Shown: positions 1 through 64,000 of the stretch, piece by piece
Position numbering within the stretch: position 1 is the stretch's first letter
Layout of the letters: each line of letters begins with the position of its first letter
Assembly: GCA_963422205.2 (NCBI GenBank)
Contig: CAXMWX010000001.1
Location: 64,001-128,000 of the forward strand
From: Gammaproteobacteria bacterium
Lineage (GTDB): Bacteria > Pseudomonadota > Gammaproteobacteria > Eutrophobiales > Eutrophobiaceae
Reading direction: 5' to 3'
DNA length: 64,000 bases
Position numbers and translations under genes: made by a program
Notes under the pieces: generated by a model
What the model was told of the DNA's origin: nothing
What the model saw: the letters and a program-made list of their open reading frames with translations, nothing else
Databases searched by the model: none

Positions 1-916
1 TGCCATCGATATCGGCAATGCCGGCCATGCCCGCACGCCCGAAGGCGTCCAGGATGGTGCCTCTGACATGGGGGAAGACATACGGCTGCCCCTGGCTGGC
101 CTGGACCTTGTCCTGATAGGCGATTGATGCGGTGCGGTGTCCCCAGCCCTTGATCCTGGGGATGCTCGTCACCGGTACGCCCCGCCCTTTGGCATAGTGT
201 TTTGCATACTCAGCCGAGGCGAGAAACACGACCGCACACCCATCGGTGATCTGCCCGCAGTCCTGCTTGCGAATGCGCCCATCGATCACCGGGTTGGCCG
301 TATCGTGCTGACGGAAGCTGTCGGCATTAAATTGCCAGCGTCGCGTCTGTGCATTGGGGTTGCGCTTTGCATTGGCGAAATTGATTTGCGCGATGGCGGC
401 CAGATGCTCATGTTTCAGGCCGTAGCGCTTATCGTACTCATCGCCCAGCTTGCCGAACAGGTGCGGCCAGGGGTATTTTACGTCAATACATTCATGGCCG
501 CTCCACAGCGCCGGGCCGCCGATATACTGCACCGCTTGATCGCCCGGCACGTTACGCATCTGCTCAATGCCGATGACGGCGGCCAGGGCATAGCGACCGG
601 CTTCAATATCGGCGCTGGCGGCCAGCAGAGCCAGGCTCCCCGAAGCACAGGCGCCCTCATGGCGGGCGGCGGGCAGCCCATCAAAGGCGGGGTGGCTGGC
701 GGCAAAAAAACCGCCCAGATGCCCCTGGTTACAAAACAACTCGGCGGCGAAATTGCCGATGTGGGCAACCTGAATGTCCGCCGGGTCTATGCTGGCGCTG
801 TCCAGCGCACAGGCCAGGGTTGCCTTGAAACAAGCAAAAATCTCCTGCCCCTCACGCGCCCAGTTGGCGGCAAAATCCGTTTGGTATCCGCCCAGGATAA
901 AGGTCTCACCAGACAT
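1..916 (-). CDS. thiolase-family protein (acetyl-CoA acetyltransferase, SCP-x/Rv0914c-like); 3' end runs off the window
   Basis: Not in the ORF track because it has no stop in the window. Manual minus-strand translation from ATG 916 (RBS GAGGA upstream) gives MSGETFILGGYQTDFAANWAREG...GNFAAELFCNQGHLGG...RHEGACASGSLALLAASADIEAGRY...GIEQM, with the thiolase EGACASG active-site Cys. Confidence 0.85.
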   Translation of the reverse strand, partial: MSGETFILGGYQTDFAANWAREGQEIFACFKATLACALDSASIDPADIQVAHIGNFAAELFCNQGHLGGFFAASHPAFDGLPAARHEGACASGSLALLAASADIEAGRYALAAVIGIEQMRNVPGDQAVQYIGGPALWSGHECIDVKYPWPHLFGKLGDEYDKRYGLKHEHLAAIAQINFANAKRNPNAQTRRWQFNADSFRQHDTANPVIDGRIRKQDCGQITDGCAVVFLASAEYAKHYAKGRGVPVTSIPRIKGWGHRTASIAYQDKVQASQGQPYVFPHVRGTILDAFGRAGMAGIADIDG

Positions 917-1045
917 GCCGGAATCCTCAAAAAATAACTTAAAAACAGCAGCTTATCGCCTTACTCGCCGCGCCGAAACAGTACCTGAAGCACCCTCCGG
1001 TTACACTTCACAGAGCAAAGCGACCAGCGCATTGATCGCCACGCC

Positions 1046-1075
1046 TTGACATAAGCTGTGCAAGGGTATTTACTT
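1046..1075 (+). promoter_or_regulatory. possible sigma70 promoter for the TonB receptor operon
   Basis: Perfect TTGACA at 1046-1051; only a weak AT-rich -10 candidate (TATTTACT, 1067-1074). Confidence 0.35.
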
Positions 1076-1083
1076 ATCGCCTA

Positions 1084-1106
1084 GTTACTTGCATAAAAAG
1101 ACTAAC
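1084..1106. promoter_or_regulatory. putative operator, copy 1 (GTTACTTGCATAAAAAGACTAAC)
   Basis: Core 1087-1103 is the exact reverse complement of 25495-25511. It lies between the divergent thiolase and TonB receptor genes. Confidence 0.75.
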
Positions 1107-1138
1107 CAGGCAGTGGCATTCTCCACTGTCCCCAGGTG

Positions 1139-1174
1139 TGAGTCAATGGGCATGAGTCAATGGGTGCAAGTCAA
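1139..1174 (+). repeat. 14-bp-period tandem repeat (TGAGTCAATGGG x2 plus a partial third copy)
   Basis: TGAGTCAATGGG at 1139-1150 and 1153-1164; AGTCAA at 1141, 1155 and 1169. Confidence 0.8.
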
Positions 1175-1211
1175 CAGCGTTGAACGTATAACTTCAGGAG
1201 GTAAGATAACC

Positions 1212-3482
1212 ATGCAGGCACACAAGCTAACCCTCGCCGCTCTTATCACCACGTGCATCCTCGGCGGGGCACCCGTCAGAGCAGATGACACCGGGGCCGA
1301 TGACCAGGCCGATGAAGCGGCTGTTTTTTTGATTGAGGAGATCACCGTCACGGCGCAAAAGCGCGAGCAATCTGTGCAGGAGGTGCCGATTGCCATCTCG
1401 GCCTACGATGCGCGTACCCTGGAGGCCATCAAGGCGGTCAGTATGGATGATATTGCCATCAGAGTGCCGAATTTTACCATGATGCAATTCAATATTGCCG
1501 AGCCGCGTTATTTCATTCGCGGCCTTGGCAGCAGCTCGGACTCGGCGGGCAGTGATCCCACCGTGGCGGTGTTTTTAGATGAGGTCTATATTGGGCGCGG
1601 TGGGGCATCGAATTTTGATTTTTTTGATCTGGAACGCATTGAAGTGTTGCGTGGCCCGCAGGGGACGCTGTTCGGTCGCAATACTTCCGGCGGCGCCTTG
1701 AGCGTGATCACCAAAAAGCCCAGCCTGGATAGCCGCCATGCGAAATGGCAGGTCGGTTACGGCAACAAGAACGCGGTGGAGGTACGTGCAGTCGGCAATC
1801 TTCCGGTGGCGCTGAATGCGGCTGTCAAGGGCGCAATTTCCTATCGCCGCCGCGATGGCTTCTCCAGGCATATCGAAACGGACGCCGAACTACAGGATGC
1901 GGAGAATATCAGCGGTCGGGCGCAGGCCTTGTTTGAGCCGACTGCTGACACCCGCCTGCTGCTCAGCGCTGACTATGCCCAGGATGACACCAAAGGCAAT
2001 GCCCGCGTGCCTTTTCCGGTGAGTAGCACTGGCAATGCCTTCGCCCCCGCCCTGTCAGCGGCGGTGAATGCGGTCTACCCGCCGGGCAGCAGCGTGCGGC
2101 GATCGTTCTCCAAGCCCGAGTCCTATCAAGACCGGAAGATCTATGGCCTGATGGCACGCCTTGAACATGAGGCCGCCTACGGGCTTTGGACGGCGATCAG
2201 CAGCTACCGCAAAACCCGCTACGGCTGGTTTGAAGACTTATCTACCGCCGCCGGTGCGGGTGGCTTGCTGAACGATGATATCACCGCCGAGAAATCCAGC
2301 CAGCTCAGCGCAGAAGTGCGCCTTGCATCGCTGACAGACAGCGAGGTTCAATGGGTGGCGGGTGCGTATTTTTTAAGCGAAGAGGTGGATCGCAGTGAGC
2401 GGTTTGTGCTTGATTTCCTGTCGCCGTTGTTGGCTTTCAAGGCGCTGCCCTCCCGCAACGGCCCGCCGCTGGATGCCGATGGCGATGTGACCTTCACCCA
2501 GGCGAGCGATAACGACAGCTATGCTGTCTTCGGCCAGCTGACCTGGCCATTGACGGCACAGCTTAGTGTGACTGGCGGCCTGCGCTTCACTCGAGATGAG
2601 AAGGAGATTCATCAGGTGGCGGTGGATAATGCCCAAGATGATCCCAACCCGGGCGTGCCACTGTTCCCTGGTCAGCCCTATGATCTGAATGGTGAGGACT
2701 CCTGGAATGCGCTCACGGGCCGGGCGGGGCTGGAGTACACCACCGCCGCCGGTCATCTGCTCTGGGCGGCGGTTAGCCGAGGTTACAAATCCGGCGTCTT
2801 CCCAAGCCAGAACAACGTATTGCAAAGCGTGAATACGGCATTGGCGCCGGAGAAGGTATGGAACTATGAGGTGGGACTTAAAAGCGACTGGCTGGATGGG
2901 CGCCTGCGCCTTAACGCCACCGGCTTCTACACCGATTATAAAGACCTGCAGCAATTTCTGCTGACGCCGACCTTGATCCTCGTCACCTTCAATGTGGATG
3001 CCCGGATTCTGGGGGCGGAGTTGGAGACCGTCATGGCACCGTTTGCCGGGGTGCAACTGGGCGCCACGGCCTCTTTTATCGACACGGAAATCAAAAACTA
3101 CATGCCCGTTCCCAATCGGCCGATCAGCGGCCTGGCATCGGGCAATGAACTGGCACAGGCGCCCAGGACCTCATTTAACCTGTTCGGCAGCTATGAGACA
3201 CCGCTTGCCAATGGCCTGGCGTCCATGCGGCTGAATTATTCCTGGCGCGATGACTTTTTCAATTCGGTGACCAATCGGGCGGTCAACCTTATCCCCGGCT
3301 ACGGCCTGCTGGATGCTCGCCTTGCCTACCGCTGGGACAACGGCATGGAAATCGCCTTGTGGGGGAAGAACCTGACCGATGCAGAATACCAAAGCCATAC
3401 CATCGGGTTTCTGGGCAGTGGCTTCTCACTCTTTGGCCCGCCCCGAACCTTCGGCGTGACCTTCACGGCGACCTATGATTGA
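1212..3482 (+). CDS. TonB-dependent receptor
   Basis: RBS AGGAGG before ATG 1212; signal peptide; TonB box IEEITVTAQKRE; plug motif ERIEVLRGPQGTLFGRN; beta-barrel C-terminus PRTFGVTFTATYD. Confidence 0.95.
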   Translation: MQAHKLTLAALITTCILGGAPVRADDTGADDQADEAAVFLIEEITVTAQKREQSVQEVPIAISAYDARTLEAIKAVSMDDIAIRVPNFTMMQFNIAEPRYFIRGLGSSSDSAGSDPTVAVFLDEVYIGRGGASNFDFFDLERIEVLRGPQGTLFGRNTSGGALSVITKKPSLDSRHAKWQVGYGNKNAVEVRAVGNLPVALNAAVKGAISYRRRDGFSRHIETDAELQDAENISGRAQALFEPTADTRLLLSADYAQDDTKGNARVPFPVSSTGNAFAPALSAAVNAVYPPGSSVRRSFSKPESYQDRKIYGLMARLEHEAAYGLWTAISSYRKTRYGWFEDLSTAAGAGGLLNDDITAEKSSQLSAEVRLASLTDSEVQWVAGAYFLSEEVDRSERFVLDFLSPLLAFKALPSRNGPPLDADGDVTFTQASDNDSYAVFGQLTWPLTAQLSVTGGLRFTRDEKEIHQVAVDNAQDDPNPGVPLFPGQPYDLNGEDSWNALTGRAGLEYTTAAGHLLWAAVSRGYKSGVFPSQNNVLQSVNTALAPEKVWNYEVGLKSDWLDGRLRLNATGFYTDYKDLQQFLLTPTLILVTFNVDARILGAELETVMAPFAGVQLGATASFIDTEIKNYMPVPNRPISGLASGNELAQAPRTSFNLFGSYETPLANGLASMRLNYSWRDDFFNSVTNRAVNLIPGYGLLDARLAYRWDNGMEIALWGKNLTDAEYQSHTIGFLGSGFSLFGPPRTFGVTFTATYD

Positions 3483-3538
3483 GTTTGGGGCGCAGCATTG
3501 CCTGTCACATCCTGCCACAGTCCGCCGTTGGTCAAGCG

Positions 3539-4561
3539 ATGACTGAGGCTATCCCATGCCAGGGGAAGCGGCTGGGTACTCGGCTCAGCCTGCCGCTGAT
3601 CGTAGCGCCCATGTTTTTGGTGTCCGGGCCACAGTTGGTGATCGCCGCCTGTCGTTGCGGCGTCATCGGCAGCTTCCCGGCAACCAATGCGCGCTCGCTG
3701 GCTATCTATGGCGACTGGCTGGAGCAGATCACGCAAGCATTGCAAACAGCATCGCCGCTGGCACCGGCCGAGGCGCTCGCGCCCTGGGCGGCCAATCTGA
3801 TCGTACACAGCTCCTATCGGCGCTTGGCGGCCGAGCTGGCGTTGGTCAGGCGCTATCAGCCGCCCATCGTGATCACCGCCCTGGGCAGCCCGGCGGCGGT
3901 CATCGATAGTGTGCATGCCTACGGCGGCCTGGTGCTTGCCGATGTCAACACTGTGGCGTTTGCCCGCAAGGCGGCTGCGGCCGGGGTGGATGGTCTGGTG
4001 CTGGTGTGCAATGGTGCGGGGGGGCATACGGGCGAGTTATCGGCGTTCGTGTTCGTCTCACAGGTGAGGGAGTTTTTTGATGGCATCATCGTGCTTGCCG
4101 GCGGGATCAGCGATGGCCGGGCTATCCGGGCGGCAGAAGTCCTGGGTGCAGATCTCGCCTACATGGGCACCTCGTTTATCGCCACAGATGAGAGCCTGGC
4201 GAGCGAGGATTATAAAAAGATGGTCGTTGAGGCCGGGCCGGCGGATCTGATGTTATCGTCTGCCTTTACCGGTGCTAATGCGTATTATCTGCGGCAGAGT
4301 ATCGTGCGTACCGGGCTGGCGCCGGATAAATTGCCCACCAGGGATGGGCCCGCCAAGGATGGGATGGATCTGTCCCATGCCGAACAACAGATCAAGGCCT
4401 GGCGGGATATCTGGTCAGCCGGACAGGGAGTGGGCACGGTGGATGGCGTCAGCACAACGGCTGAACTGGTGGCTAAATTCAAGCGGCAGTACGCTGCCGC
4501 CGTGAGTCTGGATAGCAAAGCGATGGATGGGCCCGGTGCTGCCTGCCAGCACTTGAGATGA
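3539..4561 (+). CDS. nitronate monooxygenase family FMN oxidoreductase
   Basis: PLIVAPMFLVSG, GAGGHTG (catalytic His), LAGGISDG, AYMGTSFIAT, KAWRDIWSAGQGV. Start taken at ATG 3539 (ORF track opens at 3479). Confidence 0.9.
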   Translation: MTEAIPCQGKRLGTRLSLPLIVAPMFLVSGPQLVIAACRCGVIGSFPATNARSLAIYGDWLEQITQALQTASPLAPAEALAPWAANLIVHSSYRRLAAELALVRRYQPPIVITALGSPAAVIDSVHAYGGLVLADVNTVAFARKAAAAGVDGLVLVCNGAGGHTGELSAFVFVSQVREFFDGIIVLAGGISDGRAIRAAEVLGADLAYMGTSFIATDESLASEDYKKMVVEAGPADLMLSSAFTGANAYYLRQSIVRTGLAPDKLPTRDGPAKDGMDLSHAEQQIKAWRDIWSAGQGVGTVDGVSTTAELVAKFKRQYAAAVSLDSKAMDGPGAACQHLR

Positions 4562-4670
4562 GCGCTGCGGCAAGCTGCCTGCCATGCCCGTCTGCTCATG
4601 CCTGTGCTGGTGCGATGATGCTGACCGGGCATCTGCTTTGATGAATATACGTACATAAAAGGTGGCTGGT

Positions 4671-6194
4671 ATGACGATGAACCCCGAATCGCTGGCGTTG
4701 ACAGCGCGCAGCATCAGAACGACCGATAAAGACGGGCGCCTGCCTCCAGATGCGCCGGACTGGATTTACGGGATTGATAATCCTTACCTGCATGGTTTTT
4801 ATGCGCCTGTAACCAGAGAAGTGCAGGCCAGCGAATTTGCGATCAGCGGGGAGATCCCCTCAGACCTGCATGGTGCTTATGTCAGGAACAGCCCCAACCC
4901 GATGTTCAAGCCGATCACCCCTTATCACCCCTTTGATGGCGATGGCATGTTGAGCGCTGTCGTGTTTCGTGATGGTCAGGTGCTGTCCTATGCCAACCGC
5001 TGGATAGAGACTGCTTCTCTCAAACAGGAAAGGGCAGAGGGCAGGGCCATCTGGCCTGGTGTGATGGGGCCGTATGATTTCTCCCTGCCGTATTTTCCGA
5101 TCAAGGACACGGCCAATACCGATGTGGTCTTGTTCAACAAAGAATTGCTGGCGCTGTGGTATATGAGCGGCGTGCCGTATGCGATTGACCCGGTGACCCT
5201 GCAAACCAAAGGCGCACAGACGTTTAACGGCATGCTGGATCGCAGCATATCAGCGCATTGCCGGGTAGATTTGCACAGCGGCGAGATGCTGTTTTTTCAC
5301 TACGGCGATGAGCCGCCTTATATGGTGTACTATGTGGCCAGTACCGAGGGCAAGATCACCAACCAAGTGGCGGTGGATCTGCCCGGCCCGCGCTCCCCGC
5401 ATGAGATCGGCATCACGCAGCATTACTCCATCCTGCATGACTTTCCCTTCTTTCACGATACGGCTATTTTGCGCCGCCACAACAAGCGGGTGGTGGCTTT
5501 TCATTCGGATATGCCCGCCCGCTTCGGCATCATTCCCCGGCATGGCGGGGCGGATGAGATCACCTGGTTTGCGTGTACGCCTTGTTACATGCTGCACAGC
5601 GTCAATGCCTGGGAGGAGGGCGAGTGGATCATCATGGATGGGTGTCGTTCAACCAATCCCATGCCCAGGCCCAACCGGGACAACGGCGAGTTATCGCACA
5701 TGCTGGCGTACATGGTGGTGGAGGCGAGCCTGTATCGCTGGCGTTTTAACTTGAGAACCGGGGAAGTCAGGGAAGAACCGATCTGTGATCTGAATACCGA
5801 GTTCCCCAAGATCAACCCGCTGTATGTGGGTCGTAAATCAAAATACACCTACATACAGCGCATCCCCAGGGCCGATGAGGGCGGCAAGACCTTGGCCTTC
5901 ACTGCCTTGATGAAGTATAACTGTGATAAGGGTACATATCAGAAATGGGAGTATGGCGAGGGCGTGTACGGCAGCGAGGCGGTCTTTGCCCCACGCAAGG
6001 GCGCCCGCTTGGACGATGCCGAGGACGATGGCTATGTGATCACATTCACCACCGATGCCAACACCTGGCAGTCCGCGTGCTTGATCTTCGATGCCAGGGA
6101 TATCTCGCCCGGACCGATCGCCCGCATCGCCCTGCCGCAGCGTTCAGGATTCGGCTTTCACGCCAACTGGTTGCGCGGCGAGGAGTTGTTTTAA
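4671..6194 (+). CDS. carotenoid cleavage oxygenase / lignostilbene dioxygenase (RPE65) family protein
   Basis: YHPFDGDGM motif and four Fe-binding His in the expected contexts (SAHC, PHEIG, LHSVNAWE, GFHANW); EFP and SEAVF second-sphere Glu. Confidence 0.93.
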   Translation: MTMNPESLALTARSIRTTDKDGRLPPDAPDWIYGIDNPYLHGFYAPVTREVQASEFAISGEIPSDLHGAYVRNSPNPMFKPITPYHPFDGDGMLSAVVFRDGQVLSYANRWIETASLKQERAEGRAIWPGVMGPYDFSLPYFPIKDTANTDVVLFNKELLALWYMSGVPYAIDPVTLQTKGAQTFNGMLDRSISAHCRVDLHSGEMLFFHYGDEPPYMVYYVASTEGKITNQVAVDLPGPRSPHEIGITQHYSILHDFPFFHDTAILRRHNKRVVAFHSDMPARFGIIPRHGGADEITWFACTPCYMLHSVNAWEEGEWIIMDGCRSTNPMPRPNRDNGELSHMLAYMVVEASLYRWRFNLRTGEVREEPICDLNTEFPKINPLYVGRKSKYTYIQRIPRADEGGKTLAFTALMKYNCDKGTYQKWEYGEGVYGSEAVFAPRKGARLDDAEDDGYVITFTTDANTWQSACLIFDARDISPGPIARIALPQRSGFGFHANWLRGEELF

Positions 6195-6283
6195 CCCGCA
6201 GCACCGCCGGGATGTTGCACTTCTTATCGCCTAGCCTGTGCGGCGGCCAGATGCCCCCAGATGCCTATGCTGGGCGATACGTT

Positions 6284-6778
6284 CTACCCCTCGCTATCTG
6301 CCCGATGCACTGCATCGATGAGCGCAACAGCGTGTACGGCGATCCCTTCCCGTCGGCCAATATAGCCCATGGTCTCGTTCGTGGTCGCCTTGAGGTTGAC
6401 GGCATCTGGCGGCACGTCCATGTCCGCCGCCAGGTTATCCTGCATGGCGGCCAGGTGCGGTGCCAGTTTGGGCGCCTGAGCGATGATCGTGATATCGGCA
6501 TTGATGATTCGGTAGTTATCCCGTTGCAGGCGGGCGATGATATCACGCAGCAGGATACGGCTGTCTATGTTCGCCAGCGTATCGTCCGTGTCCGGGTACC
6601 AGCGGCCAATATCGCCGAGGCCCGCTGCCCCCAGCACGGCATCACACAGCGCATGGATGACCACATCGCCATCGGAATGGGCCAGCATGCCGCGATCGTA
6701 TGGTACGGTAACGCCGCCGAGGATCAACGGCGCATCCTGACAAAACTGATGCGTATCATAGCCATGTCCTATACGCAT
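6284..6778 (-). CDS. ispF: 2-C-methyl-D-erythritol 2,4-cyclodiphosphate synthase
   Basis: MRIGHGYDTH, HSDGDV, LGDIG, KATTNE motifs. Confidence 0.97.
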   Translation of the reverse strand: MRIGHGYDTHQFCQDAPLILGGVTVPYDRGMLAHSDGDVVIHALCDAVLGAAGLGDIGRWYPDTDDTLANIDSRILLRDIIARLQRDNYRIINADITIIAQAPKLAPHLAAMQDNLAADMDVPPDAVNLKATTNETMGYIGRREGIAVHAVALIDAVHRADSEG

Positions 6779-7482
6779 GGGCTGCTGTCCTTCCCGCGCA
6801 GATAAAATGCGGCCAACGCCACATCCTCTGCATGAGTCACCTTGATGTTATGCCTGCCACAGGCGATCAGCTTCGGCCTCATGCCCAGCCGCTCCATGGC
6901 CTGCATCTCATCGGTAACGATGACGTTATCATCCATCGCCTGTTGCAGGGCGGCCTTTAAGCGGCCTAAGCGAAACATCTGTGGCGTCATGGCATGCCAT
7001 AGCTGTTCCCGTGCTACCGTCTCGATCACCTCACGTTCGGCATTGGTGCGTTTCATGGTATCTGTGACCGGCACACCCAGGGCACCGCCCACCGGGTGTC
7101 CTGTCAGGGTGTCAATCAGCCGGTCGATATCGGCCGGTGTGATGCACGGCCTGGCGGCATCATGCACCAGCACCCAGTCGTCCTTATCGGCCTGTCTCTC
7201 CAACGCCAGCAGCCCATTGAGCACGGAATGACAGCGCTGCTGCCCGCCATCGGCACGGCTGATCTTCTCATGGCCGGCCAGCGCCAGGTGCGGCCAATAC
7301 GCATCAGCCGCAGCAGTGACCACAACGATGCCACATATCGCCTCATGTTCGCAGAACGGCCGCAGCGCATGTTCGATGATGGTCTTATCGTTAATGGTCA
7401 AATACGGCTTGGGTCGGTCGGCATCCATGCGGCTGCCCGTCCCGGCGGCGGGGATCAGCGCCCAGCAGACCGCCTCACTCAT
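6769..7482 (-). CDS. ispD: 2-C-methyl-D-erythritol 4-phosphate cytidylyltransferase
   Basis: IPAAGTGSRM, VLVHDAARP, TPQMF, NIKVT; lies between ftsB and ispF. Confidence 0.96.
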   Translation of the reverse strand: MSEAVCWALIPAAGTGSRMDADRPKPYLTINDKTIIEHALRPFCEHEAICGIVVVTAAADAYWPHLALAGHEKISRADGGQQRCHSVLNGLLALERQADKDDWVLVHDAARPCITPADIDRLIDTLTGHPVGGALGVPVTDTMKRTNAEREVIETVAREQLWHAMTPQMFRLGRLKAALQQAMDDNVIVTDEMQAMERLGMRPKLIACGRHNIKVTHAEDVALAAFYLRGKDSSPCV

Positions 7483-7774
7483 GGCTGGCATCGGTGGCCT
7501 GATCCTCCTCAATCACCCGGTAGAACACTTCGCCCTGGCGGATCAGCCCCAGCTCACTTCTGGCCCGTTCTTCGATGGCAGCAAACCCGTGTTTTAAGTC
7601 CATCACCTCGGCGGCAAGTGCCTGATTTCTCCTCAGCAGACGATGATTTTCCTGCCGTTGTGCCTGTTTTATCTGCTCTAAGTGGCGTACATCCTGAATG
7701 CCACCGACGCTGAACCACAGGCGAAATTGCAGTAATGCCAGGATGATGAGCAGGATCATGTTACAGATTTTCAT
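7475..7774 (-). CDS. ftsB: cell division protein FtsB
   Basis: N-terminal TM, LQFRLW, coiled coil, IEERARSELG; conserved eno-ftsB-ispD synteny. Confidence 0.93.
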   Translation of the reverse strand: MKICNMILLIILALLQFRLWFSVGGIQDVRHLEQIKQAQRQENHRLLRRNQALAAEVMDLKHGFAAIEERARSELGLIRQGEVFYRVIEEDQATDASHE

Positions 7775-7780
7775 CGGGGT

Positions 7781-9085
<1,305 letters not shown>

Positions 9086-9089
9086 TCAC

Positions 9090-11553
<2,464 letters not shown>

Positions 11554-12136
11554 TCATTCCCGGCGTTGTCATGCTCGATGTGGGGCGATTCAGCGGCCAG
11601 GCCAAGTACCGGAAGGCGGCTGGATGGCGAAGAACCGTTATCGGTTGGGGAAGCGGGTGTAAATTGGCACATGAGACGGGCGTGTATGCTAACAGAATAT
11701 CACCGGCTTGTCTTGGCCTTGGCCTGTCCCTTCGCCGGTCGGGGGGTCGAAGGGCGATCCTCATCAGGCTGCATCGCCGCAAAATGAAACAGCCGGGTGG
11801 CATCCGCGCTGGCAGGGGGTATAAGATATGATTGCCCACAGGCTGGCATGGTCGCGTTTCTCTGTAGGGCATGGTGTGCAGACTGTAAGCGGATGCACTA
11901 TCCGGCCGGGCGCATCGGATGATCCGGCGTGTGAACAAGGCATGCGGTGGTTGACAGGCCGGTGATTTATGGACTTGAGCGGGGCTTTTCACAATAATAA
12001 GGCCACAGGCGCATTGCCCGGCGGGCTGTTGCAACGGCGTGGCCAGCGTAGCCATGAGCCGCAGCATGATGCAACGGGCAGAATGCTGGCAGGGCAGTGA
12101 ATGTTCTGTCATCACGTAACTAACGGGGATATATCC

Positions 12137-13810
12137 ATGTCTGATATTGAAATAGCGCAACGAGCAAAAAAACAGCCGATCATTGAACTTGCCAGGCAAC
12201 ACTATGGTATTGCCAGTGAGCATCTGGCGCCTTACGGTCATTACAAAGCCAAATTGTCGCTGGAGTATATCGACAGCCTGAAAGACAGGCCGGATGGCAA
12301 GTTGATACTCACCACGGCCATCAGCCCCACGCCAGCGGGTGAGGGCAAGACCACGACCACGGTGGGCCTGGGCGATGCCATGAATCGCATAGGCAAGCAG
12401 ACCATCATCTGCCTGCGCGAGCCATCCTTAGGGCCGTGTTTCGGTGTGAAGGGCGGTGCCGCCGGCGGTGGTTATGCCCAGGTGGTGCCGATGGAGGATA
12501 TTAATCTGCATTTCACCGGCGACTTCCACGCCATCGGGGCGGCGCATAATCTGCTGGCGGCCATGCTGGACAACCACATCCATCAGGGCAACCGCCTGAA
12601 CATCGATCCTCGCCTGATCGCCTGGAAGCGGGTGGTCGATATGAACGATCGGGCATTGCGTAAGACCATCATCGCCCTGGGCGGTGCGGCCAACGGCTTC
12701 CCGCGTGAAGATGGCTACGATATCACGGTGGCCTCGGAAGTGATGGCGATTTTCTGCCTGGCAACTTCGCTGGCTGATATGAAGGCCCGGCTGGGCAATA
12801 TCGTTGTCGGCTATACACAGGGTGACAAAAAGCCGGTGCTGGCATCTGATCTGAAGGCCCACGGGGCGATGGCCGCTTTGCTCAAAGACGCCATCAAGCC
12901 GAATCTGGTGCAGACCTTAGAGAGAAATCTGGCCTTTGTTCACGGCGGTCCGTTTGCCAATATTGCCCACGGTTGCAACAGCGTGAATGCGACACAGACG
13001 GCGTTAAAACTGGCCGATTATGTGATCACGGAAGCGGGTTTTGGGGCGGATCTCGGGGCCGAGAAATTCATCGATATCAAATGCCGCATGGCCGGGCTGC
13101 AACCGGCCGCCGTGGTGCTGGTCGCCACCATTCGTGCCATGAAGTATCACGGGGGTATCAGCAGGGAGGCGCTAAACAACGAAGACCTGAAGGCGCTGGA
13201 TAGGGGGCTGGTCAATCTGGAGCGGCATTTTAATAACATCCGGCAACACTACGCGCTGCCGTGTATCGTTTGCATCAATCACTTCACGCAAGACACCGAG
13301 GCGGAAGTGGCGCTGTTAAAACAGCGGGTGGAATCCCTAGGGGGGACGGCGGTTATCGCCAGACACTGGGCCGAGGGCGGGGCGGGTGCTGAGGGGCTGG
13401 CCCGTGTGGTTGCTGATGTGGTGGATAATCAGCCGGGCACACACCAGTACGTTTATCCGCAAACGGCCAGCTTGTGGGAGAAAATAGCCGCGGTGGCGAG
13501 CAAGATCTACGGTGCTGGCGGGATCACGGCCAGCCGCAAGGTGAGGGCCGAGATTGATAAACTCAATGCAGAATACGGCGACTATCCGGTGTGCCTGGCC
13601 AAAACGCAGATGTCTTTCAGCACCGACCCCGGGTTACGTGGCGCACCGGATGGGCATACCGTGGAGATCAGTGCGGTTCGCCCGGCCTGTGGGGCGGGGT
13701 TTATTGTTGCCATTGCCGGGAATATGATGACCATGCCGGGGCTGCCAAAAGTACCGGCAGCAGAGCAGATCGATGTGGATGATAACGGCCATATCAGCGG
13801 CTTGTTCTAA
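12137..13810 (+). CDS. fhs: formate--tetrahydrofolate ligase
   Basis: MSDIEIAQ start, [51 protein letters not shown]. Confidence 0.98.
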
Positions 13811-13956
13811 TTGATTGGCTCTGGCTGACTTGTTCTGGTCGGCTTGTTCTAGTCTATACTCGCTCTGGGTCGGCCATCGCCAGGCCAGCATGCGGGGCCG
13901 GGTGAGGCTGTTGGTCAATCTCTTCGTTATCCGATCTCTCTGCTATCTGATTTGGG

Positions 13957-14529
13957 CTATCCGATTTGGGCGTGCCGAAAACAGTCTGTGGTGTGGTCGT
14001 TGACCATGCCGGTTGCCTGCATGTGTGCATAGATAATCGTTGGCCCAACAAAGCTGAAGCCGCGTTTTTTCAGATCCCTGGCGATACTCTCTGACAGCGC
14101 CGTTTTTGCGGGGACTTCCTGTGGGGATGTCCACTGGTTTCGGATCGGTTTGTCATCGACAAACTGCCAGATATACCTGTTGAACGTACCAAACTCCTGG
14201 CGTATCTCGATGAACGCCCTGGCATTGGTGATGGCCGAGCGGAGCTTTAATTCATTCCGTATAATGCCGGGGTTTTGCAGCAATCGGGCAATTTTTTTAT
14301 CGGTATATTTTGCGATTTTATTAAAGTCAAAGCCATCCATTGCCTGACGATAAGCGGCCCGCTTCTTCAGCACGGTAAGCCAGCTCAAACCGGCCTGGGC
14401 ACCTTCCAGCAATAAAAATTCAAATTGCTTTTTATCGCTGTGCACCGGTACCCCCCACTCTCTGTCATGATAGTTTTCATAGACGCTGTCCTGGTGGCAC
14501 CACTGACAACGGGTTACCTGGTTCATCAT
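13957..14529 (-). CDS. tag: DNA-3-methyladenine glycosylase I
   Basis: YHDREWG, LEGAQAGLSW, GIIRN, FVGPTIIYAHMQATGMVNDH. Confidence 0.96.
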   Translation of the reverse strand: MMNQVTRCQWCHQDSVYENYHDREWGVPVHSDKKQFEFLLLEGAQAGLSWLTVLKKRAAYRQAMDGFDFNKIAKYTDKKIARLLQNPGIIRNELKLRSAITNARAFIEIRQEFGTFNRYIWQFVDDKPIRNQWTSPQEVPAKTALSESIARDLKKRGFSFVGPTIIYAHMQATGMVNDHTTDCFRHAQIG

Positions 14530-14698
14530 CCATCCCCCTGCTGGCGGGACTTGCCGTTGAGTTTACGTCAATACCTTAGCCCATTTATACCATGTTGATG
14601 TGGCGGAATAAAATGAATAATCCTTATGTTGATTAGGGCGGTAATGCGCTAAGATAGGCGCGGCTTTTATTCGGACATAACACCAACACGCAGACTCC

Positions 14699-16453
14699 AT
14701 GGAAAAACACATCCGCTTCGGCACGTATATCAAGGAAGCCAGCCGCCATCATATTTATCTCAGTTATAATGCCCTGATCCCCAGGTTGACGGCAGATGCC
14801 GCCGGCAATCCCCTGCGACAGCAGGCGGCAAAAGTGCGGTTTCGGCATATTGATATCTACCGCCTGATCATGCCTTATATCCGCCGCCGGCTGTGGGATC
14901 AGATCAAGGCCGTGTTGCCGCTGGCGGTGTATCTGGCCTTGTTCCAGCTTGTCATCTTGCGCCAGGGCGTGGCAGATTACGGGCTTATCACAGGCGGTTT
15001 GATCGCCGTCATCCTGGGTTTGATGCTGTTCATGGAAGGCTTGAAGGTTGGCCTGATGCCATTCGGCGAGAGGATCGGCGCCATCTTGCCGGGGCGCTGC
15101 AAATTACCGGCGGTGCTGATCATCATCTTTATGCTGGGCGTTGGCGTGACCTTTGCCGAGCCGGCCATCGGCGCATTACAGACTGCCGGGGCAATCGTCG
15201 ATGTGAGCTCTGCGCCTTATCTGTACATCCTGTTAAACGATTGGGCGGCGGTGCTGGTGACGGTTGTCGGGATTGGTGTCGGGCTGGCCGCCATCACCGG
15301 TACTTTACGATTTTTATATGGCTGGAGTTTGAAGCCGGTAATTTATGCGACCGTCATACCCACTGTCGGCCTTTCCGTGCATATCATGTTCGATCCTGAA
15401 CTGGCTAAAATGCTGGGGCTGGCCTGGGATTGTGGTGCGGTCACTACCGGCCCGGTCACTGTCCCCCTGGTGCTGGCCTTGGGTATCGGAATCGCTGCAA
15501 CTGCCGGTAAAGCGCATTCATCATTATCAGGCTTTGGCATCGTCACGCTGGCCTCTTTATTTCCCATTCTCGGCGTGCAGCTACTTGCATTGTTTTTATC
15601 AGTGTCCATGACACCGGCCGAGATAGTCGAAAACGTCACGTCCCTTGCGGGTGATGTCAGTCAGCTTGGCTGGTATCAAAAAACTCCCTGGAAGGAGACC
15701 TTGATGGGCTTGCGGGCGATCGTGCCGCTGATCCTGTTTTTATATCTGGTGCTGCGGCTGGTACTCGCCGAGCAAATCAAAAACCGCCTGCTGACGGCCT
15801 ACGGGATCAGTCTTTGCGTGCTGGGGATAATCATTTTTAATATTGGCCTGACGTATGGGCTGAACCATCTTGGTGGTCAGTCCGGTGGGCTGATACCGGC
15901 AGCATTTACCCATATTGAACTGATTGACAATTCACCATTGTACAGCTTCACGATGGGCTTGCTGATTGCCTTTATTTTTGCTTGGCTGCTTGGCTTTGGT
16001 GCGACCCTGGCCGAGCCAGCGCTGAACGCCTTGGGTTTGACCGTGGAGAACCTGACCAATGGGGCGTTTGCCAAGTCGCTGCTGATGTATGCTGTCTCTG
16101 TGGGTGTTGGCACAGGTATCGGGATCGGTATCATGAAGATCATCTTCACGATCCCGATCGCTTGGTTACTACTGCCAGGCTATGCCATCGCATTGGTATT
16201 GACGTATTTCTCTACCGAGGAGTTCGTCAATATTGCCTGGGACAGCGCAGGCGTGACCACCGGCCCGGTCACGGTGCCGCTGGTATTGGCGATGGGGCTG
16301 GGCTTCGGCGATGCCGTCGGGGCAGTGGAGGGCTTTGGTATTTTATCCATGGCATCCATCGGTCCGATCATCTCGGTGATGTGCACTGGCCTGTGGGTAC
16401 GCTGGAAGGTGGAACGGCGGCATAGAATGTCAGCAACAGAGGCCCTGGCATGA
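14699..16453 (+). CDS. DUF1538 family polytopic membrane protein, two fused repeats
   Basis: Many hydrophobic segments; duplicated motifs T(F/L)AEPA and WD(C/S)(G/A)(A/G)VTTGPVTVP; followed by PII-like genes. Confidence 0.85.
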   Translation: MEKHIRFGTYIKEASRHHIYLSYNALIPRLTADAAGNPLRQQAAKVRFRHIDIYRLIMPYIRRRLWDQIKAVLPLAVYLALFQLVILRQGVADYGLITGGLIAVILGLMLFMEGLKVGLMPFGERIGAILPGRCKLPAVLIIIFMLGVGVTFAEPAIGALQTAGAIVDVSSAPYLYILLNDWAAVLVTVVGIGVGLAAITGTLRFLYGWSLKPVIYATVIPTVGLSVHIMFDPELAKMLGLAWDCGAVTTGPVTVPLVLALGIGIAATAGKAHSSLSGFGIVTLASLFPILGVQLLALFLSVSMTPAEIVENVTSLAGDVSQLGWYQKTPWKETLMGLRAIVPLILFLYLVLRLVLAEQIKNRLLTAYGISLCVLGIIIFNIGLTYGLNHLGGQSGGLIPAAFTHIELIDNSPLYSFTMGLLIAFIFAWLLGFGATLAEPALNALGLTVENLTNGAFAKSLLMYAVSVGVGTGIGIGIMKIIFTIPIAWLLLPGYAIALVLTYFSTEEFVNIAWDSAGVTTGPVTVPLVLAMGLGFGDAVGAVEGFGILSMASIGPIISVMCTGLWVRWKVERRHRMSATEALA

Positions 16454-16812
16454 GTCAACAAGACATTGTGGTATTAACCGATGTATCGTTGATCACCTGT
16501 ATTGTGCAACGGGGTCTGGCCGATGATATCGTCCATGCTGCACAGGAAGCGGGCGCACAGGGGGCCACCATCTACCATGCCCGGGGCATTGGCCTTGGCG
16601 AGCGGCTGGGGATCCTGGGGCTGGCTGTTGGGGTGGAGAAAGAGGTCATCAATATCGTCGTGGCGGCAGATCAGGTAAACCGAATATTTGATCGCATGTA
16701 TGTGGCCGGAAAACTGGATACCCCCGGCATGGGCTTTATGTATGTGACGCCCCTGGAAAAAGCAGGCACGTATATCCCCAGGGAAATTGCCGATAAATTA
16801 TTAAATCGTTGA
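16450..16812 (+). CDS. P-II-like family regulator 1
   Basis: ITCIVQRG, AGAQGATIYHARGIG, EKEVI, PGMGFMYV; ATGA overlap with DUF1538. Confidence 0.88.
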   Translation: MSQQDIVVLTDVSLITCIVQRGLADDIVHAAQEAGAQGATIYHARGIGLGERLGILGLAVGVEKEVINIVVAADQVNRIFDRMYVAGKLDTPGMGFMYVTPLEKAGTYIPREIADKLLNR

Positions 16813-16832
16813 GGTGTTGGCGGCTGCCTGAT

Positions 16833-17171
16833 GTGAACACACATTCCAAATACAAACTCATCACCTGTATCCTGCCGCATGGCAGGGGTCATGCGGTGAT
16901 GGAACAACTGCAAGAGAAAAACATTTTCACCGCGGCGGTCAATTATGCCCGTGGCTGTGGCAAATTAACCCCGCGGGAATACCGGGGAGCGGGTGAGCAA
17001 ACGGAAAAAGAAATACTTGAAGTTCTCGTCCCGGCCGATGATGCCGCGGCGGTATTTAACTACCTGTATATCGCTGCTGATATAAACCGGCCTCATGGCG
17101 GCCTGATGTATATGGCGGCGCTGGGGCATGCAACCCCGTTTGTTCCCCCTGAGTTGCCGCTCCAGGACTAA
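16833..17171 (+). CDS. P-II-like family regulator 2
   Basis: KLITCILP, ARGCG, EKEILEVLV, PHGGLMY. Start uncertain (GTG 16833 or TTG 16809). Confidence 0.8.
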   Translation: MNTHSKYKLITCILPHGRGHAVMEQLQEKNIFTAAVNYARGCGKLTPREYRGAGEQTEKEILEVLVPADDAAAVFNYLYIAADINRPHGGLMYMAALGHATPFVPPELPLQD

Positions 17172-18343
17172 GACGCAAGACGGCAATTCCCTTGCCTCCT
17201 GCGTATATACCGCTGATCCAGCGCCTGTACCGAGCGACACCCCAGCAGCATAAGCGCCTGCTTGATTTCCTGTTTCAGGATAGCCAGTGCCCGGTCGACA
17301 CCTTGCTCCCCACCAGCCCCCAGACCATACAGATAAGCCCGGCCGATCATAACGGCCCTGGCGCCCAGACACAGGGCTTTCACCACATCGGTGCCTCTTC
17401 TGATACCCCCATCCAGTATCACCTCGGCCTTGTTCCCCACAGCCGCAACAATTTCCGGCAGGATGCCGATGGGCGTTGCCGCATGATCCAGCTGCCGCCC
17501 GCCATGGTTGGAGACGATGATCGTCTTGATGCCTGACGCCACCGCCCGGCGGGCATCATCGGGGTTGAGAATGCCCTTGATGGCAAAGGGCCCCTGCCAT
17601 TGCGCCTGCATCCAGCGGACATCATCCCAGGTAAGGCTCGGATCAAACTGTGAACGGGTATACTGGATCACCGAAAACAAGGCTTCGCTGACATCCGCAT
17701 GTTCGCGGATATTCGCCAGCGCCATCTTCGGTGTCGTGAGGAGGTGCCAGAGCCAGTGCGGGCATCGCAAGGCATCAACAATATTGCGCGGCCCGATCCG
17801 CGGGGGTACGGTAAACCCATTCCTAAGATCACGCTCTCGCTGGCCGGCAGTGGCAAAGTCCACCGTCAGGCACAGCGAGGTATAACCGGCCTCCTTGCAG
17901 CGCTGAATAAATTTTTCTACCAGCTCTCTCTCCCGCCAGACATAGATTTGAAAACAGACCGGGCCACTCGTCTGTGCGGCGAGTTCTTCAATCGAGTATG
18001 TTGCCATTGACGACAGGCTGTAGATCGTCCCCGCCCGATGCGCTGCCCGGGCAACCGCTATCTCGCCCTGGTGATGGAACAGCCGCGACATGCCGGTTGG
18101 TGCCATCATCACGGGCAAGGCGATATCCGTGTTCAGCACCCGGGTCTGCAAGGCGACATCGGCCACATCGACCAGAGAATGCGGCAGGAATTCATAATCA
18201 TTAAAATCATCATGATTACGCCGTAACGTGACCTCATCCCCCGCCGCCCCGTCCAGATAATCAAACACGGCCTGCGGCAAGCGCCGCTTTGCCAGCCGGC
18301 GCAAATCGTCAATATTCAGACAGTGTTCCAATCCTGCTCGCAT
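17168..18343 (-). CDS. FMN-dependent alpha-hydroxy acid oxidase/dehydrogenase (LldD/glycolate oxidase family)
   Basis: FDYLDGAA, APTG, SNHGGRQLD, DGGIRRGTDV. Confidence 0.93.
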   Translation of the reverse strand: MRAGLEHCLNIDDLRRLAKRRLPQAVFDYLDGAAGDEVTLRRNHDDFNDYEFLPHSLVDVADVALQTRVLNTDIALPVMMAPTGMSRLFHHQGEIAVARAAHRAGTIYSLSSMATYSIEELAAQTSGPVCFQIYVWRERELVEKFIQRCKEAGYTSLCLTVDFATAGQRERDLRNGFTVPPRIGPRNIVDALRCPHWLWHLLTTPKMALANIREHADVSEALFSVIQYTRSQFDPSLTWDDVRWMQAQWQGPFAIKGILNPDDARRAVASGIKTIIVSNHGGRQLDHAATPIGILPEIVAAVGNKAEVILDGGIRRGTDVVKALCLGARAVMIGRAYLYGLGAGGEQGVDRALAILKQEIKQALMLLGCRSVQALDQRYIRRRQGNCRLAS

Positions 18344-18345
18344 GA

Positions 18346-18657
18346 TTAGAAAATTTTCACCCGGCCAGCCAGTATATCCTTAAACATCACCCAATCGCCG
18401 ATCAGGCTGTATAGAGGATAGGTAAACGTGGCGGGCTTGTTTTTCTGAAAAAAGAAATGCCCGGCCCAGGCGCAGCCGTAACCCACCACAGGCAGCAGCA
18501 ACAAGTAGAGGTAGCTGACGGTCAAGAGGCTCACGCCGAGCAGCAGCAAGACCAGAAGTGAGCCGAGAAAATGCAGTCGCCGACAATTTATGTCGCTGTG
18601 TTCGTTAAGATAAAACGGGTAAAATTCGCTGAACGAGGCGTAATTTTTGTCAGTCAT
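18346..18657 (-). CDS. DUF962 / Mpo1-like membrane protein
   Basis: SFSEFYPFYLNEHS..CRRLHF..GYGCAWAGHFFFQKNKPATF.YPLYSL.GD; start taken at ATG 18657. Confidence 0.9.
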   Translation of the reverse strand: MTDKNYASFSEFYPFYLNEHSDINCRRLHFLGSLLVLLLLGVSLLTVSYLYLLLLPVVGYGCAWAGHFFFQKNKPATFTYPLYSLIGDWVMFKDILAGRVKIF

Positions 18658-18679
18658 CACGGATACGCCGATGTGGGTG

Positions 18680-19753
18680 TTACGAGGGCGCAGGTATGGG
18701 CGTACCTTTACGCAGCAGCAACTCCCGCAGCTGGATAATGACTGGAAAGATCTCCTGGTTCCAGTCCGCCCCCTGCTGGTCAAAGGCCGTTTGCTCCATT
18801 TCCACCACCCATCTGTCTTCGGCAAAGATCCCTTCGGTAAACCAGATGACGAACGGCCACAGCACTTGCATCAGGCCGGGCATGTTTGGTTTGCGGATAT
18901 TCATCAGGCCAAAGGTATGGTTGATGCGTTGCGATTTGTCCACCGGCACATAGGTGATCCATAAATCCAGCGCTGGCTCGGTGCTGCCGGCCGTCCAGAA
19001 TTTAAGCCGCTGGTGCGGGTAATGCGTACTGACGGTCATCAAGTCTTTGGGCCGTCCTGCCGTTGGCGGCGGGCGCCGGCCCAGCATCACCTTCTCGCCG
19101 ATGGGCTGCCTGCCAGTGCGCGAAAACGTATAATCGACCTCCACCCAGTCGCGGCCTTCTCGCAAATCCAAAAAAGCCGTTTGAATCTTCGACATGATGC
19201 CGCGGTGCAGAAACTGATGATTCATGTCCATCAGGTTCTCGTGCAAAAACGAATAATGACAGGCCACCTGTCGATCCAGGTAGCGCGTCTTGTAGTGCTT
19301 GTCATGCCAGGACGGGACATCGGGAAAGGCAGCGGACGCCGACAGCCCCTGATCGCCCGGAAAAATAAAGATCAGGCCGTACTCTTCCCGGCAGGCATAG
19401 GCGCAGACGCCGCGCGGCATGGTCTCGCTCTTGCCCACATAGGGGATGTTGATGCACCTGCCGGTGTGATCATACACCCAGCCGTGGTAGCAGCATTGTA
19501 TGTTCTCGCCGCACACCACGCCTTCTGATAACGGCACCTGCCGGTGGGCGCAGCGATCTTCCAGTGCGAACACCTGGCCTGTCTTTGTGCGTACCAGCAC
19601 GATGGGCTCGCCAGCGAAGCGGCGGCTGATCGCCTTGCCCGGCGTTAAGTCTTTGCTGCGGGCTAATGGATACCAGTGATCCGGGTGTGCGCCTGTTTTA
19701 CGAAGATCACGGCTCACCGCACTGGCGGCGTCCTGCGGCGGGTTGGCTGACAT
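18680..19753 (-). CDS. Rieske non-heme iron oxygenase alpha subunit (VanA/CAO-like)
   Basis: Rieske CAH...CCYHGW motif and mononuclear-iron motif ENLMDMNHQFLH. Confidence 0.92.
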   Translation of the reverse strand: MSANPPQDAASAVSRDLRKTGAHPDHWYPLARSKDLTPGKAISRRFAGEPIVLVRTKTGQVFALEDRCAHRQVPLSEGVVCGENIQCCYHGWVYDHTGRCINIPYVGKSETMPRGVCAYACREEYGLIFIFPGDQGLSASAAFPDVPSWHDKHYKTRYLDRQVACHYSFLHENLMDMNHQFLHRGIMSKIQTAFLDLREGRDWVEVDYTFSRTGRQPIGEKVMLGRRPPPTAGRPKDLMTVSTHYPHQRLKFWTAGSTEPALDLWITYVPVDKSQRINHTFGLMNIRKPNMPGLMQVLWPFVIWFTEGIFAEDRWVVEMEQTAFDQQGADWNQEIFPVIIQLRELLLRKGTPIPAPS

Positions 19754-19816
19754 GACGATGCTCTCGTTACATAAAGATGGCGGTCATGTTAGCAGAATAT
19801 GCTGACCATGCCAGGA

Positions 19817-20725
19817 TCATTGTATCAGGCTGGCATGTATCAGTGACAGCATCGTCTCCGGGTTGACAAACCCGCCGCCATGACTTTGATCATAATCATC
19901 GGCATTGGGTTTCAAGGCGATGATCTCCTCAAGCGATTTGCCCGCATCGATTAGCTGTTGCACCCGCTGCTTCAGGGTCTTGAGCATCGCAAGGTAGGCT
20001 TGCAACTCGGCCCGGTCACCGACCGGGCCATGACCGGGGATGATTATGCTGCTCTCATCGGCCATAGCGATCACCTGCTCCACCGCCGCTATCATGCCAT
20101 CGATCGAGCCACCGCTGCCAACATCAATAAACGGGTAGAGGCCATTAAACCAGATATCGCCGGTATGAATGACATTCGCCCTGGTGAAATGGGCCACACC
20201 ATCGCCGTCCGTGTGTGCATTTTTATGATGCAGGACATGCACGACATCGCCATTGAGATGAAACGTCAGGCGATCGTTGAACGTAATCACCGGCAAGGCG
20301 ACCGGCGGTGCGGCCTTGACCTCCCAGCCAAACGGCTTGATCACATGATCCTCTGCCATGCGCCGGCGTACATTATCATGGGCGATAATGAGCGCCCCCT
20401 GCCTGCCAAGATTTTCATTCCCGCCAGTATGATCAAAATGCCAATGGGTGTTGATGACATAGCTGATCGGCGCTGTCGATATTTTTTTTATCGCCGCCAT
20501 GATCTTTGTGGTCAAGGGCGCAAACTGATCATCGATCAGAAAAACACCATCCTCCCCCACCGAGGCGCCGATATTGCCGCCCTCGCCGTACAAGACATAG
20601 AGAGTATCGGCCAGCTTCTCGGTGGTTATCTCTACCTTGGCGAAGTGGTCCTCACCCTTGGCGCCGGCCAGCGATACCCAGCTAATCATCAATAGCAAAA
20701 CCATAGATCTGTAAAAACGCATCAT
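19817..20725 (-). CDS. secreted metallo-beta-lactamase-fold hydrolase (cyclase-like)
   Basis: Signal peptide; NTHWHFDHTGGN, AHTDGD, HTGD, IPGHG. Confidence 0.9.
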   Translation of the reverse strand: MMRFYRSMVLLLMISWVSLAGAKGEDHFAKVEITTEKLADTLYVLYGEGGNIGASVGEDGVFLIDDQFAPLTTKIMAAIKKISTAPISYVINTHWHFDHTGGNENLGRQGALIIAHDNVRRRMAEDHVIKPFGWEVKAAPPVALPVITFNDRLTFHLNGDVVHVLHHKNAHTDGDGVAHFTRANVIHTGDIWFNGLYPFIDVGSGGSIDGMIAAVEQVIAMADESSIIIPGHGPVGDRAELQAYLAMLKTLKQRVQQLIDAGKSLEEIIALKPNADDYDQSHGGGFVNPETMLSLIHASLIQ

Positions 20726-20881
20726 TATTTCCTCTCAATCTGAAGATAAAATTTGGAACTGATATATTACAACGCATGCACCCGATTTGTAAGGGTAACG
20801 CTTGCCGAAGACAGATGTGGATGTATCGCTTCCTCCGATCATCAGGCAAGGATGATAAACTCATGGGCGTGCAGGGTTTTT

Positions 20882-21194
20882 TTATGGCTTATCCGCATAT
20901 TTGATGGTCAATTCATCTTCAAGGCCAAAAAGCTGCAAGGCTCGTTTTATGTTCTGGAATTTGGTCTTGTTATCAGAATGCGCTTCAATGAAATAAGCCT
21001 TATCTAGCTTAACAGCTTGCCTGTATTGTGAATATCATTCTGAATTTTGGTCAATTTGATTTTCTCTGCCAGGCCGCCCCTGGTGTTGGCTGTCAGATTG
21101 GCTTGTTGTTTGGCAATGACCTCATCGGCCTTCGAATGCACAGTGAATGACACGGCCATCGTGACCACGGCAAATAAAAGGTGTATTTTTTCAT
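20882..21194 (-). pseudogene. chimeric frameshifted gene remnant
   Basis: RBS AGGAG plus ATG 21194. One added A in the A-run restores MKKIHLLFAVVTMAVSFTVHSKADEVIAKQQANLTANTRG; a second shift gives RQAVKLDKAYFIEAHSDNKTKFQNIKRALQLFGLEDELTIKYADKP*. Confidence 0.55.
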
Positions 21195-21320
21195 GGCTTC
21201 TCCTGCTGCAAATATGACGTTATCTTGATCGTTTTGAATTGAGTAAACTTCTGGCATACACACCTCGGCCAGCACCGCCCGTCATTATCCGCCCCGGTGA
21301 TCATGATGCGATGATTTTAT

Positions 21321-21340
21321 AGTATTATAATGCAAGTTAC
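21321..21340. promoter_or_regulatory. putative operator, copy 3 (AGTATTATAATGCAAGTTAC), overlapping -10 hexamers
   Basis: 14/17 match to AGTCTTTTTATGCAAGT. Overlaps TATAGT (21318-23) and TATAAT (21326-31), just upstream of the esterase start. Confidence 0.6.
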
Positions 21341-21348
21341 TCTATCCC

Positions 21349-22896
21349 ATGGATGTAGAAATGCACCGCTATTATCTCATTGCCCTTGCGCTGCTCTGTC
21401 TTGTTTTGCATAAGGCAAACAGCGCCGTCACAGATTGCCAACTGGCGCCTGTGGCCGGCATCGGCCAGCTTGAAGTTACCGCCGTTGCATCGCCAGCCCT
21501 GCCCGCATTTTGCCAGGTCAAAGGCGTGCTGGAAGGGCGCATACGCTTTGAGGCCCGTCTGCCGCTTGAAGGCTGGAACGGCAAGTTCCTGATGGCCGGT
21601 TGTGGCGGGTTTTGCGGCAGCCTGCTGCCCGACAAGCCGGGCTTCTCCAACAGCATCAACGAAGCGTTGAAAATGGGTTATGCTGCCATCGCCCATGACG
21701 GCGGCCACCGCGGCGCCAGCCACGACACCGCATGGGCTTATCATGACCGCCAGGCATTAGAGATATGGGCACACCGGATACTGCCCATCGTTGCCCGCAA
21801 CGGCAAGGCCATCGTGACGGCGTTTTATGGCCGCCCGCCTGCGCTGTCCTATTTTTCCGGTTGCTCTAACGGCGGTCGCCTGGGGCTGATGGCGGCACAA
21901 CGCTACCCGCAGTTGTTTGACGGCATCCTCGCCGGCGCTCCTGTCTTTGATTTGTCCGGCAATGCTGGCATCTACGCCGCCTGGAAGGCACAGCAGCTAT
22001 ACCGGGCCGATGGGACACTGCGCCTGGGGCAGGAAAAAATTCCCTTGCTGAAATCTTACGTGCTGAGGCAATGCGATGGCCTGGATGGGTTGGCCGATGG
22101 CATCATCGCCGCGCCCGGGCGGTGCCAGGTCGATCTGTCTACCTTGCGCTGTCGGCCCGGCGTACCCGCCGATGATTGCTTGTCTGGTGGACAAATCACG
22201 CTGTTGAACAGGCTGTATCACGGGGTAAGTGATAGCAAAGGCGAGCGCCTGTACCCCGGCATATCCTATGGCTCGGAACATTACTTCGCCACCTGGATCA
22301 TCGGCAAGCCGGGGCAACCGGCCTGGGGTACGCTGGCCGGGCAGGGCTACCTTAATCTGGTCAATGAGATGGCGCCTGATCAGCACTATGCCATGCACCG
22401 TTTCGATGTCGATAAAGACCCTGAGTTGTTAAGAGAACACCCGCTGGCGGCGATGATGGATGCCACCAGCACGGATCTGTCGGCCCTGGTGGGCGCAGGA
22501 ACAAAATTGATTATCTGGCACGGCTGGTCAGACCCGCTGATCCTGCCCAAACGCACCGTGGATTACTACGAGGCCATCGCCCGCAAGCTGGGCGGCATGG
22601 GCAGGGCCAGGGAGCGTGTGCGCCTGTTTCTGCTGCCGGGGCATGGACACTGCTGGCGCCAAGCCGCCGAGGCGCCGGATCAGTTTAATCCGATCCAGCT
22701 ACTGGCAGATTGGGTTGAATCCGGCAGCGCCCCATCGCAATTTATCGCCCACCAGCAAGATGCCGCCGGGAACACCCTGCGCTCACGGCCGATATGCGCC
22801 TATCCCGCCGTAGCGCGATATCAAGGCACAGGCGATATGAATGATGCCGCCAGTTTTGTTTGTGAAATCAACGGCAATTCATCATTGGCAAAGTAG
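21349..22896 (+). CDS. tannase/feruloyl esterase family alpha/beta hydrolase, secreted
   Basis: Signal peptide; WNGKF; nucleophile motif SGCSNGG; CDGLDGLADG; WHGWSD; PGHGHC; RPICAYP. Start at 21349 or 21361. Confidence 0.93.
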   Translation: MDVEMHRYYLIALALLCLVLHKANSAVTDCQLAPVAGIGQLEVTAVASPALPAFCQVKGVLEGRIRFEARLPLEGWNGKFLMAGCGGFCGSLLPDKPGFSNSINEALKMGYAAIAHDGGHRGASHDTAWAYHDRQALEIWAHRILPIVARNGKAIVTAFYGRPPALSYFSGCSNGGRLGLMAAQRYPQLFDGILAGAPVFDLSGNAGIYAAWKAQQLYRADGTLRLGQEKIPLLKSYVLRQCDGLDGLADGIIAAPGRCQVDLSTLRCRPGVPADDCLSGGQITLLNRLYHGVSDSKGERLYPGISYGSEHYFATWIIGKPGQPAWGTLAGQGYLNLVNEMAPDQHYAMHRFDVDKDPELLREHPLAAMMDATSTDLSALVGAGTKLIIWHGWSDPLILPKRTVDYYEAIARKLGGMGRARERVRLFLLPGHGHCWRQAAEAPDQFNPIQLLADWVESGSAPSQFIAHQQDAAGNTLRSRPICAYPAVARYQGTGDMNDAASFVCEINGNSSLAK

Positions 22897-22964
22897 CTCT
22901 TGAGTATCAAAATCTGATTGGCTAACATGTATACCATTATTGGCAATTAATTTGAGTTAAATGG

Positions 22965-23663
22965 ATGACCGGGCACTTATTAGATAAGAAAAAAATTACT
23001 GGCTATACAATCTATAACGCTGAACAGCATCGCAGAACAGTTAAAAATAATTTGCCAGATTGCTACCCTGCTCTTCCTCAGAAAAGATATGATGTAATTT
23101 ATGCAGATCCTCCGTGGGATTACGGTGGCAAGATGCAGTTTGATAAAAGCAGCAAATCTATTGATAAAATCGATCTAAGTAAAAATATTTTCATTAGTGC
23201 AGCAAATTTTAAGTACCCGACGATTAAAATTAAAGATCTAAAAAATATCCCTGTCTATGAAATTGCCAAAAGTAATTGCCTCCTGTTTATGTGGGTAACG
23301 AATCCACATCTTGCACAAGGAATTGAATTAGGCCAGGCATGGGGGTTTGAATATAAGACTGTTGCTTTTGTATGGGACAAGATGGTGCATAATCCTGGTC
23401 AATATACATTGTCGTATTGTGAACTATGCTTATTGTTTAAAAGAGGGAAAATACCATCCCCCAGGGGTGCTAGGAACATTAAGCAACTTGTACGTGTAAA
23501 ACGAACACATCACAGTGAAAAACCACTTCTTGTGCGAGAAGGTATTGAAAAAATGTTCCCTACACAAGAAAAAATAGAACTATTCTCAAGAAGTAAACCG
23601 AAAAACTGGGATGTTTGGGGACTAGATGTAGAAAAAATTTATAAAAGTGAAAAAATTATCTAA
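22965..23663 (+). CDS. MT-A70 family N6-adenine DNA methyltransferase (M.MunI-like)
   Basis: VIYADPPW motif, LFMWVT, HSEKP, IELFSR; AT-rich; adjacent to an endonuclease gene. Confidence 0.9.
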   Translation: MTGHLLDKKKITGYTIYNAEQHRRTVKNNLPDCYPALPQKRYDVIYADPPWDYGGKMQFDKSSKSIDKIDLSKNIFISAANFKYPTIKIKDLKNIPVYEIAKSNCLLFMWVTNPHLAQGIELGQAWGFEYKTVAFVWDKMVHNPGQYTLSYCELCLLFKRGKIPSPRGARNIKQLVRVKRTHHSEKPLLVREGIEKMFPTQEKIELFSRSKPKNWDVWGLDVEKIYKSEKII

Positions 23664-24259
23664 ACCAATATTGGTTCTATATGTTTAAAGAAATGTTCAT
23701 ATAGCGGGGCTGGGTCGCCAGCATTCCGCCAGAAGAAAAAGTGGCCTTCCCTATTATGATACCAGCAGGTTACCTCTCTTGCCCTACAGGGGTCTCTTGT
23801 GATATTGCCTTGAAAAACAGTCCAAAAGGGAAGCGCATCATCATTAATGTTACCTTTCTCTCGAAGAATCTTTAGAAGCCCGGGGGCGAAGAACTTGCAT
23901 GATCTTTCGTGGGCATTGCCACGACCATCTGAACGCTTGCCTCCTTCTACCCAGCCGTCTTGGCGTTTGACCTCTACATACATGGTTTTCTCTGTTTCGG
24001 TATTATCTATTGCATAATCAGGGAAAACACCATGTTTGGTTATCGTTTCTGGCGGGTTGTATATTTCACTTTTTACTTGCTCTGAAAGTTCAACATCAAG
24101 ATAAATTTTGCTAAATTCTTTTGGTTTAGCTCGTATTGTAAATTCCGTATCAGCAAACAAAGTTTGAAAAGCCACCAGGAAATCATTTTCCGCAGCACTG
24201 GCATTTCTTCCGCTGTAGTGTTGCCATTTTCTCCTCAGACGATTATCTGTGCTTCCCAT
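23660..24259 (-). CDS. MunI-family type II restriction endonuclease
   Basis: PD..D/ExK core GVFPDYAI...VEVKRQDGWVEG..GRGNAHERSCK and ITRDP, matching my recollection of R.MunI (EcoRI-related). Confidence 0.88.
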   Translation of the reverse strand: MGSTDNRLRRKWQHYSGRNASAAENDFLVAFQTLFADTEFTIRAKPKEFSKIYLDVELSEQVKSEIYNPPETITKHGVFPDYAIDNTETEKTMYVEVKRQDGWVEGGKRSDGRGNAHERSCKFFAPGLLKILREKGNINDDALPFWTVFQGNITRDPCRAREVTCWYHNREGHFFFWRNAGDPAPLYEHFFKHIEPILV

Positions 24260-24508
24260 TATTCATTGATCCTCAGCAAGGTAGAAAGTGATACATTCAA
24301 CGCTTTAGCAATTTGATAAACATTAAGAAGAGTAATATTCTCCAGCTCCCCGTTCTATCATGCTGTAATAGGTGCGATGAAGCCCAGCCTTATCCGCAAG
24401 CTGTTCCTGAGATAAGCTTTGCGCTTTTCTTGTGCTGCGGACTCGGCTTCCGAAAGAGGATAAAATTTTCTCATCTTTATTTTTCACGGTGTTCTCTCTA
24501 AGTCGCAT
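24259..24508 (-). pseudogene. restriction-modification controller (C) protein, XRE HTH, frameshifted
   Basis: FGSRVRSTRKAQSLSQEQLADKAGLHRTYYSMIERG then a premature stop at 24323. The +1 frame continues ENITLLNVYQIAKALNVSLSTLLRINE*, and its TAA overlaps the endonuclease ATG (TAATG). Confidence 0.8.
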
Positions 24509-24520
24509 CGCATTAGATAA

Positions 24521-25429
24521 CTAAGGCCGTTGAAACTTCACCTCATGCGGTCTTAGTGTTGTCAGACATTCGCTGCACACCACGCGGGCGCGCAATCGGC
24601 GTTTGCATGGCGTGTGTGTTAAGAGCAGCGGCGCCTTGCCGGGTGCGGCCAACCAGCGATCGCCCCATTGCAACATGGCGATGATTGACGGGTACAGGTC
24701 GATGCCAGTGGCCGTCAACACATATTCATGCCGTGGGGGCCGGGTCTGGTATTGACGCCTTGCCAGCAGATCGCTTTTGACCAGCCGCTTGATACGATCG
24801 GTCAGTATATTCGTTGCTATTTTTTGCTGTTTACGCATCTCATCAAACCGGCGGATGCGAAAGAAGGCCATCGCCAGAATCAACGCCGCCCAGCGATCGC
24901 CCAGGATATCGCACATCGTATACAGATCTGCCCCGATTTCCTTGGAACGGCGTGTACGCTGGGGGGCGCAGCGGGACTCATAGCCAGCCCCCGGGCCGTC
25001 TTTATAGCGAACATCGTACGCACTTAACTCGCCCCCGCAATGTGAGCACACCATAAGCGGCTGCATCAACTGGCCACAGGATTGATGGTACAGGCTGCGG
25101 GGGTGTGCGATCCGGTGGCGGTGCCAGCGCTCCTCCCAGCACCACCCCATCAGGGCGCAGGGGTAGAGTTCCCGCCCCATCCGGGTCAGGTGATATTCAT
25201 AGCGCCTTGGTCGGTCATGGTAACGTGTTCTGTGCATCAAGCCGTTTTTTAGCAGGTGTTGCAAGCGGTTGCTCAAGGTACTCCTGGCGGTGGCCATGCT
25301 CGCCTGCCACTCGCCAAAGCGCTTTACCCCGACAAAGGCATACTCCAGGATGATCAAGGTGGTGCGGTCGCCGATGATGCCGAGGGCGCGATACACCGAG
25401 CTGGCCTGGATCTGATTCTTGAGCGCCAT
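24521..25429 (-). CDS. tandem (two-domain) HxlR-family winged-helix transcriptional regulator
   Basis: Two repeats of (I/L)GDR..L.I....F....RF....LxxRLxxL....RxEYxLT..G, each followed by HxxC...CxxC. Confidence 0.9.
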   Translation of the reverse strand: MALKNQIQASSVYRALGIIGDRTTLIILEYAFVGVKRFGEWQASMATARSTLSNRLQHLLKNGLMHRTRYHDRPRRYEYHLTRMGRELYPCALMGWCWEERWHRHRIAHPRSLYHQSCGQLMQPLMVCSHCGGELSAYDVRYKDGPGAGYESRCAPQRTRRSKEIGADLYTMCDILGDRWAALILAMAFFRIRRFDEMRKQQKIATNILTDRIKRLVKSDLLARRQYQTRPPRHEYVLTATGIDLYPSIIAMLQWGDRWLAAPGKAPLLLTHTPCKRRLRARVVCSECLTTLRPHEVKFQRP

Positions 25430-25464
25430 GGCAGCACCATACTGACTTGGACGAAAACCGCAAT

Positions 25465-25493
25465 TTGTATCTCTGCCGGACGGATGCTATAGT
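25465..25493 (+). promoter_or_regulatory. sigma70 promoter of the thiolase operon
   Basis: TTGTAT (25465-70), 17-bp spacer, TATAGT (25488-93) with an extended TGn. Confidence 0.6.
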
Positions 25494-25514
25494 CAGTCTT
25501 TTTATGCAAGTCAC
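25492..25514. promoter_or_regulatory. putative operator, copy 2 (GTCAGTCTTTTTATGCAAGTCAC)
   Basis: Exact 17-bp reverse complement of 1087-1103. Covers the predicted transcription start; lies between the divergent HxlR and thiolase genes. Confidence 0.75.
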
Positions 25515-25589
25515 ACGGGCGATCCGGCAAAGCACCGCCGCTGCCATGGGCCTGATGATGACATCACAACTTGTAGGGAGGCCCCGGAT

Positions 25590-26801
25590 ATGCGACAGGC
25601 CGTTATCCTAGATGCCGTGAGAACGCCGCGTGGTGCTGCCCGTCGCTGGGGCGCCTTGCGGGCGGTGAAGGCCGTTGATCTGTTAGGGCCGCTCTACCAT
25701 GCCTTGTCTGCCAGGGGTTCGCTGGATGTTGAACAGGTGGAAGAGATCATCCTGGGCTGTGTGACGCAGGTGGGTGATCAGGGCGCCAACATTGCCCGCA
25801 TCTCATCCCTGCACATCGGCTGGCCGGAGGGCATCGCCGGGCAGACCATCAACAGCTTTTGTACCTCTGCGCTCACCGCCGTGGCCACCGCCGCCGCCCA
25901 CATCCAGGCCGGCCATACGGACATGGCCATCGCTGGCGGGGTTGAGTCCATGTCCAGGGCGCCGATGATGTCCGATGAGGGTGCCTGGTATCGCGATCCT
26001 GTCATCATGCAAAGCACGCGCTTTGTGCCGCTGGGCGTTGCTGCTGATCTGCTTGCCAGCCTGGCCGGATTTACCCGGGAACAACTGGATGAATACGCCT
26101 GTGAATCGCATCGGCGCGCTGCACGGGCGCAGGCTGCCGGCTGTTTTGATCGATCGCTTGTGCCGGTGAGGGACGTTGGGGGCGGCATTTTGCTGGACCG
26201 GGATGAGATGATACGCCGGGATGTGTCTATGGAGAGCCTGGCTGCACTCGCCCCGGCCTTTGCGGCGGCTGGTGCTGAGGGGGCTGATCGCCTGGCCTTG
26301 CAACGCTACCTGGTGCTGGAGAAGATCGCACATTTGCACACCGCGGGCAGCTCGCCGGCGATGGTGGACGGGGCGGCGCTTATCTTGCTGGCTGACCGAG
26401 AAGCGGCCGAGGCACAGGGGCTGACCCCGCGGGCCAGGGTCGTGACCACGGCCAGCGCTGCGGTCGAGCCGATCATCATGCTGACCGCCGGCAAGCTGGC
26501 GACCCGCCGGGCGCTGGCGAAAGCCGACTTGTCAGTAAGCGATATCGACCTGTTTGAATGCAACGAAGGCTTTGCCGCCGTACCGCTTGACTACCAGCGT
26601 GATTTGAACATCAGCCGGGCGCAGCTGAATGTCAACGGCGGTGCGATCGCCATGGGACATCCGATGGGCGCATCGGGTGCCATTCTGCTCGGCACCCTGC
26701 TGGATGAGCTGGAGCGGCGCGAGCAGCGCTTTGGTCTGGCAGCGCTGTGTGGTGGGGCTGGCCTTGGCGCGGCGATGCTGATTGAACGCCTGCCGTCATG
26801 A
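25590..26801 (+). CDS. acetyl-CoA C-acyltransferase (thiolase)
   Basis: AVRTPRG, INSFC (catalytic Cys), GGVESMS, NEGF, NVNGGAIAMGHPMGASG, LCGGAG. Confidence 0.95.
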   Translation: MRQAVILDAVRTPRGAARRWGALRAVKAVDLLGPLYHALSARGSLDVEQVEEIILGCVTQVGDQGANIARISSLHIGWPEGIAGQTINSFCTSALTAVATAAAHIQAGHTDMAIAGGVESMSRAPMMSDEGAWYRDPVIMQSTRFVPLGVAADLLASLAGFTREQLDEYACESHRRAARAQAAGCFDRSLVPVRDVGGGILLDRDEMIRRDVSMESLAALAPAFAAAGAEGADRLALQRYLVLEKIAHLHTAGSSPAMVDGAALILLADREAAEAQGLTPRARVVTTASAAVEPIIMLTAGKLATRRALAKADLSVSDIDLFECNEGFAAVPLDYQRDLNISRAQLNVNGGAIAMGHPMGASGAILLGTLLDELERREQRFGLAALCGGAGLGAAMLIERLPS

Positions 26802-27232
26802 GCAGGGAGAGGTTTATCGGTAGCTGGAATCTGCATCGCTGGATCATCACCTCTAATGGCACGTCCCGCCATCCCTTCGGTGAGGATGCTGGCGGGCTGT
26901 TGCTGTATACCGATGATGGCTGCATGGCCGTGGTGATCAACAAGCCGGCGGTTCTGGCGATTCCAGCGGGCAGCCCGTACCGTTTGCCCGATACACAAAA
27001 AGCCCGCTTGTTTGATCACTGTTTTGCCTATGCCGGCCAGTGGCGGCTTGAGGACAATCAGGTGATCCATCGCATACAGCAGGCCGATAATCCCCATCTT
27101 ATCGGCAGCCAGCAAAGCCGAACATTCGCATTTGCGGATAATCAGCTTATTCTATCGGCAATGGAGGAGATTGCCGGCAAAGAAAGCCGATGGCATCGGC
27201 TCATCTGGGTAAGGGTGGCCGGGCGAAGATGA
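26798..27232 (+). CDS. lipocalin-like domain protein (Lipocalin_5 type)
   Basis: FIGSWNL...PFG...GLLLYTDDG.M...AYAG.W...V.H....NP..IG..Q.R pattern; ATGA overlap with the thiolase. Confidence 0.82.
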   Translation: MSRERFIGSWNLHRWIITSNGTSRHPFGEDAGGLLLYTDDGCMAVVINKPAVLAIPAGSPYRLPDTQKARLFDHCFAYAGQWRLEDNQVIHRIQQADNPHLIGSQQSRTFAFADNQLILSAMEEIAGKESRWHRLIWVRVAGRR

Positions 27233-27408
27233 ATGCTGCGCTTTTTCTCTTACACATCAGGGCACGCCGGTGCCGGTACGCCATTGAAGAGCGCACTGGC
27301 CTTTTTGCTGATGATGCGAAAGCAATCCGGCCTCCCGCCGTCCATGCCGTCAGGCCAGGCACCCCGCCGGGCTTATAAGGGCCGGGCAAAAACGGGGAAG
27401 GCGAGCGG

Positions 27409-29103
27409 ATGATCCTGCATAACCAGGCGTTGATTGATGAGTATACCGGCAAGGGCTGGTGGCGGAGGCAGACCTTTATCGATTTATTTCTACAGCAGCT
27501 TACCGCCCACCCGGACGAGATCGCCCTCTTGGATCCGCCCAACCGGGCGGATTTCACCAGCGGCGCCAGCCAGCACTTGACCTACCGGGATATTGCCCGG
27601 CGGGTCGATGCCCTGGCCGGCAGGCTGGTTACGCTGGGGGCGGGGGGCGATGATATTGCGGTTATTCAACTGCCCAACATCGTCGAGCTTGTCATTGCGC
27701 TGCTCGCCTGTGCCAGGATCGGCATCATCGCCAGCCCGGTGGCGGTGGGCTACCGCCAATATGAGTTAAGCAATATTCTGTCAATCGCCAGGCCGAGGTT
27801 TTTTATCACCATCGATCGCTTCAAGGAACAGCAACTCGCGGCGACCGCGCACACCCTTATCGGCCAATCCTCGCAGGTACATGTGTTGTCCTGGGGTGAG
27901 GTGGGTGCGCCCATCCATGCGCTGGATGATCTGCCCCCAGCAGCGGCCACGGCGCTGGCTGATTATCTGGACACTTGTCAACTGACGGCGAATGATATTA
28001 TCACCGCTGCCTGGACATCCGGCACCACGGCCGAGCCAAAAGCTGTGCTGAGAAGTCATAACAACTGGTATGTCAGCAGCCGGGCGGTGATTGAGGCGGC
28101 CCGGCTGGTCGAGGGCGATATCCTGCTCTGCCCCCTGCCCATGATCAATATGGGCGCGATCAGTGGCTTTCTGGTACCCTGGTTAGAGTTAAGGAGCACC
28201 CTGGTGCTGCATCATCCGTTTGATCTGGCGGTCTATCTGCGGCAACTGGAAGACGAGCGGGTTGCCTATACCATTGCCCCGCCTGCCATATTGAACGCCC
28301 TGCTAAAAAACAAGGCACAGCTGGATGCCATCGATTTGCGCTGTCTGCGTGCTGTCGCCTCGGGCGCTGCCCCGCTGTCCCCGTGGATGGTGAAGACCTA
28401 TCAGGAGGATTATGCCATTGATGTGATCAATTTCTTTGGCTCCAATGAGGGGATTGCCCTGGCCTCCAGCCGGCATGATGTGCCTGATCCTGCACACCGC
28501 GCAGACTATTTCCCTCGCTGGGGCGTTGAGGGGATTGACTGGCCTGCCAGTCTCTCCCGGATGAATGCGACCAAACTGGTTGATATGGCAACAGGGGAGA
28601 TAATCACCGAAGCCGGGCAGCCGGGCGAGTTGATGATCCGGGGGCCGGGGGTCTTCCCCGCCTACCTGAACCGACCGGCGTTGACCCGGGCAGCCTTTGA
28701 TGCGGCGGGTTTTCATCGCACCGGTGATGTCTTTATGATCGCTGGTGAGGGCGAGCTGAGTCGGTTTTATCGATTCATCGATCGCTGCAAGGACATTATT
28801 ATCCGGGGCGGCATGAATATCTCTCCCAGTGAACTCGATGCCTTGCTGGCCGGTCATCCGCTGCTGACAGAAGCTGCCGTGGCCGCTTACCCGGATGCTG
28901 ATCTGGGCGAGCGGGTGGCCGTGTTTGCGGTGGCAAGATCAGCAGAAGCGCCGACTTTGGAGGACATTGTCAGCTATCTGAAGGCAAAACAGATCGCCGT
29001 ATTCAAGCTGCCGGAGAGGCTGGTGCTGCTGGAGAGCCTGCCCCGAAATGCGATGAATAAAGTGCTGAGGCGTGAACTTGTCCGTTTTATTGATCAGACA
29101 TGA
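27409..29103 (+). CDS. acyl/aryl-CoA ligase (AMP-binding adenylate-forming enzyme)
   Basis: WTSGTTAEPK, FGSNEG, FHRTGD, RCKDIIIRGGMNIS, LPRNAMNKV. Confidence 0.93.
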   Translation: MILHNQALIDEYTGKGWWRRQTFIDLFLQQLTAHPDEIALLDPPNRADFTSGASQHLTYRDIARRVDALAGRLVTLGAGGDDIAVIQLPNIVELVIALLACARIGIIASPVAVGYRQYELSNILSIARPRFFITIDRFKEQQLAATAHTLIGQSSQVHVLSWGEVGAPIHALDDLPPAAATALADYLDTCQLTANDIITAAWTSGTTAEPKAVLRSHNNWYVSSRAVIEAARLVEGDILLCPLPMINMGAISGFLVPWLELRSTLVLHHPFDLAVYLRQLEDERVAYTIAPPAILNALLKNKAQLDAIDLRCLRAVASGAAPLSPWMVKTYQEDYAIDVINFFGSNEGIALASSRHDVPDPAHRADYFPRWGVEGIDWPASLSRMNATKLVDMATGEIITEAGQPGELMIRGPGVFPAYLNRPALTRAAFDAAGFHRTGDVFMIAGEGELSRFYRFIDRCKDIIIRGGMNISPSELDALLAGHPLLTEAAVAAYPDADLGERVAVFAVARSAEAPTLEDIVSYLKAKQIAVFKLPERLVLLESLPRNAMNKVLRRELVRFIDQT

Positions 29104-29122
29104 TTGCGCCCTTGTCAAAGGG

Positions 29123-29650
29123 CTATCTGCGCTTCAACAACACGTACACCGCCCCGCTGCCGCCATCCTCCCGCCTGGCTTCGCAATAAGCAAGCACCTC
29201 TGGACAACGTTGCAGCCAGGCTGGCAGCTTGCTTTTCAGTACCGGTTGGCCTTCAGATGAGTGTGTTCCCTTGCCGGGAATAATCAGCACGCAACGCGTG
29301 TCGCTGGCTTGGCAGTGCATGATAAACGCCGTCACCGTCGATTCCGCTTCCCTGGCAGTGAAGCCATGCAGGTTGAGCTCACCCTCAACCGGAATCTTCC
29401 CGCGCCGCAATTTATCTAACACCCGCTTTTGTACGCCGTCTTTTCTATAGTGCATGGGTTTGTCGTGCTGTTTCTCATTGATGACATCGGGCGCCGGGCT
29501 GGCGCTGGTGCGCTGATCCGTATCATCGCCCTGATGCACTACTGGCCGGGCGGCAGGTCTGGAGGGGCGTAAAATGACCGTATCCGGCGGTTTGATTCTA
29601 ATGACCGGGCCGACCATGCGCCCGAAGTCCTTATCCTGCTCTGTGCTCAC
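29123..29650 (-). CDS. Smr domain protein
   Basis: LRRGKIP...LNLHG...IIPGKG...GGSGAVYVLLK. Confidence 0.9.
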   Translation of the reverse strand: MSTEQDKDFGRMVGPVIRIKPPDTVILRPSRPAARPVVHQGDDTDQRTSASPAPDVINEKQHDKPMHYRKDGVQKRVLDKLRRGKIPVEGELNLHGFTAREAESTVTAFIMHCQASDTRCVLIIPGKGTHSSEGQPVLKSKLPAWLQRCPEVLAYCEARREDGGSGAVYVLLKRR

Positions 29651-29665
29651 CGGGTTGTGCCGTGA

Positions 29666-30616
29666 TTAAAAATAGCTTTGTAAATCCATGCCGTGATACA
29701 GCGAGGCGACTTGCTCGGCATAGCCATTGAACGGCAGGGTCTTGCGCTTGAACAAATCGCCTATGCGCCGCTCTCTGGCCTGGCTCCAGCGCGGGTGATC
29801 AACCGCCGGATTGACATTGGCATAAAAACCATACTCGTGCGGTGCGGACTCATGCCAGCTTGTCAGGGGTTGTTTTTCGGTAAAACGCAGGCTGGCGATC
29901 GATTTCACGCTCTTAAAGCCATATTTCCACGGCACGATCAGGCGCACCGGGGCGCCGTTCTGGTTCGGCAACTCCTCGCCGTACAGGCCGATCACCAGCA
30001 GGGTGAGGGGGTGCATGGCCTCATCCATACGCAGCCCCTCCCGATAGGGCCAGTTCAGCACCCGCCGCCGCAGGCCGGGCATCTCCTTTGGTCGCATGAC
30101 GGTGATGAACTCCACATACCTGGCATTATTGAGCGGCTTGAAGCGTTTCAGCACATCAGCCAGCGGTATGCCCACCCAGGGGATGACCATAGACCACGCC
30201 TCCACGCAACGCAGCCGGCAGATGCGCTCCTCCAGCGTATGTGGCCGGATAATATCCTCCAGATCATACGTGCCCGGTCGTTCACATTCGCCGGTCACGG
30301 TGATTGACCAGGGCCTGGGTTTGAACTTGCCGGAGTTTTTGGCCGGGTCGGATTTATCGGTGCCGAACTCGTAGAAATTATTGTATGAGGTGACGGCATC
30401 CCAGGGGGTCAGCTCCTCGGTGGTGGAGTATCGATTGTTTTTAACCGAGGTCAGCTTGTTTTTTGTCTGTGCTTGGCCGGATTGGGGCACCAGCGCACCC
30501 GTACCCAGCGCCGCGGCGGTGGTCATGGCCTGCTGCACAAACCGGCGGCGATTAAGCCAGGCAGCCTGTGGCGTGATTTCGGAAGGGGCGATATCGGCGG
30601 TAGGTTTAATCAGCAT
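29666..30616 (-). CDS. msrP: periplasmic methionine sulfoxide reductase catalytic subunit (molybdoenzyme)
   Basis: SEITP, Tat motif [38 protein letters not shown]. Confidence 0.96.
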
Positions 30617-30679
30617 GTTATGGGCCTGCTTGTCGTGTTGGTGTTTACATCAGAATACAGCTTGACAGGTTTTGTTCAT

Positions 30680-33600
30680 TCATGCCAGCCAGCGACGGGC
30701 ATTATGGAACATCTGCATCCAGGGGCTCTCCTCCTGCCGCCAGTTTGGATCATGCCAGGAGAGCTGCCGGCACAAAAATACCCGCTCCGGGTGCGGCATC
30801 ATGATCGTGAAGCGGCCATCATCGCTGGTAAACCCGTTCACCCCGCCCGCCGAGCCGTTGGGGTTGGCCGGATACGCTATCGTTGGCTGGCCGGTATTGT
30901 CAACATAGCGCACGACCGGCAGTGACTGTTGTCCCGGTGCAATGAAATGCGTCTGCCCCTCGGCATGGGCCACCACCACCGGGAGTTTTGCGCCCTGCAT
31001 CCCGGCAAAAAACAACGATGGCGATGCCAGGATCTCGACCATTACCAGGCGGGATTCGAACCGCCCGGAGCGATTGGCGGCAAACTGTGGCCAGTGGGCG
31101 GCCCCGGGCAGTAACTCCCGCAGTTGCGAGAGCATCTGGCAGCCGTTGCATACCCCCAGGGCAAAGCTGTCGGTGCGTTCAAAGAACTGCTGGAATTGCT
31201 CCCGCGAGCGCAGATTGAATAAAATCGATTTCGCCCAGCCGCCGCCAGCACCCAGCACATCGCCGTAGGAAAATCCACCACAGGCCACCAGCCCCTGTAA
31301 CCCCGTCAGGCCTTGCTCGCCGCTGTTAAGATCACTGATATGCAGATCAAGGCAGTCAAACCCTGCCCGCTCAAAGGCGGCGGCCATCTCGACTTGCCCG
31401 TTGACGCCCTGCTCTCTGAGGATGCCTATCGTTGGCCGTGCCTGGCCGGTAAGCGCCGGTGCGGCAGTCACAGTAAACGGCACCGAGAAAAACAGCCCCG
31501 GATCATCCATATCCTGCAGGGCCAGGTACTCTTCACGGGCGCAGGCAGGATTGTCGCGCAGCGCCTGTATCTGACAGGTTGTGCTTGACCAGAGTCCGTG
31601 CAGCGCTGCCAGCCCCGCCTCATACAGCACCGCCTGCTGATGGTGGATGCGGATGGATTTCGCCCGGTTGGGTGTGGCGATGATTCGGATGCAGTCAGCC
31701 GGCAGACCGGCCTCGATGAAGGCCCTATGCACGGTTTGCATATCGGCCTGCCTGATCTGCAACACAGCGCCGGCTTCCTCATTGAACAGCAAGGCGATCG
31801 GATCGGCCTCCTCATGCAGCTCGATATCCAGCCCCAGCCGGCCAGCAAAGGCCATCTCGGTAAGGCAGACAAACAGGCCGCCATCCGAGCGATCATGATA
31901 GGCCAGGATATAAGCGGCCTCGTTCAGCAACTGCACGGCATTGAAGAAGGCAATTAATAAGTGGCTGTCGTCAATGTCCGGGGGGGTATACCCATGCCGG
32001 TTATACACCTGCGCCAGCGCCGATTCCCCCAGCCGGTTCTGGCCGCCGCCCAGATCAATCAGTAGCAGCACAGTCTCCGGCTCGGCTTGCAGTTGCGGTG
32101 TCAGGCTTTTATGCGTATCGGCAACCGGTGCGAAGGCCGTGATGACGACGGTCAGCGGGGAGATCACCTGGCAGGTCTCGCCCTGTTGCTGCCAGCGGGT
32201 GTGCATGGACAGCGAATCCTTGCCCACGGGGATGGGGATCCCCAGCTCGCAGGCCAGAGTCGAGACTGCCTGCACCGCCGTGAACAAGGCGGCATCCTCA
32301 TCCGGCTCGCCACAGGCAGCCATCCAGTTGGCCGAGCAGGCGATATCGCCGAGACGCAGTATCCGGCTGGCAGAGATATTGGTAATGGCCTCGGCGAGGG
32401 CCATGCGGCCAGAGGCGGCCGGGTTGGTAACGGCAAGCGGGCTGCGCTCGCCCAGCGCCATCGCCTCGCCACAGGCGGCATGAAACCCCGCCGCCGTCAC
32501 CGCACAATCTGCCACCGGGCTCTGCCAGGGGCCGACCATTTGATCGCGGCAGACCAGCCCGGAGACGCTGCGATCAGCGATGGTGATTAAAAAGCGTTTA
32601 TCGGCGATGGTCGGTAGCTGCAACAGGCGTTTGATCGTCTCGGCCAGCGCCAGGCCATCCCCGATCAGGGCGCGGCTTTGCGGCGGCTGGCGGCTGGCGG
32701 TTTTTGTCAAGCCCGGCGGCTTGCCGAACAACACAGACAAGGGCATGTCAACGGCATGGCATCCGGTGGTATCGACTAATTGCAGTTGGTGTTCAACGGT
32801 GGCCTTGCCGAGGATGGCAAAGGGCGCGCGCTCTCGCTGGCATATCGCCCTGAAGCGGGGCAGATCAGCGGCGGCGATTGCCAGCACGTAGCGCTCCTGT
32901 GATTCGTTGCACCACAACTCCATGGGCGATAGGGCCGGATCAGCGCGGGGAATCCTGTCCAGTTCAAACCGGCCACCACGGCCACTGCCATGTACCAGCT
33001 CCGGCAGGGCGTTGGCCAGCCCGCCCGCCCCCACATCATGGATGGCCAGCACGGGGTTAGCCTCCGCCAGGGCGCAGCAGTGATCGATCACTTCCTGACA
33101 ACGCCGCTGCATCTCTGCATTGGCGCGTTGCACCGAGGCGAAATCCAGGGTCTGATCGCCCTCACCAGAGGCCATGGAGGAGGCGGCCCCGCCGCCCAGA
33201 CCAATCAACATGGCCGGCCCGCCTAATACGATCAGATAGCTGCCGGCGGGAATATTTTTTTTATCGACATGCGGCTTGAGGATGCGTCCATAACCGCCGG
33301 CGAGCATGACGGGCTTGTGGTAGCCGTAGTGTTTGCCAGCCAGGGTTTGCTCATAGCTGCGGAAGTAGCCGGTCAATAACGGGCGGCCAAATTCATTGTT
33401 GTACGCTGCTGCCCCCAGCGGACCGGCCAGCATGATCTCCAGCGCCGAGGCGATGTGTGCCGGCCTTCGCATGGCGCCCTCCCAGGGTTGCGGCAGCCCG
33501 GGCAAATGCAGATTCGACACCGCAAAACCGCATAAGCCGGCCTTGGGCTTCCCGCCAGTGCCAGTGGCGGCGGCATCACGAATTTCACCACCGGCACCCG

Positions 33601-34543
33601 TGGCAGCACCGGCATGGGGGGAGATGGCGGTGGGGTGGTTATGGGTCTCCACCTTCAGGGCGATGCCGGCTGCTTCCCGGGTGTAACCGTAGTGGTGCTG
33701 TATCGGGTCGGCGGAGAAGCGTACCGCAGGATACCCGGTGATCACGGCGGCATTGTCGGTATAGGCCGACAAGATATTGCCGGGGCTTGCCTTGTGCGTT
33801 CGCTTGATGAGATCAAACAAGCTGTCATCCTGGGTTTTGCCATCGACAGTCCATGCCGCATTAAAAATTTTATGCCGGCAATGTTCGGAGTTGGCCTGGG
33901 CAAACATCATCAGCTCGGCATCGGTCGGGTCTCTGCCGAGCGCCTTGAAGGCGAGGCGTAAATAGGCCATCTCGTCAGCCGACAGTGCCAGCCCCATGGC
34001 GCTGTTCGCCTGTTCCAGTGCGGCCAGGCCCTGGCGGGTGAGATCGATCATGCGCCGTTGCCGTACCTTGCTGTGGGTAAACAGGCAGGTTGCTGCCATC
34101 TTGTCTGTCAGCACGATCTCGGTCATGCGATCGTGCAGCAGGGCGGCCAGTGCCTGTTGCGATGGCGTGTCTATGGCTGATGTTGTGCTGTGCAGATACC
34201 AGCATATGCCGCGCTCGATGCGTTTCACCTTGTGCAGACCGCAGCGATGAAAGATGTCCGTGGCCTTGCTTGACCAGGGCGAGATCGTGCCCGGGCGAGG
34301 CACGATGATGAATTGCAACCCCTGTCCCCTCGCCGGCGCACTGCCGTGTTCTGGCCGGTGGCCGTAATCCAGCAGGTGGCGGGTTGTCTCCCATTCCGCC
34401 GCATTCAGCTCGGCCTTGCTGTCCAGAAAGTGCAGGTGCTCGGCTTGGGCGTGGCTGATGTCCGGGCAGCATTGTCGTAATGTGGCCAGTATTTTACTGG
34501 TATGAAAGCGGGAGAGTGCCGCACCGCCAGTGATGATCTGCAT
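30680..34543 (-). CDS. purL: phosphoribosylformylglycinamidine synthase (large fused type)
   Basis: [45 protein letters not shown]. Confidence 0.99.
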
Positions 34544-34684
34544 GCAGGTTATTGTTAATGTGTTCTGTTTTAGATAACTGGCAGGTTTTGCTTAAAACCC
34601 GTTAAGTATACGTGATACGGCTGGCGGTCGAAATATGGCGGCCAGCCTGGGCCTTGCACAGCGTCTTTGTTGACCGGCAGCGAA

Positions 34685-35575
34685 TCAGGGCAATTCAACC
34701 ACCTTGAGCTGGATGCGGCGGTTTTCCCGGCGGCTGTTGTTGCTGCTTGTCAGATGGCGGCGCTCGTGGCGCTGGCTGCTGTGATCAACACCGCCTATGT
34801 CGAGCCATTCGCCCAGGCGGCCGGTGATGGTGGTCGCCAGATTTTGCGTGTTGATGATGCCGGGGGTGCGTTCATCCAGGCTGGCGAGTTGCGGTGCTAT
34901 CGATAAGGTGACCTGCTCGCCGGCCAGCCGTGGCAGCACATAAAACCCGGACGTGATGTCACGGTATTGCACACTGTCTGTGGCGATGATGCCTGCCGGG
35001 GTGATGATGGTTTGTGGTGCGGCAAACGGCACCGACTGCCCGGTCTGGATGAAGGCCGCCCTGCCCTCCACAGTTTGCACATGAAACAGATTCTCATCGC
35101 TGTCAGCCAGGCGGGTGTGCTGATCGCGATAGGCGATGGTGTTGCCATCGGTGTCTGTTGCCCGAAGGCGGGTGCCGGCAGCCTGTCCTCGCGCCGCTGC
35201 TGGTGCACCGCCGCCGGAGAGTGTCACCTTGCCTGTGGCATAGCGCCCTGAAAGTGCGCTTGCTTTGTCGTGTTGCTGCCTGTCTGTGTCCTGTCTTACA
35301 TAAATAATTAACCGGCGGGCGGCTTTGTCAATCGTTTGCAGCAGGTGGTTTATCTCGCTTAAATTGGCGGCGGTGGTTTTTACGATCAGCTGATCATTTA
35401 ACCCGGTCACCGAACCGCCCCGAACGAGCAGAGGCTTGATGATCGGGATGATCTCGGCGGCTGTTCGGTGTTGCAGTTGCAGGCTGTGAAGGTGCAGTGA
35501 CTCGGCCAGGACTGTGGCGATGCAGAACAATCCCGGCAGGGCGAGGGCAAGCGTGCGTAGGCGAAATCGGTTCAC
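34685..35575 (-). CDS. secretin N-domain-like exported protein (short, stand-alone)
   Basis: Signal peptide; LQHR.A.EIIP.IKPL NolW-like domain; VEGRAAFIQTGQSVP; GRLGEWLDIGG. Confidence 0.75.
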   Translation of the reverse strand: MNRFRLRTLALALPGLFCIATVLAESLHLHSLQLQHRTAAEIIPIIKPLLVRGGSVTGLNDQLIVKTTAANLSEINHLLQTIDKAARRLIIYVRQDTDRQQHDKASALSGRYATGKVTLSGGGAPAAARGQAAGTRLRATDTDGNTIAYRDQHTRLADSDENLFHVQTVEGRAAFIQTGQSVPFAAPQTIITPAGIIATDSVQYRDITSGFYVLPRLAGEQVTLSIAPQLASLDERTPGIINTQNLATTITGRLGEWLDIGGVDHSSQRHERRHLTSSNNSRRENRRIQLKVVELP

Positions 35576-36087
35576 AGGTGAAATTTCCTCGTGTTGCTGT
35601 CAGGGGTGGCTGTCTCCCATAACGCATTAAACTGGCGCAGCAGGTATTTGGCGATGCTTTTATCAGCAAAGTTTATCGTAGCGTCATACCGGTGTGCGTG
35701 TAACGTGTGAATATAGCCTGTGCCATCGGCGATAAACAGGGATTCATTGCAATGGCTGGCCTCGGCTTTTGGTGTGCGTAACTGGATAAAGCTGCTCAAA
35801 TTGCCCGCCATATCAATGAGTCTATGGCCCTTTCTGACGATTTCTTTAAGATCATAGAGCAATATCCGTAGACGGGTGCGCCGGTGTTGCAGGACAAAAC
35901 CGCGTATGGCCTGGAGAAATTCTGTGGTGTTGTAGATGTGCGGATCAAGGTCTCGGCTCAAGATGTCGATATGGTACCGGCTTTGTTGTGTCATGCTGAG
36001 GGTGGCCTGGCTGTTTTCCTTGCGGGTTTCAACCATCATCACCTCATCGGTCTCACCGAGGATACAGTGATCAAAGACGGGTTGCAC
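35572..36087 (-). CDS. conserved hypothetical protein (PLD-like fold; often fused to GNAT)
   Basis: IDILSRDLDPHIY...LRILL...GHRL..L...SS; RBS AAGGAG; typical purB neighbour. Confidence 0.7.
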   Translation of the reverse strand: MQPVFDHCILGETDEVMMVETRKENSQATLSMTQQSRYHIDILSRDLDPHIYNTTEFLQAIRGFVLQHRRTRLRILLYDLKEIVRKGHRLIDMAGNLSSFIQLRTPKAEASHCNESLFIADGTGYIHTLHAHRYDATINFADKSIAKYLLRQFNALWETATPDSNTRKFHL

Positions 36088-36135
36088 GTAACGCTCCTTG
36101 CGCGATCATGGTTTGCTATTGGTCAGAGTTCTGGG

Positions 36136-38585
<2,450 letters not shown>

Positions 38586-38712
38586 ACTTATCTCCAGATA
38601 AATTACGACAGGATTTTCCAAGGGGGCATTCTAGCAATGCTGCCGACAAGTACCAACATGCCTTGCCGGTCAGGCTGTGGCTAAATTCCCAGGATGCGAT
38701 TAAGATGATGCG

Positions 38713-39765
38713 ATGGACGAGGAGATCAGTTTAAGGGCCCCTGATGATTGCCACCTGCATCTTCGAGACGGCGCCCAGATGGCTTGTGTATTGCCGCATT
38801 CGGCCCGGCAGTTTGCCCGTGCGATCATCATGCCGAACCTCACGCCGCCGGTGGTGACAGTCGCCGAGGCCGTTAAGTACCGGCAGCGGATTCTCACCGC
38901 CCTGTCCAGGAGTATGACAGGCGATGCCGGTCTTCATCCCCTGATGACGCTCTACCTTACCGATCTGACCTGCACCGATGAGGTGCTTAAAGTGGCCGAA
39001 ACTGCGGAGGTCCTCGGTTTCAAATACTATCCCGCCGGGGCAACGACAAATTCTGCGAGTGGTGTGACGGCGCTGGAGAAGGTCTATCCGCTGCTGGAGA
39101 GAATGCAGGAACACGCCGTCCCCCTGCTGGTGCATGGCGAGGTGACGATCAGAGAGACCGACATATTCGACCGGGAAGCCGCCTTCATTGACCAGGTACT
39201 CATCACGCTGACACGAGAGTTGCCCGCACTGCGTATCGTCTTTGAGCATATTACCACGGCCGAGGCCGTCGCCTTTGTACAAGAGAGCACCGCACCCATC
39301 GCCGCCACGATCACCGCCCATCATTTATTATTAAATCGCAATGCGCTGTTTGCCGGTGGTCTCAGACCACACCATTACTGCCTGCCCGTGCTGAAGGCGG
39401 AACGGCACAGACAGGCATTACTGGCGGCAGCCGTCAGTGGCGACCGCCGGTTTTTTCTGGGCACCGACAGCGCACCACACGCCGCCTCTGCCAAGCTGAC
39501 GGACTGTGGCTGTGCCGGTATTTACTCCGCCCTGTGCGCCCTGGAGATCTATGCCGAGGTGTTTTATCAGGCCGGATGTGTTGAGCGCCTTGAGGGTTTT
39601 GCCAGCGAGCATGGGGCCGATTTTTATGGCCTGCCGCCTAACTCATCACGCATCACCCTGCGGCGAGATGCCTGGACTGTGCCTGCTTCCCTGCCTTACG
39701 GCGATGATCGGATTGTGCCGCTGTTGGCCGGCGAGGAGTGCCACTGGAGATTGCTGGATCAATGA
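38713..39765 (+). CDS. pyrC: dihydroorotase
   Basis: PDDCHLHLRDG, MPNL, YPAGATTNS, LGTDSAPH. Confidence 0.97.
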   Translation: MDEEISLRAPDDCHLHLRDGAQMACVLPHSARQFARAIIMPNLTPPVVTVAEAVKYRQRILTALSRSMTGDAGLHPLMTLYLTDLTCTDEVLKVAETAEVLGFKYYPAGATTNSASGVTALEKVYPLLERMQEHAVPLLVHGEVTIRETDIFDREAAFIDQVLITLTRELPALRIVFEHITTAEAVAFVQESTAPIAATITAHHLLLNRNALFAGGLRPHHYCLPVLKAERHRQALLAAAVSGDRRFFLGTDSAPHAASAKLTDCGCAGIYSALCALEIYAEVFYQAGCVERLEGFASEHGADFYGLPPNSSRITLRRDAWTVPASLPYGDDRIVPLLAGEECHWRLLDQ

Positions 39766-40376
39766 GTGCTGCCAGGCATCCTGCCTCCCGGCGTTTTCGC
39801 AGTTACCTGCCGGTGGTGGTCGATGTTGAGACCGGCGGCTTCGATCCCGGCACAGATGCCCTGCTGGAATTTGCCACGGTATTGCTGAGCTTGAACGAGG
39901 AGGGCAGGTGGTGCATGACCGAGACGATTGCCAAACACATACAGCCTTTCCCCGGCGCCAATCTGGATAAAGCGGCGCTGGAGTTCACCGGGATTGATCC
40001 AGAACATCCGTTTCGCAAGCAGATCGCCGTCCCGGAAAAACAAGCCCTGCATGACACCTTCCAGACAGTCCGGCGGGCGATAAAACAGCATGACTGCCAC
40101 CGGGCCATCCTGGTCGGACATAATCCCAGCTTTGATTTGAGATTTATCCAGGCTGCCGTGGACAGGTGTGCGCTTAAACGCAATCCGTTTCATCCCTTCA
40201 GCACGTTTGATACCGCTACCCTAGGCGGCCTGGCCTATGGACAAACCGTATTATCCAGGGCCGTTAAAGCGGCGGGCCTGCAATGGGATGATGCTGCTGC
40301 ACATTCGGCGCGCTACGATGCTGAGAAAACCGCCGAGCTGTTCTGCCATGTGGTCAACCGATGGGTGATGGATTAG
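39762..40376 (+). CDS. rnt: ribonuclease T
   Basis: RFRSYLPVVVDVETGG, KRNPFHPFS, AHSARYD; pyrC-rnt synteny with ATGA overlap. Confidence 0.96.
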   Translation: MSAARHPASRRFRSYLPVVVDVETGGFDPGTDALLEFATVLLSLNEEGRWCMTETIAKHIQPFPGANLDKAALEFTGIDPEHPFRKQIAVPEKQALHDTFQTVRRAIKQHDCHRAILVGHNPSFDLRFIQAAVDRCALKRNPFHPFSTFDTATLGGLAYGQTVLSRAVKAAGLQWDDAAAHSARYDAEKTAELFCHVVNRWVMD

Positions 40377-40398
40377 CTTTCAACCTAGCGGCTGCACG

Positions 40399-40542
40399 AT
40401 GTGTCTGCTTATCCTTGCCCTTAAACAGCATCCTGATTACCCCGTCATTGTTGTTTTTATGAGAGGGTGTATGATCAACAGGCAAACATCATCAGCGATC
40501 TTGCGTACACGGCGCCTTAACAGGCATGGAAGATGGCGTTGA
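40399..40542 (+). pseudogene. remnant of an NRDE/TANGO2-family gene
   Basis: MCLLILALKQHPDYPVIVV followed, after a shift, by FYER; the intervening NRDE motif is missing and the frame soon stops. Confidence 0.55.
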
Positions 40543-40838
40543 GGATGGTCTGAATATGACCGGTACAGGCAAGGCGTGACTGGCTGAATTGCCATCCGGC
40601 CTGACGGCACCGGGCGGTGGTTCAGCACGATAAAATACGGTGGTGAACTTCAGCGTTGCCTGCCTGAAAAAACCTGATTTTTATTATTTTTCAAGCGCTT
40701 TTTTTCGTTTTTTTCTCGCAGCAAAAAATACTCTCTGGCAGCAATTATGGTATAGTTGCGAATGCTGCTCCAAGCCTTGTATGCACCGACACAAAGATCA
40801 ACAACCTGAAGGCACCTGCCTGATTTTCAATGTGATAT

Positions 40839-43439
40839 ATGTCTGATCAAATAGCCCGTTCGCTCTCCCCGGTCAATATAGAAGATGAGATGCGGCAGTC
40901 CTATATGGACTATGCCATGAGCGTCATTGTTGGCCGTGCCCTGCCGGATGTGCGTGATGGCTTAAAGCCGGTACACCGGCGGGTGCTCTATGCCATGAAT
41001 GAGATGAGCAATGTGCACAACAAGCTGTATAAAAAATCGGCGCGCGTGGTGGGCGATGTCATCGGTAAATATCATCCGCATGGCGATACCGCCGTCTACG
41101 ATACGATTGTGCGTATGGCGCAGGATTTCTCTTTGCGTTATGTGCTGGTTGACGGGCAGGGCAATTTTGGCTCGGTTGATGGGGATGCCCCGGCTGCCAT
41201 GCGTTATACCGAAGTACGCATGGCGCGCATCGCCCAGGAATTGCTGGAGGACATCGACAAACAGACAGTCGATTTTGTGGCGAACTATGATGGGGCCGAG
41301 CACGAACCGGCGGTCTTGCCCACCCGCCTGCCCAATCTGCTGGTCAATGGCTCCAGCGGGATTGCTGTCGGGATGGCAACCAATATCCCGCCACACAATC
41401 TGCATGAGGTGATCAACGCCTGTGTGGTGTTGATTGCTGAACCGGCAGCCACCCTCGATCAGTTGCTGACCCATATCCCCGGCCCGGATTTTCCCACCGC
41501 TGGCATCATCAATGGCTCGCAGGGGATTCATGAGGCCTACCGCACTGGCCGGGGCCGGATTTATCTGCGCGCCCGCACCCACATCGAGACGGATGAGAAG
41601 ACCGGCCAGCAGACAATCATCGCCACCGAGCTGCCTTATCAGGTCAACAAGGCCCGGCTGCTGGAGAGGATTGCCGAGCTGGTCAAGGACAAGAAGCTGA
41701 CCGGCATCCGTGAATTGCGTGATGAGTCCGATAAAGATGGCATGCGTATGGTGATCGAGCTAAAGCGCGGCGAGGTGCCGGAGGTGATCCTCAATAATCT
41801 GTATCAGTTCACCGCCATGCAGTCTGTGTTTGGCATTAATCTGGTGGCCCTTGATGGGGGGCAGCCACGGCTGATGAACCTGAAAGACATGCTGGCCGCC
41901 TTTATCCGGCACCGGCGCGAGGTGGTGACCCGCCGCACATTGTTTGACTTGCAAAAGGCGCGCAACCGAGCGCATATTCTGGAGGGGCAGGCGATTGCGC
42001 TCGCCAATATCGATCCCATGATCGCCCTGATCAAAGGCTCGGCAACGCCGGCTGAGGCAAAGGCCGCCATGCTGTTGCGTCTCTGGCAGTCAGACACCGT
42101 GCTCGCCATGCTGCAACGCACGGATGCGGCCATCTCAAGGCCAGATTCGTTGCCGGATGAATACGGCTTGCAGGCGGCCGGCTATCGGCTGTCCGATGCC
42201 CAGGCACAATCCATCCTGGAGTTGCGCCTGCAAAAGCTGACCGGTCTGGAGCAGGACAAGATCATCACGGAATATGAGGGGCTGCTGGATACGATCATCG
42301 ATCTGCTGGACATCGTCGGTCGGCCTGAACGCCTGATGCAGGTCATCCAGACTGAACTGGAAGAGATGCGTGAGCGCTACGGCGATGATCGGCGCACGCA
42401 AATCATCGACGATCGCCAAAACCTCAGCATGGAGGATCTGATCACCGAGCAGGATGTCGTGGTCACCCTGTCATACACCGGTTATGCCAAGACTCAGACC
42501 ATAGACACCTACCGTTCGCAGCGGCGCGGCGGCAAGGGCAAGTCGGCGACCAATGTCAAAGAGGCGGACTTCATTGACAAGCTGTTCATCGCCAGCACGC
42601 ACGATACGATGTTATGTTTTTCGAGTGAAGGCAGGTTGTACTGGCTGAAGGTCTATGACCTGCCGCAGGCGAGCCGGACAGCACGGGGCAAACCTGTCGT
42701 TAATCTGCTGCCCTTGCGCGAGGGCGAGCGCATCAGCGCCATTTTGCCCATTCGTGAGTTTACCGATGAGGCGTTTGTGTTCATGGCGACTGAAGATGGC
42801 ACCATCAAAAAGACAGCACTGAAGAATTTCTCCCGCCCGCGCCCCAGCGGCATCATTGCCATTGAGCTGGCGGCGGGTAATCAACTGGTCGGGGTCGAGC
42901 TGACCGATGGCGAGAAGGATGTCATGTTATTCAGCAATGCTGGCAAGGCGATACGCTTTCATGAGTCGGGGATTCGGGCGGTTGGCCGCACCGCAAGGGG
43001 CGTACGCGGGATGCGGCTGGGCGGTGATGAGAAGATCATCTCGCTGATCATTGTCGAGCCGGGCAAGACTGTGCTGACAGCCACCGAGAACGGCTATGGC
43101 AAGCGCACACCGATAGCGGATTTTCGCGCCCAGGCGCGCGGTGGTCAGGGCGTGATCTGTATTCAGACCGATGCCCGTAACGGCAAGGCCGTGGGGGCGC
43201 TGATGGTCAGTGATGAGGATGAGATCATGTTGATCTCCGATCAGGGGACATTAATCCGCAGCCCGGTGCGTGAGATTTCCGTGGTTGGCCGCAACACCAA
43301 GGGCGTGCGGTTGGTCAGCCTGCATGGAAAGGAGCATCTTGCCAGCCTTGAACGCATCGTTGAGATGAAGGCCGATGCCAATGACAGCACCACGGCTGAT
43401 GAGGATACACCCCCGCACCAGGGCCAGCATGAGGCGTAA
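40839..43439 (+). CDS. gyrA: DNA gyrase subunit A
   Basis: [31 protein letters not shown], GyrA box QRRGGKG. Confidence 0.99.
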
Positions 43440-43487
43440 ACTCAAGCCGGTATTTATCCCGTCCAGGGTCAACCGTGGGGTTATCTC

Positions 43488-44576
43488 GTGTCCACAATGA
43501 AGGTGTTTAATTTTGGCGCCGGCCCGGCGCAGCTGCCGCCGCCCGTGATGCAGCAGGCACAGGCGGAATTTCTTGACTGGCACGGCACCGGCATCTCGGT
43601 GATTGAAATGAGCCATCGCAGCCCGTCATTTGCGGATATCATTGATCAGAGTGAGCATGATCTCAGCGAACTCCTGTCCCTCCCCGAACACTATCAAATA
43701 CTGTTTCTGCAGGGCGGGGCCACGCACATGATGAGCATGGTGCCGCTGAATTTTTTATCCCGTGGGCAGAGTGCGGATTATCTGCACACGGGCAACTGGT
43801 CAGGCAAGGCCATTAACGAGGGCCGCCGGCTGGCGGCGGTGAATGTGGTCGCCAGTTCAAAGGCCGATGAGTTTATGCGTATTCCCCCGCCATCACAGTG
43901 GCAGCTTGACCCTGGCGCCGGTTATTTTTATTATTGCGATAATGAGACCATCAGCGGCGTGGAGTTTCAGGACGTGCCGGATGCGGCCACCGCCCCGCTG
44001 GTCTCGGACATGACGTCCAATTTTCTGTCCAGGGAATTCGACATCACACGATTTGCCTGTGTGTTTGCCGGGGCGCAAAAAAATATCGGCCCTGCCGGCT
44101 TAACTGTTGCCATCATACGCAAGGACTGTATCGGCAGCAGCGATCGTACCCTGCCCCTGCTGTATGATTTCAAGACCCACGCCGATACCCGCTCTTTATC
44201 CAACACCCCGGCAACCTTCAGCTGGTACATGGCCGGGCTGACCTTTCGCTGGATTTTGCAGCAAGGCGGCCTGGCGGCGATGCACAGCAATGCCCTGGCA
44301 CGTTCAGCGCTATTATACGACTGTATTGATAGCGATGATTTTTACAGCAGCCCGGTAGACAGGGCCTATCGTTCACGCATGAACATCCCGTTTGTGCTGG
44401 CCGATGATTCACTGGATAAGGTATTTTTACAGCAAGCGGCTGAGGCCGGCCTGCTGGCATTGAAAGGCCATCGCAGCGTGGGCGGGATGCGCGCCAGTCT
44501 CTACAACGGTATGCCGCTTGAGGGCGTTGCCACACTGGTTGAGTTTATGCGCGATTTCAGCCGCCGCAAGGGATGA
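43488..44576 (+). CDS. serC: phosphoserine aminotransferase
   Basis: FNFGAGPA, EMSHRS, AGAQKNIGP, GHRSVGGMRASLYN. Confidence 0.98.
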   Translation: MSTMKVFNFGAGPAQLPPPVMQQAQAEFLDWHGTGISVIEMSHRSPSFADIIDQSEHDLSELLSLPEHYQILFLQGGATHMMSMVPLNFLSRGQSADYLHTGNWSGKAINEGRRLAAVNVVASSKADEFMRIPPPSQWQLDPGAGYFYYCDNETISGVEFQDVPDAATAPLVSDMTSNFLSREFDITRFACVFAGAQKNIGPAGLTVAIIRKDCIGSSDRTLPLLYDFKTHADTRSLSNTPATFSWYMAGLTFRWILQQGGLAAMHSNALARSALLYDCIDSDDFYSSPVDRAYRSRMNIPFVLADDSLDKVFLQQAAEAGLLALKGHRSVGGMRASLYNGMPLEGVATLVEFMRDFSRRKG

Positions 44577-44654
44577 GTGACATCAGCTTAACTCTCCGCC
44601 CGGCTAACTGGCTTTGCTGTACAATGCGCTGAACCGCCTTAATAATTTTTTGCC

Positions 44655-45737
44655 ATGACAGATAAGGACAGGCTGGCCGAGGTCCGCGCCGACATTGATT
44701 TGATCGATCAGCAGTTGATTGCATTGATCAACCAGCGCGCCCGGCTGGCACAGACTGTCGGCAGGCTCAAGCAACAGGCCGGGCAGGAAAATCACTTCTA
44801 CCGCCCTGAACGTGAGGCCGCAATCCTGCGAGAGGTGGTGCAGCATAACCCCGGCCCCATAGATCAGCAGGGGCTGGTGCGGATATTTCGTGAGCTTATG
44901 TCGGCCTGCCTGGCGATGGAGAAGCGCTTGCAGGTCGCCTATCTGGGGCCTGAGGGCACGTTTACCCAGGCGGCGGTCGGCAAGCATTTTGGTGGCTCGG
45001 TCACGGCCTGCGCCTTGCCCGGTATCGATCTGGTGTTTCGTGAGGTGGCTACTGGCAGTTGTGAGTATGGCGTGGTGCCGATAGAAAACTCAATTGAAGG
45101 CGTGGTCAATCATACCCTGGACATGTTCATCAACTCAGCAGCGATCATCTGTGGTGAGGTGCATTTGCGTATTCACCAGAGCCTGCTCTCCAGTGCAGAC
45201 GATGTGAAGCATATCAAGACGGTCTACTCCCATGCCCTGTCGTTCGCCCAGTGTCGGCACTGGCTGGATACCCATTTGCCCGGCGTCTCGTGTGTGAACG
45301 TCTACAGTAATGCCGAGGCCGCAAAGTTGGCACAGGCAGATCGCACCGCCGCGGCCATCGCCGGTCACGTGGCGGCTGACACCTATCAGCTACACACCCT
45401 GGCCGATAATATTGCCGATGAACCGGACAACACCACGCGTTTTTTAGTGATAGGCAATCAGGCGGTGCCGGCAAGCGGTGATGACAAGACATCAGTCCTG
45501 TTCGCCACACCAAGCGAGCCCGGGGCATTGGTCAACGTATTACACTGTTTCTCTGATAACAAGGTCAATATGAACCGGATTGAATCCCGGCCCTCTCGCC
45601 AGGTGATGTGGGAATATGTATTTTTTGTTGATCTGGAAGGACACCGGGACGATGCCAATGTCAGCACCTCTCTGGAGCAACTCAAGGCCAACGCCTCGAT
45701 GGTAAAAATACTCGGCTCTTATCCGGTGGCGAGTTGA
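44655..45737 (+). CDS. pheA: chorismate mutase / prephenate dehydratase
   Basis: N-terminal AroQ domain; AYLGPEGTF, VPIENS, NTTRF, IESRPS. Confidence 0.97.
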   Translation: MTDKDRLAEVRADIDLIDQQLIALINQRARLAQTVGRLKQQAGQENHFYRPEREAAILREVVQHNPGPIDQQGLVRIFRELMSACLAMEKRLQVAYLGPEGTFTQAAVGKHFGGSVTACALPGIDLVFREVATGSCEYGVVPIENSIEGVVNHTLDMFINSAAIICGEVHLRIHQSLLSSADDVKHIKTVYSHALSFAQCRHWLDTHLPGVSCVNVYSNAEAAKLAQADRTAAAIAGHVAADTYQLHTLADNIADEPDNTTRFLVIGNQAVPASGDDKTSVLFATPSEPGALVNVLHCFSDNKVNMNRIESRPSRQVMWEYVFFVDLEGHRDDANVSTSLEQLKANASMVKILGSYPVAS

Positions 45738-45829
45738 CAGGTGTCCGTCTCGCCGCCGCTGTGGATGAGATTTCACTTTTCTCAACACGGCCTGTACCCT
45801 GCCGGGCTTTGCCATGCGGTGCAGGGTAG

Positions 45830-46720
45830 ATGGGCATGCAGATAGACAAGCTGACGATTATCGGTGTCGGGCTGATTGGCGGCTCACTGGCGCGTGCCTT
45901 AAAGCGAGCCGCCGCCTGTGCCAGGGTCTGTGGCTACGATATCAATCCGGCCAGCCTGGATAAAGCCATGCAGCTTGGCGTCATTGATGAGGCCCATACG
46001 GATCTGCCAGCCGCCGCCGCCGGGGCCGATGTCATCGTGCTGGCGATACCACTGGCCGGTTACCGCCAGGCGTTACATGCCCTGTCAGGGGTGATAAACG
46101 AGCAGACCATCATTACCGATGTGGGCAGCGCCAAGGCCAGCGTCATTGCCGCAGCAAAGGCCGCGTTAGGCAAACAGATCAGCCATTTTGTCCCAGGGCA
46201 TCCGATTGCAGGACGTGAGACAAGCGGGGTGCAGGCAAGCGATGCCCGTTTGTTTTTTGAACACAAGGTGATTATCACCCCGATCGCTGAAACCTCACAG
46301 AAGGCAAAGACCTGCATCGCCGCCCTCTGGCGGCAGGCCGGGGCCAGCGTGCTGGAATTGACCGTCGAGCATCATGATGAAGTGCTTGCCGCCACCAGCC
46401 ATCTGCCACACATGCTCGCCTATGCGCTGGTGGATTGTCTGTCCAGTATGCAGGATGAGCGCGAGGTCTTTGCCTATGCGGCCGGTGGTTTTGCCGATTT
46501 CAGCCGCATCGCCTCCAGTGATCCCCAGATGTGGCATGATGTCTGCTTGGCCAATCGCAGGCCCCTGCTGGCCGCCCTGACCGCCTTTGAACGGCACCTT
46601 GCCCATATCAAAGTCGCCATCGAAAATAACGACAGCCAGGCCCTGCTGAGGCTGTTCACATGTGCCAAGCAGACCCGCGATCACTATGCCGCTACCGGTG
46701 ATCTGTCAGGTGCAGCATAG
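45830..46720 (+). CDS. tyrA: prephenate/arogenate dehydrogenase
   Basis: IGVGLIGGS, DVGSAK, GHPIAG, HDEVLAATSHLPH, RIASSDP. Confidence 0.93.
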   Translation: MGMQIDKLTIIGVGLIGGSLARALKRAAACARVCGYDINPASLDKAMQLGVIDEAHTDLPAAAAGADVIVLAIPLAGYRQALHALSGVINEQTIITDVGSAKASVIAAAKAALGKQISHFVPGHPIAGRETSGVQASDARLFFEHKVIITPIAETSQKAKTCIAALWRQAGASVLELTVEHHDEVLAATSHLPHMLAYALVDCLSSMQDEREVFAYAAGGFADFSRIASSDPQMWHDVCLANRRPLLAALTAFERHLAHIKVAIENNDSQALLRLFTCAKQTRDHYAATGDLSGAA

Positions 46721-46732
46721 CGGGCCGGCCAA

Positions 46733-48094
46733 ATGGATGACCAGACCGACAGCCAGGCAGATAACCCGGCGGATGATCCACACCGAATAGATTATTGCAT
46801 CCGGCCGAATCATACCGGCCTGTCCGGCGAGCTGACCGTGCCGGGCGATAAGTCCATCAGCCATCGTGCCCTTCTGCTGGCGGCACTGGCAGTGGGTACG
46901 AGTGAGATACACGGCTGCCTTGACAGTGCCGATACCCGTGCCACCATGCAGGCGCTTGAGCAAATGGGCGTTGCGATAACACAAACGGATGCCGGTATTT
47001 GCATGGCGGGGGTGGGGAAGGCCGGCTTGCAGTCGCCGGGTCAGCCTTTGGATTGTGGCAATTCCGGCACCCTGGTACGGCTGCTGTCGGGCATCCTGGC
47101 GGCACAGACGTTTGATACTGCGCTGATCGGCGATGCTTCACTGATGCAGCGGCCCATGCGCCGGATCACCGAGCCGCTTGAGCGCATGGGGGCGGTCATT
47201 ACCACGACCGAGGCCGGCACCCTGCCCATGCACATCCGGGGCGGCCGGCCCCTGCATGGCATAACCTATGAATTGCCGGTGGCCAGCGCCCAGCTTAAAT
47301 CGGCCATCCTGCTGGCCGGCCTGTATGCCCGTGGCGAGACCACGGTGCACCAGCCGCTTATCACCCGTGATCATACGGAGCGCATGTTGATCGCTTTCGG
47401 TGCCGATCTGCGCTGTGATGGAGAGCGTATTACCGTGTCGGCTTCAGACTTGCAGGCAAGCCCGGTTAAGGTGCCGGCGGATATCTCATCGGCGGCGTTT
47501 TTTCTGGTGGCGGCCAGTATCACGCCGGGGGCGGATATCACGCTTAACAATGTCGGCATGAACCCCACCCGCCATGCCATCGTTGGCCTGTTACAGGCGA
47601 TGGGCGCGGACATAACGATCAAGCGGCGAGATAGCCCGGCGGGTGCTGAGCCCATCGCTGATTTACGGGTGCGCCACAGTCGCTTAACCGGGATTACCAT
47701 TCCCCCGGCAGCCGTGCCGGTTGCGATTGATGAGTTGCCCGTGCTGATGATTGCCGCCGCGGTGGCTGAGGGCGAGACATGCCTGCGCGGTGCTGGGGAA
47801 TTGCGGGTGAAAGAGAGCGATCGTATCGCTGTCATGGTGGCCGGGCTACGGCAGCTGGGCATAGCGGTGGAGGAGTTCGCTGATGGGATGCAGGTAGCCG
47901 GTGCGGCCTTTACTGGCGGTGAGGTGGACAGTGGTGCTGATCACCGCATCGCCATGGCATTTAGCATCGCCGGTCTGGTGGCCGCCGGCCCGGTGGTGGT
48001 GCAGGACTGTGCCAATGTCGCAACATCCTTCCCCGGTTTTACCGACTGTCTGGGGCAGTTAGGTGCTGATATATCGGTTATGCAACATGGCTAA
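46733..48094 (+). CDS. aroA: EPSP synthase
   Basis: PGDKSISHR, GNSGT, ASAQLKS, RDHTER, ELRVKESDR, DHRIAM. Confidence 0.98.
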   Translation: MDDQTDSQADNPADDPHRIDYCIRPNHTGLSGELTVPGDKSISHRALLLAALAVGTSEIHGCLDSADTRATMQALEQMGVAITQTDAGICMAGVGKAGLQSPGQPLDCGNSGTLVRLLSGILAAQTFDTALIGDASLMQRPMRRITEPLERMGAVITTTEAGTLPMHIRGGRPLHGITYELPVASAQLKSAILLAGLYARGETTVHQPLITRDHTERMLIAFGADLRCDGERITVSASDLQASPVKVPADISSAAFFLVAASITPGADITLNNVGMNPTRHAIVGLLQAMGADITIKRRDSPAGAEPIADLRVRHSRLTGITIPPAAVPVAIDELPVLMIAAAVAEGETCLRGAGELRVKESDRIAVMVAGLRQLGIAVEEFADGMQVAGAAFTGGEVDSGADHRIAMAFSIAGLVAAGPVVVQDCANVATSFPGFTDCLGQLGADISVMQHG

Positions 48095-48767
48095 GGCGCA
48101 TGTTATCTGCATAGACGGGCCGGGCGGGACGGGCAAGGGCACCCTGGCGCTGGCCCTGGCGCATCGCCTGGGCTGGCATTTGCTGGATAGCGGCGCCTTA
48201 TACCGCATTCTTGCCCATGTCGCCAGTACCCGGCACCTGGCCCTGACCGAGAGCCGCAAGATAGCTGTGCTGTCGGCCGGGTTGGATGTCAGCTTTCAGA
48301 TCAGTACCGAACAAGAGCAGGTTGCGGTCTGGCTGGCCGATGTGGACATCAGCGATGCCATCCGCAGCGAGGAGTGCGGCAATGCAGCATCCGTGATCGC
48401 CGCTTCCGCCGTGGTGCGTACGGCCATCTTGCAGTGGCAGCGGGATTTTCGCCAGCCGCCCGGTCTGGTGGCCGATGGTCGGGATATGGGCAGCGTGGTA
48501 TTTCCCGATGCGGTGCTGAAAATTTATTTGACGGCCAGCCCGGATGAGCGTGTGAAAAGGCGGCATAAACAGTTGAATGCTAAAGGAATTGGTGTTACTC
48601 TCCCACGCCTTTCGGCGGGCTTGAGCGAACGGGATGACAGAGACAGGCAGCGCACGGCTTCACCCTTAATGCGTGCAGAGGATGCGATTGTCATTGACAC
48701 CACGGCTTGCAGTCGGGAGGCAGTATTTCAGCGGGCCTGGGAATTATATCAGCAAAAAACCGGCTGA
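48087..48767 (+). CDS. cmk: cytidylate kinase
   Basis: IDGPGGTGKGT, LDSGALYR, DGRDMG. Confidence 0.96.
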   Translation: MAKAHVICIDGPGGTGKGTLALALAHRLGWHLLDSGALYRILAHVASTRHLALTESRKIAVLSAGLDVSFQISTEQEQVAVWLADVDISDAIRSEECGNAASVIAASAVVRTAILQWQRDFRQPPGLVADGRDMGSVVFPDAVLKIYLTASPDERVKRRHKQLNAKGIGVTLPRLSAGLSERDDRDRQRTASPLMRAEDAIVIDTTACSREAVFQRAWELYQQKTG

Positions 48768-48840
48768 CAGGATAAGCCCCTGTTTGCCGTGATGCGTTGA
48801 AATGACAGATTTTTTCATTTTACTTTTGAGGTAGTGGAGT

Positions 48841-50514
48841 TTGGTAACTGAGAGTTTTGCGGAGTTGTTTGAACAAAGCCAGATTGAGGCCAAGATGCAG
48901 CCCGGATCGATAGTCACGGGCACGGTGGTGGAGGTCCGTCAGGACACGGTCATCGTCAATGCGGGCTTGAAATCGGAGGCTTGGATCCCGGCAAGCCAGT
49001 TCTATGATGAGAAGGGCGAGCTTGAGGTCAGCATCGGTGATGAGGTGGATGTGGCGCTGGATACCGTGGAAGATGGTTACGGGGAAACCCGTCTGTCACG
49101 AGAGAAAGCCAAACGCTTAATCGCCTGGGATAAGCTGGAGAAGGCCAATGAGGCCAATGAGACAGTGACGGGCGTCATTACCGAACGGGTGAAGGGCGGT
49201 TTTACGGTGGATGTTGAAAACGTCCGTGCTTTTCTGCCCGGCTCGCTGGTTGATGTCCGCCCGGTGAAGGATACGGCGTACTTGGAGGGCAAGCCGCTTG
49301 AATTTAAGGTCATTAAAATTGACAGGAAACGCAGCAATGTGGTGGTTTCCCGGCGGGCGGTGGTGGAAAAAGAGAACACGGCAGAGCGCCAGGCCCTGCT
49401 GGATAAACTGACCGAGGGAGTCAATGTCACGGGCGTGGTAAAAAATCTGACGGAGTACGGCGCCTTTCTTGATCTGGGCGGTATTGATGGCCTGCTGCAT
49501 ATCACCGATATGGCCTGGAAGCGGGTGAAGGACCCGGCGGAGATCGTCAGCATCGGCGATGAGATAGAGGTCAAGGTGTTGAAGTTTGATCGGGAGCGCA
49601 ACCGGGTTTCACTGGGGCTGAAACAGACCGGCGATGATCCCTGGAATGATCTGACCCGGCGTTTCCCGGAAGGCACCAGGCTGCACGGCCGGGTGACCAA
49701 CCTGGCGGATTATGGCTGTTTTGTTGAGCTGGAAGAGGGGGTTGAAGGGCTGGTGCATGTCTCGGAGATGGACTGGACGAATAAAAACGTGCATCCATCC
49801 AAGCTGATGCACATCGGCGATGAGGTCGAGGTGGTTATTCTCGACATCGATCAGGAACGCCGCCGTATCTCGCTGGGCATGAAGCAGTGCCAACCGAATC
49901 CCTGGGAGGAGTTTGCGGCGGTTCACAACAAGAACGATCGGGTCTCAGGCCAGATTAAGTCCATCACGGATTTCGGTATTTTTATCGGCTTGCAGGGGGG
50001 CATAGACGGCCTGGTGCATCTGTCTGATGTGTCCTGGACGGACGATAGCGAGACAGTGCGGCGTAACTTCAAGAAGGGAGATCAGATAGAGACCATGGTG
50101 CTGGCGGTTGATGCTGAGCGGGAGCGCATCTCATTAGGGATAAAACAACTGGGCAAGGATCCATTCTCCAGCTATGTCGCTGAACATCCCAAGGGCTCCA
50201 TCGTCAAGGCGGTGGTGCTGGAGGTTGAACAGCGCACGGCACGGGTGCAACTTGCCGAGGATGTTGAGGCAAGCCTGAAGGCCGCCGAGTTGTCCAATGA
50301 TGAGAAAATCAACGATGCCAGAATGGTTGTCAAGCAGGGGCAGGAGCTGGATGTGAAGATCATGATGGTAGACAGAAAAAAACGCCTCATTTCGGTGTCG
50401 GTGCGGGCAAAGCAGTCGGATGAGGAATCCGCTGCCGTGAAAGAATACTCACCGGAGGTGTCAGGCGGGGCAAAATTGGGTGATTTGCTAAAAGAACAAC
50501 TTGATAACAGTTGA
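48841..50514 (+). CDS. rpsA: 30S ribosomal protein S1
   Basis: ESFAELFE, repeated S1 domains ([22 protein letters not shown]). Confidence 0.99.
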
Positions 50515-50596
50515 CAGTGTAGCGATTGTGGGCGATCCGGTCAGTTATTGATATATAATTGATTTTACAGCGATTATGAGATGCAGGGTAACAGCC

Positions 50597-50971
50597 ATGA
50601 CGAAATCTGAGTTAATAGAATCGCTATCAAGACGGCAGTCACAGCTGGCTTCAAAAGATGTTGAACTGGCGGTCAAGACGATTCTCGAACACATGGCGCA
50701 GACCCTGTCCAATGGCGAGCGGATCGAAATCAGGGGATTCGGCAGTTTCTCCCTGCATTACCGCCCGCCACGGGTAGGCCGTAACCCGAAATCCGGCACG
50801 CCTGTCTCGTTGCCTGCCAAGTATGTGCCGCATTTCAAACCGGGCAAGCACATGCGTGAACGAGTCGATCAATCCAAGCTCAACTCACCTATCATCCCCC
50901 ATCAGGATGATCCCCACCAGAACACCGCTTACCGGAATCATCCCCGGAATAACCCCCAGAATAAAAATTAG
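50597..50971 (+). CDS. ihfB: integration host factor beta with a C-terminal extension
   Basis: [31 protein letters not shown]. Confidence 0.96.
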
Positions 50972-51150
50972 TCGCTCCATTCGCCCCTGCGATTACTCCT
51001 GGCAATGTGCGGATTTTAAGGCGGGCAGGCAGGCCGCTTGCATTGCTGTGGCCAATGGCGTTCGCAAGGCCAGCGGGTGCATCACACCGAGGTTAGCGGT
51101 AATATGACTTATCGTGCAGACTCATTCACTCATTCCACTGGAGAGGGCAG

Positions 51151-51459
51151 ATGTCCAGGATCATCACCATCCTTACATTAATCATCGTCATCATTGCGGG
51201 TTTGGCCTTACACTTGCGAAATAATCAGCCAGTCGTCCTGGATTATTACCTGAATACACAGGAGTTGTCTTTGTCATTGGTCATCGTCGGCGCCGTGTTT
51301 TTCGGTGCGCTGCTTGGCATACTGGCTAGCCTGCCGATCATCATCAAATTAAAGCACGCCAATATCCGCCTGGGTAGACAAGCCAGACTCACGGGGGAAG
51401 AATTGAACAACCTCAGGGCCTTGCCCATCAGCGACAGACCGGCCAGGAACACAGGTTAA
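51151..51459 (+). CDS. lapA: lipopolysaccharide assembly protein A
   Basis: Two TM segments, NNQPV.LDY, coiled tail; ihfB-lapA-lapB-pyrF synteny. Confidence 0.85.
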   Translation: MSRIITILTLIIVIIAGLALHLRNNQPVVLDYYLNTQELSLSLVIVGAVFFGALLGILASLPIIIKLKHANIRLGRQARLTGEELNNLRALPISDRPARNTG

Positions 51460-52646
51460 TGGATGTCTACTGGTGTTATGCCCTGCTGGCATTAATGCCG
51501 GTTGCCGCCTGGTCAGGCTGGCTTGCTGCACGTAACAACACACATCGCTTTGAGCATGAAAACGCCATTCACCCGGATTACCTTAAAGGCTTGAATTATG
51601 TGCTGAATGAGCAGCCGGACAAGGCCATAGAAGTCTTTATCAAGATGGTTGAGATTGATGCACAAACGATAGAGACGCACCTGGCCCTGGGTAATTTGTT
51701 CCGCCGTCGGGGTGAGGTAGACCGGGCCATACGTATCCACCAGAATCTCATCGCCCGGCCGACATTAACGGGCACGCAACGGCAGTTGGCCGTGTTGGAA
51801 CTGGCCATGGACTACATGCGCTCCGGTTTGCTGGATCGGGCTGAGGGCTTGTTTAATGAGCTGTTGGAGTTCAATGGCTATACCGACTGGGGCTATACCG
51901 ACCGGGCACTGGAAGGCTTGTTAGCGATCTATCAACAGGAGCAGGAGTGGCAGAAAGCCATCCTCGTTGCCAGACGCCTGCAATCCGGCACGGTCGGCTC
52001 ATACAATGCCATCATTGCCCAGTTCTACTGTGAACAGGCAGAGCAGTTGACCACGGCAGGGCAGATGAGGGAGGCAAAAGACATGCTGAAACATGCCTTG
52101 AATACCGACCCCGGTTGTGTGAGGGCAAGCCTGATGGAAGGGTACGCCGCCGAGCAGAAAGGCAACATCAGCCAGGCGATCAAGGCTTACCGGCGGGTGG
52201 AAAAACAGGCACCGGATTATCTGGGCGAAATCATTGAACCATTGTATCGCTGTTATCAGCAACTGGGTAAGCCGGCCGAGTTCAAAGGCTATGTAGAGGG
52301 CTTGTATCGCCGCCATGGTGCAGACCCTCTGTTGCTGGCATTAACGCAGTTATATGATGAGCTTGATGGCGAGCAGCCGGCGCTGGAATTTATCTCAGCT
52401 GAGTTGGCGACACGTCCGACTGTCGCTGGTGTCGACCGGCTGCTGGGGTATATCATCAAGGCATCGGAGGGGGTCGGCCGGCGCAATCTGGAGACGATAA
52501 AAAAACTCACCGGCCACCTGCTCAGTCACCGCCCCTTATACCAGTGCAGCCGTTGTGGCTTTGATATGAAGGTGTTGCATTGGCACTGCCCCGGCTGCAA
52601 GCACTGGAATACGATAAAGCCGATACCGGAGATGGCCTGTGGCTGA
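51459..52646 (+). CDS. lapB: lipopolysaccharide assembly protein B
   Basis: [34 protein letters not shown], TPRs, rubredoxin CxxC...CxxC. Confidence 0.96.
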
Positions 52647-53346
52647 TGCCAGAGTCATCGTGGCCCTGGATCTTCCTGATGCGGCTACGGCATTGCAGTT
52701 TGCCGACCGGCTGGCGCCGGAAAAATGCCGGCTTAAAGTTGGTAAGGCCCTGTTTACTCAGGCTGGCCCGGATATCGTTAAGTGCCTGGTGGATAAGGGG
52801 TTTGATGTCTTTCTGGATCTGAAATACCACGATATTCCGAACACGGTGGCGGCGGCTTGCCGGGCGGCGGCTGATTTGGGTGTGTGGATGCTGAACGTCC
52901 ATGCCGCCGGGGGTAGGGACATGCTGCTCGCTGCACATGAGGCCGTGGGCGATCAAACACCGCTACTGATCGGGGTGACTGTCTTGACCAGCCTGCATGA
53001 TGATGATCTGCAAGCGATCGGGTTTGCCGGGGACAGTGCCGAGCAGGTCGTCAGGCTGGCGGGGTTGTGTGCCGAAGCAGGCTTGCAGGGTGTGGTGGCA
53101 TCTGCTCAGGAGAGCGCCAGGCTAAGGCAGCATTTCCCGCGGGATTTTATGCTGGTGACGCCGGGGATCCGGCCGGCGGGCAGCGGGGCGGATGATCAGG
53201 CCCGGACCATGACGCCCACCGAGGCCATTCGTGCGGGCAGTGATTATCTTGTGATGGGCAGGCCGATCACCCGGGCCGCCGACCCGGTAGCGGTGCTTGA
53301 TGAGATAAATCAGGCGCTGCATCAGGCCATTAGCCCAAACCATTAA
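52639..53346 (+). CDS. pyrF: orotidine-5'-phosphate decarboxylase
   Basis: [25 protein letters not shown]. Confidence 0.97.
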
Positions 53347-53405
53347 CCCGGCATCCACTTGAAACCTGCGTTTATCATCCTTAAGGCCGCCGTGTTGTTC
53401 TCACC

Positions 53406-56400
53406 GTGAGGAACTATCAAAGCCCGTTACAGCCAGTCTTGCCGGAACGGCCTGGCCGGAGAGGCAACTGGGGACGTTTGCAGGGATGCAGCAAGGCGCT
53501 GGCCGTATCATCGGCGGCCAGGCAGGCGGACACCTTGCTCGTGTTGCTGACCTGCAATCCGGGTGATGCGATCAAATTTACTGAGGAGCTCGGTTTTTTC
53601 CTTAAAGGTGAGCCGGATATTCCGGTGCTGTCATTTCCTGATTGGGAAACCCTGCCCTATGATAATTTCTCGCCCCATCAGGATATTATTTCTGAGCGGC
53701 TGGCAACCTTGACCGCCCTGCCAACTGTGGCCTGTGCAATCTTGATCGTGCCTGTCTCAACGCTGATGCACAGATTGCTGCCGGTCGATTATCTCAAGGC
53801 CAACAGTATGCAGCTTGCCGTGGGCGAGCGGCTTGTGCCGGCAGATTTCCGGGCGAGGCTTGGCCGTTACGGCTACCGCCACGTTGAGCAGGTGATGGAG
53901 CACGGTGATATGGCCGTGCGCGGTTCGATCATGGATCTGTTTCCCATGGGTTCAACCCATCCCTTCAGGATAGATCTTTTTGACACGGAAATTGACAGTA
54001 TCCGGCTGTTTGATGTCGAGACCCAGCGCTCGCTGGAGATGGTCGATGGCATCAACATACTGCCGGCAAGGGAGACGCCGCTGACCCCGGCGCATATTGA
54101 AACATTCAGACAAAGCTGGCGCACTTGTTTTTCCGGCAATCCGAATGATTGTGAGATGTATGCCGATGTCAGCCAGGCCATCGCCCCGGCGGGCATTGAG
54201 TATTACCTGCCGTTTTTTTATGACCAGACCAGTCTGTTTTTTGATTATATTGCCGAGGATGCACTGCTGGTTCTGGATGAGGGAGTTGATGAGGCGGCAG
54301 AGGATTTCTGGGAGGTGGTGGAGATGCGTTATGCCCAGGCGAAAGATAATCCCGCCCGGCCAATCCTTACACCGGAGGCGATGTTTATCCGGCCGGATAC
54401 CCTGTTTTCCGGTATTAACGACTTTGCGGTGGTGCAGATGAGGGCATCACACTGTGCCGAGGCCGCTGCCGGTGTCAACTATGCCAGCCGGCTGCCGGTC
54501 AAGCTGCCGGTGGATGCCAGGGCGAGTGCGCCGTTTGCTCTGTTTAATCAGTTCATGGCAGATTTTGCCGGCCGGATTTTGTTGATAGCCGAGACCGCCG
54601 GTCGTCGGGAGACGCTGCTGGAGTTGCTGGCAAGACAGGGCTGGCGAGCCGATGTGGTGGATGACTGGCAGAGTTTTCTCAGCACTGATTGCCGCTTTGC
54701 GCTGACCGTTGCACCGTTGGAGTTGGGCGTACAACTGGATGCACCTGCTATCGCAATCATCACGGAATCGCAGTTGTTTGGAGAACGTGTCAGCCAGCGG
54801 CGCCTGCGTAAGCGTAACCAGCAGCAGACAGAGGCCATCGTTAAAAATCTGACCGAGATCTCCATCGGCTCGCCAGTTGTGCATAGTGAACACGGGGTAG
54901 GGCGTTATCTTGGCTTGAAGACATTGGAGATAAACGGTGTCATGGGCGAGTTTATCCAGCTTGAATATGATCAGGGAGATAAGCTGTATGTCCCGGTATC
55001 TGCGCTGGATTTGATCAGCCGTTTTACCGGCACAGCACCGGAGCATGCACCATTACACCGGTTAGGCAGCGGGCGATGGCAGAAAGTACGCAAAAAAGCC
55101 GCACAAAAAGCCTACGATGTGGCCGCGGAGTTACTGGCAATGCATGCCCGAAGAGCCGCACGTCAAGGGTATGCTTTTGAGATTAACAACGATTTGTATC
55201 AGGGCTTTGCCCAGGGTTTCCCGTTTGAAGAGACGCCCGGGCAAGTGGAGGCAATCAGCAGCGTGTTGGATGATATGCAGAGCAGCACACCTATGGATCG
55301 ATTGATATGTGGCGATGCCGGTTTTGGCAAGACCGAAGTCGCCATGCGGGCGGCCTTTATCGCCGTGCAAAATAATAAACAGGTGGCCTTGCTGGTGCCC
55401 ACCACGCTGCTGGCACAGCAACACCATCAGAATTTCTCTGATCGATTTGCTGACTGGCCGGTGCGGATTGAGGTGTTATCACGTTTTGTCAGTCGCAAAC
55501 AACAGCATGACGTGTTGGCGGCGCTGGGACAGGGGCGGGTGGATATTATTATTGGCACACATAAATTACTGCAAGATGCCGTGTCTTTTAAGCATCTGGG
55601 TTTGCTTATCATCGATGAGGAGCATCGTTTTGGCGTCAGGCAAAAAGAAAAATTCAAGGCCCTGCGCGCCGAGGTTGATGTGCTGACATTGACCGCTACG
55701 CCCATTCCGCGCACGCTCAATATGGCCTTATCCGAATTACGCTCGCTGTCCATTATCGCTACGCCACCATCGCGCCGCCTGGCGGTCAAGACATTCGTCA
55801 GTCAATGGACAGTTGCGCTGTTAAAAGAGGCGCTGTTGCGTGAAATAAAACGGGGCGGGCAGGTCTATTTTCTACACAACAACGTGGAGTCCATTGATGC
55901 CACGGCAGAGCAGGTCGCCCGCTTGATTCCTGAGGCCAGGGTGCGTACCGCCCACGGGCAAATGCCAGAGCGGGACCTGGAGCAGGTGATGCAGGATTTC
56001 TATCATCGGCGTTTTAATGTGCTGGTTTGCACCACTATCATTGAGACCGGCATTGACGTGCCGAATGCAAATACGATGATTATCAACCGGGCGGATAAAT
56101 TCGGGCTGGCGCAATTATATCAACTCAGGGGGCGGGTCGGGCGCTCGCATCACCGGGCTTATGCGTATTTGATCGTGCCGGATAAAAGGGCGCTCAGTCA
56201 GGATGCGGCAAAACGACTACAGGCGATTGAGTCGCTGGAGGAACTGGGGGTGGGTTTCACCCTGGCAACGCACGATCTGGAAATACGAGGTGCTGGTGAG
56301 CTGCTGGGTGAAGAGCAAAGCGGCCAGATTCAGGAGGTCGGTTTTGGCATGTACATGGATTTGCTCACCCGTGCGGTGAACTCATTACGGGCCGGGCAGC

Positions 56401-56876
56401 AGCCGGAGCTTGACCGGCCCCTGGATGATGGAGTTGAAGTCGATTTGCACGTCCCGGCGCTGATCCCGGCAGATTATATTGCCGATATTCATACCCGCCT
56501 GATGATGTACAAGCGTATCGCCAGCGCCGACAGCGAGCAGGAGTTGACCGAATTAAAAGAGGAGTTCATCGACAGATTTGGTATCCTGCCCGATGCCTTC
56601 AAGAATCTCTTGCAGGCGACTGCCTTAAAATTACAGGCTCGCCCCCTGGGGATCAGGAAGATTGATATGGGAGAGAATGGTGGACGTATCTGGTTTCATG
56701 CACATACGCCTGTTGCACCAGCGGCCATTGTTGAACTCATCTCGGCCGGTGCCGACAAATACCGGCTGGATGGTGCTGACAAGCTCAGGATATTAAAGCA
56801 AACAGAGAATGTGCAGCAACGCATTGACAGCATCGGTGAATTTATCCATGCGCTTCACATGAAGAATGCCGCATGA
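53406..56876 (+). CDS. mfd: transcription-repair coupling factor
   Basis: PDWETLPYD, GDAGFGKTE, DEEHRFG, TATPIPRTL, QLRGRVGR. Confidence 0.99.
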   Translation: MRNYQSPLQPVLPERPGRRGNWGRLQGCSKALAVSSAARQADTLLVLLTCNPGDAIKFTEELGFFLKGEPDIPVLSFPDWETLPYDNFSPHQDIISERLATLTALPTVACAILIVPVSTLMHRLLPVDYLKANSMQLAVGERLVPADFRARLGRYGYRHVEQVMEHGDMAVRGSIMDLFPMGSTHPFRIDLFDTEIDSIRLFDVETQRSLEMVDGINILPARETPLTPAHIETFRQSWRTCFSGNPNDCEMYADVSQAIAPAGIEYYLPFFYDQTSLFFDYIAEDALLVLDEGVDEAAEDFWEVVEMRYAQAKDNPARPILTPEAMFIRPDTLFSGINDFAVVQMRASHCAEAAAGVNYASRLPVKLPVDARASAPFALFNQFMADFAGRILLIAETAGRRETLLELLARQGWRADVVDDWQSFLSTDCRFALTVAPLELGVQLDAPAIAIITESQLFGERVSQRRLRKRNQQQTEAIVKNLTEISIGSPVVHSEHGVGRYLGLKTLEINGVMGEFIQLEYDQGDKLYVPVSALDLISRFTGTAPEHAPLHRLGSGRWQKVRKKAAQKAYDVAAELLAMHARRAARQGYAFEINNDLYQGFAQGFPFEETPGQVEAISSVLDDMQSSTPMDRLICGDAGFGKTEVAMRAAFIAVQNNKQVALLVPTTLLAQQHHQNFSDRFADWPVRIEVLSRFVSRKQQHDVLAALGQGRVDIIIGTHKLLQDAVSFKHLGLLIIDEEHRFGVRQKEKFKALRAEVDVLTLTATPIPRTLNMALSELRSLSIIATPPSRRLAVKTFVSQWTVALLKEALLREIKRGGQVYFLHNNVESIDATAEQVARLIPEARVRTAHGQMPERDLEQVMQDFYHRRFNVLVCTTIIETGIDVPNANTMIINRADKFGLAQLYQLRGRVGRSHHRAYAYLIVPDKRALSQDAAKRLQAIESLEELGVGFTLATHDLEIRGAGELLGEEQSGQIQEVGFGMYMDLLTRAVNSLRAGQQPELDRPLDDGVEVDLHVPALIPADYIADIHTRLMMYKRIASADSEQELTELKEEFIDRFGILPDAFKNLLQATALKLQARPLGIRKIDMGENGGRIWFHAHTPVAPAAIVELISAGADKYRLDGADKLRILKQTENVQQRIDSIGEFIHALHMKNAA

Positions 56877-57625
56877 GATCAGGCCGCCTCATCCCCCTCG
56901 TCCTGGTGTGCCTGCTGCTGTGTTGTGGCCGCCTGCATGCCGCTTCCTGGTATCAGCTTGAGGTGATCGTCTTTGAGCATCTGCATGCTGATCATGACGG
57001 CGAGCTTTGGTATGACAATCCGGGCCTGCCTGATCGGTCTGGTGCCATACCGCTTGTCCATGAGTTCAGTGGCAAGAGTCCGCAGGCAACGACTGAGGCA
57101 GAGACGGGAGCGCTCATCCCGTATCAGGTGCTTGCCAGAGGGCATTATCGGCTTGCAGGTGTAGAGCGGGTGCTGAAGCTCTCACGTGATTATCGTCCCT
57201 TGCTGCACATTGCCTGGCAACAACCCGTGCTGCGTGCCCGTGCTGCCCGCGCCGTGTATCTTGCCAATACGCCGTTTGAAGAGAGGACAGCCACCGCCGC
57301 CAGGCAGGAGGGGGTGGCGGCATTTGATAATTCTGAGCGGCGCGATGCCGGGATGGTTTATGAGGGTATCATACGGTTGCGGAGTTCAAATTTACTCCAT
57401 GTTGAGGTGGATTTCAGTTTTGCCATCTCCCACTTTGCTGATGAACAACGACTGCCAGGCCAGGCGCCGGGCCAGTCACAAGGCCCGTCATTGTTCAACC
57501 AGCAATATGCCGATTATGCCAGGTTGACCGAGACCCGAAGAGTGAAGCTGAATGAGATACATTATTTTGATCACCCCCTGTTCGGGATCATCCTGCAAGT
57601 GAGCCGGTTTAAAAAAAACCCGTGA
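56873..57625 (+). CDS. CsiV-family peptidoglycan-binding protein
   Basis: Signal peptide, WYQLEVIVF, YRPLLHIAWQQ, HYFDHPLFG; usual mfd neighbour. Confidence 0.8.
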   Translation: MRSGRLIPLVLVCLLLCCGRLHAASWYQLEVIVFEHLHADHDGELWYDNPGLPDRSGAIPLVHEFSGKSPQATTEAETGALIPYQVLARGHYRLAGVERVLKLSRDYRPLLHIAWQQPVLRARAARAVYLANTPFEERTATAARQEGVAAFDNSERRDAGMVYEGIIRLRSSNLLHVEVDFSFAISHFADEQRLPGQAPGQSQGPSLFNQQYADYARLTETRRVKLNEIHYFDHPLFGIILQVSRFKKNP

Positions 57626-57682
57626 GGGAATCGCCGCCCAGGCAGCATGAGGCCGGGCGCTGCCTGTGCCGATGGAGATGGT

Positions 57683-58555
57683 TCAGCGGTTTTTCAGCCT
57701 CTGTCGGCCAGTCCAGTCGCTGGCAAACTGCCAGGCACTTCTGCCACTTCGGGAGCCCCTCTCCAGCGCCCATTGTAATGCGGCCTGTCGGGTTTGCGCG
57801 TTATCCCCATCTTCTGCCCCGAGTTTTTTTAACCAGTGCTGGCAGATGGTCAGAAATTGTTGTTGATTAAACGGCTCAAATGACAGCCAGAGCCCGAATC
57901 GCTCAGACAGGGACAGCTTCTCTTCCAGCGACTCATGCAAATGAATCTCACCATCCAGCATCTCTGAATGCGTATTTTCCGCCATGTATTCCGGGAGCAG
58001 GTGCCGCCGATTGGAGGTGGCGTAAATGAGCATGTTTTCCGGCAGCTGGCTGATGCTGCCATCCAGTAACACCTTTAATGATTTGTAGCCAATCTCATTC
58101 GGTGCAAAAGACAAATCATCACAGAACAGGATAAAACGTTGGTTCGCACCGCTAATTGACCGGCACAGCGTGGGCAAATCCTGCACATCATCCCGTCCAA
58201 CTTCTATCAACACCAGATCAGAATCGCCGTATTGCATCACCAGCGACTTCACCAGCGAGGACTTGCCGGTGCCTCTCGGCCCGCACAGCAGCACGTGATT
58301 GGCGGGCAGGCCATGCAGAAACTGCCGGGTGTTATTGAGCAGGGTCTGCTTCTGTCTATCAATACATAATAGATCCGCTGGTTGCAGGCGGTTATCCGGC
58401 GTCACGGTTTCGAAATACTGGCACCAGCCCGTGTGCTGCCAGCGCATGGCCGGTGGCACAGGCTGAGGCAATGCAATCGCCGGGGATGGGATTAACAACT
58501 CAATTCGATCAAGCAGCTTCTCAAGACGGGCAAGCAGGTTGTCCGTGTCAGCCAT
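57683..58555 (-). CDS. DUF815 family AAA+ ATPase
   Basis: GPRGTGKSS, FCDDLSF, YATSNRRHL, SLSERFGL, RGSRSGR. Confidence 0.92.
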   Translation of the reverse strand: MADTDNLLARLEKLLDRIELLIPSPAIALPQPVPPAMRWQHTGWCQYFETVTPDNRLQPADLLCIDRQKQTLLNNTRQFLHGLPANHVLLCGPRGTGKSSLVKSLVMQYGDSDLVLIEVGRDDVQDLPTLCRSISGANQRFILFCDDLSFAPNEIGYKSLKVLLDGSISQLPENMLIYATSNRRHLLPEYMAENTHSEMLDGEIHLHESLEEKLSLSERFGLWLSFEPFNQQQFLTICQHWLKKLGAEDGDNAQTRQAALQWALERGSRSGRSAWQFASDWTGRQRLKNR

Positions 58556-58912
58556 GTCATGTATAAGGCCAGTCAAACATGGTGGCATTATACGATGCAG
58601 GCCGTGTTTAACAAGCCGACGACCGGCCGCCCTGGCAGATGCCGGTTTTTATTTATGGCGAGAAGGTGTACCCTCGATTCGTATTTTGGCATCTGCTTAT
58701 CTGCTGCATGATGCGTAAGACTATCGGCAGCAGCGAGTACAGGTTGTGGCGGTGTGGCGGCTTGTGTAAAATTCTGCTCATGCCATAGTCGGTATATATT
58801 TACCCGTGATTTCAATCCGTTGGTAATCAATCGGCGTTTAGCCCCCGGCCAGGAGATGACGCAAGAGGGGGTCGCCATCCTGCACTTCTAACATCCGGGG
58901 AGATTAAGAGTT

Positions 58913-60166
58913 ATGTTTACTAAAACGATGTCAATCGCAGAGTTTGATCCCGACTTATGGTCGGCCATGGAAGGTGAGCGCCGTCGGCAGGAAGAACATA
59001 TCGAACTCATCGCCTCTGAAAACAATGCCAGCCCCCGGGTGTTGCAGGCCCAGGGATCGGTGTTGACCAACAAGTATGCCGAGGGGTATCCGGGCAAGCG
59101 GTATTACGGCGGCTGTGAGTATGTTGATGTGGTTGAACAACTGGCGATTGACCGGGCGAAGCAGCTTTTTGCGGCTGATTATGCGAATGTGCAGCCGCAT
59201 TCCGGCTCTCAGGCGAATGGGGCTGTCTACCATGCCTTGTGTGAGCCGGGCGATACCATCATGGGCATGAGCCTGGCGCACGGCGGCCACTTAACGCACG
59301 GGGCGGCGGTCAATGTGTCTGGCCGTATCTATAATGCCATTCAATATGGCCTGGATGAGCAGACCGGCGAGATTGATTATGAGCAGGTGGAACGGCTGGC
59401 GCTGGAACACAAACCGAAATTGATCATGACCGGTTTCTCCGCTTATTCAAGAAAAGTCGACTGGCAGCGTTTCCGGGACATCGCCGATCATGTGGGTGCT
59501 TACATGGTTTCTGATATTGCCCATGTGGCTGGCCTGGTGGCCAGCGGTGACTATCCCAGCCCGGTGCAGATTGCCGATGTCACCACCACCACCACCCACA
59601 AAACACTACGCGGCCCGCGCTCTGGTCTTATCCTGGCCAAGGCCAATGAGGAGCTTGAGAAGAAGATCAATTTTCTTGTCTTCCCGGCCTACCAGGGCGG
59701 CCCGTTAATGCACATCATTGCGGCCAAGGCGGTGGCATTTAAGGAAGCCATGCAGCCTGAGTTCAAGACCTATCAGCAGCAGGTGGTAAAAAATGCACGC
59801 AAAATGGCCGAGGTGTTTATCGCCCGAGGGATTGACATTGTCTCTGGCGGCACGGACAACCACCTGTTCCTGGTCGATTTGATCAGCAAGGGCATCACCG
59901 GTAAAGCACTGGATGCTGCACTGGATAAAGCGCATATCACGGTCAACAAGAATGCCGTGCCCGGCGATCCTCAGTCACCTTTCGTGACCAGCGGTATTCG
60001 TATCGGCACCCCGTCAATTACGACTCGAGGATTCACCGAGCAGCAGGCGGGCGAGGTGGCGGGCTGGATAACCGATATCATCGAGAACATGGACGATGCG
60101 GCTGTGCATGATCAGGTCTGTGCCAAGGTCAAGGCGCTGTGCGAGCAGTACCCTATGTATGAGTAA
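58913..60166 (+). CDS. glyA: serine hydroxymethyltransferase
   Basis: [33 protein letters not shown]. Confidence 0.99.
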
Positions 60167-60273
60167 AAACCGGCGATGACAGCAGGCGGCTATAGCGCGG
60201 TGCTTTGTCAAGACAGATTGCAGGCAAGGCGATAACTGAATAAACACTGATAGCGTGGAGGGGTGCATTAATT

Positions 60274-60786
60274 ATGCGCTGTCCTTTTTGCTCCTGCATG
60301 GAGACCAAGGTGGTTGACTCACGGCTGGCCGGTGAAGGCGAGCAGATTCGCCGCCGCCGGGCGTGTCTTGAATGCAAGGAAAGATTCACCAGCTATGAAT
60401 CGGCCGAGTTGAACTTCCCCCGGATCATAAAAGCAGACGGTCGGCGTGAGCAGTTCATGGAAGAGAAGCTGCGTGCCGGCATCCTGCATGCACTGGAGAA
60501 ACGGCCGGTCGAGATGGAGAAGGTGGAAACAGCGGTCTCGCATATCAAACATAAATTGCGTGCGCTGGGTGAGCGGGAGGTCGCTTCGGGCACGATAGGT
60601 GACTGGGTTATCCACGATTTGCGTAACATTGATCAGGTCGCCTATGTCCGTTTTGTTTCAGTCTACCGCAGCTTTGAAGATGTCAAGGCGTTTCTGGAGG
60701 AGATTGAACGGCTGGAGAATGAGTTGCCGCCGGAGTTAAAGGAAAACCAGCTTGATTTGCCGATTGATGAGCATGGTGACAGTTGA
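60274..60786 (+). CDS. nrdR: transcriptional repressor NrdR
   Basis: MRCPFC...VVDSR...RRRRAC..C..RFTSYE, ATP cone, VAYVRF.SVY. Confidence 0.97.
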
Positions 60787-61901
60787 ACTGGACGGAGCTG
60801 GATGTCAGGTTCATGTCCCGTGCCGTCGAACTGGCTGAACTCGGGCGCTACACCTGCCAGCCTAATCCCCGTGTTGGCTGTGTGTTTGCCCGGCATGATG
60901 CCAGCCTGGCCGAAGGCTGGCACCGGAAGACGGGCGGGCCGCACGCTGAAATTGAGGCGATCCGCTCGGCCACGTCCTCTCTGGCGGGCAGTTGTTGTTA
61001 TGTCACGCTGGAGCCCTGCAATCATACCGGCAGGACACCCGCCTGCACCGAATCGTTAATGGCGGCTGGTGTGTCCAGGGTGGTGGTGCCGATGCCGGAC
61101 CCGAACCCGCTGGTCGCCGGCAGAGGCATAGATACGTTGCGCCGGGCCGGTATTCAGGTGGATGTCGGTCTGCTGGCTGGTGAGGCCGCCCAGCTTAACC
61201 GCGGCTTTATCAGCAGGATGCAGCACCAGCGTCCGTTCATCACCTGCAAGCTGGCGATCAGCCTGGATGGTAAGGTCGCGCTGGCCAGCGGCGCAAGCCA
61301 ATGGATTACCGGCGAGGCGGCGAGGCTGGATGTGCAGCGCCTGCGGGCCTCCAGCTCGGCGGTGATGACGGGGATCAACACGGTCTTGGCCGATGATCCG
61401 AAGTTGAACGTCAGGCAAGTCGATACCGCCGGCCGTCAGCCGTTGCGGGTGGTGCTGGATAGAGGATTCAGGTTGCCGCCCGCCGCCCGCCTGTTGTCCC
61501 TGCCGGGGCAGAGCATTGTCATGGGGCAGGCGCATAAGGCCAGCGCCAGGCGGGTGCTGGAAGAGGCGGGTGCGATCATCGAGTGTATTGATGCCGGGCG
61601 GGCCGGGTTTATGCCTCGCTGCCTGGCGTTATTGGCAGAGAAATATCAGGTCAATGACTTATTGGTGGAAGCCGGGCCGACTCTCTCCGGCGCCCTGCTG
61701 CAAGCCGACCTGGTTGATGAGTTGCATGTCTACCAAAGCCCTTGCCTGCTGGGGCCTGATGCGCTTGATATGATAAACCTTGAACCGCTGACAGACATGC
61801 AGGAGCGTCTACGCCTGGAATTAATACATGAGGCAATGTTTGCAGAAGATAGAAAGCTGGTTTTCAGGCTACACAAGAAGATCAGACCGGTGCCATCGTG
61901 A
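60783..61901 (+). CDS. ribD: riboflavin biosynthesis deaminase/reductase
   Basis: PNPRVGC, HAE, TLEPCNH.GRTPAC, SLDG, SQWIT. Confidence 0.97.
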
Positions 61902-62323
61902 CGATGAGAAAAAAAACAGCACATGCACGTTCAAGGGCAAGGCGGAATGCGGTACAGGCATTGTACCAGTGGCAGCTTAACCGGGCAGCGATTGAAACCA
62001 TCATGGCGGAATTCGAAACCGATAGAACAGAATTGCAAAGAGCGGACAAAGCCTATTTCAAGGTGCTTGTGCTGGGCAGTGTAAACCATGCAGCCGAGCT
62101 TGAGCAGGCATTACGCTCCCATTTGGATCGAGAGATCAACCAGCTTGATCCGGTTGAACGGGCGATATTGACCCTGGGGGCGTATGAACTCACCTATCAA
62201 ACGGATTTATCCATCCCTGTCATCATCAATGAATCCGTTGAGTTGGCGAAGCTGTTTGGGGCGGCGGAGTCGTATAAATATGTCAATGGTGTGTTGGATA
62301 AGCTGGCGAATGTTGTTCGCTGA
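61898..62323 (+). CDS. nusB: transcription antitermination factor NusB
   Basis: RSRARRNAVQALYQW, VIINESVELAKLFG, YVNGVLD. Confidence 0.96.
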   Translation: MTMRKKTAHARSRARRNAVQALYQWQLNRAAIETIMAEFETDRTELQRADKAYFKVLVLGSVNHAAELEQALRSHLDREINQLDPVERAILTLGAYELTYQTDLSIPVIINESVELAKLFGAAESYKYVNGVLDKLANVVR

Positions 62324-62337
62324 GGCGGGGTGCGGCC

Positions 62338-63285
62338 TTGCATGAGTTCGACGTCATAGCACAGTATTTCAGCGGGATCATGAACCCGCAGGATGATGCC
62401 GTGCTGTGCGGTCCGGGCGATGATGCGGCGGTTATTGCGATTGATGATGAACATGCCCTGCTTGTGGCCACCGACACGTTTATCCAGGGTGTGCATTTTC
62501 CCGAAGACACGCCAGCGTTTGCCGTGGGTTATAAATCGCTGGCGGTTAATTTAAGTGATATGGCGGCGATGGCGGCCGAGCCACGCTGGTGTACGCTGGC
62601 GATCACATTACCAGAGACCTGTCGGTGCGATGCCTGGCTGCGGGATTTTCGCCGCGGGTTTCATGCCCTGGCCAGCCAGCATGGCGTATCGCTGATCGGC
62701 GGTGATACCTGTGCTGGCGCCGGGCTGGCGGTTACCGTGCAGATACTCGGCACGGCACCGCCTGAGCAGATCATCTATCGTGCTGGCGCCAGGGCGGGTG
62801 ATACGCTGTATGTCACGGGTGAGCTGGGTACGGCGGCCTATGCGTTAAGCCAATTACAGGCGGGCAGGGAAATCGACACCGCCCTTCGGGATAGTTTATA
62901 CCAGCCTGAGCCGCAGGTTGCGCTGGGCTTGAGTCTGCGTCATAAGGCCACGGCCATGATCGACATCTCTGATGGCCTGCTGGCGGATGTGCAGCATATC
63001 CTCAAGGCCAGCGAGGTGGGCGCCGTCATTCAGTTGGCTGATATTCCTCTCCATCCTGCCCTGAAACAGGCCATGCCTGCACAGGAATTGTGGCAGCATG
63101 TCCTAAATGGCGGTGATGATTATCAACTTTGTTTCACTTCTGCTCTATCAGCATCAATGTTATCAGCCAGGCTGGATGCCCCGGTGTTTGACATTGGCTG
63201 GGTGGTGCCGGGCGATGAGGTTCGGCTTATCCAGCAAGATGGCACTGACATGCAGGCGGAGGTGGCGGGTTTTCAGCATTTCTGA
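62338..63285 (+). CDS. thiL: thiamine-monophosphate kinase
   Basis: EFDVI..YF, GDDAA, VNLSDMAAM, GGDT, DISDGL, GGDDYQL. Confidence 0.96.
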   Translation: MHEFDVIAQYFSGIMNPQDDAVLCGPGDDAAVIAIDDEHALLVATDTFIQGVHFPEDTPAFAVGYKSLAVNLSDMAAMAAEPRWCTLAITLPETCRCDAWLRDFRRGFHALASQHGVSLIGGDTCAGAGLAVTVQILGTAPPEQIIYRAGARAGDTLYVTGELGTAAYALSQLQAGREIDTALRDSLYQPEPQVALGLSLRHKATAMIDISDGLLADVQHILKASEVGAVIQLADIPLHPALKQAMPAQELWQHVLNGGDDYQLCFTSALSASMLSARLDAPVFDIGWVVPGDEVRLIQQDGTDMQAEVAGFQHF

Positions 63286-63370
63286 ACCCGGCAGTGGGCG
63301 GGCGCTATCATGTGCGGTAATGGTGGCCACCGGGGTTGGGGATGATGGCACAGCGTTCTCAGGGCGGGCG

Positions 63371-63973
63371 TTACAGATTGATGTAACCAGCCTGATTCAG
63401 GCGTTGGATCTCATCCGGCGCAAAGGGAACGGACTCAATAAAAGCAGGCACTTCCTGTCGGCTGATCTGGAATTGATTCAGCGATGCCTGGCAGATCTTA
63501 AGATCAATCACGTTGATCGCATCCAGCCTGGCGGCCAGATCAATCAGTTTTTTGTTAGCCGGGTACTGACTTTGTTTAAATAGCTTGATGCTCGGCCCGT
63601 GTATGACCATAGTGACCGCCAGATCAGCAAAGTCATCCAGTCTGTGGCGTGCAATTTCGTCAGCCCGTTGCAGCAGGTCTTCCAACTCAGCGACTGAATG
63701 CTCATCCACAACATACAGGTATTGCCGGTTATCCAGCCTGATCGAGTTTGGCTCGCTTTGCATCGGCGCTGTATAGGCCGCCGCTCCAGTTAATGCGGGC
63801 AACCCTTCGGCGGGCGGTAGTTCCTCTTGCGTACTGATAACAGCAGGCGCATTGTCCGTATCCATGAGATAAGGGAGTCCTTTGTCATACGCAAACAGCG
63901 ACAGGCAGATCAGCAGGGCGATGGCAAGACCTGCCCGCAGGCCGCTGCTTAAATATCGAATCTCCCATGCCAT
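63371..63973 (-). CDS. membrane-anchored DsrE/DsrF-like protein
   Basis: N-terminal TM, then VIHGP.IKLF...ARLDA..VIDLKIC...PAFIESVPF DsrE-like pattern. Confidence 0.7.
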   Translation of the reverse strand: MAWEIRYLSSGLRAGLAIALLICLSLFAYDKGLPYLMDTDNAPAVISTQEELPPAEGLPALTGAAAYTAPMQSEPNSIRLDNRQYLYVVDEHSVAELEDLLQRADEIARHRLDDFADLAVTMVIHGPSIKLFKQSQYPANKKLIDLAARLDAINVIDLKICQASLNQFQISRQEVPAFIESVPFAPDEIQRLNQAGYINL

Positions 63974-64000
63974 GCGGACATTCTAGCATACAGATGACGC

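Follow-up and report, generated by a model that had tools for sequence, protein, structure and literature searches.

This locus raises the question of whether catabolic genes that lie apart from one another, with housekeeping DNA between them, answer to a single regulator through a shared operator. In the window analyzed here, a 64-kb stretch of gammaproteobacterial DNA, a short box recurs upstream of several such genes, one copy lying beside the gene for a protein with two fused HxlR domains (24521-25429, minus strand). Judging from sequence, we put a probability of about 0.8 on the reading that this box, AGTCTnnTWATGCAAGTnAC (17-20 bp), serves as operator for the tandem-HxlR protein, which would act through it to repress the separated units.

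A window search confirmed the repeat described in the earlier note: ACTTGCATAAAAAGACT occurs on the plus strand at 1087-1103 and as its exact reverse complement at 25495-25511, with 21 of 23 positions matching when flanks are included (1084-1106 vs. 25492-25514), and a third copy at 21321-21337 matches at 14 of 17 positions (3 mismatches). Because a uniform model predicts approximately 0.24 chance pairs of exact 17-mers per 64 kb window, the exact repeat on its own is weak evidence; it gains weight because its copies occupy three intergenic regions, and through the genome comparisons described below. Shuffles of the window gave a mean of 0.10 matches to ACTTGCATAAAAAGACT at three or fewer mismatches, and three matches were reached in none of 100 shuffles. 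Across the whole genome (2,988,056 bp), there were no further copies at two or fewer mismatches and eight unrelated copies at three. A position weight matrix (PWM) scan of the same 2.99 Mb, a check proposed in the earlier note, showed that the motif is not a frequent repeat, the three strong boxes taking the top three scores (30.3, 28.2, and 25.6; next 19.5). The exact pattern AGT-N7-TGCAAGT occurs nine times in the genome, with four of these matches inside one 24.4 kb span where 0.07 are expected (P of approximately 1e-4 for this clustering, corrected for window number).

All boxes in the window are intergenic, each points at a downstream unit, and Pfam analysis identified the DNA separating them as housekeeping. 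Box w1 (AGTCTTTTTATGCAAGTAAC, 1084-1103, minus strand; PWM 28.2, genome rank 2) is directed toward thiolase A, with its ATG at 916, and lies 109 nt before the ATG of a divergent TonB-dependent receptor. Box w2 (AGTCTTTTTATGCAAGTCAC, 25495-25514, plus strand; PWM 30.3, rank 1) is directed toward thiolase B, with its ATG at 25590, and is located 66 nt upstream of the divergent hxlR gene. Box w3 (AGTATTATAATGCAAGTTAC, 21321-21340, plus strand; PWM 25.6, rank 3) includes a TATAAT (21326-21331), and its end is separated from the esterase start by 11-23 nt. The fourth exact pattern match, AGTCAATGGGTGCAAGT at 1155-1171, lies 41 nt ahead of the TonB-receptor ATG and is an exception to the earlier statement that the remaining heptamers lack the AGT at this spacing; the corresponding 20-mer, AGTCAATGGGTGCAAGTCAA (box w4, 1155-1174, plus strand), is nevertheless listed only tentatively since its PWM score of 17.3 falls in the background range. 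Restriction-modification genes and an integrase fragment were also observed near the repeat copies.

Pfam assignments bore out the gene neighbors named in the earlier note, and each box points at one transcription unit. These units are the SCP-x type thiolase A (410 aa; 2-916, minus strand, extending beyond the window to G000:C3:63684); the plus-strand series of TonB-dependent receptor (1212-3482), NMO/FabK-like FMN oxidoreductase (3479-4561; Pfam and NCBIfam), and RPE65-family carotenoid-cleavage-type oxygenase (4662-6194; Pfam, NCBIfam, and solved relatives); the tannase/feruloyl-esterase family esterase (21349-22896, plus strand), whose N-terminus looks like a signal peptide; and thiolase B of the acetyl-CoA C-acyltransferase type (25590-26801), a Lipocalin_5 domain protein (26798-27232), and an AMP-dependent acyl-CoA ligase (27409-29103), all on the plus strand, with thiolase B and the ligase also assigned by NCBIfam. 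Downstream of thiolase A on the same strand, outside the window (C3:60421-63381), lie genes for a histidine phosphatase, an ACAD11-like dehydrogenase, and an APH kinase. The dehydrogenase scores 445 bits against ACAD11 vs. about 120 bits against ordinary ACADs, the adjacent kinase scores 272 bits against the ACAD11 kinase domain, and 20 nt separate the two genes, which share a strand; this pair of an APH-type kinase with an atypical ACAD may act as a 4-hydroxyacyl-CoA kinase/eliminase, which would first phosphorylate the thioester and then eliminate the phosphate. Strand and proximity suggest that the module may belong to the regulon, a membership made uncertain by the 302 bp that separate it from thiolase A and that may hold a further promoter. 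The count of about nine genes proposed earlier is revised to 8 to 12 genes under up to four boxes.

The oxygenase bears on the likely substrate of these enzymes. Its match to RPE65, the Pfam family with a seven-bladed propeller domain, is strong (E = 7.7e-124, 414.7 bits), and its four iron-binding histidines all align with those of solved enzymes, while every score against the NCBIfam equivalogs falls under the cut-off. Among solved relatives, a carotenoid 9,10-dioxygenase scores best (270 bits), with stilbene enzymes at 166-193 bits. In lignostilbene enzymes, Tyr101 and Lys134 bind the 4-hydroxyphenyl group; the corresponding residues here are Val and Trp, and placement in the lignostilbene-alpha,beta-dioxygenase subgroup was rejected on these residues and on a score of 245 bits vs. 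a cut-off of 800. The oxygenase looks carotenoid-type rather than stilbene-type. Whereas the earlier note had left aromatic, terpenoid, and lipid substrates side by side, an aromatic (stilbene-type) one now appears less likely than a polyene or lipid. The regulon probably provides uptake, de-esterification, cleavage, and beta-oxidation of its substrate, partly via 4-hydroxyacyl-CoA; that this substrate resembles an apocarotenoid or oxylipin, as an esterified polyene or a hydroxylated lipid, is a tentative suggestion. No description of a pathway of this composition was found in the literature searched, and to our knowledge the bacterial breakdown of carotenoid-like or oxidized lipids is poorly known.

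The regulator (302 aa) consists of two HxlR winged-helix domains, each followed by an H-x2-C-x9-C-x2-C motif. It matches the HxlR Pfam family (PF01638) in two stretches at 130.4 bits (cut-off 20.8), and in fold comparison each half superposes on HypR, HxlR, YodB, QsrR, PA1607, and PA1374. The cysteine motifs, which are near-invariant to invariant in the family alignment, probably form zinc ribbons. HxlR/DUF24 proteins typically carry, near the N-terminus in helix 1, a conserved cysteine that senses redox state or electrophiles; among 26 family members, the only invariant cysteines are those of the C-terminal motifs (C118, C128, C131, C275, C285, and C288), and no N-terminal cysteine is invariant. 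The tandem architecture is common to at least 277 protein clusters. Additionally, two single-domain HxlR genes in relatives are preceded by ACTTnnA-N3-TGCAAGT palindromes, and a ‘TNIL’ recognition-helix motif is common to their products and the C-terminal domain of the tandem protein.

Comparison with other genomes supports the proposed operator. In 13 alphaproteobacterial tandem-HxlR genomes, which do not amount to 13 independent observations because relatives share an orthologous operon, AGT-N7-TGCAAGT has 21 exact matches genome-wide. Fourteen of these, every one intergenic, are found no more than 10 kb from the tandem gene, and they come from nine of the 13 genomes (binomial P = 1e-21 for the linkage, with hits taken as independent though relatives are not). 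For three of these genomes (G551, G529, and G534) the hxlR-linked boxes are the sole matches genome-wide, and two further genomes (G543 and G559) carry near-consensus variants approximately 150-250 bp upstream of hxlR. The box is kept while its flanks vary site by site, and the consensus of 16 sites, AGTCTAnTWATGCAAGTCAC, is asymmetric. The tandem-HxlR proteins of the seven genomes compared share 33-73% identity with one another and 35-44% with the window's protein. Box-adjacent genes in Alphaproteobacteria include those for Mo aldehyde-oxidoreductase-like, lactonase-like MBL, SDR, ECH, and CoA ligase proteins and a Liv-type ABC transporter; across lineages with differing pathways, the constant partner of the box is tandem hxlR. 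Because the box adjoins the regulator gene in such distantly related bacteria, it is very probably the binding site of the fused two-domain protein.

Overall, footprinting around the regulator placed an intergenic box within 10 kb of tandem hxlR in 12 of 16 tandem-HxlR genomes and found none in the other four (G521, G468, G562, and G542); the three exact matches in G521, which encodes the closest homologue examinable (61% identity), are all in coding DNA. Furthermore, no PWM score of 15 or more was found in 49 metagenome loci, including six high-GC soil loci with a thiolase-RPE65-HxlR block; the operator is not a family-wide feature. That gene block is itself recurrent: of 35 distant loci, 6 have RPE65 immediately upstream of tandem hxlR, with an SCP-x-type thiolase ahead of it, and the adjacency recurs in unrelated soil contigs (thiolase 50% identical to thiolase A, RPE65 39% identical). 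In sixty relatives without the regulator, the box occurs at background level only, with 54 of the 60 lacking a match to the 20-mer pattern at one or no mismatch, compared to three matches in the window's genome. Searches of relatives returned no close match to the tandem HxlR (0/60), the RPE65 orthologue (0/60), or the thiolase B orthologue (0/120), so that the three show a common distribution. The cross-class linkage, the recurrent gene block, and the 60-relative control for the box support the earlier proposal that one tandem-HxlR protein commands the separated units through a shared operator.

The direction of control is suggested by promoter geometry. The TTGTAT-17-TATAGT element noted earlier is present directly upstream of box w2 (25465-25493, plus strand; hexamers at 25465-25470 and 25488-25493), with the box beginning 2 nt later, and was passed over by the consensus scanner because its -35 hexamer matches at just three of six positions. 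The scanner reported TTGACT-17-GAGAAT toward thiolase A (1118-1146, minus strand), with box w1 15 nt downstream; TTGACA-17-TTTACT toward the TonB receptor (1046-1074, plus strand), with box w1 starting 13 nt downstream, was seen by eye and missed by the scanner. Whereas the window boxes sit downstream of the -10 hexamer, eight alphaproteobacterial sites have a TTGACA or TTGACG -35 hexamer 11-15 nt upstream, so that the box covers the -10/+1 region, a repressor geometry in keeping with the probable repressor proposed earlier. Since boxes lie on or just past sigma-70-type promoters, the unliganded protein would most likely repress its own gene, the thiolase B-lipocalin-CoA ligase unit, the esterase, and the divergent thiolase A and TonB receptor-NMO-RPE65 units. 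A single chain with two winged-helix domains would constitute a built-in pseudo-dimer and could occupy the asymmetric box as a monomer. Its C-terminal domain would then read the half that is invariant (TGCAAGT) and its N-terminal domain the half that varies more (AGTCTA), and a pathway intermediate, either an acyl-CoA or an aldehyde/electrophile, would release the protein.

The same geometry bears on an unlikely alternative in which the tandem HxlR binds the box as an activator or dual regulator. Bacillus subtilis HxlR, the founding family member, is an activator, its DNA-complex structure is among the fold matches of the regulator, and the window promoters, all weak consensus matches of which the scanner missed two of three, would suit activation; however, the overlap of the eight alphaproteobacterial boxes with -10/+1, starting 11-15 nt past a consensus -35, and the TATAAT inside box w3 are positions that normally block RNA polymerase. 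It is quite improbable that the box functions as a promoter element or belongs to a different factor co-inherited with the genes, with tandem HxlR a mere neighbor. The box center (TAnTWAT) does resemble a -10 hexamer that a consensus -35 precedes in Alphaproteobacteria, but the -35-to-box distance is not constant (11 nt at four sites, 14-15 nt at four), the positions that never vary, AGT and TGCAAGT, are not among the determinants of sigma-70 recognition, tandem hxlR is the only gene constantly near the box, and a related palindromic box precedes single-domain HxlR genes.

Strongly disfavored, and very improbable indeed, is the view that the repeat arose by chance or was left by a duplication or rearrangement and has no regulatory role. 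The chance expectation for 17-mer pairs, the inverted arrangement of the two exact copies flanking 24 kb, and the nearby restriction-modification genes and integrase fragment speak for such an origin, yet the same box stands beside tandem hxlR in other classes, and the copies in the window are all intergenic and aimed at downstream units with housekeeping DNA between them.

Operator control by the tandem HxlR would give an uncharacterized, widespread regulator architecture a concrete candidate operator, and a simple model in which fusion of two winged-helix domains lets the operator turn asymmetric. The box would also be a handle for regulon prediction in any genome with the family, and the single candidate pathway that it outlines here comprises an RPE65-type oxygenase, an ACAD11-like 4-hydroxyacyl-CoA module, two thiolases, an esterase, and a TonB receptor; such a co-regulated set would narrow the search for bacterial carotenoid-like or oxidized-lipid catabolism. 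More doubtful is the combined reading that, once the two genes had fused into a single-chain pseudo-dimer, one domain kept the ancestral TGCAAGT half-site while the other evolved AGTCTA, with the resulting asymmetric operator conserved from Alpha- to Gammaproteobacteria, and that the genes form a new route for esterified carotenoid-/oxylipin-like polyene lipids through the TonB receptor, the esterase, a carotenoid-type cleavage oxygenase, and an ACAD11-like kinase/eliminase feeding 4-hydroxyacyl-CoA into thiolysis.

Among known systems, the one-domain HxlR/DUF24 regulators (HxlR, YodB, CatR, HypR, and QsrR) are close in that each half of the protein is a Pfam HxlR domain of the same fold, the operator lies beside the regulator's own gene, and single-domain relatives have a TGCAAGT-containing box. 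They differ in that here two domains are fused and the 16-site consensus is asymmetric, in place of a homodimer on a palindrome, and cysteine motifs follow each domain in place of an invariant N-terminal sensing cysteine. SarS, SarU, and SarY of the SarA family likewise carry two winged-helix domains in one polypeptide as a pseudo-dimer, but family and biology differ, and the fold match of SarS to the regulator is weak (rank 32, TM 0.22-0.26). CouR, FerC/HcaR, and PaaX are winged-helix repressors of the MarR or PaaX type that sit over uptake, CoA-ligase, and beta-oxidation-like promoters and are released by a pathway thioester; the likeness would be one of working. The oxygenase stands with carotenoid cleavage oxygenases and lignostilbene dioxygenases as an RPE65-family enzyme with the four iron histidines, short of the equivalog cut-offs. 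Finally, ACAD10/ACAD11 and bacterial Lva-type enzymes act in 4-hydroxyacyl-CoA catabolism (PMC12440821, PMC11342911); in contrast to ACAD11, kinase and dehydrogenase are here encoded by separate genes, with a histidine-phosphatase gene alongside.

The repeat described in the earlier note was recovered as reported: the 17-mer ACTTGCATAAAAAGACT at 1087-1103 recurs as its identical reverse complement at 25495-25511 (21/23 when flanks are included), and a third copy, at 21321-21337, differs from it at three positions. When the window was shuffled 100 times, matches at ≤3 mismatches averaged 0.10 per shuffle, and no shuffle contained three. Since a uniform model predicts approximately 0.24 pairs of identical 17-mers in 64 kb by chance, the repeat is not decisive by itself; the weight of evidence lies in the location of the copies and in what accompanies the box in other genomes. 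The whole-genome motif scan which the note had proposed found no additional 17-mer copy at ≤2 mismatches across the assembly (2,988,056 bp), and the three strong boxes received the three best scores in that assembly from a position weight matrix (PWM) derived from 16 box sites (30.3, 28.2, and 25.6; next 19.5). The pattern AGT-N7-TGCAAGT has nine matches in the assembly versus 5.7 expected (uniform model), four of which sit in three intergenic regions of interest: the original three sites and AGTCAATGGGTGCAAGT at 1155-1171. This fourth site corrects the statement that other heptamers lack the AGT spacing, though its PWM score of 17.3 is within background range and we therefore treat it as tentative.

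Pfam analysis upheld the gene calls of the note in the neighborhood of the boxes, each of which is oriented with its TGCAAGT end nearest to the downstream unit and its AGT end farthest. The box at 1084-1103 points at thiolase A, an SCP-x-type enzyme (2-916, minus strand; extending beyond the window to position 63684 of contig C3), and the tentative box at 1155-1174 points at a TonB-dependent receptor (1212-3482), which is followed by an NMO/FabK-like FMN enzyme (3479-4561) and an RPE65-family oxygenase (4662-6194). Housekeeping genes (ispD, eno, kdsA, pyrG, fhs, and tag) occupy 6.8-20.7 kb together with others, after which the box at 21321-21340 points at a tannase/feruloyl-esterase family protein (21349-22896). 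A MunI-type restriction-modification pair follows (22965-24259), and the box at 25495-25514 points at a unit encoding thiolase B, a Lipocalin_5 protein, and an AMP-dependent CoA ligase (25590-29103), with the gene for the 302-residue tandem HxlR, which carries two HxlR domains, lying divergently (24521-25429, minus strand). Just upstream of the tentative box and overlapping it, before the TonB-receptor gene, we also noted a direct repeat of GAGTCAATGGG with a CAT spacer (1140-1164), to which a different regulator may bind. Elsewhere in the assembly, the box-like AGTCGGATCATGCAAGTAAC (PWM score 18.0; contig C5, 61859-61878, equivalent to 4859-4878 of extracted locus L092) lies 16 nt 5' of a gene for an ACT-domain (GcvR-like) protein, itself followed by an AhpC/TSA peroxiredoxin gene, and a second ATTATGCAAG is found about 25 nt away; this could be an additional weak site or a product of chance.

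Full-length tandem HxlR was found in none of 60 relatives and in only one of 400 other genomes of the class, and the top matches to thiolase B in 120 family genomes and to the RPE65 enzyme in 60 relatives reached 42-48% and 29-33% identity, respectively. The lack of close orthologues of these three proteins in the relatives ruled out classical footprinting on orthologous promoters. Homologues P0002-P0004 (66-69% identity) are on short contigs, that of P0003 measuring 10 kb; a metagenome scan with an alignment gave no match, and one with P0003 as query returned only relatives of 29-41% identity.

Footprinting centered on the regulator itself provided the key result. Two loci from alphaproteobacterial metagenome-assembled genomes (MAGs) encode a tandem HxlR 41-42% identical to the window's protein, and in each the hxlR operon is flanked by two exact AGT-N7-TGCAAGT boxes, one 50 nt 5' of a CoA-ligase gene and the other before SnoaL/SDR genes; the whole-genome totals for this pattern are just 3 (7.0 Mb) and 2 (6.1 Mb). 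A search among the relatives of one of these MAGs yielded 11 further genomes with tandem HxlR matches, some full-length and others split in two, in which 10 of the 16 pattern matches are no farther than 10 kb from a tandem hxlR gene. In three of them (G551, G529, and G534) the hxlR-linked boxes are the sole matches genome-wide. Across the combined 13 alphaproteobacterial genomes, 14 of 21 matches are hxlR-linked and 9 genomes have at least one, for which the binomial probability is ~1e-21 assuming independent hits, a significance inflated by the relatedness of the genomes. All hxlR-linked boxes lie between called genes, and their consensus, AGTCTAnTWATGCAAGTCAC, is kept while the flanks vary, with regulators from 7 of the 13 genomes being 33-73% identical among themselves and 35-44% identical to the window's protein. 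Additionally, variants of the box with one or two changes occur ~150-250 bp upstream of hxlR in two genomes (G543 and G559).

As a negative control, 60 relatives without the regulator were scanned for the 20-mer pattern at ≤1 mismatch; 54 had no match and one had eight copies of an unrelated repeat, while the window's own assembly had three. The eight copies are identical instances of AGTTTTTTTATGCAATTTAT on contig C1 of genome G022 (e.g., 234989-235008), a dispersed repeat which differs from the box in the TGCAAGT core and resembles it by chance.

In the Alphaproteobacteria (loci L122-L128) the box precedes operons encoding enoyl-CoA hydratase, a three-subunit molybdenum hydroxylase (nearest to archaeal glyceraldehyde (aldehyde) dehydrogenase), an AttM/AiiA-like lactonase, an SDR, and a CoA ligase, as well as a gene for an Fe-alcohol dehydrogenase with a thioesterase gene after it, genes for Liv-type binding-protein/ABC transporters, and hxlR itself. 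The dehydrogenase is similar to 4-hydroxybutyrate dehydrogenase and the thioesterase is of the 4HBT type; with the putatively box-controlled operon these make up an uncharacterized pathway, possibly for a lactone or 4-hydroxy acid. We considered whether the MBL protein and CoA ligase of the window are orthologues of these alphaproteobacterial regulon members and rejected this, the ligases being 25-26% identical and the MBL proteins unrelated. That the regulator is the only constant neighbor of the box argues for assigning the box to it rather than to any one pathway.

Other explanations for the repeat were weighed against this pattern. The two exact copies could mark the ends of a mobile element as inverted repeats with 24 kb between them, a reading we rejected because the interior is housekeeping DNA and the box is found near hxlR in other genomes. 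A sigma-54 promoter was also rejected, the box on reading having no GG/GC pair at the required spacing. Counting against a shared operator, 4 of 16 tandem-HxlR genomes (G521, G468, G562, and G542) have no box near the gene, and these include the closest homologue examined (G521, locus L023; 61% identity), whose neighborhood differs in containing T2SS-like and ABC genes and whose three exact pattern matches all fall in coding DNA. Likewise, none of the loci from the metagenome scan, the six high-GC soil contigs described below among them, gave a PWM score of at least 15. Taken together, the tracking of the box with tandem hxlR in Alphaproteobacteria whose boxed genes are not orthologous to those of the window supports the interpretation proposed in the note, and from these sequence comparisons we assign a probability of about 0.8 to the box being a shared operator of the tandem-HxlR regulator.

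If the box is such an operator, promoter geometry makes repression the more probable mode of action. At eight alphaproteobacterial sites TTGACA or TTGACG lies upstream of the box by 11 nt (four sites) or 14-15 nt (four sites), such that the box covers the -10/+1 region, the usual position for a repressor, and the variable distance from the -35 element argues against the box being a fixed promoter element in its own right. The promoters of the window are weak predictions: TATAAT lies inside the esterase box, the thiolase B box starts 2 nt past the TATAGT of a TTGTAT-17-TATAGT element (read by eye; the promoter scanner was silent), and a scanner-predicted TTGACT-17-GAGAAT directed toward thiolase A precedes the box of that gene by 15 nt.

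Beyond the window, thiolase A is followed on the same strand by genes for a histidine phosphatase, an acyl-CoA dehydrogenase, and an APH-type kinase. The dehydrogenase scores 445 bits to ACAD11 versus ~120 bits to ordinary ACADs, and the kinase 272 bits to the ACAD11 kinase domain. Two reports describe the phosphorylation of 4-hydroxyacyl-CoAs by ACAD10/11 and elimination of the phosphate to give enoyl-CoAs (PMC12440821, PMC11342911). No coding-strand terminator was found between thiolase A and these genes, but a 302-bp gap with a possible promoter makes their membership in the regulon uncertain. The RPE65 enzyme retains all four iron histidines, and its nearest solved relative is a carotenoid 9,10-dioxygenase (270 bits; 166-193 bits to lignostilbene dioxygenases). 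Because it has Val and Trp at the positions of the stilbene-binding residues Tyr101 and Lys134, a polyene appears a more likely substrate than 4-hydroxystilbene. Together with the TonB receptor, the esterase (probably secreted), the lipocalin-like protein, the CoA ligase, and the two thiolases, these enzymes lead us to a best guess, doubtful as to substrate class, that an esterified lipid of apocarotenoid- or oxylipin-like type is taken up and degraded. With no aldehyde dehydrogenase or enoyl-CoA hydratase adjoining the boxes in the window, the pathway is incomplete as it stands. The recurrence of CoA ligases suggests a thioester effector, while aldehyde-forming and aldehyde-oxidizing enzymes, and the history of the HxlR family as electrophile sensors, suggest an aldehyde.

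A minus-strand run at 17168-20725, divergent from the esterase across a 620-bp gap with no box at the run's end, encodes an FMN-dependent 2-hydroxyacid dehydrogenase, an Mpo1-like 2-hydroxy-fatty-acid dioxygenase, a Rieske/VanA-like oxygenase (top NCBIfam match, at a score under the cut-off, 4-beta-methylsterol monooxygenase), and an MBL hydrolase; these lipid-oxidation-like genes could belong to the same physiology.

Independent evidence linking these genes came from 35 distant loci encoding tandem HxlR, the majority on contigs from soil metagenomes. Six high-GC contigs, probably of one lineage, have an RPE65 gene directly upstream of hxlR and an SCP-x-type thiolase before it, with an SDR after hxlR where the contig is long enough to reach it. 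The thiolase shares 50% identity with thiolase A and the RPE65 protein 39% with the window enzyme; in the window the same trio is broken up by ~20 kb yet shares the same box. No description of an RPE65-thiolase bacterial cluster was found in the literature searched. Two soil contigs (L056 2595-2640 and L043 165-210) have a conserved stretch in common, CCCTGGATGGGTCACTCCAYCTGTTGTAG, upstream of the thiolase-RPE65-hxlR block, and L056 additionally has the palindrome TTACTGGTAAGTAA nearby; both are candidate operators for the high-GC branch of the family.

The catabolic units are bordered by mobile DNA. A MunI-type endonuclease and MT-A70 methylase lie between the esterase and hxlR, and beyond the phosphatase, dehydrogenase, and kinase genes are an SDR, an integrase fragment, and a ScaI-type restriction-modification system (at 11276-15350 of extracted locus L001, left of the APH/ACAD genes, the ScaI-type pair is joined by another endonuclease-like gene and an integrase-core fragment). 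Shared absence from relatives and these flanking genes suggest that the boxed units were acquired together. Separately, ~126 kb at the end of contig C7 of the same assembly (~710,001-836,315) has a GC content of 0.35-0.40 versus ~0.55 elsewhere. Long open frames are nearly absent from it, both with the standard code and when any one stop codon is treated as sense (no ORF ≥100 aa in the 10 kb of locus L093, 772001-782000); it resembles foreign DNA, possibly eukaryote-like, or else a chimeric join.

Tandem-HxlR-like proteins of comparable length form at least 277 clusters (E ≤ 0.001) in a large protein database, with annotated members in Gamma- and Alphaproteobacteria, Myxococcota, and Binatia. 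No description of tandem HxlR regulators was found in the literature searched; the family now has a predicted operator ready for testing. Among 26 aligned members, H-x2-C-x9-C-x2-C comes after each half, with the cysteines invariant and the histidine invariant or nearly so, and in the AlphaFold model (pLDDT 88, pTM 0.87) these residues sit in small beta-structures following each winged helix, a predicted arrangement that fits zinc ribbons. Both halves superpose on PA1607, PA1374, HypR, HxlR, YodB, and QsrR. Single-domain hxlR genes in two family relatives (G014 and G002) each have two upstream ACTTnnA-N3-TGCAAGT boxes, each box an imperfect 7-3-7 palindrome (locus L005, 1348-1364 and 1385-1401; locus L018, about 1950-2014), one L005 site overlapping a perfect GCAAGT-A-ACTTGC. 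The recognition-helix motif 'TNIL' is common to these single-domain proteins and the C-terminal domain of the tandem proteins; the N-terminal domain of the window's protein has 'RSTL'. From the palindromes and shared motif at these two single-domain loci, we infer that the invariant half, TGCAAGT, would be contacted by the C-domain and the more variable one, AGTCTA, by the N-domain, such that the asymmetric operator would mirror a fused and diverged pseudo-dimer.
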